In this document: positions 1-64,000 of the stretch, in pieces
Numbering within the stretch: position 1 is the stretch's first letter
How the letters are laid out: each line of letters opens with the position of its first letter
Assembly (NCBI RefSeq): GCF_048593235.1
Contig: NC_133617.1
Coordinates: 6,825,607-6,889,606, forward strand
Direction: 5' to 3'
DNA from: Sminthopsis crassicaudata
Lineage: Eukaryota
Length of the DNA stretch: 64,000 nucleotides
Notes under the pieces: model-generated
Database searches by the model: none
Told to the model about the DNA's origin: nothing
What the model saw: the letters and a program-made list of their open reading frames with translations, nothing else
Made by a program: the position numbers and the translations under genes

Positions 1-300
1 GCTCCCCCCCAGATCGCCAAGTTGCTCCTTCCACCTGTGCTGCTGCCTGAAGGTGGAGAAAACCATAGCGCTGTCTTGAGTCCACACAAATTCACATCAC
101 AAGTGGACTTTACCTGTGCTGGGCACTCCTACATGCCTCCCTTACCAATTCACTAACTGCTGGGCCGCACGCTCAATATTAGTTGATTATGGACGAGGAA
201 GCAAAAAGGGGGGGCAGGAAATCCCGGGATGCTAAAGAGGAGCAGAGTTTTTCCCTGAGATGATTTTAAGTTTAATTCATCATGATCGTCCATAGTGTTT
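1..300 (+). mobile_element. L2 ORF2 remnant (about 1-165) plus flanking sequence; segment duplicated at about 20444-20930
   Basis: Resembles the recalled L2 consensus 'gctgctgaacgaagctggagaaaatcac...gggtccactacaaattcatg'. The same segment, including its non-L2 continuation, recurs at 20.4-20.9 kb. Confidence 0.6.
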
Positions 301-394
301 TACTAAGTGACCCATATCCTCAGATGGTAGGATTACGATGAAGCTGGGCAAAGTTGGCTGGTTGAGAGACTGTCTGCTTCTTAGGACTGCCAGG

Positions 395-560
395 GGTCAC
401 AGTGGACAGAGCGCTGAATTGGGTCAGGAAGACTCATCTTCCTCAAACACTGCCCAGCTGTGTGTGCTCCTGGGCAAGTCAGTCCTCTTTGCCTCAGTTT
501 CCTCAATTGTAAAATGAGCTAGAGAAGGAAGACACTGCAGAGTCTTTGCCAAACCTCAGA
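395..560 (+). mobile_element. MIR/CORE-SINE fragment
   Basis: CORE motif 'ctgggcaagtca...gcctcagtttcctcaattgtaaaatgag'. Confidence 0.75.
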
Positions 561-789
561 GAGCGGAACAGTCAGACTTGACTGAGACTCAGCTGCCTCT
601 ATCGATCAGGGCTAGAAAAAAACCATCTCAATCAGGTGTTCCCCCATTTGACCTTCCCCTTGGAAGCCTAGTCAACCTTAACTTTGATGAGGAAAAGCAA
701 GGGCAGGTTTAGGGACAGAGGCTCTGGGGGATGGGAGTGATCTCAAGTGATCACCTCTCACACCTTCGGCAACTGCCTGCTTGGACTAA

Positions 790-1200
790 GTGATGGGGTG
801 TTGACAAAATGGGGGAAGGGAGGGATTGCAAGGTGAGAAAGCCTACTTTTAATTTTCTCCAGGATGGCAAATTCATGGTACATGAGCATTCAGGGGATGG
901 AACTGAGCATATTTAGCATAAAGAACAATGAACACTTTCAGGAATATGATAAGTGACTTCCAGTATATGTAGAACTGTCACTAGGAAGGAGTTCTATTTG
1001 TCCCCAAAAAGCAAGATCAGGAGCAATGAGTAAATGTCAGTGAAAACAACAGTTTAAACTGTCCAAGTGAAATGGCTGCCTTCAGAGGAGATGTGTTTCT
1101 CTTTCTCAGAGGTCTTCAAGCAGAGATTGGACAACCATTGGTCAAAGACAATGTAGGAGGAATTTCTTTGGTGGATTGGTCCTTTCCAACTCTAATTCTG
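790..1200 (+). mobile_element. CR1/L3 LINE 3' end fragment
   Basis: 'gaggtcttcaagcagagattggacaacc...ggtcctttccaactctaattctg' matches the CR1/L3 3' terminus pattern. Confidence 0.65.
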
Positions 1201-1589
1201 GGAGTGTGACTCCTCAGCTGAGGGTCTCACCTCTTATTTTGCCAAGGAAAGAGTCCTTAGTTTCTTCTTTCTCTCACTTCTAGCCCTGGTCTCTAATCTC
1301 AGAAATGTGGTTTTTGTCCTTAGCAGGGCTAATTCTCTACTCAGTTTACAACTTTGACCATCTGCTCCTATTATCTTTAAGGTCTAACCACTAGGTCCTT
1401 CTCTACTGCTTGCCAACACGACCAAATCAATCAGCAAATGCTTATTAAAGCACTAGTGCAGTGCTGGCATTTCCCCCCATTCTTAAGAAATATTCACTTC
1501 ATTCAGCCCTTCCCTTTCTTTCTTTGGTGCCAAATTCTGAAAAAGCTTTGTCTTCTCATTTCCTCCACTTCCTCTCTTCCAGTGACTTC

Positions 1590-1915
1590 TCAACCCTTTT
1601 CAGCATCTTCCTTACCCCACTACCATAGCCAAAGTTCTCAAGTATCTTTCAAGAGCTACCCACAGGCCTCTTTGGAGTCCTCATTCCCTTTGACTTCTGC
1701 AGTGTCTGCCTCTGTGAGCTCCCTCTTCTCTTAAATATTCTCTTTTCTCTAGATTTTTGTGACAGTGCTCTTTCCTGGGGCTCTGCCAACCTGGCTTCTT
1801 TGCTGATTCATCAACCATGTCAGGCTCTATCCTGGGGCCTCTCCTCTTCCCCTTAGCAATGTCATCAGTGCTCATGAGTTCAATAATCATCTCCATGCAA
1901 GTGGCTCCTACGTGT
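1590..1915 (+). mobile_element. L2 reverse-transcriptase remnant
   Basis: Encodes GSILGPLLF and a degenerate HLYADD motif (HLHASGS). Confidence 0.7.
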
Positions 1916-2189
1916 AGGGATTCTTTTTCTGGCATGGGTTGGACTGGATGAGCACCGAGCTCCCTCCCACTTCTAAAGTCCTGTGGCTCTGTCTTTGATT
2001 AGTCTTTGGGATTAGGTCAAGAAAATATGCACACATTTGTAACTGGCGTGAAGTATCTTATACTACTGCTAGAGTAGGATTGGGAGAAAAGGCAAGAAAG
2101 GACTTTGATTCCTAGGAAAATTCTAGAATGGTAATACAGGAAATGGTTAATGAATATCCAAAAAATGGAAAGTGATGATATAAGAAGTC

Positions 2190-4290
2190 AGCAGTGCTTC
2201 CTCAAGAACAAATCATGCTAGAGAAAACATTTTCTTTCTAGACAGGATCTAAACTAGTAATGAGAGGAACACTGTAGATACCAACTACCTGCATTTTAGC
2301 CAAGTGTTTGATAAAATATCATGTATTATTCTTGCGAGGAAGATAAAGAAATAAAGATTAGATGATCATAATTAAATAACTTCAGAACTAAGTGGTTGTT
2401 CAGACTCAGAGAGTAGTAATTAATGAGTACATATCAACTTGACAGGTTATCAGTGGCATTTCCCAGGATCTTTTTTTTTTTTTTCTTTTAAAATGTTTTA
2501 TTGGGGCAGCTAGGTGGCACAGTGGATAGAGCATCAGCCCTGAATTCAGGAAGACCCGAGTTCAAAACTGATCTCAGACACTTAACACTTCCTAGCTGTG
2601 TGACTCTGGGCAAGTCATTTAACCCCAGCCTCAGAAAAAGAAAAAATAAAATGTTTTATTAATGTTCTTCTCTTTTTAAATATAGCTATCCATTTCCATT
2701 AACTCCCTCACCTACTTCCTAAAAGAAACCTCTCAAAACAAATAAGTAGAGTTAAGCAAACTAAATCAAGACACTGGAAATATAGGATAAAGAGAAGCAA
2801 GCAGTGTGCAGGATGAGATATGTTAGATGGAGGAGGAAACTCAAGCAGGAGAAAAAGTGTTTTCCTGAAGAAGTTAGGTAGAGGGCTCATTATAATCAGG
2901 GCAATAAACTGAAAAGATATCCCAAGGAAAGGGTGGAAAGAAATTAGCTTCTTATACTCCAAGTAGGTCAAATCATGAGCCTAGAAAGTATTTAATTGAT
3001 GAAAAGCCCCAAATATTTATGCTGTAAACTTAAGAGTTCTTTTTCTAAATCATGGGGCAATTAATTTATTTGCCTTTATGAGGTTAAATTCTATTTTTTA
3101 AAATGGAAGAGACTAATATATTATAGGCTGTATTCTACATTCTACTGGGATTAGAAGTTCTATTCTGGCTGAATTTCTCAAACTATGAATTTGGTAAACT
3201 TCATAGTCTCTTCTTCAATTATATGAGGGCAAATCATGGTCTGTTAATGTACTATCACTGATCTGAAATCCATCATTTGTGTTTGGAACAAATTCAGACT
3301 TTGCTTAATTATTTATAGTTCCTGAAAAGCATTTTTGTATTTTAAAGATGCAAGGTTAACATTTTTATCAGTGATATGAATAATGGCATAGACAATATGC
3401 TCATCAACTTTTCAGATGACACAAAGCCATTAGGGATCATTAATTTATTGGATGACAAATCCAGGATCCAAAAAGATATTGATAGGTTGGAACATTTGGG
3501 TGAATCTAACAAAATACAATCTAGTCAGGATAAAGGTAAAGTTTAAAACTTTGGTTCCAATCATCTGACCTTTACAAGTACAAAGTGGGGGTGGATGGTT
3601 GGGTAACAGTTTGAAAAACAGTTGGGGTTTTGAGTGGATTGTGAACTCAATATAAGTCCAAAGTGTGATGTGGCAGCCCTAAAAGCTAGTGAAATCTTGA
3701 AATTCAGAGGGTTATAGGACTTTAGTACAGGAATAATCCCTTTGTACTATTCCCTGGCTAGGGCTTATCTGGAAAACTGTTCAGTTCTGGGCTTTATGGT
3801 TTAAGAAATAATGCCCATCTTTAGTGTTCATAAGAAGGTAATCAGAATGGTGAAGGGCATTGAGTTTATAATATATGAAGACTGATTGAAAGAAATAGGG
3901 ACGATTGAACTGGAGAAAAATAAACTTGGTAGGACATGTTAGCTGTGTTCAGGTATTTAAAGAATTGTCATGTGAGGAAGAATTTACATTTGAGGTCAGG
4001 AAGAATTTTCTGACAACTAGAGCTATCCTAAAGTGGAATGGAGAAAGAAATGGCAAACCACTCTAGTATCTTTGTCAAGAAAACACCAAATGGGGTCATG
4101 AAGGGGCAAACACAATTAAACAACAAAACAAAACAAAAAAAAAAAAAATGAAATGAATTGTCCTGAACTTGGGGTTCCCTCATTGGAGGTCTTCAAGTTG
4201 AGGCTAGAAGACCACTTCTTAGGTATTTTAGAGCAGGGATTCCTTTAGAGCCTCTGAATCCCTTCTAAGTCTCAAATTGTGTCTTTCTGG
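2190..4290 (+). mobile_element. Fragmented CR1/L3 ORF2 (about 2190-2468, 3340-4020, 4150-4290), interrupted by younger insertions
   Basis: Degenerate RT motifs (equivalents of 'YLDFSKAFDK' and 'FADDTK', here NFSDDTK), followed by a CR1 3' end. Confidence 0.7.
2503..2650 (+). mobile_element. Marsupial CORE-SINE (WSINE1/Mar1-like), full length
   Basis: tRNA-like head 'ggggcagctaggtggcacagtggatagagc', A-rich tail, target-site duplication aaaatgttttatt at 2490-2502 and 2648-2660. Confidence 0.9.
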
Positions 4291-4432
4291 AAAAATCACA
4301 CACACAAAAAAAAGTCACAACATTATTTTAACCCAAAAAAATGACCTATTATTGATATGGAAGTTATTCCTGAATCAGATGTCTTTGTACAGTCTGACTA
4401 GGGACTTAGTAAAAGGTCAAAATTAATATAAC

Positions 4433-4545
4433 CCATATATTGTAACACATGTAAAATGTATGGGATTACCTGCCATGGGGGGGGGGGGAGGGAGTGGAGG
4501 GAGGGAGAGGATAATTTGGAAAAATAAATAAATAAATAAAGGGAA
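4433..4545 (+). mobile_element. L1 extreme 3' end
   Basis: 'tgtaacacatgtaaaatgtatgggattacctgcc', G-rich tract, then (AATA)n tail. Confidence 0.75.
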
Positions 4546-4654
4546 AAAAATTAATATAACCCAGAAAAATAAAAATGAGAAAGATACAATTTTTTTTAAA
4601 TTCTAGCATGACCTATTTAAACAACTTACTGATAATGGAAAATGGGATATCAAA

Positions 4655-5420
4655 CCAAATAAATTCAATAAAGATTTATTAAGTCCCAATTAAATGTAAG
4701 ACATTGTATTAAGTGTAGACGATTATAAGACAGAAACAAAACAGTCCTCAATGGAAATATACATGGATTACTAACTGCAAAATTAATTCACTAAATTATT
4801 GGGTAAGGGAGCAGACATCATGGAGCAATAATATCTAGAATGACAAGGCAAAGGTCTTATGTAGGAGATAGCACTTAAATTAAATCTTAAAAGGAGTTAG
4901 GAATTTTAAGAGGTAAAAGGTAGAAGTGAGAACATTTTAGGCCAGCAGAAAGATGTAAAGGCAAGAGATGGAATGAAAGGTTCAGGGAGCAGAAAGCTGG
5001 ACAATTCATTTGGACATCAGAATGAATGAGGGGAAACAAGGTGAAATAAACCAGAAAGACAAGTTAAAGTAATCCCAGGAGAAGCTTCAAATGCGTGAGA
5101 AGTTTGTATTTTGCATTGGAGTCAAAAGTAAGTGATTGAAGATTCTTGAGAGGATGAAAAACATAGCAAAGGCCAAGCTTCTGGATGATTATTTTGAAAA
5201 CTGGGTAGAGAATGGATTGGGAACGGAGAGTTTAACTAGGAAGTATTGCAATTGTTCAGGTGAAGAATGAAAAGGGCATGCACTGAGTGGCTATGTGAGT
5301 AGAAAAAAGATTAGATGCTAGACATGTTATAGAGATAAAAATCAAGACTTGGCAAATGATTTGAAACTGGAGAGGAATAAGGATGAATGGGATGATGGAT
5401 TCAAAAGCGTAATCAGGAAG
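4655..5420 (-). mobile_element. L2 3' region
   Basis: Typical L2 tail ('caataaagatttattaagt...gtattaagtg') followed by purine-rich L2 antisense sequence. Confidence 0.7.
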
Positions 5421-5686
5421 GAAGAGGGGCAAATTTTCCTCTGATTATCAGGAGAAAGGCTAATGAGCTCCTTTCAGATTGAAACAAAATTCTCCAAAGT
5501 GCGTCATCTGCTGCAAATGTGGAAGTGAACAGAGAGGAAAAGATCTGGAACAGCTGTTGTATGAAATTTTGTATGTTGCATGAAATTAGATGGGAATTTG
5601 ATTCATCCACAAGATTTCCCTTGGGTTAAAGTTTCTACTTCCTGCAAAAGAATGCACTCTGGCCAAAAACCTGAAACTTGTTTCTT

Positions 5687-7504
<1,818 letters not shown>

Positions 7505-7764
7505 TTAAAATTAATTATTTCCTCAGTCTCCTGCTACATACATATTATTGACTTCTGTATCAACTATCAAGAAATGTGATTGGACAACTTTAAAAAGAAT
7601 AAATAATAATAATTGAATATTATATCCTAAGGTCAAGGAAAGTCTTTCATAGTTCTTCAAGTGTTACATAAAAATGTATCATTATTTTGTAATGATGTAT
7701 ACTTTATGGAGACAACTAAGTAGAGTGCCGAGTTTTGTTCTTAAAATTAGGAAAAACTGATTCT

Positions 7765-8188
7765 AAAAACCAGCTCTGTGACCTCAAAATCATAAGTTAT
7801 TTAACTTCTATGTTCCTCAGGCAACTTCCTAGGACTAATCACAGATTATTTGGTGGAAGGAGTTGCAAAATCATAGATAGGTTGCGTTTTTACATTCAAT
7901 TCATTTATATTTGAAGAAACTGGAACTTAAATTAATTTAAATTAAAGTAAATTAAATTAGCAATCTCATTGCTAATATAAAAACCAGCTCTGTGACCTCA
8001 AAATCATAAGTTATTTAACTTCTATGTTCCTCAGGCAACTTCCTAGGACTAATCACAGATTATTTGGTGGAAGGAGTTGCAAAATCATAGATAGGTTGCG
8101 TTTTTACATTCAATTCATTTATATTTGAAGAAACTGGAACTTAAATTAAATTAAAGTAAATTAAATTAGCAATCTCATTGCTAATAAA
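7765..8188. repeat. Near-perfect tandem duplication, unit about 214 bp
   Basis: 7765-7978 is repeated at 7979-8188; the copies differ by a 5-bp indel in the AT-rich end. Confidence 0.9.
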
Positions 8189-8899
8189 AATCAAAGTTCA
8201 AATGTAAAGCAAGATTTAGCTATTATTGTTGTTCTAACCCCAGGGCCCTTGTCAAACTCCTCTGTCTATGTTGCCTTGCTATAAGACAAAGTATATTTAT
8301 TTTTCAAAGTTTTAAAGGGACCATATTTGAAAGTGAAAGGTCTAACTTCCAGGATTATTTTTGGCCATGCCATGACATCTCTCCACAATGGAATAAAATG
8401 ACTATTTCTCAAAATGTTTAAGTCGAGGGTGGATGACCAGCAGTTCAGAATAATATAGAAATTTTGCATTGGGCGGGAGATTGGACTGAAGTGTTACTCG
8501 ATTTTCTCAAAAAAAAAAAAAAAAAAAAAGAATCTTTATTCTTCCTATGATTAAAAAGAATATGGATATTGGAATAGTGGGGGCTTTTACTTCATCTTCT
8601 CTGCCCTCCTTAGGGAAAGAGGTAGGGAAGAAGTGGGTCGTAGGAAGAGAAGCAGAGAGAAACAAAGAGAGACAGAAACATACACATAAAGAAAAAAAGA
8701 TAAACAGAGATAGAGGGAGAAATTCATTTCCAAAGATTGCAACTGAAAGATAAATTGAAAGAAATAATGAAACTAAAAAATAATTCCTTCAAAATTGTTA
8801 AGAATACAGAAATATGACAAAAGTAAGGAAGGCAGATAGAAGCCTCATATAAATGCCTGTCTTTATTTTTATTAGAGAAGGAAGGAGACAGGATCTTCA

Positions 8900-10075
8900 C
8901 AGAAGCAGCCTCACATAGCTTGATCAGGGTTAAAGGAGTCCTAGACACTCTTGCTGATGATTACAACCTAGTTCCTAGAATATCGACCCTGTGGGCGCAC
9001 TGGGCACATGACACAGTGAGTGTGCTGGCTACATCTCCCCATTTTGTGCCAGGGAACCAGATTTTTCTGAACTCTATTGTTTGCTTAAAACCAATCAATG
9101 TGTCATCTCTGCCTTCACTTAAGTTATGATAAAGATATTGAACAGAAGAGTTCCAATTCATAGGGCATGCTACTGGAGATTTCTCTATAAGATAACTCAC
9201 TAATGACTAATTTTGGGTCCTGCCTCTGTACTAGTTTCAAATCCTCTACCTGCCTTGTCAGTCATCTATAGCAAATCCTCACATTTTATCTCAAGCAGAG
9301 ACTGAGAGCTTGTTAGCAAAGCCTTTGTTGAAATCCATGTCTAACATTTCTGCGTAATTCTCCTGATTGGTCACTATTTACACTATTTTACAGAGCATAT
9401 ACATAAAAAAAAGAAAGAGGTCAGTTAATCATTGATTTCTTCTCTTTGGAGGAATGGGCTAACTCCAGATAAATCTGTACCAAGTCTTTCTAGATAATTT
9501 TTGAATCTATACAAAATGGTTTTAAGCTGAAAAAGGAAGGGGAGGATGAAAATTGCCTACATCTATTTGCCACATTAGACAGCAGAATGAGTAGTAAAAA
9601 TATAGGCAAACTAGCTCCAAAACTCCAAATGACAATGCTCAGTAATTTAAAGGAAAGTCAGGGCAGGAGCCAGCACCTCTCTGCCATGTATGTACCACAA
9701 GCATCTGCTCTCATGTGTTCCACAAGTCATTCTTGGCCTTTGCATGTGGGGAGGTGTGCCTAGTCTCCCAAAGGATCTTAAGCTTTTGGCCCACTCTTCT
9801 TTTAGTTCATTTATTACTTGTTGATATCCCAGGTGACAGAAATCCCAGCAAACTGGAGATCCAGCAGGTATGACTGATGAGCCATAGTGATTGATTTTTG
9901 GAAGGTATTGGGAATAAAATGGGGCAGAAGGGACAGAAACAGGCAAATGTTTTCAAGAATTGTTAAAAGGAGTAATAAACAAAGTCTATAAAATAAAAGA
10001 CTAGAGAGTTTGACTTTGATTCTGAGGAAAAAGTCCAGGGAATATCACTGAAGGGACATTTAGTAAACATCCAAG
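8900..10075. mobile_element. CR1/L3 ORF2 remnants (about 8900-9390 minus; about 9825-10075 plus)
   Basis: Minus strand encodes 'SPVACP..LSEGRDDTLIGF' (equivalent to GVPQGS..LDEGIDGTLIKF). Plus strand resembles the CR1 'PGPDEIHPRVLKEL..' region. Confidence 0.6.
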
Positions 10076-12237
10076 ATGCTTCCAAGATTGGCATAGCCAA
10101 GCTTGCAAAAGCTTGTAGCTAGTTAAATGGGCCACCTGATGGTGATCTTATAATCTGGAAGACCTTGCAAGCATTCCATCTCTGCCTTCACTTAGATAAC
10201 AAAATAAAAGGAAAATTCAAAGTGATCCTTAGTCCTGGGGCTTGCAAAATTGAAGAGCAGTAGAGAAAGGGAAAGAGGGCACTAAGAATCACATGGTTCT
10301 GAAAAGTTCACTAAGCAGGAATGGGACAGCTAGGATGGCTGGACAAATTGGGGAGCTTCATCTGCTGATGGCCAGGCACCCAACCCGCTCCCCCTGACAT
10401 TGCCTCCACAAGGGAAAATCAAATATGAAATAAAGCAGATGAATTCAATTAAGGCGCCTCAGGATGACATGATACACCTGCAGCTCACTGGTTTATAAAT
10501 GGTTGTAGACATGGGCTTTGATAAAAAGGAGAATTCTTACCTGGAGAACCAAAAGGACTCAGTGGTTCGAGCGAGCCTAAGAAAACCTGACCCTCAGGCT
10601 GACTATAAGCAATTCTAACCTGGAGAACCAACAAAGAAGTTGACTCAGTGGGAGAAGAAGAAAAAAAGCAAAGGCTCGAGCGAGCCTAAGAAAACTTGAC
10701 CCTCAGGCTGACTGTAAGCTGTAAGGAAGTGTGCCAGGGCAGATATTGAAGAAAGCACATGAGGGAGCCTGGCAACGAGGAAGAGCTCAGGGAGATGGCA
10801 TTCACAGAGCAGAAGCACAGAGTGGGATACCCCTCTTCTACATGTCAGATCAGTTCTCTACATGCTGAAGAAAAGTGGCCTTTCTCAGAGACACTGGCTC
10901 TAACAACTGTTTTCCAGCGTTCCATTTCCCTTCCAATCTTGGCTGCATTGGTTTTGTTTGTGCAAACCCTTTTTAATTCAACCTAATTAAAAGTATCCAT
11001 TCTGCATTTCATGATGTTCTCTAGCTCTTCTTTGGCCAGAATTTCCCCCCTTTACCACAGATTCTGCTAATTTGCTTAGAGCATCACCCTTTATAGGATG
11101 TTCCTCTCCAGCTTCTCAGTTAAAAAGACAAAGAAAGGATCAGGGATTGCAGGCTTGAAGTGAGCAAGTACGGCCTCCCCCAATTTGCAGATAGACAAAC
11201 TGAGGCAGACAGCAGTTCAAAGACTTGAACCTAGGTCTTTGTATCTCACCCTCCACAACAGGCTCAGAATCAGCACACACTGGGAAAAGCACCGGTTCTG
11301 AGTCACGGGCCTCGGGCCCAAATACTGCCACCCAAACACAGCCTTCTTGCACTTCGGCGTCTACCTCTGCAAAGGAATGGGGCTGGCCTGATGGTCTATG
11401 GGGTCCTCTCCTGCTCCCTCATGGTCTCTCTCAGTGGATCTAAGATCGTGGTTCATAGAGTGGAAAGGACAAGAGAAAAAGCTTCTGGAGTCCATGAACT
11501 GGGGCTCCGCAGGCCGTGGCCCTGTTGTTCCTGTTGGCCTTTCTCTGAACAAACACCCCAAGACCAGACCAGTCAGTAGGCCTGGGGGGAAAGATGGCTC
11601 AGGGGGTGGCAAAAGGATGGAGGAACACCAGTAACCTGAAGGAAAGCTGCTTAGACTTTCTAGTGATCAGAGCATGCAGACAAACAACTCTGAGACATCC
11701 ACCTTAGGTGACATGGTTCACAGATGATACAATGAACCTTGGGGGGCGGGGAGGAGGGCCTGGGAGACCAGGCCCAGGTCACCCATTGCCACTGGGATGT
11801 AAGGTGCCCATGCTCCCCAAGAGCCAGCAGATGCTGAGGTAAAACCCAACGTGGGCTCCCAGCAGGGAAGGCTGGAAATAAGCCCCAGTTTCATGGATGG
11901 GGCTAGGGGCTGGAGGGTTCTAGGACCTCAACCCTGTCCTGAGCCTTTGTGGCTTGGATCCCACGAACAGAGGATGATGGGAAGACCCCCAAGAAAGAAA
12001 GCAAGGGAAACAGCACCCTAACAGGTACGATCCTGGACAGAGGCTGGGGAGCCGAGACGGCAAAGAGAACATCACTAATTCGATTGATTCAGTGAAATCT
12101 GCTCGAGAGATAGAAGGAATGGGCAGGGATGGGCAGAGGGCCCATGGCCACACCAGAGAGCACAAGGGAAAAAGCCCCCTCCCCAGATCTTGGCCAGCAC
12201 AGGTCCCTGGACCTTAGGGGACACCTGACTCCCTCAC

Positions 12238-12333
12238 CTGCACGGCTGCTTCCTGGGGCGTCTCCTTCGGGCACCCACGGTCCTTCCCCTCGCTCCAGCT
12301 GGCAGACCACATGGGGACTGGAGACAGCAAGCC
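12238..12333 (-). CDS. Gene A exon 4, KRAB-B box (96 bp)
   Basis: 'gcacag|GG CTT GCT...GCA G|gtgag'; encodes LAVSSPHVVCQLERGEGPW. Confidence 0.92.
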
Positions 12334-12505
12334 CTGTGCATGGGAAACGGGAACGTTGGAGCCCCACAGCCCCCGGGGTCCACTCTTAGCCCTGGAAAGT
12401 GGCCATGATAAGAGGGGCCTTGGGGGCCCAGAGGGTCAAGGGGTCACCAGTGTCCAGAGCAAAGGCCTCTCCTTAGGTCCTGGCCCAGCTGGCCCTCCAT
12501 ATTCA

Positions 12506-12712
<207 letters not shown>

Positions 12713-13731
12713 TTAATATATGTATTGAACTACTAACCGCCCACCAGGCAGCTCCCAAGCTCCTTTAAGCAGTCTCACACTGAGAGCGGCTGGATTTTGG
12801 GGCTGAGGGCCCCAACCTGGCAATCCCACCTTCACCTAAGCAGCTAAGAAAGCACCAAGTCCAGTCGGACTCCGGGGACCCACGGAGCATGTCACCCCCT
12901 GTGTGGGTCAGCCAGCAACTCCACGAGTGGCCTTGGGCCATCCGCCAGGGCTTTATTGAGCAGGTGGGGGATGGGTGGGGTGCAGGCGTAACGGTAGTCA
13001 GGAATCCCACCTCACAGAAGGGGAAACTGAGGCTCAGAGAGAGCTTGGCCCTTGGCTCCTTCCCCACCCTGTGGGCAGCCCCTGAGGCCCATGGCACCTC
13101 CTGAGCTGGCCCTCATACGAACACAGGGAGGCAGGTCACAGAGCAGGGCTTGGGAACCAGGACAAGGACGTGGGGAGAGGAGGAACGGGAAACGGACACG
13201 AGGTTTTGGGAGGCTTCCTACTCTCTGGCTTCCATGCTTACTATGTGTGGGCCTGGCCAAGAGTCCTGCCCTGCTGACCCCCAGCCTCTCCCTGGAGAGG
13301 ATGGCAGGGAGGAGTGCCAGGCTTGGGAGGCCTGGAGGAGGCAGAACCCTGGGGAAAGCCCCTGATCCAGGCCTCTGTCCGCTCCTCTCTAGGGTGGAGA
13401 TGTCACCACTTGGACTCCCTCCTCCTGTGGGGGGTGGGGGCAGGGAGTGGGCTCATACTTTTGGTCACACATGTTTGCCACCCTCATTATTAGGCTCCTT
13501 CTGTATGAGCATCATGAATCACCCTGACAAGTGAGATGGGCCCTGGGAGCTGGGGAGGAGCGGTGGGGGCCGCTCTGGGCAGGGTCTGCCTCCTCCCCTG
13601 GACTAAGACCCTTCCTGCTCTGAATCGGTGACTCTCGATGGTCCCAATATTGTGGAGCAGAAGACAAAGAAAAGAAAGGATGAGTCCCATGGGCACTGGC
13701 CCATAACGCTTCTGGTCAACCCCCCACGTAC

Positions 13732-13816
13732 CTGGTGGGGCCTGGCCAGTGGGAGCACTGAGGCCATTCCGTCCTTGTGGGCCCTGCTCCTCTCTGGGAA
13801 AAGCCGGGACACAGAT
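13732..13816 (-). CDS. Gene A exon 2 with start codon (ATG at 13767; MASVLPLARPHQ)
   Basis: 'ctccccag|ATCTG...ATGGCC...CAG|gtacgt'; 36 coding nt, phase 0, homologous to exon 2 of genes B and C. Confidence 0.85.
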
Positions 13817-15647
13817 CTGGGGAGAAGGAGCACCATGGGGAGTCAGGCAGCAAGCACTATAGGTGGCTGTGAGACGGTCTAAGGCAGGGGGACAGAAAGA
13901 AAGACGTCTCCCCCGAGCAGCTCACCTCCTCAGTGCTGCCCCACCGTTCTCCAAAACAACTGGAAACTATGCTGAAAAACCTTTCGGCCCAGGACATGTT
14001 CCAGTGTGGGCGCACGCTTCTAAGGGCTCCCAACCCCCCAAATACCCTCAGTCGCCCTTCTGTAGCAGCAAGAGCCACAGCAGAATGGTGGGGAGGCTCG
14101 CCGACCACCACGTCAAGCTTCCCTGGCTTCCTCACGGCCTCGGCGCCGAGCCCACCGTCTGCATGGCGGCCGTGGCCGTGCCAAGCCCCCTTTTGGATCC
14201 CCGGGCTCCTCTCTGTGCTTAGCTGGGGTAGATGAGCCTCTGGGAACCTTTCTGCACAAAGTTCCTTTATTAAAAGTAACAAGGGGAGTGGTCTGCAGCC
14301 CCCACAGCGCCCCCCAAGCGCGAGGTGGAGAGTTCTTTGCAGTTCTCGGCTCGGGCTCCCCCAGCAGACCCCACGGGGCCTCCCTTTGTCAGCTTTTTGT
14401 AGCGGGGGCTCGGTTTCTGTTATCGGCCAGGACGGGCTCGGGCCAGCCTGGGTTAGTTTCACTCGGGACTTCCTAGGACTCCATCCATCATACGTTCATT
14501 TCCACAGCCCCTCCCCCCCAAGAGTGACTCATAGTGAGAACACAGAGTCACTTCTTATCTAAAATGTTGCCGCTGATAATGATTATAAAGCCACCCAGAG
14601 AAAAAGCGCTCAAGGACCTCCGGCGGATCTCCCGTCCTTGGGGACAGAGTGTCCCCTTAGAAGGTAAGCTTCCCGAGGGCAGGGTCTCCCTGTCCCGTAC
14701 TCCCAGCAGCCCTTGGCGCTCAGGAGGCGCACGGCTTCTGACTGAACTAAGAGGCTCGGGGCCTGGCAGTGTTCCACAAGTGGGAGAGGGAGAATTCAGG
14801 AAAACTCGCGGAGATCTCTGGCTGCCGAGGTGAGGTGAGCAGAGCCGGGAAAACAGCCTCCCCAAAGGGCCCGAGGAAAACAAGGAAACCTTTGGAACTG
14901 CGCAAGCTCGGGAGCAGGAAACGCGCCCCTTGCAGATGTCACTCCCAGGGTCTCCATGTGTGACCCGGGAGCCCTGGCCCAGAACCGCCCGCGCGGCTCT
15001 AGGAGCAGCTCCAGGGGAACCCCTGGCGCTCAAAGTTAGGGACCCCCAATGTTCGGGTTTGTGGCCGCCGGGCGGAGCGTTCCCAGCTCGGACTGATCGG
15101 TCTGAGCACAGTCAAACCTCACTCGGCTCTTAACTTCGTGAGATCCTGGTTCTCTCTGAGACAAAGGTAACCACCCCACAAGTACTTGGGGATACAGGAG
15201 GAGGGGCTATGGGGCCCCACAAATGGGGGAGCTACTCGAGGCTGCGCACCCCCAGCAGGTATGGGGGGGACAACAGCCTGGATGATAGGGAGCCCCAGCA
15301 GGTGTGGGAGCTGTGTAGGGCTGCACAGGTCTCGAGGCGGGGAGATAGGGAGCCGCGGGGTCTGGGTCCTCTCCCACACAGTTGGAGCTCTTCCACTAGG
15401 GAGGCAGTCCTCAAAGAAAGGAGCCTGGGCTGGGCGGGGGAGCAGCCAAGCAGTTGATTGGTTGTCAGGTCGCGCCCCCTCAGGCTGACCAATAGGTGTT
15501 GAGAAGGCGTGGTCTCGGGGGAGTGCGCATGTGTGGTTACCTCTGGCAGACAGCTCCTCCCCACCTCCCAGGAGGCTCCGAAACCCAGGCCCGGCACTCA
15601 GCAGCCCCGCCGCCTGCGCGTCCGCCCGGCCCCTAGCTGTCACTCAC

Positions 15648-15853
15648 CCCGGCTCAGGACGCAGGGTCGTAGGCCCCGGCGGCGGCGGAGAAGGAGCGGA
15701 GCGGGACAGACCGTGAAAGAAGAGGTTGCGGAGGGAAAGAGGAAGCGGAAATTTCGTTTGTTTTCTCCTCCCTCCGGTTCAGGAGGTGCCTCGGCGACAT
15801 GCAGAGGCCTCTGGGAAACGTAGTCCTGAGGCTAGAGCGGCTTCTGCGCTTGC
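15648..15853 (-). promoter_or_regulatory. Gene A promoter and non-coding exon 1 (donor GTGAGT at 15647)
   Basis: CpG island; NRF1-like GCAAGCGCA (15853-15845); ZNF143/SBS-like ACTACGTTTCCCAGAGGCC from 15824; pyrimidine-rich initiator near 15750. Confidence 0.7.
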
Positions 15854-16899
15854 TCGGGTTCCGTGGCCCCGCCCAGCCTGTGGAACTGTGGTGCTGGATC
15901 TTTTTTCCGTCCTTCCTCTGGCCAAGCTGCCGCCCGAGGCTGACTGGGCCCCCTGGTGCGGAGGCTGCTCCTTTTGGAGCAGGTCCCTGGGGCACATGGT
16001 TGTTCCATAGTCCCCGCGCCCCTTGCCCCTCCGCAGGAGAGGCTTCCCGGGATGGGAGGGGCTGCATCTCTCCTCCCCAGCAGGCCGCTTAGCACCCAGG
16101 GCTGGAGGGAGGGAGGGACAGATGAGAGTGGGACTGGGTGCGCAGGTGCAGACGAGGGGGCGGGGAGGCAGCAGGGGAGTGGGGGGGGGGGTGCCTCTTC
16201 AGAGCACGTGCACGCCGGGACTAGTGCACGCCGGGACGGCTGCTTGTGTCTGTGCGGCCTAGCTGAGGGAGCAGTGCGGGCGAGGCAGTCGGGGTGCGGC
16301 TGCCTCCCTGGACGCCCGGGCCCCGCGCATGAATCTCCTTAGCTCCGCGGTGCCCTGGCCAGGTCCCAGGAACGATCTGCCTGCAGCGCAGATGTCTGAG
16401 CCCGGCCGCCAGGCTCTCCGGGGCAAGGAAAACGGCCCTTTGGCGCTTCCTCTGATAGGACAGAAAAGAAGGCGTTTTCTGCTGGGCATGCCTGGTCAGC
16501 TCGGGCAGGTGAGCGGGGGTGGGAGGGGGCAGTTTCCCCAGCATTAAAAAGAGCTGCTCCAGCCCGGATTGAGGCACGTTGGGAAAGAAGTCAAGTGGGG
16601 AGGATCTGGATTCCAATCCTACTTCTGAACCATCAGTCGAGTGACCCTGCTGGGCAAATCTTTTAAAATGCTCTGGATCTTATTTTCCTTACCTCAAACA
16701 GCCTTACCTGAACAGCCCCTCAGATCACTTCCAGCTCCACATGTGAGAGCCTGATGAAAAAAGTCTCTGTACTCCAACAATCCTTACAACATACGCACAT
16801 GTGCCTAATAAAGAGTCCTAAGATTTGGATTTGGAATCTTAAGAAATTGGATCCCTTCCATTTGGAGTGTCTTAGGAAGATTTGGAAGGTCACCTAGCA

Positions 16900-17290
16900 G
16901 GATAAGAAAAAGTCACTGAGGTCCTTTCATCGACTAAACTGCCATACCTTCGCACTGCCCCATGGAGCACAGCCCTTTTGGGCCGGCCACATCGTTGGAA
17001 AGCCAAGCCAATGCTTGCCAAAATGACTTACGGAGAACTCCCATGGCAAGCGCTCATGTGGTGCTCAGAAAAAGCAATACAAGGAAACTGAGTCTCAAAA
17101 CCCCTGAAAACCTTCGTATCAATTGTGGAGACATGAGCCCAGGACCACCCAACAAGACACAGCCTCATCAGAGAAAGCGCCGAGAGCAAAGGAGATCAGA
17201 AGAGAAGTGAAAGGCGCAGTTAGAGAATCCATGGTATTTATGCCTCATTTATGGTAGAGCCCTCTGAGCTTGTATTAGTCTACTGGCCAC
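16900..17290 (+). mobile_element. RTE LINE 3' ORF remnant
   Basis: Translates to 'QPFWAGHIV..CLPK..SHGKRS.GAQKKQYK', matching the RTE C-terminal 'QLRWAGHV..LPK..GKRS.GGQKKRYK' pattern. Confidence 0.8.
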
Positions 17291-17654
17291 AATCAGATGC
17301 TCTCTAACTTGACTCTAAAGTAGTGATGTGGATGAGATGCATGAAATCATCTGCAAAAAATTCACATGCCTGGGCCACCTTTGCAACAAGGTTGGCAAAA
17401 AGCTTCGTTTTGTCATCCTAAGACTGGTAAAGTTGGGGAAAGACGCAGGTTCCCTAGCAGAACTCCCATTTAACTAGTAAAAGAATATAACTTAAAGCTG
17501 TAAAATGGGAAAATAGTAGCAATAACTATCATTGAGTATTAGAAGTTTTTTTAAAGCCTTTAAACTCCAAAAGTCCCCACCTGGCTGAAGAGTGACTTCT
17601 ACTATGATTTTGATCAGTTGCAAGAGAAATATAGACAGAACTCCAATAAAGTTT

Positions 17655-18340
17655 TTTTTTATTTAATTTTTATTTTATTTTATAATTATAACTTTTTTTT
17701 TTTGACAGTACATATGCATGGGTAATTTTTTACAACATTATCCCTTGCACTTATTTCCCTTCCTCCCTCAACCCCCTCCCCCAGATGGCAGGCAGTCTTA
17801 TACATGTTAAATATATTATAGTATATTCTAGATACAATATATGTGTGTAGAACCTAATTTTTTGTTGCACAGAAAGAATTGGATTCAGAAGGTAAAAATA
17901 ACAGTTTACACTCATTTCCCAGTGTTCCTTCTCTGGATGTAGCTGATTCTGGCCATCATTAATCAATTGGAATTGGATTAGCTCTTCTCTATGTTGAAGA
18001 AATCCACTTCCATCAGCATACATCCTCGTACAGTATCATTGTTGAAGTGTATAATGATCTTCTGGTTCTGCTCGTTTCACTCAGCATCAGTTGATGTAAG
18101 TCTCTCCAAGCCTCTCTGTATTTCTCCTGCTGGTCATTTCTTATAGAACAATAATATTCCATAACCTTCATATACCATAATTTACCCAACCATTCTCCAA
18201 TTGATGGACATCCCTTCATCTTCCAGCTTCTAGCCACTATGAAAAAGGCTGCCACAAACATTTTGGCACATACAGGTCCCTTTCCCCTCTTTAGTATTTC
18301 CTTGGGATATAAGCCCAGTAGTAGTATGGCTGGGTTAAAG
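17655..18340 (-). mobile_element. L1 3' fragment (ORF2 C-terminus and 3' UTR)
   Basis: ORF 18013-18261 'MFVAAFFIVARSWKMKGCPSIGEWLGKLWY' is the L1 ORF2 C-terminus; poly(T) at the left end. Confidence 0.92.
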
Positions 18341-18358
18341 TTTTTTTTTTTTTACCAT

Positions 18359-19164
18359 TGTCTTCTGAGAGTATGGTCAAATGTGACAAGACCTCCCCTT
18401 AATCCTCCTGAAGCTATGGTTGGAGGAGGTAGCTTAAGGACAATGGCACACATCCCTTCAAATATCTCTCCAATCATATATTCTGCCCAACTCATTCCTT
18501 GATGGCAAACATATTTCTAAATCTCTGCATGGGGTTCCTGACTCATCATTCAAAACTTTTGAGAATACTCAAGGTCATGGTTATAATGTTTTTTCACCTA
18601 AAAGCAGGGGAAAATACAGAGGCAAAGAGCAGAAGCCAGCACTCCCAGGTCCTCTGTGCGCTTCCCTGTGCAGAGGACTTTTCCCAATCCAGGGACTTAG
18701 AGTGTGTCTTACTCCAGTACAGTCAAGTAGACAAAAAAACAAAGAGACTTGGTCTGGCTGGTTAGGGTCCTTTTGATGAGATTTGGAAAGGAGATAGCTT
18801 AAGATCAAAAATACCAACAGGAAATTCCTTTTTTTGGGAGAGACTGAAGGAGATAACAATAGAGAATTTTTGTCTTATTTACAATAATAAGAAAATTCCT
18901 GTCTTGTTTACAACAAGTGAATTCTTGTATTATTGACAAATATCTCCGGAACCTCTTGATAACATCTCTGTGCAAACATTGTTTTGATGACTCTAGTCAT
19001 CATGTATGTATATAAGGAAGGCTGAAAAATGAAATCTTTGCATTTGATATATACCAGCCAAATGCCCGTCAACTGATGTCCCCCTTTTCAGGCATTTTGG
19101 GTCTTCCTGAAGGCCAAATGCCTGTCTATCCCTTTACTATCAATAAAGACTTTGTTTCCATACA
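18359..19164 (+). mobile_element. Probable solo LTR
   Basis: TATATAA at 19009, AATAAA at 19142, ends in CA; 3' end shared with the element at 19797-20164. No clear target-site duplication. Confidence 0.5.
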
Positions 19165-19796
19165 GCATTAAGTAGCAAATTCCTTTGCTTCTGAACCCTG
19201 CCCTTGGTTACTTTGGGGAAGGGAGGAGAGAGAGAGAAAAGGAACTGACCCATCTCGGTTTAGAACCTCAGTTTACTCCTCATCACTTTGACCCTAACTC
19301 ATTGTAATTAAGCAGCCAATTAAAAGTTCATTTCTTGATCAGCTCCCAGGGACAAGTATACATATCTTTCAGCTGCACTCAGCCACACTTGGTGTTTCCC
19401 CAAACTCAGAAAACTGACAAGTGACTCTCCTTCGCCTCTTTTTTGGGTCTTGGCCCTCACTCATCCCAGCCCAGGATGATCCTTATAAGGACAAAATCCC
19501 TGAGCAGTAACACAGCCTTTACCCAGACCTTAGGGAAAACACTGTGGGACAGTGGGGGGAGCCAGGAAAGGTGACCTCCGAGGTTCATTCTGAGTAAGCT
19601 CTCCTGGCCAGCCTCTCCAGTCCCATACTGTACCCCCCCTTTCCCACTACACTAGGTGAAGAGTAGCCTCCTTCCTATTGATGAGGAGTAAACTGAGGGT
19701 CTAAACTGAGATGGGTCAGTTCCTTTCAGGAGGTCTAATTATCTCTTTCTCCTTCCCAAAGTCCCAACGGCGGGGTCCCTTAGCTACTCAAGGCTG

Positions 19797-20164
19797 TGTA
19801 GAAACAAAGTCTTTATTGATTAGAAACACCGGAGAGTTGTGGGCAAAATGGCTGCAAGGTACAAGGCCAGTTTTGCAAAGAATAGATTTTTGAGTTCTCT
19901 GTTTTATACAAAGCACAATCATTCAAATGCATTGATGTGAGGAGGTTCAGGAGAATGATGTAGTTAAGATAAGGATTCTCTTGTTATCTTTTGAGTAGAG
20001 ACAGAAGTCTCTTCCCCTGCTGTGACATTTGGTCTGTGTGAGCAAATTAGAATGGGGGGCTGTAAAACTCCAACCAGTTCAGATAGCCCAAACTAGTTTG
20101 ACCACATCAAAGTCCAAGTCCCAAATGGAGTTGGAGATCAAAAAAGGAATATCAAGGGGCTACA
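19797..20164 (-). mobile_element. Probable solo LTR related to 18359-19164
   Basis: Minus strand begins TGTAGCC and ends 'caataaagactttgtttctaca'. Confidence 0.5.
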
Positions 20165-20177
20165 GCCCCCATCACTA

Positions 20178-21083
20178 TTACAGACTCTTTCTCTTCCAGG
20201 CTCAATCCACAGATTTCTCATGCTCTCTGCCCAGACCATCTTTTTCCTTCCTCAGAGCTCCATGACTGGCTCAAAGGCCTCCTCCTGGCCCTAACCACTG
20301 CCCTCATCCTCATCCAACTCCACACTGTGACCTCCAGGCCCTCTGTTCTTTCCCAGGACATCTCCCCTGCATAGCTGTTCTCTTTTTTTTTCTCCTCATA
20401 CTTCATGTGGAATTGTGCACAATCCCCATCTCTCAAGCCTCAACCCCCTCCCTAGATTGCCAAATTGCTCCTTCTATCTGTGCTGCTGCATGAAGACGAA
20501 GAAAACCATATATATCGCTGTCTTGAGTCCACACAAATTCACATTACAACGACTTTAACTGGTGTTAGGCAATCCTTCTACATGCCTCCCTTACCAATTC
20601 ACTAAGTTTTCTGGACTGCAAGCTCAGTATTACTTGATTATGGACATGGAAGCAAAAAGGGGGGGCAGGAAATCCCAGGATGCCTTAAGAGAAGCAGAGT
20701 TTTCAGGAATATAAAAGTGGTAATTCCATTGTAAAGTGCCTTGGTCAGACCTCCTCTTGAACATTGTGTTCATGTCTAGGACCACAGTTTAAGAACTGTG
20801 AGAAGCTAGAGAGGGTTAGGAGGGCAACCAGGATAAGTAAAGATTGTGGTGAGTAAAAATGATTCTGAGAAAAAGATTTCTCTGGGAAGATCATTTTAAG
20901 TTTAATTCATCATAATCATAGCGTTTTACTGGAGATCACAGTGTGGAGTTGGATGAGGATGAGGGCAGTGGTTAGGATAGAGAGGAGGGCTCCAGTCATG
21001 GAGTTCTGAGGAAGGAGAAAGATGATCTGGGCAGAGAGCATGAGAAATCTGTGGAGTGAGCCTGGAAGAGAGAGGGTCTGTAA
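20178..21083. repeat. Inverted repeat: arms 20178-20336 and 20930-21083
   Basis: The reverse complement of the right arm matches the left arm at roughly 85-90% by eye. Confidence 0.85.
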
Positions 21084-21446
21084 GAGGAAGGAGGCTACTC
21101 TTCATCCAGTGTGTGGGAAAGGGGGGGCACGGTATGGGACTGGAGAGGCTGGCCAGAGGAGCTTCCTCGGAACGAACCCCGGAGATCACCTTTCCTGGCT
21201 CCCACCAAGTTCTAATCTTACTACTTTGTTCTTAAATTAATTTTGCTCTTTCCAATGGACCAAGAAGCTCTTGGAACAAATGTATAGTCAAGTAAAATCA
21301 ATTCCCTAATTGCCATGAGGTGTTTGTGTTTCTGTGATCTCCACGTGCAGCCTGAATCCATCACCTCTCCATCAAGGAGTGACTGACAGCTTCAGTCCTG
21401 GGGGCTCTGGAATTTGGTCAGAATTCTTTCAGTTTCTTTATACTTT

Positions 21447-22076
21447 TGATGAGATCTAGAATTGGGGTACCTAAATGAAATTAGGTTTAATTGAGATCTA
21501 GTGGCAGGTTGGGGCACAGGGAACCAAATAGAGCTGTCCTGCAAGCCCTTTGGATTCGGTGCAGGAATATGGAGTTCAATAAGGTCTAGTGGGGGGCAGG
21601 GGCAATAGTCCACTAAAGGAATTTACAGACCCGAAAACCTAGATTGATAAAAGACGTTTATTCTGGAGTTTGGAAACAAGGTTAAGGTCTAGTTAGTAAA
21701 AGGTGAAGGGAGAGGTAAGAGGGCACCAGAAACAGGTTTCCAGCGGGCAGAGATCCTTGGCGTGCCAGGCGTAAGGCAGCCATGTTTGGAACCTCCGCAA
21801 AGAGAGGGCTCCAGTCTGGCTCTTTTATAATGAGAGATTTAGCTAAAGGGGTCTGCGGGTGGAGTCCCGCGGGCTCAGATCCCCTGGGGGCTTCGAGAGC
21901 AGGGATTTCCTATTTGAATTCAGTTATGCTTTTGACCAGCATGATTTGTGAATCAAAGGTCCTGGCTTCTTGAATTGTTAATGCATCAGCCCGGATGGGG
22001 CTGGGAATCAGAAAGGAATAAATCCATCTGAAAGGACTAGTTTCTTAAAGGGAGCACAACCCCCAACAGTTTCACA
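21447..22076 (-). mobile_element. Solo ERV LTR immediately upstream of gene B promoter
   Basis: Minus strand starts TGTGAAAC, has TATAAAA near 21805 and AATAAA near 21658, and ends ..TCATCA. Boundaries approximate. Confidence 0.65.
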
Positions 22077-22175
22077 TTGTAAAAGTTTCTCTCCTGCTGC
22101 ATCATTTCGCCTATACGGCCTCAGATTCTTTAAAGGTCAATTGTTCACCTGGGGGAGGTTGGCTAAGCGGACTCT

Positions 22176-22418
22176 GCACATGCGCAGCACTGAACCCTGA
22201 CGCCGGACTCCATTTCCCAGAAGGCCTTACGGGCACATCCTTTCTCCTCCGGCAGAGTAGGGAGGAGTGTGAGAGATAGGGGAGGAGGGAAAGAAGGAGG
22301 GGAGGGTCCCCTCACTTCCGCCACATCAGGGCCCCGCCATCCTGCGAGTTTTCGTTGTCACCGGTTCCATTCCTTCCTTAGCTGTCGGGGGCACTTGGGC
22401 CGCGGAACTGAAACCGGA
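22176..22418 (+). promoter_or_regulatory. Gene B promoter and non-coding exon 1 (donor GTAAG at 22419)
   Basis: NRF1-like CATGCGCA ending at 22186; SBS-like ACTCCATTTCCCAGAAGGCC from 22207; start of a CpG island. Confidence 0.65.
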
Positions 22419-23600
22419 GTAAGCTGGGGCCGATCCAATCTTCCAGGGAGGGGAAGAGGAACAGGGTTGGCCCCGAGTGCGCAGTCCGAGCTTGCAAGCC
22501 CCGCCCCCCTAGGCGAGCGTGTGCGCCCATTGGTCAACGCCCAATTTCTCTACGCCCACTGGGCGTCGCCGTAGCGTTCTCACTCCTACCCGGGGTCTTC
22601 TGGGTCCCCCGCGATCCCCACCAGTCTTAGCGGCCCGTGCGCTCCCCTTAACGGAGGTTCTAGACCCAGAGAATCCTGGCTGAGGTGGGGAGTCAGTCCT
22701 TCCCTTGGAGGAACGCCCCCTGTCCCTCCCCCTCCATCTCCTGACTTGTCCCGGGTCATGACCCCGGGTGTCTGATCCTACTCTAGTCCTGGGCTCGGCC
22801 ACGCCTCCTCATTACGGGCACTCCTCGGGGCTCCGCCCCGCCCCCCTCTAACCTGGGGTCCTACTGCTATGAGGGACTCCCCCCAGACCACGTGACCATT
22901 CTCGGGTCTGATTTTGAATCCGCCCCTCCCACCTCACTGGCTGTGGGGGGAAAGAACGCTAAAGGGGGGACGCCGCCCCCGTGACCCCCACCTCCCAGGG
23001 TTGGACCCCTCCCTATACCCCCGCAGTCCCTGGCCCTAGGACGGGGTGAGGCCTTCAGCGCCCCTGGGGACCCCCCCCAGCGGGGCCCCCCTCTTCATTC
23101 CTCCCGTGATGGGGTCCCCTGAGGCAGGCGCGGAGCCCGCGCGGAGGACGTGCTTGTGTGCACAGACGGAGGGCGCTGGGGCTGTGCCCCGTGGGGGGGT
23201 CAGCACGTGTGGGGAAGGGTACAGAGCCTGAGCCCCGCTTGGGGGCTCTATGTTCCTGGGGGGGCTCCGGGCTCCTTGGGGGCCTCTGGTCTGGGCCATG
23301 GGGCCACATCCTCTCCTTGTGTCTGCACCTTTTCTATCCGGGCAGGGAATCCCCGTATCCTCCCCCCAAACTCTTCCCTACCACCTGGCGGACCCTCCCG
23401 GCCCCCCACGATGCTTGTGCCCTTCGGGGTCCTTTGACCCCTGCTCCCTGACCTGCCCCGGGTCAGTGTGGAGGAGCCCTCCGTCTGCCCACGTTACTGC
23501 TGGGAACCCCTCAGGCCGACCTCGGTCCGGATCCAGGGGTCTGGCCCGCGGAGGGCCCGGGTCTGGCCCGCCCTTCTCAGCCCGTCCCTTTCCTCCCCAG

Positions 23601-23693
23601 GCCGGCCTCGGACGGACTCCCCTTTCCCCAAGTGGAGGGCGGCCTGAGGAAGGCGGGATGGCGGCCGTGCCCCCCGCGCCCGGGGCCTGTCAG
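23601..23693 (+). CDS. Gene B exon 2 with start codon (ATG at 23658; MAAVPPAPGACQ)
   Basis: 'ctccccag|GCC...gggATGG...CAG|gtaag'; 36 coding nt, phase 0. Confidence 0.85.
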
Positions 23694-24572
23694 GTAAGGG
23701 GGGGCCTGGCTGGAGACACCCCCCAGACCGCGCCAGAGGGGCCCCCAGGCCGCCCGTGGGACCGGGAGAGGGAGCCTGGAGGCGGGAGGGGGGAGGGGCC
23801 GCACTGACTGAGGACCTGGAATGTTCGGGGCGGCGCTGGCCCACAAGTCCCTGGGGGGGGGCCCTGCCTGCACCTCCCCCTCCTCCTCCCTCCCTAAGAA
23901 AGCTCTGTCCCCAGGAGCGCCGCCATCCCCCTGCTGTCCTCCACCAGAGAGGGTGGGGCTCGGGTGGGGGGCGGGGCTCCTGGGGGCTGCCTCCCCCTGC
24001 CCCCCCCATCCAAGCCCAGCACGAGCTGCCCCTCCCCCACTGGCCCCGACCTGGGGCAGGTCCCGTGGGGGGCAGCCGGCCCTGACAGAGGAGGGCAGGG
24101 GAGCGGGCAGCGCTCGAGCGCCCCCTGGGCCTCCGCAGGGGAAGCTGCCCCCGGGGGTGGAGGTCTCATTGCCCCCTGTGACCCTGGGAGCCCCGGGGCT
24201 CAGGCTCAGCGGGATTTTGGCCGTGGGGGTTTTCTTTGTTTGGGGGACTCGCCGAGGGTCACTCGGCGCCCGGAAGGGTCGGGGCCTCCTGCCTGTTCTG
24301 GCCGAAGCTGCCCCAGAATCAGATTTTTAGGAGAATTATTTTTCAGAGTCTCCCCCCCCTTTTCTCCTTTTATTCCGGGTCTGTTGCTTCTTATATAAAG
24401 CAAGTTCAGGGAGCCATTTCTGAGGGCAGGTGGGCGCCTGGGGCCCCTCCCCCACGGCTGTAGGAGAGCAGTAGAATGGGGGACGCCTCAGGACCGGAAT
24501 CCGGCCGCAGCTGCATACAGCAGGAGCCCACTGAGTGTCCCGGGGCAAGCCCAGACTCTGGGACCCCCCTGA

Positions 24573-24806
<234 letters not shown>

Positions 24807-25014
24807 TGAATGTGGGGGGCCGGGTGGGGCCAGGGGCAGCTCCTAAGGAGAGGCCTTTGCTCTGCCCACGGGTGAGACCCCTTGACCCTCTGGGCCCCCA
24901 AGTGCCGGTGGCGGCAGGGAGCATGATGCTGGAGCCCTTCTGGAGGGGCCGGTGCCCCTCTCAATCATGGCCACTTTTCCATGGGGCTCCAACGTTCCCG
25001 TTTCCCATGGGCAG

Positions 25015-25110
25015 GGCTTGCTGTCTCCAGCCCCCACATGGTCTGCCAGCTGGAGCGAGGGGAAGGACCGTGGGTGCCCGAGGGAGACGCCCCAGGGAGC
25101 AGCCGGGCAG
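25015..25110 (+). CDS. Gene B exon 4, KRAB-B box (96 bp)
   Basis: LAVSSPHMVCQLERGEGPWVPEGDAPGSSRA, nearly identical to gene A; donor GTGAGT. Confidence 0.92.
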
Positions 25111-25275
25111 GTGAGTGAGGCCGGTGTCCCCTAAGGGCCAGGGACCTGTGTGGCCGGGTTGGGGAGGGGGCTGAGCTGCTTCCTAGAGCCTGTTCCCCTC
25201 CCCTGGGCCCTTCTCAATAATTAAAATAAAGGTAATTGTATTGGGATGAGAAATAGATCAATAATAGTGGGAGAA

Positions 25276-25647
25276 TGTTAGGTTCTTACTAGGTGATAAG
25301 TCGGTACTTAACAATTCTCTAGCTCCGTTCATACCTTTAGTTCACATCTTTAAAAGGGGCAAGTTCATTGGTTGTAGGAGTTCCCACAAGCCCATTCTCT
25401 GGGAGGATAAAAAGAGTCTGGATTTGGGTCAAGGACTAGACTTCCCAGGAGAACTTCAAGGAGAACTTCAGGGAAGCTGGAGGAGATTCAGAGCCAGGAT
25501 TCAGGAAGGAGAGGATTCAAGATTCTACCTTCCCTCTGGCTGAAGGCTCCAGAAGCCTCCCAAGAAACCTGCTCATAGAGAAAAGGATTTATAGAAAAGA
25601 AACCTTCTCCCAGAGAAGGATTACAACGAGAGGACAGAACATTTACA
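25276..25647 (+). mobile_element. Probable solo LTR in gene B intron 4
   Basis: TGTTAGG...TTTACA termini; inverted CCAAT and ATAAAA promoter-like core. Confidence 0.55.
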
Positions 25648-26411
25648 GGGGACTATAGCATACCCATTTCAGACATAGACAAATTAACGCAAAAAAAGAG
25701 AGACATTAAGTACTTGCATAATACCTTAGGAGGAGAGATAGATATGACTTTGTGATTACTGAATGGCAATGGAATTTACATGAAGAATTCTCTCTACTAG
25801 TCCATGGCACCTTTACAAAAGTCGACCATGTAAGCCTCACTATAAAATGTTGAAAAGCAGGAATGCTACTGAATACAATGCAATAAATGCTACATTCAAC
25901 AAAGGGCCTCAGAAGAAAGAATTAAAAGTAATTGGAGACTAACACAATTGTAAAGAACTGGGGGTGAGTCAAAAAACAAATTGCAACAACGGAAAAATTG
26001 TCATCAAAGGAGATGACAGTAATGAGAAAATATACCAAAACGTATTTGATGGAGCCAAAGCAGATCTGAAGATAAATTTTATATCTAAATGCGTGTATCA
26101 ACAAGAGACAAAATATAAATAAAAAATACATATTACTTAAAATATTAAGAAAAAAATCAAAAATCCCAAGTATAATTCACAATTTAAAAAATTAAAGAAA
26201 ATTGTCAGAATCATTACTAATTCTTTCACCCCTAATATGTCAATAAAACTGCTAAATAGGTGAGTATTTACAGAAATATAAAATATGTGTATTAACAAAA
26301 GAACTAGATTGTTGAAATAACCCAATATCAGAAAAATTTAAATTTTTTCTCTTCTTTTGATGTCCTACCAGATTTTATCTAATAATAAATCTAACAACAA
26401 ATAATTCTAAT

Positions 26412-27418
26412 GGGGCAACTAACTGGTACCGTAATAAAGTGTGGGGCGCAAAGTCAGGAAGACCAAGCTTAAATGCAGTCTCAACACTTATGGCTGGGTG
26501 ATCCTGGGCAATTACTTTACCCTGTTTGCCTGGATGTCTCATCTGTAAAATGAGCTGGAGAAAGAAACAATAAGCCACTCCACTATCTTTTCCAAGAAAA
26601 CCCCAAATGGGGTCACAAAAATTCTATGGAAAAACAGCGGAATAATAACCACAAAAGTGTTTGAAAGAAGGCCCCAGGATTGAGGAGGACTGAGAAAATA
26701 GAAGCTGGGAAGATAGAACCTTAGCTGAGACTTGCTGGCAGGTGGGAAAAACCAGGAAGCAGAGGGGATGAGTTGGAGGTTCCAGGGTTGGGGAGACCCA
26801 TAAAAAAGCCTGGAGTCAGCAGAGTGGAGTGAACTTGAGAAGAGCCACAATGCTAGGTCACTGATACAAAGTGGGGAAGAAGGGGCTCTGGACTGGGGGC
26901 TGACTGGAGACTGGACTGGACAGGGGAGACAGAGGCAGGCAGATCCCTCAGCAGCTGCTGCAGAGGCTGAGCTGTGAGGTAATGAGGGCGCACAACAGAG
27001 CGGTGATGATGTCTGAGGAGAGGAGGGGATGTACATGAGACTGGATATTCAGGGTGAGAATGAGTAGATGGGGATGATACTGGGGAAACTGGGAGGATGA
27101 CGGTGTCCTTAACATTGTAGATGTTAACAAGGGGGGAGGTTGGGTTTTTGTTCCTTAATGCTATTTGGACAAGGTATTTAATCTGCTAGCCTCAGTTTCT
27201 TCTCTGTAAGATGAGGAATTTGGAGTCCATCAGAAGTTTTAAACCCAGAATCTGTGAACTTTCAAAGAAATATTTTTAAGTGTATATCTACTTGGTTATC
27301 ATGTGATCTTTTATATTTTACTTTATACATTTAAAAACATAATTCTAAGAAATGATCCACAGTTTTACCAGATTGCCACAGGGGTCCATGACATACAAAA
27401 ACATTTAGTACTCCTGGA
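26412..27418. mobile_element. Mar1/MIR-type SINE (26412-26625, +), L2 remnant (26650-27125, -), hAT/MER5-like MITE end (27245-27418)
   Basis: CORE plus 'aagaaaaccccaaatggggtcac' tail; L2 endonuclease-like minus translation; terminus 'ggggtccatgaca..aaaa..tactcctg'. Confidence 0.6.
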
Positions 27419-28034
27419 CGCGGTAATCTCCTAATCTCTTGTTCCCCTAACAATCTGTGAATCAGCCTGTCTGGATCAGATTGTCACAAGGTGCATTCTT
27501 TATGTGATGAGCTGAAGTAGCCTCTGTGTTTTCCATCCATTTCTCCTGTTTTTCCACTCTTGTTGGTAGAGAAACACCAAGCATGTGACTTGGACACTTC
27601 TTGGCATGATCTGAGCCTCCCTTTCCAATTTTAGAACATCCTAACTGATTTTCCTTCTCCATGTTGTAACCAAGGAAATTGAGGCTCAAGGATTTGCCCA
27701 TAATCCCATAGCTCATATCAAAAGCAGGATTTGAACACAGTTCTTCTGGTGTCACCAACGCTCAAGAATTGCTTAAGTTTCTGGCACATCATAAAGATAG
27801 GCAGGACACTTTCTAGGCCTATCTCCAGGCCCAGGCCTCCAGGATGCAGTTGGCTTTCACTAGTAATGGGGACAACAGTAATATGAATGTATGTAGCTCT
27901 TGAAGGATTGTGAAAATACTTATTCTTCCAGCACTCAGGTAATTTTTGCTAAGAACCTTCCTTGATAGGGATGTAAATAAAAACTGTACAGCAGGTCACA
28001 GGAAGGACATTTAGTTTTTGTTTCTTTCTTTCAG

Positions 28035-29254
28035 TTTGGGAAACTAGGCTGGCAACCAAGGAGTCAGCCTCACATCTGAGATTTCTGACACAAGAATCCT
28101 CTCAGGAAAGACTAGAAAGGGATAATCCCTGTGACTTCAATTGGGGAGAAGCTCAGAAATGTGGTGCTCGTTTCGAGAGGCAGCAGGACAATGGGAAGAA
28201 TGCCCTGAAATATGACATACATACAGAGATCAAGTGTAATGAATATGGGAAACCCTTTAATTACATACCAGAACTCATAGAATATAATATGCCAGTTCAT
28301 ACTAGAGAGAAATGTTATGAATATAAGGAATATGGGAAAGCCTTTTCCAGGAACTTACAGTTTATTGAAAATAAGAAAATTCATCCTGGAGAGAAGTTTT
28401 GTGAATGTAAACTATGTGGGAAGGCCGCCTGCTACTGCTCAAAGCTTGATCAACATCAAATGCTTCAAACTAGAGAAAAAATGTATGTATTCAATGGCTA
28501 TGAGAAAGGCTTCCACCAGAGATCAGCACTTATTCAGCATCAAACTATTCATTCAGGAGAGAGACCTTTTGAATACAGTGAACCTGAGAAAATCTTTGGT
28601 TCAAAGTTAATAGGACATCAACAAATTCACCCTGGAGAGAAGCCTTATGAATGTATTGACTGTGGGAAGACTTTCTCCCAGAGCTCACAGCTTACTAGAC
28701 ATCTTATAATTCACACTGGAGAAAAACCATATGAATGCAATGAATGTGGGAAGGCTTTTCGAAGAAGCGCTGGGCTTAGTCGACATCAAACAATTCATAC
28801 TGGAGAAAAGCCTTTTGAATGTAAAGAATGTGGGAAGGCCTTTAGGCTTAACACAGCACTGACAGAACATCAGAGAATTCACACTGGAGAGAAACCATAT
28901 GAATGCAGTGAATGTGGGAAGGCCTTTAGCCAGAGCACACAGCTTAATCGACATCAGAGAATTCATACTGGAGAGAAACCCTATAAATGCAATGAATGTG
29001 GGCAGGCTTTTGGCCAAAGAGCACATCTCACTCAACATCAGACTGTTCACACTGGAGAGAAACCTTACGAATGTAATGAATGTGGGAAAGCTTTTAGTCG
29101 AAGTACAGGCCTTACAGGACATCTGAGAATTCACACTGGAGAGAAACCTTATCAGTGTAATGAATGTGGGAATAACTTTCGCCTGAGCAAACAGCTTACT
29201 CAGCATTACAGAACTCATACTGGAGAGACACCTTATGAAGGTGAAACCTTGTGA
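28035..29254 (+). CDS. KRAB-ZNF gene B, exon 5: about 5 degenerate and 7 intact C2H2 fingers. Full CDS = join(23658-23693, 24645-24771, 25015-25110, 28035-29254), 492 aa
   Basis: Acceptor 'ttctttcag|TT TGG GAA'; frame is open from 28037 into the 321-aa ORF; spliced CDS is 1479 nt. Confidence 0.93.
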
Positions 29255-30561
29255 ATGTAAGATTTTACCTTTGCCAAAAATTAATAGAAATCCTGTAGAA
29301 GAAGGAAATCTGGTTAATTTTCCACAGAAACAGTTCCAAACCATTTCATCCACTCTTGAAACCGAGACCACCCATTTCCCCCAAATAATTCACATTGCAG
29401 AGAAGACTTACTCTTTAATATACTTAAAAAAAAAAGTTGTCACAATCTGACAGGAGTTTGCTCTCTTTTTTCCTAGTCATAGAGAAAGGTTTGCTCCTGC
29501 TCTTTGAAACAGCATTTCCTTTTTTTTGTTTCCAAGATCTTCTATCACTCATATGCCATTTGCAATCAGTCTACAAATCTTGTCAGTTCTGTATTCATAA
29601 ACCATTGTTCTTATCCACTCAACACATTTGGTCACAGATCTTCTCATGTGTCAAGAAAACCTTTGAAATAACCTCTCCATTAATCAATGTACTACAGATT
29701 GTGCTGTCAGAATAGCCTCTTAAAGCAAAAGCCTGACTCTGAAAGGAGTCTATTTGAAAGGTTTCAGTGGCTTTTTGTTCCCTCCTAGGTAAAATAGGAA
29801 CTTATTTTAAGGGTGCTTAAAGCCCTTCATATTCCAGAATCATCCTGCCTTTCCAGATGAACTTCACAGTTGTTTCCCTTTGCTTACTTTGTATATTCCA
29901 ACCACAATGGCCTATGTTCCCTTCCATGGAGATGATATCATCCCCTTCCTTTGTGCCTTTACACAAGCTGTTTCCCCTGTGCCTGGAATGGCCCCCCTCT
30001 TCAGCCTCTTAGACTCCATAGCTCTTGTCAAAGCTCAGATCAAACTTTGGATGTTAGGCCTTCCTTGCTTATCTCAATATTGTTTTCTTGTGACTCCAGG
30101 TTTCTGTGCTATATACCAAGTATCTCTCCCTAATCCCAATCACTTTGTCCCTATTTATTTATTTATTACTTTTATTGCCAAACTCCTGGGAAAATCTTTT
30201 ATACCATTAGCTCCACTTCTTTTCTTCCCACTCATTTCTCAGCTCCTGGAAGTTTCTCATTTTTAATCCTTCCATTCTCCTGAAATGTCACCCTTTGGGA
30301 TTCCTACCAGTGATAGTTCTGTAATCATAATGATGATGGCACTGTTGCCCTTTATATACCATGGATGTATTACATGTCCTACCCCCTCCAAGGTTCCCAT
30401 CATTTCCACCCGAACAATAACCTGACAAACAGGTTCAAAATAGAATTTCCCTTGGTTCCTCTGCCTTTTGAAGGGTGAAATAATCTCCAAGGCAAGTCAA
30501 GATGCTATTTACTGCTTTGCTCTTGGTGGAGCAAGAGAGAAGAACTCGGACCTTGGGGCAT

Positions 30562-31337
30562 TTAAGGAAGCCCTCGGTGCTTCAAATGGTGCTTCTGGGC
30601 CAGGCTTAGAACCTGTTCCCCAAACTCCGTGTCTCTCTTCTTTCTTTCCAACAAGGTTGTAAGATGACATATGCCACTCACCAAATCATTTCTATCTCCA
30701 TAGACCTTGAATGTTCTCTGTAATGCTCCTGCTCTGGTTCCTGATTTGCACACGTGAAATCTGCCTTCTCCCTTTACCTGTGGTTTCTGTTGAAGGTAAA
30801 CGCCCATCCAAGCCATGGGCAGGCTTTGTCCTTATCCCAGTAAGTCTCATTGCTATCTGGGAGGTCAGACTTGACCCCTGGCATTAAGACCTGGCGTTGC
30901 CTTTGTGAGGAGCGACATGAGGTTTTACTACTGGCTCCTTTCTGGAGTTTGGTCTGCTGTGAATCTCTGAGTGATCTGTCATTCTGCCTTTGAAGATCCA
31001 CATGGGCAGCTTTCTCTCCCTCCTCTCCCTATATATAAAGGGTGTGTGTGAGAGCATGTATGTATAACTGGGTGTTGGGGAAGCTCTCTGCTGGCAAACA
31101 GGAGCTCAGCCCAAGCTGCTTTACCTGAGCTGCTGGAGGGGCTGGGGAAGAGCAAGGCAGGTGCTCATCGGGGATGAGATGGGCTGTACCCCAACTCCCT
31201 CAGTCAGACCTGCCTGGCCTGGGGCTTCTCCAGGCTAGCGAGTGAGCTCCGGGCCGCCTTCACCAGAGACCCCATCAGGAAAGCGCTTCAGGGCCAGAGG
31301 GGCGACTGAGGAGACCTTGGGTTACTGAGCTCACATC
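30562..31337 (-). pseudogene. Possible decayed two-exon relic of a ZNF-type gene (exon 31337-31125, 96-bp intron, exon from 31028)
   Basis: GT-AG intron with phase-0 frame continuity; three in-frame TGA; degenerate finger-like 'CPWLGWAFTFNRNH' and 'VKGEGRFHVCKSG'. Confidence 0.35.
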
Positions 31338-32579
31338 CTGAGGGAGATGCAGCTCCGAGACAAGGATGCTATTGCTCTTCCCATTGCCTGCCCCAGGAAC
31401 AGTATGTTTTTGCCAAAAGCTTATCTTTATAAAGCTTATTCTACATTTCTCTTCACCTACCCTTTAAAATCATTATAAAGATAAAACTCTCTTAGTCTTT
31501 TTATTAGAGGTCTACATTTGTTTTATTGACTTAAATGTGGGCTGAGGGGAGGAAGTAATGACTCTTATGCACCTTTGCACATATCCTGTCCCAAGGGAAG
31601 TGAAGTGACTCCCACGCCTTCTTAACGCAGCCTTAGGACATCCCTTTCTGGGTATTCTCCTAGTATCTCTTCTTAAGTCCTATCTGGCAGTCAGCTGGCT
31701 TCCTGTCATGGAAAATCAATGTAGCAAAGAGAAGGGCTGTAGCTTGTCTCCTCTGGCTAAGATCAGATAATCACTAGAATATCCAACTGTCAGCTGGAGG
31801 CTCCAGGTAAACAAAGGTTTTAGGTCATATCTGGATTTCCCTCCTTGGGCCAGAGAGCCTGAGGCTATTTGAATAGGGGGAAAAAAAGGTAGAATTAACT
31901 GTTCAAGAGTTGGTTGCCTTCAGTGCTGAGATTGCTTCTGTAGCATCAGAGGGGAGAAGAGCCAAGGGAAGGAGTTATAAAGAAAGTCACACCTGAAGAG
32001 ACATTGGGAACAAAGAGCACTGCCGTTCCAAAGGTGGGAGCCAGTGTGGAGGGAATAACTAGTTTTGCTAAGTCAGGACTCTGCACACTGCACAGCTAGG
32101 AGCCAAACACCAACAGGTATTAGAGAGCACTTGCCTGAGGAGTTTTTTAACTTTTAAAAACTTTTTCTCAATTTAGAATCATAATGTTTTAATCCCTTCT
32201 CCCTGCTATTCTTGAGCCTATAATTTTTTTTTCTTTTTTCCTTTTTTTAAATAATTCTATACCATTTGTTTTGATGGATTGATTTTGGAGTTTAATAAAC
32301 TTTTTTTTTTTTTTTAATAAAATGTCTATGTCCTTTCTCGATGAAATTTAGTCTAATTTTATTTTAAATTCTATTTCAACTTCTCTTTTATTTTTTCAAA
32401 ATTTTTAGGAGGTGATCTGCCCGGTGCTTTCTGAGAAAGGAAAAAGAGCTGGTCCAGAACCAAGAGAAAGAAAGGGTCCGGCACAGGGAGGGGGAACATT
32501 TGAGTCAGTAAAGGAGGGTTGACCACTGACCATTGAGAGCAGTCTGCCACTTCCAGAAGGGGCAGTTCACCCGTAGGTC

Positions 32580-33250
32580 AGTCAGTTGGTAAGCATTTAC
32601 TGAGAACCTATTTGTGCCAGGCACTGTACTAAGCACCGATCTTCGGGGATATATAGAAGACCTAAAGCTCTTTCCTGCCTTCAGAGAGCTCACAACTTAG
32701 TGGGGGAAATACAAGAACTAGAAATAATCAGCAGAAGCAAGGCTCTAGAATTATGGGGAAATTAGTAAAAGGTTCTAGTAGAAGGTGAGGTTTTAGTTTG
32801 GGACTTTAAGGAAACCAGGAAGGTCAGTAATCAGAGTGAAGGAGAGAGTGTTCCAGGAATGGGAGACAGCCAGAGAAAATGGGCAAAGCTTAGAGATGAA
32901 GTTTCTTTTTAAGGAACAACCAATAGGGGCAGGATTGGATAAAATGTGTCAGAAAACTGGAAAAGTAGGAAGAAGGGCTAGGTTATAAAGGGCTCTGAAT
33001 GCCAAATTGATTCCTGAGGTAAAAGGGGAACCTCTGGAGTTAATTGAGTAGGGCTTTAGCAACAGATTGGCTATGGGAGGCTGATAGTAAGGGGTCCAAG
33101 ATGACTTCTACATTGGAACCCCAAAGAGTGGTACCCTTTTCAAGTAATAGAGGATGCTGGAAGGGGAGAGCATTGAGGGGAAAGATAATGAATTCAGTTT
33201 TGGACATGGAGTTTAAGATGTCTATTGGACACATTTTGAGATGTCCCAGG
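32580..33250 (-). mobile_element. L2 3' region
   Basis: L2 tail 'aagcatttactgag..tgtgccaggcactgtactaagc' and 'gggaaagataatgaattcagttttggacatg'. Confidence 0.75.
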
Positions 33251-34845
33251 TGTCTGAGAAGCTTTCTTAAGGACCCCCGCTGGCTCCTGGCTGGAAAAGT
33301 GCCCCAGAAACGGACGGCTTTCTGCAGCCTTCCGAACTTGTGTGGGCGTAGTCAGCGACAGTGGGACCGACCTTGGGCCTGGACGCTCATTCCAACATGA
33401 AGGACAAATGAGAGTGAGAGTCCGAGGTCAGGTCTGAACTCACGCAGATGGGGGTCCTGCTATTTTCCACACAATGCACACTCTTGGGTTCATTTCATTT
33501 CTGCTCATCCTTGTCTCCAACAAGACTGTACTCCTTAAATCCAAAGACTATATGGAATATTGCCTCTGTGATCCTGAACATAATACAGTAGTCTCTCAAG
33601 AAATTAGTTTCGGGGAAGATAGAGTTGTCAATAGTTTTACATTCTCTTATTTTTAACAACTTCAGTTTTGTTTACACTGAAAAAAGCTCATGGGAAAAGT
33701 GCAATAATTAACTATTATTCCTGAACTCCAGAGAGGGATCCAGCCCCCCTCCTGATGGTATATCCAAGAAACCGGAAGACCTTTGCTTCTCCAAGTGACA
33801 GTCGCGCATGCGCACGTGGGTGTGTGTGGGTGTGTGTGTGTGTTAGTATTTTCTGAGTTACACACTTCTTCACTTTGCAGGATGCTTGAGTGGTTTTTTC
33901 AACCTAAAATTTCAAATCAAGTGAGCGTTTGCAGCTACACTGTACCAGGAAAGAATGGAGGAGAACGTAGTAACTTTGAATCTTTTCTAGGTGGCTGACC
34001 TTTAACACATACAGCAAATTGGACATCTCACTTTCCAAGCTATGCTCCTCCTTCTCAAGGATTCCCGTCCTGTTTGCTTCTCTGTAAAGGGCTGAAACTC
34101 TGAGTAGGTGCACTGGAATCAGACAACCGAGCCCTTAAGGCTAATTACCTGTTGGACAATACTCTATGAGAATATGCTTGGAAAATGGCCCTTCCCACCA
34201 TTCTGTGCTGGCTCCATCTTTTGGTGTATACAGAGAATTGTAAGAGGGATTAGGGGGTGGAGTAAGACAAGCCAGAGTCACTTTGGAGGAGGAGGAGAAG
34301 GGAGGTCTGTAGGAGAGCTCCTGGCAGTTTCGTGGCAGTTTCATGGCAGTTTCATCCATCTCCTTTACTTCTCTCCCTTAAGACCAAGGACTTTTGCTGA
34401 TCCTGACTCTGGCTGATCCTGAGGTCAACAGGGAGTTGACCAGACTTCACACTTCTCTTTTGGGGGAGGGGGACCCCATTCCTAGTCCCCTCCCCAACCC
34501 AGAGATGGCCACCATCCTAGCAAGCAATGATCATTCACTCCCAGAGGCCAGGGAACACTTGAGATTATAGGCATGTGCCATACAGGAGGCGAAGGGACTC
34601 AGCAGCACCATGTTAAGAGACTTGGGAAGGCGCTCGAGCAGCCAGATTGAAAGCCCTCATCCACTGGCACAAGCAGGGAGGCCAAGGGACGTACCACCGG
34701 GGAGGCTTTTGGGTCCTGTTCCTAGACCAGCTGGCTCAGGAAACAGACTCTTAGAAGGAATGGAAGTGTCCTTTGTTGTGCCAGGAAGCTGCACGTCACA
34801 AAGATCCCTGGCACCCTCAGCAGTGGACCCAACGTGGATTGCCAT

Positions 34846-34884
34846 AGATTTTTTCCCAGTTTCTCCTCTGAGCCTATCACTGTG
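34846..34884 (-). other. 23-bp-spacer recombination signal sequence (RSS) of the V pseudogene
   Basis: Perfect heptamer CACAGTG (34884-34878), 23-nt spacer, nonamer AAAAAATCT (6/9 match to ACAAAAACC). Confidence 0.8.
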
Positions 34885-35905
34885 AGACTTTTTAGCTGTT
34901 GTACCATAGCTGGCTGTGATATTCTGCCCCATCCTCGCTCTCGGCCCCCTGGATGGTGAGGGAAGCTTTGTCTCCAAGGAGGGACCCTGAGAACTGGTCA
35001 GAGATGCCTAATGAATGTTGGTGTCCTAATTGAGTCTCTTGGGAGGGGCCACATCTCTGCTGGAACTAGTGGGGCTCGTACCCAGAGGTGACCGCCCCTG
35101 GGCTGGGGCAGGGATCACCATTAAAGGTAGCTCCAGAGTTGTCATGGTCTGGGACCTGAGCCCCTAAAAGCAACAGGATGAACACATCAAGAATGGAAAC
35201 AGAAGTGGCAAGAAACTGGAAACTGAGCAAATGCTCTCCGTTGGAGAATGGCTGAATAAATGATGTATGGTACATGAATGTTATGGAATATTATTGTTCT
35301 GTAAGAAATGATCAGCAGGATGATTTCGGGAAGGCCTGAACTGATGCTGAGGGAAGTGAGCAGGACCAGATTATACACGGCAACAAGGTTATATGATGAT
35401 CAATTCTGATGGACGTGGCCGTCTTCAACAAGGAGATGGTTTGAAGCAGTTCCACTTGTTCAGTGATGAAGAGAGCCATCTACACCCAGAGAGAGGACTG
35501 TGGGAACTGTGGTTCACAACATAACATTCTTACGCTTTTTGTTTGCATTTTATTTTGCTTCACTTTTTTCTCTGATGCTGCATGATCATTATATAAATAT
35601 GTGTGCATATATTGGATTTAATATATCTTTCTACTATGTTTAACATATATTGGACTACTTGCCATCTCGGGGATGGGGTAAGGAGAGGGGAGAAAATTGG
35701 AACACAGGGTTTTGCAAGGGCTAATGTTGAAGAATTGTCCATGCATGTGTTTTGAAAACTAAAAAGCTTTAAAAAAAAAAAAAAGTGCTAACAGAAGGAA
35801 CACTTCAAAGGCCCACTCTCCTCTCCCCTCCTTCTCCCCAAGAGCCAGGGAGTCTCATCTCTCACCTCTGCAGGGAGGAAGGAGCCTGATAGGAGTCCAA
35901 GCCAC
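34885..35905 (-). pseudogene. IGLV: Immunoglobulin lambda variable pseudogene (IGLV7/8-like): leader exon 35905-35866, V exon 35163-34885
   Basis: Leader (GTG)AWTPIRLLPPCR G|gtgag. V exon SQTMTTLELPLMVIP / CPSPGAVTSGYEPH*FQQ...GISDQFSGSLLGDKASLTIQGAESEDGAEYHSQLWYNS. Conserved Trp is TAG, second Cys is AGC, frameshifts present. Confidence 0.88.
35188..35784 (+). mobile_element. 5'-truncated L1 inserted in the IGLV leader intron
   Basis: L1 ORF2 C-terminal remnant ('ggagaatggctgaataaat'), 3' UTR and poly(A) tail. Confidence 0.88.
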
Positions 35906-36001
35906 GTGGACATGCTCTGCTTCCTGAGGCTCTGGAATGGCACCAATACTGCTTATGGCCACCCCTCTTCTCATAGGGACAGAGGGTGCCTTTAGGCAAA
36001 C
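35906..36001 (-). promoter_or_regulatory. Degenerate V-lambda promoter
   Basis: Octamer-like GTTTGCCT (6/8 match to ATTTGCAT) about 90 bp upstream of the leader start; CATAAG TATA-like box about 50 bp upstream. Confidence 0.55.
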
Positions 36002-36734
36002 ATTTTTCCAAATTGAATTTATCTGTGGACAGGGCCCCTGTGGTGGTGGTGGGCACAGCATAGACTGGCTCTGGGACATCCACGAACACCCAGGGCCACC
36101 TGCCAACTCTGGCCATGGTTGGGTAATTTCTCAGCTGTCATACCACAGGGATCCCTGCTGAGCCCAAGCCCCACAAAGTCCAGGAGCCACGGCATTAAAG
36201 TCCTCATCTGGATCCATGGCACCAGGTCCTTGGGCTGAGTACTTGGGACGGAGCCTGACGGCTCCCTCATGGGATCCAACACTACAGGATTGGCTGCCAA
36301 GCGCACACTGTCATCACTCTCCCATGGGGCTTGGTGCTGTCACCATCTGGAACATGGGGCAAGGTGATCTGTTGGAGATCCCAGCCTGTGTCTCAGCACC
36401 CAGAGCAGCAGGGGAGGCATGAGGGGTCAGAGGGATGGAGCCTCGGTGGTTTGGGACGCAGGGAGGCAGGCCTAGGGCTGCTTACTGCTCCCTGCCACAG
36501 TGAATGTAACTCAAGGCAGCCTGCACTTCAGCTCTTGGGCCCCAAAGGTTCCAAAACGGGAGGGGTGTTCCTGGCATGTTCCCGGATACTCCTCCAGGAT
36601 TTGGCCAGGATCGCTGCAAATCCATGGAACTATTGTACTGTATTTAACCACGATGACCTCACTCAAGCAAACGTGAGGAGGATGCAGGCACCCCGATTCC
36701 CAGACAGGTTGCACCAAAACTAGGGTGACGCCTG

Positions 36735-37350
36735 AAAAGAGCACTGGTTGCTGCGCCTGGGATTGGGAAGGCCCGAGTGCAAATCTGGGTTATTTAGTAA
36801 CGGGGTGACTTTGGGCAAGTCATCTCATCTTGTTCGCCTTGCTTTCCTCCATATACTTGGGCATAATGATAGCCCTGCCGCCCAAGGTTGTGGAGACACC
36901 AAATGGGATCTTTGTAAAGCACTTAGCAGCATGCCCAGCACATAGTAGGTGCTTAATAAACACTTGTTCCCTTTCCCTATGGATGACTGGCAAGGAGAAT
37001 AAATAGCTGACAAGGGGCCGAGAAAAGTCCAGGAAAGTCAAGTCAGCAAGCATTTATTAAGTGCTTACTGTGTTCTAGGCATCAGGTGAGCCAAAGTCCA
37101 CGCCCTGCGGGGGAGACTACATGGAACAACTGTGACCAAGACGTGGTCATGATAAATTGGAATTATTCTTAAGGCCTGAAGGTTCAATAGGCCTGGGGAG
37201 GCAGAGAGAGGAGGTTGTTCTAGGCCAGTCATGGGCTGGTAGAGGAGGAGGAGAGAACCCTGGAGGACGGGGGAGGCACAAAAAAGGGTCCAACAGGACG
37301 TTTAGAAAGACTGTGAGAGCCAGAGGATTCCATTCGTGGGCTGGAAGGCA
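36735..37350. mobile_element. MIR (about 36735-36965) and L2 3' fragment (about 36990-37350)
   Basis: CORE motif plus 'cccagcacatagtaggtgcttaataaa'; L2 tail 'aagcatttattaagtgcttactgtg'. Confidence 0.65.
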
Positions 37351-38548
37351 ATTAGGAGCCCTGGAGTTCTGAATATAAAGGAAGGAAAGAAACGAGCACT
37401 GATTAACCCCCTGCTGTGTGCCAGGCGCTTACTAACCAACCTGATCTCCTGGATCCTCACGACAACCTCGGATTGCTGGTTTACAGAAGAGGAAACTGAG
37501 GCAGACAGAAGCGAAGTGTTCCGCCCGGGGTCACCCTGCCTGGAAGTGCCTACGGCCGGATTGGAACTTGGCTCTTCCAGACGCGGCCCAAGTCCGCCGA
37601 GGCTGATACCGCCTGCGGGGCTGTGGGCAACTGAAGTACTTCCCAGGCACCAAACCCATCCCCATCCTGGGCCAAAAGCAGCCCCGCCCCCTCGCCTCCC
37701 GCCCCGTCCCGAGGCCCTAAATCCTGGACAGCGCCTGGGGACCCGTGGACTGAAGGAGGGAAAGGGGCTCCCCTTTCTCCGAGGCATTTAGCACGTGACG
37801 TTGCCGTGGGGGTGCCAGCGGCCCGGAGTGGCTGGAGGGCGGGGGGAGGGGCCCAGGGACGTGCCCCGGGGACGGCTGCTAAGGAAAGTTTGAATGTCAA
37901 AAGTTCATTCGGGGCTCGCTGGGCACCACGACGGGGGCGGCCCCTGGGGACAACCTGGAGGCTAAAAGAGGGGTGTCCCGGAAGGGGTCAGGCGGTGCCC
38001 TGGGGGGCTGGCTCCCTCCCCCCTCCCCCCCCCCTCCCAGCAGCCCGGACTGCGGCCAGCACCTCGGCCAGCGCCCCAGCGAAGCCCCGCCCTCTCGCCA
38101 GTTTCACCGAGTCCCCCCTGAGGGGAGGTAGGGAGGAGGAGAGAAAGGAGGGGCATCGGGAAGGAGTCCGCTTCTCCCCGCCCCGCTGCTCCTCTCGGAC
38201 AGGCGCCCAGCTCGATGCCCAGCCAGGGCCCCCTGTGCGGCTCAGCTCGGGCCAGGAGCCCCGGGCCGCGCTCCCAGGCGGGACTCCCCATCATCGGGCG
38301 GAGGATGAGGGGAGCAGACCCTGCACTAGCCGGCTCGGGACGCTCCAAAGAGGGCGCTGGGCCTCGGCCCCCGGGCTCCTGCCCCGCCTCCGCTGCCCCA
38401 GAGCCGGCTGGGCCCCCAGTTTTAAAGAGCAGCTTCCAATTCACACGGACAGTGCTAGAGGGAGGGCAGCCCGGGAGCAGGCGAGGGGCGGGGCTGGAGC
38501 GGGAGTGAGCTCACCGCCCCGCCCACCCCTCGCCGGCGGAGGATCGAG

Positions 38549-38758
38549 GCATGCGCACCAGGCCGCCCGCTCTCCGGACTACCGTTCCCTAAAGGCCGCT
38601 CGGCTGGTCCGCAGATTGTGGGCCTAGTTCCGTCGCGGTTACCGTGGAAACGGCACTTCCGTTCCCTCCCAGATTCTCGTCACCCTCTCGCTCGCGGCCG
38701 CCTCCGCGCAGCCCTGCCCTCAGCGGCGGCCGCAGCCCAAACCCTAGTACGTGTCAGG
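38549..38758 (+). promoter_or_regulatory. Gene C promoter and non-coding exon 1 (donor GTGAGT at 38759)
   Basis: GCATGCGCA at 38549-38557; ACTACCGTTCCCTAAAGGCC from 38578; ETS CACTTCCG; CpG island. Confidence 0.72.
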
Positions 38759-39411
38759 GTGAGTGAGCGTCAAGGGCGGCCGAGCCTGGGGGGACACGAG
38801 GTCCCCGGCGCCCGGTCTCATATGCTGGGGTGAAGAAGGGGGTGCAGAGAAGGGAAACGATGCGCCGAGCCGGGGGTAGTGCGCGTGCGCAATCCCTGCC
38901 CTGCCCCCTCGGAGGGTCACGCCCCCATTGGCCGTCCTGCGCCCTCAAGCCAATCAGCGCCGCCCAGCGACTTCCGAGCCAATCAGCGCCTCCCTTTCTC
39001 TGGAGCTTCTGCAAGTGTTTCAGGCTCCTCCCATCCCCATTGCCTCCCTTCTGATCTCTTCTCCCCCCTCCCTGTCTAACCTGAGGATCCGGCCCCCCGC
39101 CCCCTCCCCCCGTAAACCGGCCCGGAGAAAGTGTTAACGGCCGGAGGGAAGACTGCAGGGGAGGGGAGGGCAGGGGAGGGGGCGTGACCGGCCCGGCTGT
39201 GACCCCTCCGCCACAGGCCGGGCCAGGGGGGCTCCTTGAGCCTTCTGGCTCTGGTCCCCCCTTACCCCGCCCCTCCCCCGCTGGGGGCGTGGCCTTCCCC
39301 GAGTTCTAAACTCCTCTGGCTCCGGAGACCCTCTCCTTGTGCCCCGTCTTATGGGAGGGGGCTCCAAGGACCGACCCTCCCGCCCTCCTCGGGGCGCCGT
39401 CTGCTCCCCAG

Positions 39412-39498
39412 ATCTGCCTTCGGAAGCCCCTGCGGCGGGACAGGGTGAGGAAGAGGAAGGCCATGGCCCCCGTGCTGCTGCCGGCCAGGGCCCGCCAG
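39412..39498 (+). CDS. Gene C exon 2 with start codon (ATG at 39463; MAPVLLPARARQ)
   Basis: 'ctccccag|ATCTG...gccATGG...CAG|gtgag'; 36 coding nt, phase 0. Confidence 0.88.
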
Positions 39499-39560
39499 GT
39501 GAGGGGGGAGAGGAGGAGGGGAGGGCGGCAGGGGAGGGGGCAAAGGGGAGGGGGCAAAGG

Positions 39561-52309: not shown

Positions 52310-53085
52310 AATTACATCTAAATGATCAAAGGATATGAAGAAACGATTCTCCAAAGAGACATAAAGACCATATGATTGCCCCAAATCACTGATTATAAGT
52401 GAAATACGAATCAAAACAGCCCCGAGGTTTTAGCTCCATTTCAAGTTGGCAAAGATGACAAAAAATGAGAAGGGTTGGTGCCGGAGACTTAGTGGAAAGA
52501 AGGACACCCCGATGCATTGTTGGTGAATGGTGAGTCAGTATAACCGTCATGGAAGAGCCGTCTGGAACCCTTCGATTCTAAGATTTCACTGCTATACCTA
52601 TAACCTGCCCCAGTCAGTGTCAAACAGGAGGGGCCCACATATACCACGAGATCTGGTGGCAAAGTAGATGCCCATCCATTGGGGAATGGCTGTGCCAACT
52701 GGCACATGGACATAAGCTTGGGTGCCGTAAGAAATGTGAATACAGAGAACCCTGGGAAACTCTCCAGGAACTTACTCAGAGACAAGAAGAAAAGGGTCAT
52801 GTCGACTCCCACATGAAAATGGAGAGAACTGGAAAGCTATTTCAGCGGAATATTCACCAGTGCACTGGTAAAGACCACAGCTGGGCCCAAAGAGCAGAGA
52901 TGAGAAGACAGCTCTCCTATTCCCCTGCAGAAGTCCGAGGATGTGGCTGTGAAATGCTGTGTAAACCCGACACTTTTGGATATCTGAGATTTTTTCCCCT
53001 TTTATTATGAGCTTGGGAGGAATAGAGAGGAAAATGCAGATGATGTAAAATACTATACCAATAAAATTTATTTTTAAAAAATTTC
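52310..53085 (+). mobile_element. Old L1 3' fragment
   Basis: Remnants of L1 ORF2 C-terminus ('aaatcactgattataagtgaaatacgaatcaaaaca', 'atgcattgttggtga') and A-rich end. Confidence 0.7.
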
Positions 53086-54391
53086 TACCTATGAGACACT
53101 AAGCTCTATAAAAGTAGGGATTGTGTCTTAGAACCAAGATTTATCTTCTTGGCACTTGACTTGGTGCTTTGTACAAGCTTCTGGACAGGGCCTGGGCTTG
53201 TGATTTTGGTGGCTTTGAGAGTGAGGAAAGTCCCTCCTTTAATGCAGATCGGATTCTTCTCAGCATCCGGGAATCTAACCAGACTCCCCTCCGCTGGGTG
53301 TGGCAGAGAACTCAAATCTAGGTGGTCTTGGCTTCACAACTCCCTAGCCATTACAGTGCACTGCGCAGCTACACCAGCTCTACGGAGCGGAAGCATAATG
53401 TAGATTGACTTGAATTCTCTGCCAGAAAGGTTTCACTTCTACCTTAATATGCCAATTCATACATTTCTGGTCTTCTGGGACAGTCTCCCTAGATTTATGG
53501 ATAAGCCAATGGCTCAGTGGCTCCCTGCAACACCAACTGATAATCTCCTTGGAAAATTGCCCCACCACCAAAATCAGCTCGCCATTTACCCTTCTACTAG
53601 CTTGCCTATAAAACCAATGTTCTCAGTCCATCTTAGGGCATATTTCTTAAATCTTTTGGCTTAAATGAAGGGCCTTCTCCCTGGGGACTCTTCCCAGGTA
53701 TATGCTATCCCGAAAGCATTTATAATGGTTGAGCAGGTAGCATCACGGCATTATTGTTCCTGACCTAAGCCTGCCAGTGGAGAACTATGTAATTGCAAGA
53801 AACTGAGCCTGAGTCGCTGAGTCGGCGTTGGATAAACAGCAGCCAGTGTGAGCGCAGCTGCTTGGGGGACGTAAGTGGGCTGGTTTGTAACTGTCTTAAA
53901 AAACAACTAAATAGACATAGGTTTTATTCTTATTTGTGTAAGTGGATGTTTGGTGACAGTTATGAAGGCTAGAATTTTAAATGGTGGTTTTCTATTTAAA
54001 ATGCTACATTTAACCATAAAATCTGATTATGGTCCTATGGAGTTTTGAAATAGAAACGGGGTCTCAAACTCCTGTGTACGCCCCCCTAAGTTGTCTTCAT
54101 GGGCCTCGGCCACTGCATGGTTTTTGGTCCCAGGGAAAGGGGGCTCTCAGGCCGTTTGCAAAGCTCGGGGCCCACACTGGTCATCCTTCGCTGAGATTCA
54201 CCGCCCAGCCCTTTCCATGTCGTGCCCCGTCCCTCCTTACCCTTCCCATCCCTTTGAAGCTTCTCGGGTTTTCTCCATCCCGCCACCATCGGCCCTCCCC
54301 CCTCCCCTATACAAGTTCTCCAAGGGAAGCTCCTTGAGGGCAGCTATTTCTTAGCGCAGAGCTTGACTCAAACATTCTAAGTGCTACTGCA

Positions 54392-54798
54392 CCCAGAGGC
54401 CCGCACTCTAACAGTGCCCGGCCGCGCCCAGGGGCCCAAACGCCTAACAGGCCCGTGCCGGGGCTGGTGCCCAGAGGCCCGCACTCTAACAGTGCCCGGC
54501 CGCGCCCAGGGGCCCAAACGCCTAACAGGCCGGTGCCGGGGCTGGCACCCAGAGGCCCGCACTCCAACAAGCTCAGTGCCCGGCGGCGCCCAGGGGCCCA
54601 AATGCCTAACAGGCCCGTGCCGGGGCTGGCGCCCAGAGGCCCGCACTCTAACAGTGCCCGGGCCGCGCCCAGGGGCCCAAACGCCTAACAGGCCCGTGCC
54701 GGGGCTGGCGCCCAGAGGCCCGCACTCTAACAGTGCCCGGCCGCGCCCAGGGGCCCAAACGCCTAACAGGCCCGTGCCGGGGCTGGCGCCCAGAGGCC
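54392..54798. repeat. 78-bp GC-rich tandem repeat, 5 units plus a partial unit (78, 78, 84, 79, 78 bp)
   Basis: Unit starts (CCCAGAGGC) at 54392, 54470, 54548, 54632, 54711 and 54789. Confidence 0.95.
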
Positions 54799-55946
54799 TG
54801 ACATTTTCAGGGAGCCGATATTTGAGAAGCGGAGCAGAGCCCAGAAGTGCCCGGATTTGAGGGAGGCTGGGAAGGGTTCCTTGGAGAGGGGGTCCTGAGC
54901 TGAGGCGGGAGGGAGGCTCTGGGTGCTGCCCGGGGCCGGCCGTGCCAAGGGCGGCGCATCCACTGTCTCCTTCGTGGCGCAAGGTCCCGTGCTTGGCCAG
55001 CGTGGTCGAGGTGATTGCTGCCATCCCACCGGTCGTGTGGAGACTGGGGCCTTGGGCACGCCGGGAGAGGACATGGGGAGGGGCTGTTCCCCGTGATTCC
55101 CGGGCAGGGGGCTTATGGCAGGCCCTGCCTCAGACCCTTAGTATTTGACTCTGGCCGCTCGCTTCCCCTCTTTGTCGCACAAGGTTCTTATACCCAAACC
55201 AGACATTTGAAAGCCCTTAGGTGGTGCCCGGCACATAGAAGGCGCCTAATAAATGCTTGTTCTCTTGGCGCCCCCTCCCCCGTGTGCCGCAAGGTAGACA
55301 AGCGCAGGCGCACTCGGGCCGCGGCCCCGCCCCTCATCCTGCCCCGGCCAGTGCCTTCACTTGCTCCTGGGCTGCGGGAGCTGGGGGAGGGCGTCAGTGA
55401 GTGTCCGCTGAGGGGGCCGGAAGTGCCCGCCGCCCCACGGGCAGGAGGTGCAGCCCGGATGCTGATCCCGCCCCCTCCCCAATCTTTCCCAATTTCCAGG
55501 GCCCGGCTCGATGCTCAGCGGCGGAGGGAGTCCCAGGCCCGACGCCGTGCCGGCCGCTTCTCCAGAGGCCCGGCCCACAGTCACCCTCTGGGGGACCCCG
55601 GCCCCTCCGCGCGCACGGGGACGGCTCAGGACGGCGAGGGGCCCCGCTTTCCACGGGCTGGGCCGGCCCTCAGGGACTCGGCTTCTCGGAGGGCGGGGCT
55701 CCCGGGGGGAGGACGGAGGGTCCGCACCAGACGGGGCGGGGATCCCTCACGGGATGGGGGGCGCGGCTTCTAGAGTCCCCAAATCCCACCGGTCCCCCGC
55801 TTCTTCCGAACCCCCTGCGCCCATCGCGGGGTCCCCGCCCTCGCAGCTCGGCCACACGCTCCCCCGCCCGGCGTGCCCCTTTTCCTTAGAGGGCGGGGGC
55901 CGACCCGGGAGCCCCTCCACTCCAGTGGGCCGGAGGCTGGGGAGTG

Positions 55947-56310
55947 CGTGACGTCATCTCTCCTTGAACCAGACCGGGCGGCCCCCAGCGCTTCCTGGGC
56001 ATGCGCACACCTGGCCCTGGCCACCGCACTACGTTTCCCGTGAGGCTTTGCCGGACTCTGCCCCGCCCTCCATCCGGGGACGACCATGATCCCCCAGGTG
56101 AAGGCGGGGCCGTGGCTCGGGGTGGAGCCTGAGACTGTCTCCCTCCCCCTCGGAGCGCGCGGGCCTGGCTCGGACTGCGACGCTTCAGGGCCCTGAGACC
56201 CCCCCTGGCCGTGGCAGTGACCTTTACCCCCGGAGAGTGGGGGCGGTGGGCTCCGCGGAGAAACTGCGCCGGGCGGTGAAGCGGAGACTTCGAGAACCTG
56301 GCCTGCTCGG
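55947..56310 (+). promoter_or_regulatory. Probable gene D promoter and candidate exon 1 (donor GTGAGA at 56311)
   Basis: CRE GTGACGTCA near 55948; GCATGCGCA at 55999-56007; ACTACGTTTCCCGTGAGGCT from 56028; CpG island. An opposite-facing ETS site (CCGGAAGT, near 55417) suggests bidirectionality. Confidence 0.55.
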
Positions 56311-56809
56311 GTGAGAGGGGGCGGCGTCGCGCGCCTGGGCTGCCCCACCCCCACCCCGACCCGGCCTCTGCCTGCCCCACAACTGCGGGTGGGGACGTTT
56401 GCCAGCTCGGGCCCCGCCGCTGCCCTCCCCTCTTTGCCCCCCCCAGACCCTCCCTTTCCCCCCCCCACGCTCCCCTCCCGCCCAAAGCGGCTGCGGGGGG
56501 GGGCGGGGCGGGGGGTACAGAAGCCCGCCATGGCGGGGGAGGGGCAGAATCTTAGCTTGGATCCCCCTTCAGTTCCTCCTTGGCAGCCCCGTACAAGGGG
56601 CCTGGGGGGGAGGGGGCCGGCTGCTGCCCCGCCCCCACCCTGCGCGCCCCGGCTCCAAACCCTGCGGGATCTGCCGCTTAACGCAGGGGGAGCACCCGGG
56701 GAGGGCTCGGGGCCTTCAGGGGCTAATGGGAGAGGGCCTCTACTTCTCCTGCAGTGATGGACAAAGGCCCCCGATGCCCGTTCATCTAGTGTGCCCGGCC
56801 ACCAGGCTG

Positions 56810-57290
56810 CGGCCAGCCCCTCTCCCATCCCGACCCCCGTGCCAGCCCCCCCATCCCGACCCCAGTGCAAGCCCCCCCATCCCAACCCCCAGGCCAGGCT
56901 CTGACCATCCCGACCCCTGTGCCAGCCCCCCATCCTGACCCCAATGCAAGCCCCCCCATCCCGTCCCCCGTGCCAGCCCCCCCATCCCAACCCCCGTGCA
57001 AGCCCCCCCATCCCGACCCCCATTGCCAGCCCCTCTCCCATACCGTCCCCGTGCCAGCCCCCCATCCTTAACCGTGCCAGCCCCCCATCCCGACCCCCAG
57101 GCCAAGCTCTGACCATCCCGACCCTCATGCCAGCCCCTCTCCCATCCTGACCCCTGTGCCAGCTCACCCGTGCCAGCCCCCCCTCCTGTCCCCGTGCCAG
57201 TCCCCATCCCGTCCCCCGTGCCAGCCCCCCATCCCGACCCCAATGCAAGCCCCCCCCCATCCTGACCCCCAGTACCTCCCATCCCGCCCC
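56810..57290. repeat. C-rich minisatellite, variable unit of about 20-26 bp (CCCCCATCCCGACCCCCGTGCCAGC-like)
   Basis: Direct reading of the sequence; G-run-rich on the minus strand. Confidence 0.9.
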
Positions 57291-59655
57291 CCAGCCGGGC
57301 TCCGGCCCCTCACCTCAGCCTGTCTCTCCTGCCTCCCTTGAGCGCGCCCTCCCGAGGGCCCGGGGGTCTCCATGGGGGCGGTCTTCCAGGGGCCTTGGTC
57401 CTTGCACTCTGAGCCAGGGCTGGCGGAAAGCCTCCTCCCTTTCCTTCCGCGGCCGCCTCAGAGAGGGGCACTGGGGTCCCCCTGGCCTGGGGCACGGACG
57501 GGGCCCTCGCGGCCAGCTCCAGCTGCTGCCTGCACCCTGACCTGCGTCCGGCGGGCGAGCCCCCCAAGCTGGCCTGCCGTGCGGTCCTCCAGTTGCCTCC
57601 ACTCTGCCCCCCTCAAGCCCTTTCGGTTATTCCCTGGGGGGTCAGCCCCGCTTAGGCTCACACTGGCACTGCTCATCCACTTGGCTCTCCTGGGTGGATG
57701 GTGCGACCAGCGCCCCCCACCGCAGATTCCCGCGAGCGCCGTGATGGGGGCACCCTCCCCCTCCGTGCCTCGCACTGGCCAGCGGGCTCTGGTTCCCCCA
57801 CCGGAGCTCCCACCCTCCAGAGCCGGGAGTTGCATCTGTCCGCAGGCGGGTGCCCCTCCTCCTGCGCCTCTGCAGTCCGGGCCTCGCTTGTGAACCTTTG
57901 AGAAACATTCCGGCTGTTACCCCGAGCAGTGTGTCCGAGCCTCCCCCAGGTGGGACCCCGGCTTCTGGGTGAGCTAGAGAGCGAGGGTCCGGCTTGGGAG
58001 GGTCAGCGCCTGGGGCCCTGTCTCTGCTCACTGGTGACCGCCGGAGCCTCCCATGGCAGAGCTGGCGCCCCTCCCAAACCCTTCCCTTCTGCCTTAGTTT
58101 TCTTTATTCTTTGTGTTCAAACAAGGACCATTTAATCAGCCAATCAGCAAGCACTGAGTAATTGCCTACTGTGTGCTAGGCACTGCCAGGGGGTGGGGGT
58201 CAGGAGCGCTCTTGAAGGGAGAAGATTTGGCTCCTTTGCCCCCTCCGGCCTTACCCTACAAACTTACCTTGTACTTAATTTCTGTGGTGGGGCTGGGGAG
58301 GTGGGAGCGGTCTTTCCGTCTTCTGGGCCTAGGACCACATGGTGGCGTCTAATTAATGCTTATATGGTGTAGCCCATGGAAGCAGCCGGGAGAGCTGGAG
58401 AATAGAGTGTATGAGGGAAGGGGTCAGCAAGGAGATGTTGTGAAGGCCTCGAAGGCCACCAGAAGAGGCAGGAGGGAGCCACTGAAGCTTCTGGATCAGG
58501 AGTGGGTCAGAGCAAGAAGCCCGGGCCGGGTGAGAGGGTGGGCAGTGGGATGGGTGCAAAGAAGGGGCCCGGAACTCTTCCCATCCTCCCTGGGCTTGCA
58601 AAGCAAGGCTATGGACGCCATCTTTCTCTCATTCCATGCAGAAGCGTTTGTTAAAAGGCCTACTGTGTGCCGGGCCCTGGAGATGCAAAGCCGTGAGTCC
58701 GTCCCTGCTCTCGGGAGCTTCCACTGGGCCCTGCCCCCGAGTTAACTTTCCCCATGTGTTGGAACTAGAACGTTAGAGTACAGAGAGCCGGGCCGACTAA
58801 GAGTTGGTCAGTCAGCATTTATTAAACGCCTACTGCGTGGCAAATGCAAGGCCGCGCTCAGCACTGAGGGTGCAAAGAGAGGCAAAAACCGCCCCAGCCG
58901 TGAGGAGGTGCCTGGTCGATGGGTACCGGGTACCGGAAGAGTCCTGCAGCCTCCAGGCCGGGGACGGGGCTGATCCTGGCTCTGCCATTTGTAAGAGATG
59001 CAGGACGAGTGTCTCCAAGACCCTCCAGCCAGGAACCACCCACGTGGTGAGAGGAGTCTCCCCAAGAAAGGCCTGGCATTCTGCCCGTGGCTGTTTCCTC
59101 AGCCCCACCGTTGTTCCTGATACATTTATTACGTCATATTAATGATACACGGAGCCGAGTGGGGACCAGCGTGACTTTCTTGGTGTCCTCTAGCACTCGC
59201 GCAGGGCCTGACTCAGAGTGTGAAGGACAGTTCAGTCCCCCTCCAGGCCCAATTTAAGACCGTCTCGGGACCACCCTCCCTAATTGTCTGCTGTCCCTTC
59301 AGCAGCAGAGGGGACACATAGGGAGCCGGCCCCAGCCTTTACCTAATTGACCCCTGGAGTTCTGGCTCTGCTGATTTAATTGCGTGATCTTAATTAAGCA
59401 AGTTAGTCCTTCTCTCTCAGTCTGAGCTCCCAAACCGACAAAAGGCGGAGGCCGGTCAGGCTCCTCTCTAGCACCGAGATTTCACAGGGCGCCCATTGGA
59501 TTTTGGTTCACCCTCATTTTTAGATTATTTTTTATGGAAACAGCATGTTATTAATACTTGCTTTACTCTTTTGGAGTTTACACATTATTTTTCCTGCTTC
59601 TGGTCTGGTATTTAACAGGGAAGAGGAAACGTAGTCTTTAAAATTGTTCTTTCAG

Positions 59656-59830
59656 GTTGGGAGATGAATCATATAAGCCAGATGTTCCCCCCAAAGCTGA
59701 ACTTTTTCACGGATATCTCTGCCCAGGATGAACTCCCAAAGGAGAGCCCCTGTGTCTCTGGGGTGGCAGAGGCTAGGGAAAGTGGTTCCAAGGCGGGGAA
59801 GGTGCAGGAAAATGAGGAGAAACATCCTGA
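59656..59830 (+). CDS. ZNF gene D, first part of the ancestral zinc-finger exon (spacer; first in-frame ATG at 59664)
   Basis: Acceptor 'ttctttcag|GT TGG GAG', same as gene A exon 5; open for 57 codons, then GA|GTAAGT donor. Confidence 0.7.
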
Positions 59831-60037
59831 GTAAGTAAACATTGTATAGGGGGGGGACTTTGGGTGAACAGAAAGGCCAGGAGTGGAATAAATATGGCAG
59901 AGACTTCATTCTCAGGTTAATGTGCTAGCAAGAATTGTAGAGAAAGTCTTTTCACGCAGGATCATCCCAGAGAGAATATCAGATTCTATTCAGGACTGGG
60001 TAAATATAGTCTAAACTGTTCAAAAGAAGGCTGGAAG

Positions 60038-60190
60038 GGGGCAGTCGGGTGGCGCAGTGGATAGAGCACCAGCCCTGAATTCAAGAGGACCCGAGTTCAA
60101 ATCTGGTCTCAGACATTTAACACTTCCTCGCTGCGTGAACCTGGGCAAGTCACTTAACCCCATTTGCCTCGGGAAAAGAAAAAATAAAAA
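60038..60190 (+). mobile_element. Marsupial CORE-SINE (WSINE1/Mar1-like) inside the putative new intron of gene D
   Basis: 'ggggcagtcgggtggcgcagtggatagagcacc...gcaagtcacttaacccc' plus A-rich tail. Confidence 0.9.
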
Positions 60191-60328
60191 GACTGGATGA
60201 ATGAAAAAAATCATGTGATAATCAAGATCTTCATGAAAAACAGAATCTGTACCTTAGAGAAACCTCCTGAATATAGTAAAGGTGGAAACTGTCTGACGCC
60301 CCAACTTAACTATTTTTTTCTATCACAG

Positions 60329-60932
60329 AACTGAAGGGAAATCCCCTCTTTGTAATGAGAGTGGAAATCCTTCCGTGACACAGAGCGGGACCGGCGTGTG
60401 CCAGAGCAAAGAGGTGGCCCGAGCCCAGAAAGCGCGCGATGGGGAGCAGTCTAGTGAGGGCAAGAAATTCTTCTGCAGGCGCCTTACCCAGCAGCCCCCG
60501 AGTCACTGCATAGACCGGCATTACTCCTGCACTCACTGCGAGAAGGCCTTCTGCCGGGTCTCAGACCTGGCCCAGCACGTGAAGACTCACACCGAGGAGA
60601 AGAACTACAAGTGTCAAGAGTGTGGGAAGGACTTCTACTCCAGCTCGGGGCTCACTCAGCACAAGAAATTCCACACGGCCGTGAAGCTTTTTCAGTGTAA
60701 CGAATGTAGCCGGGCCTTCCGCAAGAACAAACAACTGGCCCGACATCAGAGAGTCCACAAAGCGCAGAAACTCCACAAATGCAAAGAATGTGGGAAGGGG
60801 TTCTTTGAGAACAAATCCCTCACCGTCCACCAGAGAATTCACAGTGGGGAGAAGCCTTTTGAGTGCTCAGAATGTGGGAGGGCCTTCCGCCGGAACTCCC
60901 ACCTCACTCGACACCTGAAAACTCACGAATAG
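60329..60932 (+). CDS. ZNF gene D terminal exon with 5 C2H2 fingers. Predicted CDS = join(59664-59830, 60329-60932), 256 aa, no KRAB found
   Basis: Branch point CTTAAC, poly(T) tract and CACAG acceptor; phase-2 junction is in frame with the 185-aa finger ORF; AATAAA at 61036. Confidence 0.78.
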
Positions 60933-62239
60933 AAAAGGCCCAGTTGCATCAAACTGAAGGATTCTCTCAATCAAAATAAGAAAATGTGTCCCAATTTTAA
61001 ACTTTTTCGATCCACGTGGGAGGGCTTTCTGCAGAAATAAACCACTCGGTGTTATTTTGTTAAGTGTTTTTTGGATGCTTTTCTTTTTCTTTGGTATTCA
61101 GCAACTCTAAACCAATAAGTTAAAGCCCCCCTGTGTAACAGAAGTTTGATCCAGCACATTAAATGCACGCACTTTCTATCTCTGATAAATGTGTGCTTCA
61201 CGTTCTCATCTGTCACCAGTATACCAAGAGATGGATAGCAAGATTCACCACCACTGGTCATCTGGAATCATGTTGGGTGACAGCAGTAATTTGGGTTCTT
61301 AATCTTTTCATAAATTTTCTTTTACTGGGCTGTCAATGGACACATTGTCATCGGTTCATACGGATTCCTTCATGTTTCTCTGAATCCATACCCGATTTTA
61401 AAAGTTGCTACAACTATTTTTTAGCCTTTGGGCCTTTTCCTTGTTTATTTGATCCTTTTGAGGTATATCCCTAATCATGGCATGGCTGGGTCAGGAAGTA
61501 CAGTTGGATGACTTTGAGTAATAGATACCTCCAAAAGCTGGACCAACTCATGGCTCCAAAAGAGTTGCAGTAGAGTGTCTCTTCTCTTGACTATTGTTAT
61601 TTAGAAATTGTTGTCATCTTTGCCAAGCTGAACAGTCTGAGGTGCTGGATTTTATTTAATTTACATTTTTTTGCTTGAATTGGAGCATTTTATCATATGG
61701 TTGTTGAAAGCTTTTATCTCCTTCCTTGAAAATAATTCTTTCAACATTTATATATATTGAAGAGCAGCTTTTTGTTTTTATGTATGTTAATGGGTTCCTT
61801 GTGTGTATCAGTTTAATATCAGACCTTCATCAGAGAAGCCTGCTAACACTCTTTTCCTACTTAATCTGAATATATAAAAGCCTTTTAATTTCGTATAATC
61901 GATATTGTTCATTTTATCCACTATGATACTCTCAATTCTTTGTCTGGGTAAGTGCTTTTCTCCCATACAAAAATTCTTTCATTTCTCAAAATTGCTTCCG
62001 ATTTGACTTTTAATATTGAAATTGTATCCCTTTCGAGATTCTGGTAGTTTATGGTCTAAATTTGCGCTTCTGCCAGACTGATTTTTCCCAGCAGTTTTTT
62101 CACATAGTGAGTCCTCAGTCCAGGTTTATCAAACATTGTATAGTTAGGCTCATTCATTTCTGTATTACGAACCTATTCTGGTGTTCTTCCCCTAATTTCC
62201 AAATCCACCTGGTATGACAAACTTGAGGGCTCTATGTAG

Positions 62240-62764
62240 GTTTTTTCCCCTAGCCCTAACATCTCCCCAGCTTCCAATCCTGCCCCTCCAGCTACTTACA
62301 TTTGATCTCTCCACAGGATATTCCTCAGACATCTTAAAGGTGCTGTGTCCAACAGGAATTTCCTGTCTTTTCCACTAAACCCCACCCTCTCTCAGGCCCT
62401 TTTTATTGTTGAAGATGCCTCATCCTCCTAGTCACCCGGGCTCCCAGTAACAATGTTCTCAACTCTTTGTGATCAGCCCCACGCCCTTGTCTGTCCCCTC
62501 TCTTCTTCGACATGGCTACGACCTCAGGCCCCTTCCCCACTCTAGAACCCCTCCATCCAGCCAAGCGGGTGACCTTCCTGAAGCCTGCTTGGCAGTCCCC
62601 CCACTTGAGCCCTCCCTTCAGTAACTCCCCCAACCCCCAGGCAATTGGGGTAAAGTGATTTGTCCAGGGTCACAGCTAGGAAATGTTAATTGTCAGATCA
62701 GATTTGAACTGAGGTCCTCGACTTCAGGACTGGTGCTCTATCCACTGGGCCACCTAGCTGACCC
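62240..62764. mobile_element. L2 fragment (about 62240-62625, +) and CORE-SINE (62640-62764, -)
   Basis: L2 'ctcagacatcttaaa..gtgtccaa..' pattern; SINE head reverse complement 'ctatccactgggccacctagctgacccc'. Confidence 0.75.
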
Positions 62765-63760
62765 CTACTACTTTATGTTTTTTCTGTAACTGGTGAATTG
62801 TTATGTATTTTGAATCCTTCTTGATGTTCTGCTGGGCACATGACAATGGTCCTGTTCAGTTTTGTTTTTTCTGTATTTCTGTTTTCTATTTTTTTTTTAA
62901 TAAAATGTAAAACAATTAAAAATAATGCATTAAAATTAGATATGGTCAAAAAAAAAAAAAAGTGGTCTTAATTTGTCCTACTCGAGTCTTGTCGACTGTG
63001 GCCGCTCTGTTAGACTGGGGCACTCTCATTGCAGAACTGGGGATTCAAATCCTGCCTGATTTGCTAGTCATTTAGCCATTATGGACCTCAATCTCCCCAT
63101 CTGTAAGATGGGCATAAGCACAGCAGCTGCCTTAGAGGGGCAGTAAGGGTCAATGGCTCTAACCCTAAACCTTTGCCAACCTTCCAGGCTGGTTTTAATA
63201 CCTTTGTTTACTTACTGGGGGCATCTGATTCAGTGCTTTAAAATGCCATTTAATAGGATCTTAAGAACTAGGTCTTATGGGCTGGTGACTTCTTCCTGCA
63301 CCACTTGGGGAGGAGGGCAGTTCTTTCAAGGACAAAGCTGGAGTCTCCCCAAAACTTTCTAGCTTCGGAAGCATATGTGCCCAACGGCGCCCACTCGGCT
63401 TCACAAGGAGTCCAAATGTCTCCCTAGAGGCAAAGTAGAGGAGACTTCTGCTCCTCCCCCACCACGAGGAGGCCCTCTGGAGAAACTGAGGCAGAAACGC
63501 CTGCTCAGTAGACTCAGGGCTGCGCCATCCTGTAGCACTCTCTCCCAAACATGCAGGTGGAGTCTCTCTGAGGGGTCCTGGGAGAAGGGCTGGGGGAATT
63601 CCTGGGCCATGGTCTCCCTGGGGAGGACCCCTCGCTTGTCCTGGCAAGGCGGCACCCAGTCCCAGAAGCCTCTTATGCAGCTGCTGCTTCTCAGGAAGGT
63701 TCTGGGGGGCCCTGGTGACAGAGGGTGGGACTTGTGGGCGGGGCTTTGGGGAAGGGGGAC

Positions 63761-64000
63761 TCAGGGTGTGTGTATGTGCGCGTGTGTGACAGCTGTGCGC
63801 ACGTGTGACGGCTGTGTGTGCGCGTGTGCGTGACGGCTGTGTGTGCGCGTGTGCATGTGCGACGGCTGCGCCTGTGACGGCTGCGCGTACGCGCGCGCGT
63901 AATGGCTGCGCGTGACGGCTGTGCGCGCGCGTGACGGCTGTGTGTATGACGGCTGTGTGACGGCTGTGCGCGTGTGTGTATGACGGCTGTGCGCGCGCGT
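63761..64000. repeat. Complex (GT/GC)n repeat punctuated by TGACGGC, running off the window end
   Basis: Direct reading of the sequence. Confidence 0.9.

Follow-up and report, generated by a model that had tools for sequence, protein, structure and literature searches.

The four promoter sites described here, each upstream of a C2H2 zinc-finger gene of Sminthopsis crassicaudata, probably go back to a single composite core-promoter unit that was passed on as marsupial KRAB zinc-finger (KZNF) genes duplicated, a reading drawn from sequence comparison in which both component sites would be under constraint and the spacing between them would be soft. The proposed unit would consist of an NRF1-type GCGC element, with its 3′ end about 20–21 nt upstream of a sense SBS2, that is, an ACTACA joined to a ZNF143 site and the target of THAP11/ZNF143/HCFC1, placed in a CpG island in which the distances to GC boxes and ETS sites vary. 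Both blocks were conserved over about 80 My of marsupial evolution, and the distance between them was held only loosely, at 18–21 nt with occasional escapes (counted between GCGCA and ACTAC; each value is larger by one if the count starts where the 10-mer GCGCANGCGC ends).

The four copies and their two blocks

The window, i.e., the whole stretch of DNA analysed, comprised 64,000 nt of S. crassicaudata (GCF_048593235.1, NC_133617.1, positions 6,825,607–6,889,606 of the forward strand). The search for GCGCA-N20-ACTMCNNTTCCC, also written GCGCA + 20 nt + ACT(A/C)CnnTTCCC, returned four matches in this window versus none in 100 dinucleotide-preserving shuffles. These were located at 15813–15849 on the minus strand (gene A) and, on the plus strand, at 22182–22218 (gene B), 38553–38589 (gene C) and 56003–56039 (gene D). 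Each copy was surrounded by a CpG island and lay in sense orientation relative to its zinc-finger gene. KRAB was present in genes A, B and C, and gene D, which preserves only a KRAB-A relic, therefore also descends from the KZNF family. The initial annotation had reported the four sites and their spacers, and all of its coordinates and spacer letters were reproduced; the AGGC motif that it placed after TTCCC was also found, with the correction that the gap between them is 2 nt in gene A and not 3. Derivation of the module from a transposon or another repeat was rejected, only the two blocks being alignable among the four promoters, as was a second degenerate SBS upstream, with no TTCCC in register.

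The upstream block extended beyond GCGCA, reading (G)CATGCGCA in genes B, C and D and CAAGCGCA in gene A. The NRF1 site is a ten-base palindrome made of two GCGC half-sites (GCGCATGCGC; RCGCANGCGY) whose occupancy in vivo is sensitive to CpG methylation, and RCGCANGCGY is said to be the NRF1 consensus given by Xie et al. in 2005. Considering the nine specified positions of the core GCGCANGCGC, one mismatch was found in genes A, B and D and two in gene C, the window blocks corresponding to partial palindromes with an intact 3′ half, TGCGC(A), and a degenerate 5′ half. The block of gene A (GAGCAAGCGCA; 15845..15855, minus strand), with a central AA, was the weakest of the four. Those on the plus strand were GCACATGCGCA in gene B (22176..22186), with the same letters in Sarcophilus, AGGCATGCGCA in gene C (38547..38557), whose GCGC core was invariant across six marsupials, and GGGCATGCGCA in gene D (55997..56007).

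The downstream block was assigned to SBS2, defined as ACTACAN followed by SBS1 (PMC3627581). The SBS2 register (ACTACANNTCCCA, with ACTACA directly 5′ of TTCCCA) was found as ACTAC-nn-TTCCC in genes A, C and D, and gene B carried an ACTCC variant, also observed in Sarcophilus. These sites lay at 15806..15824 on the minus strand in gene A (ACTACGTTTCCCAGAGGCC, directed towards the gene) and, on the plus strand, at 22207..22225 in gene B, 38578..38596 in gene C and 56028..56046 in gene D; 14 of the 19 columns of the gene C site were invariant across six species. The 3′ half of SBS1 (AGAATGCATTGCG) was represented by AGAAGGC, AAAGGC or GTGAGGC, which fit AKGC, and the distal ATTGCG was not conserved. 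The resemblance of the two blocks to an NRF1 site and a THAP11/ZNF143 SBS2 site is supported at the sequence level.

Spacer length and its evolution

The spacer measured 20 nt in all four window genes (A, 15825..15844, minus strand; B, 22187..22206, C, 38558..38577, and D, 56008..56027, plus strand). The orthologue comparisons covered genes B, C and D, those of gene C being found with the non-finger tether as query. For gene A, the search with the whole zinc-finger array returned thousands of paralogues and the orthologue was not found, and no eutherian orthologue of gene D was present among the matches. In gene B the spacer was also 20 nt in Sarcophilus, whereas that of gene C was one nucleotide longer, 21 nt, in the five other marsupials (Sarcophilus, Dromiciops, Monodelphis, Trichosurus and Vombatus), and that of gene D was 20 nt in Sarcophilus and 19 nt in both Dromiciops and Vombatus. 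Both blocks of genes C and D were kept in orthologues while the gap changed. The identical 20-nt spacing claimed for the module was confirmed within the window and did not hold throughout the orthologues, and the value of 20 in all four window genes is partly coincidence.

Across the six species compared for gene C, mean pairwise identity was 0.86 for SBS2, 0.78 for the NRF1-like block, 0.73 for the spacer and 0.55–0.60 for the flanks. The near equality of spacer and NRF1-like block (0.73 versus 0.78) speaks against the preferred explanation, since the spacer may carry information of its own that a soft-spacing model ignores. Among paralogues, the four window spacers had 8–10 of 20 positions in common, and eight marsupial spacers showed a mean identity of 35%, versus 28.7 ± 1.8% in shuffled sequences (p about 5e-4). 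This weak residual similarity makes the statement that the spacers share little sequence an overstatement. The flanks of the four window promoters, for their part, were not alignable.

Indels in the spacer were about as frequent as those in the flanks, with approximately one observed versus 0.9–1.0 expected per gene tree, and differed from them in size: all of the 2–3 spacer events were of 1 bp, whereas 4 of the 18 flank events were of 1 bp and the remaining 14 of 3–22 bp. The chance of all spacer events being of 1 bp was about 0.01–0.05. Such observations bear in opposite directions on pure passive inheritance, according to which the two sites would be selected independently, the spacing would be unconstrained and the 20 nt would be merely a small target for indels. 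The equal indel frequencies and the residual homology between paralogous spacers are in line with it, as is a rough estimate in which a random walk of ±1 nt, at the orthologue rate and over the divergence of the paralogues, produces a spread of about 1 nt, like that of the main group. The restriction to 1-bp events argues against it, as does the stability of the NRF1-SBS2 distance among paralogues whose flanks cannot be aligned and whose GC-box and ETS distances differ by tens of bases. This explanation is considered rather improbable. Under the preferred composite unit with soft spacing, both factors, as ubiquitous CpG-island activators, may open one nucleosome-free region, which would give these genes a broad and coordinated expression, and the proximity would be maintained since large indels would separate or destroy the sites, and not through a rigid protein-protein contact at exactly 20 bp.

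Recurrence in other promoters and the alternatives

The promoter sample was small, with about 12 independent marsupial and three eutherian ones. In unrelated marsupial KZNF promoters the gap was 18–20 nt, with outliers of 14 and 4 nt and one promoter without the upstream site. For example, the 10-mer gap was 20 nt in Monodelphis (L008:24502, carrying GCGCCTGCGC) and 21, 20 and 19 nt in Sarcophilus (L009:11549, L009:11631 and L009:5054, respectively). Of 20 NRF1-like matches lying up to 250 bp to either side of 12 SBS2 sites, seven fell at 10-mer gaps of 19–21, compared with a uniform expectation of about 0.12, a statistic that overstates independence because KZNF promoters all share a common ancestry. 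In these promoters, the positions of GC boxes and ETS sites were scattered from –137 to +139. An NRF1-like site near –20 was not found in the three eutherian SBS2 promoters, a very small sample (manatee L007:5598; Rousettus L011:9797 and L011:41256), and in this sample the spacing was accordingly not seen beyond one paralogous family or lineage. Of the shared promoter grammar initially proposed for the cluster, what endures is a position-locked unit, found again both in orthologues and in marsupial KZNF promoters unrelated to them, and what is lost is the exact 20-bp spacing.

A variant of the composite reading, to which a minor probability is given on sequence grounds, would be a lineage-specific marsupial KZNF element in which an NRF1 dimer and THAP11/ZNF143-HCFC1 bind cooperatively at sites about 20–21 nt from each other, give or take one base, with HCF-1 and PGC-1/PRC-type coactivators as a possible bridge. 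Such an element might coordinate expression across the whole cluster, a control for which eutherian KZNF promoters would use other means.

The stricter proposal of the initial annotation, that selection maintains exactly 20 bp, two helical turns, for a cooperative and fixed contact between NRF1 and ZNF143/THAP11, appears very unlikely. It draws on the exact 20 nt at the four window sites and on the 1-bp indels to which orthologous spacers were limited while flanks underwent events of 3–22 bp. PGC-1 family coactivators bind NRF-1. A possible bridge would be HCF-1, which mediates complexes of the PGC-1/PRC coactivators with NRF-2/GABP (PMC10904817). No single length was found across instances and orthologues, as the 21 nt of gene C in five species, the 19 nt of gene D in two and the range and outliers of the other marsupial promoters attest, and the upstream site was absent from the three eutherian ones. 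Moreover, one nucleotide corresponds to a rotation of about 34 degrees between the sites, yet changes of this kind reached fixation as frequently as flank indels, and no published NRF1-SBS spacing peak was found in the literature search. Helical-phase arithmetic, with centre-to-centre distances near three or four turns, was discounted, since a fitting pair of centres can always be found.

It is similarly doubtful that the GCGC block is something other than an NRF1 site, whether it binds another CpG-island factor, marks an initiator or a start site further upstream, or forms part of a larger footprint including the spacer. The window copies are only partial palindromes and the orthologous spacer is almost as conserved as the block, both of which would suit this alternative. 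In addition, a Dromiciops gene model of D (isoform P0135, beginning MRTPG) has its start codon at the ATG inside the block (gcATGcgca), which would imply that some transcripts start upstream of the module, and in one human promoter a start site lies 28 nt upstream of the ZNF143 site (PMC11754675). On the other side, complete GCGCCTGCGC decamers, which match RCGCANGCGY, occupy the same position relative to SBS2 in unrelated marsupial KZNF promoters, and the differences among paralogue spacers are against one long recognition site.

Relation to known systems

ZNF143/THAP11 sites at KRAB zinc-finger promoters were already known, ZNF143 binding having been described on human chromosome 19 at 114 promoters of KRAB-ZNF genes (PMC3627581). 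The window sites have the same ACTAC-nn-TTCCC-AGAAGGC core as the SBS2/M4 motif of ZNF143, THAP11 and HCFC1, and likewise lie in sense orientation in CpG-island promoters of KRAB zinc-finger genes. They differ from it in the non-conserved 3′ ATTGCG of SBS1 and in the upstream element, as the published motif ends at ACTACA and no GCGC element about 20 nt upstream was described (PMC3627581). NRF1-type GCGC elements also accompany ZNF143 sites in the ZNF324B and LRRC45 cases, reported among ZNF promoters, in which the NRF1 motif and the ZNF143 29-mer overlap and the two factors compete for binding (PMC11754675). In the window, by contrast, about 20 nt separate the GCGC element from the ACTAC end downstream of it, and both sites could be occupied together. 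Fixed-distance composites, such as NFY-USF at 17–18 bp and the ACTACA-to-SBS register, similarly pair motifs of two ubiquitous promoter factors at a preferred distance and orientation (TF-COMB, PMC9358416), whereas here the spacing is soft (18–21 nt with outliers) and was observed in marsupial KZNF promoters only, and any co-binding is putative. In the same study, THAP11-ZNF143 pairs on opposite strands lay about 61 bp from each other (PMC9358416). NRF1 and THAP11 have both been classed as chromatin-opening CpG-island factors (bioRxiv 10.64898/2026.05.04.722487).

In the literature searched, no paper was found that describes a position-locked NRF1-type partner of SBS2, the composite or its spacing. 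At present the unit counts as modest regulatory annotation rather than as a mechanism that has been demonstrated. Should it hold across the genome, it would offer a clear natural example of soft motif syntax between two ubiquitous CpG-island activators, with a tolerance of one or two bases kept for at least 80 My in a gene family that duplicates rapidly. Its natural spacer variants of 18–21 nt, together with the outliers, would be usable directly as a test series, and marsupial and eutherian KZNF clusters would share the SBS2 core and differ in its partner.

Two further observations concern individual promoters. Sarcophilus L009:11549 and L009:11631 form a convergent SBS2 dyad in one KZNF promoter with an NRF1-like site per arm, unlike the four window promoters, each of which has a single SBS2. 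Downstream of the gene C module, a conserved block with an ETS-type ACTTCCG (38621..38690, plus strand; 40 of 71 columns invariant) belongs to the core promoter and lies outside the claimed module.

The promoter module and its two motifs

Each of the four neighbouring C2H2 zinc-finger genes in the window (A on the minus strand; B, C and D on the plus strand) was preceded by a module in which direct reading revealed a block ending in GCGCA, a 20-nt spacer, ACT(A/C)C-nn-TTCCC and AGGC (4/4 sites), confirming the initial annotation, whose quoted spacer sequences were also correct. The pattern GCGCA-N20-ACTMCNNTTCCC matched four times in the 64 kb and never in 100 dinucleotide-preserving shuffles, and a looser scan of the window for the SBS2-type block alone recovered no additional good copies. 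All four modules were placed in a CpG island and faced a C2H2 zinc-finger gene, and nothing beyond the two blocks aligned convincingly among the sites over ±175 nt.

The upstream block took the form CAAGCGCA in gene A and (G)CATGCGCA in the other three genes, with one mismatch to the NRF1 core GCGCANGCGC in A, B and D each and two in C, its 5′ half being degenerate and its 3′ half-site intact. The downstream block agreed with the published SBS2/THAP11 site, ACTACANNTCCCA extending into the ZNF143 site (PMC3627581). Since ZNF143 is known at 114 KRAB zinc-finger gene (KZNF) promoters of human chromosome 19 (PMC3627581), the SBS2 part of the finding was expected for this family. Motif resemblance is the basis on which NRF1 and THAP11/ZNF143 are proposed as the factors at the module.

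Genes A, B and C presented KRAB-A exons (near 12664, 24651 and 42156) and finger ORFs at 5687–7459, 28289–29254 and 45502–46788, respectively. Gene D, with its finger ORF at 60375–60932, had no intact KRAB-A exon; a degenerate KRAB-A-like stretch, VAVTFTPGEWGRW, was found at 56205–56276 (frame of 56133), about 180 nt 3′ of its SBS2, and the protein model of the Dromiciops D isoform P0135 retained the matching AVTFTREESGLLGPP. Gene D seems to have been a KRAB gene once, its KRAB exon now lying beside the promoter, and, given this relic and the KRAB-A exons of A–C, all four genes belong to, or descend from, the KZNF family. Intron 1 of gene C contained a 1.9-kb minisatellite (39566–41459) in which an 18-nt purine-rich unit, GGGAGGACTGCCAGGGGA, is repeated about 110 times; the extreme GC and AT skew at 39–42 kb is due to this array.

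Spacer length, descent and constraint

Spacer length, measured from GCGCA to ACTAC, was compared among orthologues of genes B, C and D, those of gene C being located by a non-finger tether search in Sarcophilus (with 89% amino-acid identity to the window species, a dasyurid relative), Dromiciops, Monodelphis, Vombatus and Trichosurus, from which the loci were fetched. The gene B spacer was 20 nt in both the window and Sarcophilus. For gene C, the 20 nt of the window corresponded to 21 nt in Sarcophilus, Dromiciops, Monodelphis and Vombatus and to a 21-nt equivalent in Trichosurus (GCGCG variant), so that the equal spacer lengths of the four window sites in part reflect a single-base difference of gene C that is lineage-specific. 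The gene D spacer measured 20 nt in the window and Sarcophilus and 19 nt in Dromiciops and Vombatus (GCGCG variant in the latter). The exact 20-bp geometry, which had been attributed to selection for cooperative binding, was not supported by these lengths.

Mean pairwise identity of gene C across six species was 0.86 for SBS2, 0.80 for a 70-nt block farther downstream that contains an ETS core, 0.78 for the NRF1-like block, 0.73 for the spacer and 0.55–0.60 for the flanks. In 240-nt orthologue alignments, 1 of 11 indel events in gene C and 1 or 2 of 10 in gene D fell in the spacer; because this frequency equals the flank-based expectation, one-base spacer changes are not visibly selected against. 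All spacer events were of 1 nt, and 14 of the 18 flank events were of 3–22 nt. In our reading, both sites are constrained and large changes of distance are not tolerated, the distance itself drifting by about one base.

The four window spacers had 8–10 of 20 positions in common, and the mean identity of eight marsupial spacers was 35%, versus 28.7 ± 1.8% when shuffled; moreover, a CACGGAAC motif just 5′ of the module was common to gene A and a Monodelphis promoter. This residual likeness and the shared motif are evidence for a probable common descent. We read the module as a soft syntax that would have spread with gene duplication, not as a 20-bp ruler. A ±1-nt random walk, with its rate taken from the orthologues and scaled to the divergence of the paralogues, predicted by rough estimate a spread of about 1 nt, near that observed, which would point the same way.

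Other KZNF promoters and possible mechanism

NRF1-like decamers were scored at every CpG-island SBS2 of further KZNF loci from Monodelphis (L008), Sarcophilus (L009), Dromiciops (L010) and manatee (L007) and of one bat locus (L011, two promoters), with the gap taken from the 10-mer end, one larger than the measure above (21 at the window sites, 22 in gene C orthologues). Monodelphis L008:24502 carried GCGCCTGCGC at gap 20, with a second, overlapping copy at 14. In Sarcophilus, a perfect decamer was found at gap 20 (L009:11631) and NRF1-like sites at 21 (L009:11549), 19 (L009:5054) and 15 (L009:5170), L009:4948 having no upstream NRF1-like site; in Dromiciops the gap was 5 (L010:10012). Of 20 NRF1-like matches located up to 250 nt to either side of 12 independent SBS2 sites, 7 fell at gaps 19–21, versus about 0.12 expected if uniform. 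These positional statistics, from a small sample, overstate independence, all promoters coming from one gene family. The GC boxes and ETS cores of these promoters, taken as a control, were scattered from –137 to +139. No NRF1-like site was found near the module position in three eutherian SBS2 promoters (manatee L007:5598; Rousettus L011:9797 and L011:41256). The proposal of a shared promoter grammar was supported in part, the module recurring in unrelated marsupial KZNF promoters, but not as selection for exactly 20 bp.

NRF1 and THAP11/ZNF143 have been described as ubiquitous CpG-island factors that open chromatin and influence start-site choice (bioRxiv 10.64898/2026.05.04.722487; PMC11160661). 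Most likely, both would jointly open one nucleosome-free region, leading to broad expression of these zinc-finger genes. A protein bridge between them is conceivable. The PGC-1/PRC coactivators bind NRF-1. Their complexes with NRF-2/GABP are mediated by HCF-1 (PMC10904817). The interplay of NRF1 and ZNF143 already known from ZNF promoters is one of motifs that overlap and compete (PMC11754675), an arrangement different from the module described here, and our literature search found no published report of an NRF1–SBS2 distance preference.

Paired sites and promoter surroundings

The Sarcophilus sites L009:11549–11631 formed a facing SBS2 pair, 83 nt end to end, each arm with its own NRF1-like decamer on the outer side (10-mer gap 20–21), making a larger palindromic unit. 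Two tandem ACTCCATTTCCCAGAATGCC copies, 65 nt apart, were found at a KZNF gene start in Monodelphis (L008:1457–1522, minus strand), in sequence that was not a CpG island and had no NRF1-like site; gene starts of fetched loci are CDS starts, uninformative on initiation.

Conservation in the gene C promoter peaked in the 70-nt block at 38621–38690, 3′ of the module, where 40 of 71 alignment columns did not vary among six marsupials; the block holds GTTCCGTCGCGGTTACC-TGGAAAC, then ACTTCCG-TCCCTCC. In this block the window has GTG where the Sarcophilus and Monodelphis models take ATG as CDS start. Near 56068, about 20 nt were missing from the gene D promoter of the window, among them an ETS-type CACTTCCG; in Sarcophilus, Dromiciops and Vombatus this stretch is retained, about 45 nt 3′ of the D SBS2. 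In Dromiciops, the predicted start codon of D isoform X2 (L003:32906; protein beginning MRTPG) was the ATG within the NRF1-like block, gcATGcgca, and this transcript model consequently begins 5′ of the whole module.

What the first reader, a model, noticed from the sequence alone, without database searches (positions are those of the whole stretch)
59656..60932. Intronization inside a zinc-finger exon appears to rescue gene D
Seen: the exon starts like a normal KZNF terminal exon (cag|GT TGG GAG) and reaches TAA at 59832, but that TAA lies inside a perfect donor (GA|GTAAGT, 59831). The next 498 bp hold more stops, finger remnants (EWNKYGRDF, EKPPEYSKGGNCL) and a full SINE. They end at a strong acceptor (CTTAAC, T-tract, CACAG, 60328) whose AG derives from former His-Arg codons (CAC AGA). 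Splicing joins GA+A in frame to the intact 5-finger ORF. Established: KZNF fingers normally lie in one uninterrupted exon. Inference: a new intron was carved from coding sequence and now hides the stops and the SINE.
Basis: partly seen in the sequence, partly recalled or inferred. Interest (0 to 1): 0.85.

Follow-up and report, generated by a model that had tools for sequence, protein, structure and literature searches.

The report
Old intron carved from zinc-finger exon
A marsupial zinc-finger gene splices out about 500 bases that were once coding sequence of its last exon, and only that splice lets its five conserved fingers be translated, making it a clean, old (roughly 55-65 million years on published dates) mammalian case of an intron made from exon sequence.

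Summary
The exon starts at 59656 and the donor GA|GTAAGT at 59831 contains TAA 59832-34. The acceptor AG is at 60327-28, and the join GA+A is in frame with a five-finger ORF ending at 60932. Junction 59830^60329 is the main assembled transcript in 6 of 8 RNA runs.

The intron is real and was once coding sequence. With its SINE removed, exon 2, intron and exon 3 align as one colinear block to the protein of an intact wallaby KZNF. The intron part scores about 7 SD above shuffles and genomic controls. The acceptor lies in the "HHRIH" end of a dead finger.

It is not recent. Dromiciops has the same donor and acceptor, and the annotated bilby protein has the same join. The SINE came later: dasyurids and Dromiciops carry independent SINE insertions at different sites.

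The stop inside the donor is automatic for any phase-2 GTRAGT donor. The five fingers are under purifying selection (dN/dS about 0.1). Exon 3 has no Met, so translating the fingers requires the splice.

No intron-less outgroup ortholog could be fetched. This is a new, well-documented member of a known kind (intronization).

The parts
56211..56310 (+). 3' part of exon 1, a decayed KRAB-A box with an in-frame TGA at 56277-79. The exon ends at 56310 and the donor GTGAGA starts at 56311.
   Evidence: tblastn with gene C's KRAB gives E 0.01. Pfam KRAB scores 14.7 bits, below the 20.4 cut-off. The 30-nt loose end found in front of 59655 in 5 runs occurs only once in the window, at 56280-56309.
59656..59830 (+). 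Exon 2, the 5' spacer part of the ancestral KZNF terminal exon. It holds the start codon ATG at 59664-66.
   Evidence: The acceptor cag|GT has the same phase as gene C's terminal-exon acceptor and the same 35-nt spacing to CCAAAGCTG (PKL). It aligns to P0105 residues 89-145. dN/dS is 0.7-1.4.
59831..60328 (+). 498-nt GT-AG intron in phase 2, made from former coding sequence plus a later SINE.
   Evidence: Joint 59830^60329 is seen in 6 RNA runs. The same join is used in the annotated proteins of Antechinus, Sarcophilus, Dromiciops and bilby.
59831..59836 (+). Donor GTAAGT. The read-through stop TAA at 59832-34 overlaps it.
   Evidence: Dromiciops has GTGAGT, with TGA at the same codon.
59842..60028 (+). 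Relic of the coding spacer and degenerate fingers, now carrying stops and one frameshift.
   Evidence: A frameshift-tolerant alignment to P0105 residues 150-214 scores 74. The 300 shuffles have mean 35.5, sd 5.1 and max 58; the 632 genomic tiles have mean 33.2, sd 5.5 and max 62.
60036..60185 (+). tRNA-derived marsupial SINE with an A-rich tail. The target-site duplication is at 60024-35 and 60186-97. It is a secondary insertion.
   Evidence: It is shared by three dasyurids. Dromiciops has an empty site here and carries its own SINE about 60 bp further 3', with the duplication AAAAACAGAGTCTGT. ARAGORN calls no tRNA in it.
60254..60328 (+). Dead finger (..EKPPEYSKGGNCL..) that runs into the branch-like CTTAAC, the T-tract and the acceptor cacAG.
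   Evidence: nhmmer gives E 7e-4. It aligns to the first canonical finger of P0105, and the acceptor falls in QHHRIH.
60329..60527 (+). Start of exon 3: two further degenerate fingers, kept open but weakly constrained.
   Evidence: nhmmer gives E 6e-4 at 60330-77. One of these fingers is still intact in the bilby protein. dN/dS is 0.5-1.2.
60528..60932 (+). Five intact C2H2 fingers and the stop TAG at 60930-32. The 3'UTR runs on past 61400.
   Evidence: Pfam zf-C2H2 finds 5 stretches. dN/dS is 0.10-0.12 against Dromiciops. Contigs run past 61400.

Best explanation
Gene D descends from a canonical KRAB zinc-finger gene whose last exon once encoded spacer, degenerate fingers and finger array in one piece.

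In an ancestor of dasyurids and Dromiciops, about 300 bp of that exon became a U2-type GT-AG intron. The piece comprised the 3' spacer plus the first finger, up to its HHRIH helix end. The donor arose in the spacer. The acceptor arose from the CAC AGA of a finger's His-Arg behind a new T-tract.

Splicing joins the spacer, which holds the only usable ATG, in frame to the remaining array. The intron then decayed at the neutral rate and took up a SINE independently in each lineage.

The product is a KRAB-less protein of 256 aa whose five C-terminal fingers are conserved. Without the splice, translation ends after 56 codons.

Shown here: the junction, the homology of the intron to coding sequence, its age, the independent SINEs and the selection on the fingers. 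Inferred: that the ancestral ortholog was uninterrupted, and that the splice was fixed because it preserved finger expression.
For: - Junction: 59830^60329 is in 6 RNA runs from six studies.
- Orthologs: the same donor and acceptor are present in Antechinus, Sarcophilus and Dromiciops DNA. The spliced CDS reproduces the annotated proteins exactly. The bilby protein has the same join.
- Colinear alignment: exon 2, SINE-less intron and exon 3 align as one block to P0105 residues 89-459, score 505.
- Intron alone: score 74, against a null of 33-36 with sd about 5.
- Finger-profile hits lie on both sides of the acceptor.
- Paralogs A and C in the window keep spacer and fingers in one ORF, and gene C's terminal-exon acceptor matches gene D's in phase and spacing.
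- The SINE-less introns of the window and Dromiciops align end to end at 77% identity, with reciprocal empty SINE sites.
- The intron evolves at the flanking neutral rate, while the fingers evolve 2-3 times more slowly. Finger dN/dS is about 0.1.
- Exon 3 has no Met, and there is no in-frame ATG upstream of it in the intron.
Against: - No ortholog with an uninterrupted exon was recovered, so the ancestral state rests on paralogs and on the family's canonical structure.
- The strong intron homology comes from one paralog protein, P0105. It was picked after a blastx screen of about 180 proteins. A Gumbel estimate gives P of about 4e-5, or about 7e-3 after Bonferroni correction.
- P0105's own exon structure could not be checked, because no DNA was available.
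- Paralogs A and C in the window give no significant score on the intron (z from -1.0 to 1.4).
- The RNA evidence consists of assembled contigs, not raw reads.
Confidence: 0.85

Rival explanations
1. It is an ordinary ancestral intron. On this view exon 2 was always a separate spacer exon, and the finger-like bits in the intron are chance.
For: The intron is old and shared by at least two marsupial orders. Paralogs A and C show no significant similarity to it.
Against: There is colinear homology to P0105's coding sequence across the intron. Finger-profile hits abut the acceptor. The exon-2 acceptor matches the canonical terminal-exon acceptor. Published work states that KZNF fingers are organised in a single exon (PMC4484396).
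Confidence: 0.07
2. The intron began as an exitron. It was first an optional splice inside an intact coding exon, and the stops accumulated only after the short form took over.
For: Exitron splicing within the finger exons of human KRAB-ZNF genes is documented (PMC4484396). Low-level retention is still seen in the RNA contigs.
Against: All sampled lineages already have a stop in the donor (TAA or TGA), so no stop-free stage is observed. This rival shares the origin from coding sequence with the best explanation and differs only in the order of events. Its 0.35 is therefore conditional on that origin being true and is not additive with the other confidences.
Confidence: 0.35
3. It is a transcribed pseudogene, and the in-frame splice is fortuitous with no protein function.
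For: The KRAB box is dead, three fingers are dead, and exon 2 evolves neutrally.
Against: Finger dN/dS is about 0.1 across the dasyurid-Dromiciops split. The ORF is intact in five species. Finger substitution rates are 2-3 times below neutral.
Confidence: 0.05
4. The intron was gained by insertion, with the SINE or other foreign DNA supplying the intron.
For: A SINE makes up about 30% of the intron.
Against: The SINEs are independent and secondary, with reciprocal empty sites. The non-SINE 300+ bp is homologous to KZNF coding sequence.
Confidence: 0.02

Closest known systems
Intronization of exonic sequence (Irimia et al. 2008) and the PTC-driven model of Catania and Lynch 2008, both as cited in PMC4484396
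   Same: An internal stretch of coding exon became a spliced intron. The intronized piece carries premature stops, and splicing preserves a shortened ORF.
   Different: Reported clear cases are mostly very short introns (about 50 bp in Caenorhabditis and Cryptococcus, per PMC3257199) or lie in retrogenes and pseudogenes. This one was about 300 bp at origin, is the main assembled form, is fixed across marsupial orders and sits in a gene under selection.
Exitrons in human KRAB-ZNF genes (Marquez et al. 2015, PMC4484396)
   Same: Splicing occurs inside the single finger-encoding exon of a KZNF gene and removes fingers.
   Different: Exitrons are alternative, and the retained form is coding and free of stops. 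Here the retained form stops at once, and the spliced form is the main assembled one.
Canonical KRAB zinc-finger genes (paralogs A and C in the window; wallaby P0105)
   Same: Same cluster, same terminal-exon acceptor phase and spacing, same PKL...EK spacer, and tandem C2H2 fingers.
   Different: The KRAB-A box is dead, no KRAB-B exon is used, the terminal exon is split, and only 5 of about 8 fingers are intact, with mostly non-TGEKP linkers.

Membership tests
KRAB zinc-finger gene family | Intact KRAB-A box | tested here: not met
   Only a relic remains. It has an in-frame TGA at 56277-79 and scores 14.7 bits in Pfam KRAB, below the 20.4 cut-off.
KRAB zinc-finger gene family | Tandem C2H2 fingers | tested here: met
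   Pfam zf-C2H2 finds 5 stretches, E 2.3e-29.
KRAB zinc-finger gene family | Spacer and all fingers in one terminal exon | tested here: not met
   A 498-nt intron splits the exon. Paralogs A and C have a single ORF.
U2-type spliceosomal intron | GT..AG ends and an exon-exon junction in RNA | tested here: met
   Joint 59830^60329 with GT..AG ends is seen in 6 runs.
U2-type spliceosomal intron | Functional branch point and polypyrimidine tract | not testable with these tools
   CTTAAC at 60305-10 and a T-tract are present in the sequence and conserved in Dromiciops. No lariat data were available.
Intronization | Intron sequence homologous to coding exon sequence of relatives | tested here: met
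   The alignment score against P0105 is 74, with control maxima of 58 and 62. The alignment is colinear through exon 2, intron and exon 3. Finger-profile hits support it.
Intronization | Outgroup ortholog with the exon uninterrupted | tested here: inconclusive
   No annotated ortholog was found outside dasyurids, bilby and Dromiciops. No DNA was obtainable for bilby, wallaby, opossum or possum loci.
Intronization | Intron not created by inserted foreign DNA | tested here: met
   The SINEs are independent later insertions. The SINE-less introns align end to end at 77% identity.
Exitron | Retained form is coding and free of premature stops | tested here: not met
   The retained form stops at TAA 59832-34 and has further stops and frameshifts.

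The most novel reading that the evidence does not exclude
One point mutation both broke and rescued the gene. The T of the donor GT is the first base of the stop codon (TAA in dasyurids, TGA in Dromiciops). In the paralog the aligned residue is Gln. A C-to-T change could therefore have turned CAA into TAA and, in the same step, a weak GC donor into a strong GTAAGT donor. That would be a natural mammalian example of stop-driven intronization in which the nonsense mutation acts as its own suppressor.
Probability: 0.3. Interest if true: 0.65.

Novelty: new member of a known kind. Interest (0 to 1): 0.5.

Why it matters
Papers in the held library describe intron gain in vertebrates as extremely rare, and clear cases of introns made from coding exon sequence as mostly tiny or confined to pseudogenes. 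This case has a roughly 300-bp intron whose parent sequence can still be read. It is fixed across marsupial orders, and a conserved five-finger protein depends on it. It also shows one way a decaying KRAB zinc-finger gene can shed its dead front part and survive as a KRAB-less DNA-binding protein. The mechanism can be tested directly with minigenes.

Tried and rejected
- blastx of the intron halves against about 180 fetched ZNF proteins gave only weak single hits (best E 0.03 and 0.36).
- A single-unit finger profile over the whole window gave E of about 1 for the intron relics. Only a tandem profile with a restricted search space was informative.
- Frameshift-tolerant alignment of paralogs A and C from the window against the intron was not significant (z from -1.0 to 1.4).
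- An all-protein ranking script timed out.
- DNA for bilby, wallaby, Monodelphis and Trichosurus loci could not be fetched. Neither the Monodelphis nor the Trichosurus gene-C locus lists a called gene within 10 kb downstream, so an outgroup test by synteny failed.
- Look-up of Dromiciops isoform X2 failed; isoform X1 worked.
- ARAGORN calls no tRNA in the SINE.
- The scan's earlier notes held nothing on this locus.
- Insertion origin and pseudogene readings were rejected on the evidence given under the rival explanations.

Full report
**Observation**

- The exon opens at 59656 behind tttcag.
- The frame GT TGG GAG ATG... runs to TAA at 59832-34, which lies inside GTAAGT (59831-36).
- CTTAAC (60305-10), a T-tract and cacAG (60327-28) precede the next exon at 60329.
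- GA+A is in frame with the ORF that ends at TAG 60930-32.
- Pfam finds five C2H2 fingers in that ORF (E 2.3e-29).

**RNA evidence**

Contigs of eight public RNA runs were laid on the locus.
- Joint 59830^60329 (GT..AG, skips 498) is carried by the main contig in X6, X10, X12 and X13 (depths 51, 42, 8, 18).
- It is also carried in X5 and X9 (depths 41 and 83). Together these are six studies and two organism labels.
- Intron-containing pieces exist only at low depth. X6 has 4.7 against 51, X5 has 5.1 against 41, and X1 has one contig covering the intron's 3' end plus exon 3.
- The sequence in front of 59655/6 in five runs is a 30-mer that occurs once in the window, at 56280-56309. Exon 1 therefore ends at 56310, with the donor GTGAGA at 56311.
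- Exon 1 holds a dead KRAB-A box, VAVTFTPGEWGRW..R*SGDFENLACSG, with an in-frame TGA at 56277-79. Its Pfam KRAB score is 14.7 bits, below the 20.4 cut-off.
- The first in-frame ATG is at 59664, so the spliced mRNA encodes 256 aa.
- Exon 3 contains no Met, and no in-frame ATG lies between the preceding stop and 60375. The fingers can therefore be translated only through the splice.

**Orthologs and age**

Protein searches found four orthologs:
- Antechinus flavipes (P0001)
- Sarcophilus harrisii (P0002)
- Dromiciops gliroides (P0003 and P0185)
- the bilby Macrotis lagotis (P0109)

All four annotated proteins use the same join.

DNA was available for three species. In Antechinus and Sarcophilus the same GTAAGT...cacAG intron (493 and 498 nt) reproduces the annotated proteins exactly. 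In Dromiciops exon 2 (ending at about L004 8321) is followed by a 468-nt GTGAGT...ttcacAG intron.

Donor and acceptor are positionally homologous between the window and Dromiciops. With the SINEs removed, the two introns align end to end at 232/300 = 77% identity. The intron therefore predates the dasyurid-Dromiciops split, which general knowledge places at roughly 55-65 My. That date was not tested here.

Pairwise distances place the window species outside Antechinus plus Sarcophilus.

**The SINE is secondary**

The dasyurid SINE (about 60036-60185, duplication AAGAAGGCTGGA) sits where Dromiciops has an empty site. The Dromiciops SINE lies about 60 bp further 3', flanked by AAAAACAGAGTCTGT, where dasyurids have an empty site. 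These are two independent insertions into an intron that already existed.

**Was the intron once coding?**

The exon-2 acceptor matches the canonical terminal-exon acceptor of gene C. Both are cag|NT in phase 1, and both lie 35 nt before CCAAAGCTG (PKL). Paralogs A and C keep spacer and fingers in one ORF.

I wrote a frameshift-tolerant protein-to-DNA alignment for this test.
- Against the intron alone (356 nt, SINE removed), the terminal-exon part of wallaby KZNF P0105 scores 74.
- The 300 dinucleotide shuffles have mean 35.5, sd 5.1 and max 58.
- The 632 genomic tiles of the window have mean 33.2, sd 5.5 and max 62.
- The aligned stretch is P0105 residues 150-214 against window 59842-60028, with one frameshift and two stops.
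- Run on exon 2 plus SINE-less intron plus exon 3, the method returns one colinear alignment to P0105 residues 89-459, score 505.
- In that alignment the acceptor falls in FFYHR|TE, opposite QHHRIH of P0105's first canonical finger.

A tandem finger DNA profile hits 60254-60303 (E 7e-4), 59878-59915 (E 7e-3) and 60330-60377 (E 6e-4).

Caveats:
- P0105 was chosen after a blastx screen. A Gumbel estimate gives P of about 4e-5, or about 7e-3 after correction for about 180 proteins.
- P0105's own DNA could not be fetched.
- Paralogs A and C give no significant score on the intron.

**Selection**

JC distances are given in the order window-Antechinus / window-Sarcophilus / Antechinus-Sarcophilus.

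| Segment | JC distances |
|---|---|
| Flanking non-coding | about 0.11 / 0.11 / 0.06-0.09 |
| Intron, 5' part | 0.10 / 0.12 / 0.07 |
| Intron, 3' part | 0.11 / 0.05 / 0.08 |
| Exon 2 | 0.13 / 0.11 / 0.10 |
| Five fingers | 0.041 / 0.057 / 0.030 |

dN/dS values:

| Segment | dN/dS |
|---|---|
| Five fingers, against Dromiciops | 0.10-0.12 |
| Five fingers, within dasyurids | 0.12-0.49 |
| Exon 2 | 0.7-1.4 |
| Degenerate start of exon 3 | 0.5-1.2 |

Only the fingers are constrained at the protein level. The N-terminal 120 residues appear to be kept merely open and in frame.

**Interpretation**

The stop inside the donor is not special. Any GTRAGT donor in phase 2 reads G|TRA. It does mean that donor and stop share one base. 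Opposite the stop, the paralog has Gln, so a single C-to-T change could have made both the stop and the strong donor. This is inference only.

Two models fit, and the data cannot separate them. One is stop-driven intronization (Catania and Lynch, as cited in PMC4484396). The other is an exitron-like optional splice that later became the main form.

**Comparison with known work**

Intronization is an established concept. Exitron splicing inside the finger exons of five human KRAB-ZNF genes is reported in PMC4484396. According to PMC3257199, clear intronization cases are few and short (about 50 bp), and vertebrate intron gain is considered extremely rare.

This locus is a new, well-supported member of that kind. 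It is unusual for its size, its age, being the main assembled form, and the dependence of a conserved protein on it.

**What is missing**

No outgroup ortholog with an uninterrupted exon was obtained. DNA for bilby, wallaby, Monodelphis and Trichosurus was not retrievable.

Noticed in passing
window 56211-56310: Exon 1 of gene D is a dead KRAB-A box with an in-frame TGA. The Dromiciops and bilby orthologs have differently decayed KRAB relics, so KRAB function was probably lost early in this gene.
   Followed up: partly
window 57946-58692: Minor alternative 5' exons of gene D appear in the RNA contigs. The joints are 57946^58639, 57947^58371 and 58692^59656 in X10, and X9 shows a matching loose end.
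   Followed up: no
P0109 (bilby) against window 60440-60527: The bilby keeps an intact extra finger (YKCSECERDFCLSTQLMHHLRSH) where dasyurids and Dromiciops have a decayed one. The array seems to be eroding from its 5' end at lineage-specific rates.
   Followed up: no
window 42141-46788: Gene C (KRAB-A box from about 42141, terminal exon 45569-46788) has near-identical fingers in Trichosurus (P0076) and Monodelphis (P0089). That is unusual conservation for a KZNF across marsupial orders.
   Followed up: partly
window 39337-41971: There is a long GC-rich tandem repeat that is open in several frames (GREDCQ / GGLPGE / RTARGG units), with a very strong GC and AT skew.
   Followed up: no
window 58200-62600 against L001 and L002: The window species is equally distant from Antechinus and Sarcophilus (JC about 0.11), which are closer to each other (about 0.07). 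It is therefore a dasyurid outside that pair.
   Followed up: partly
I did not examine it.
   Followed up: no
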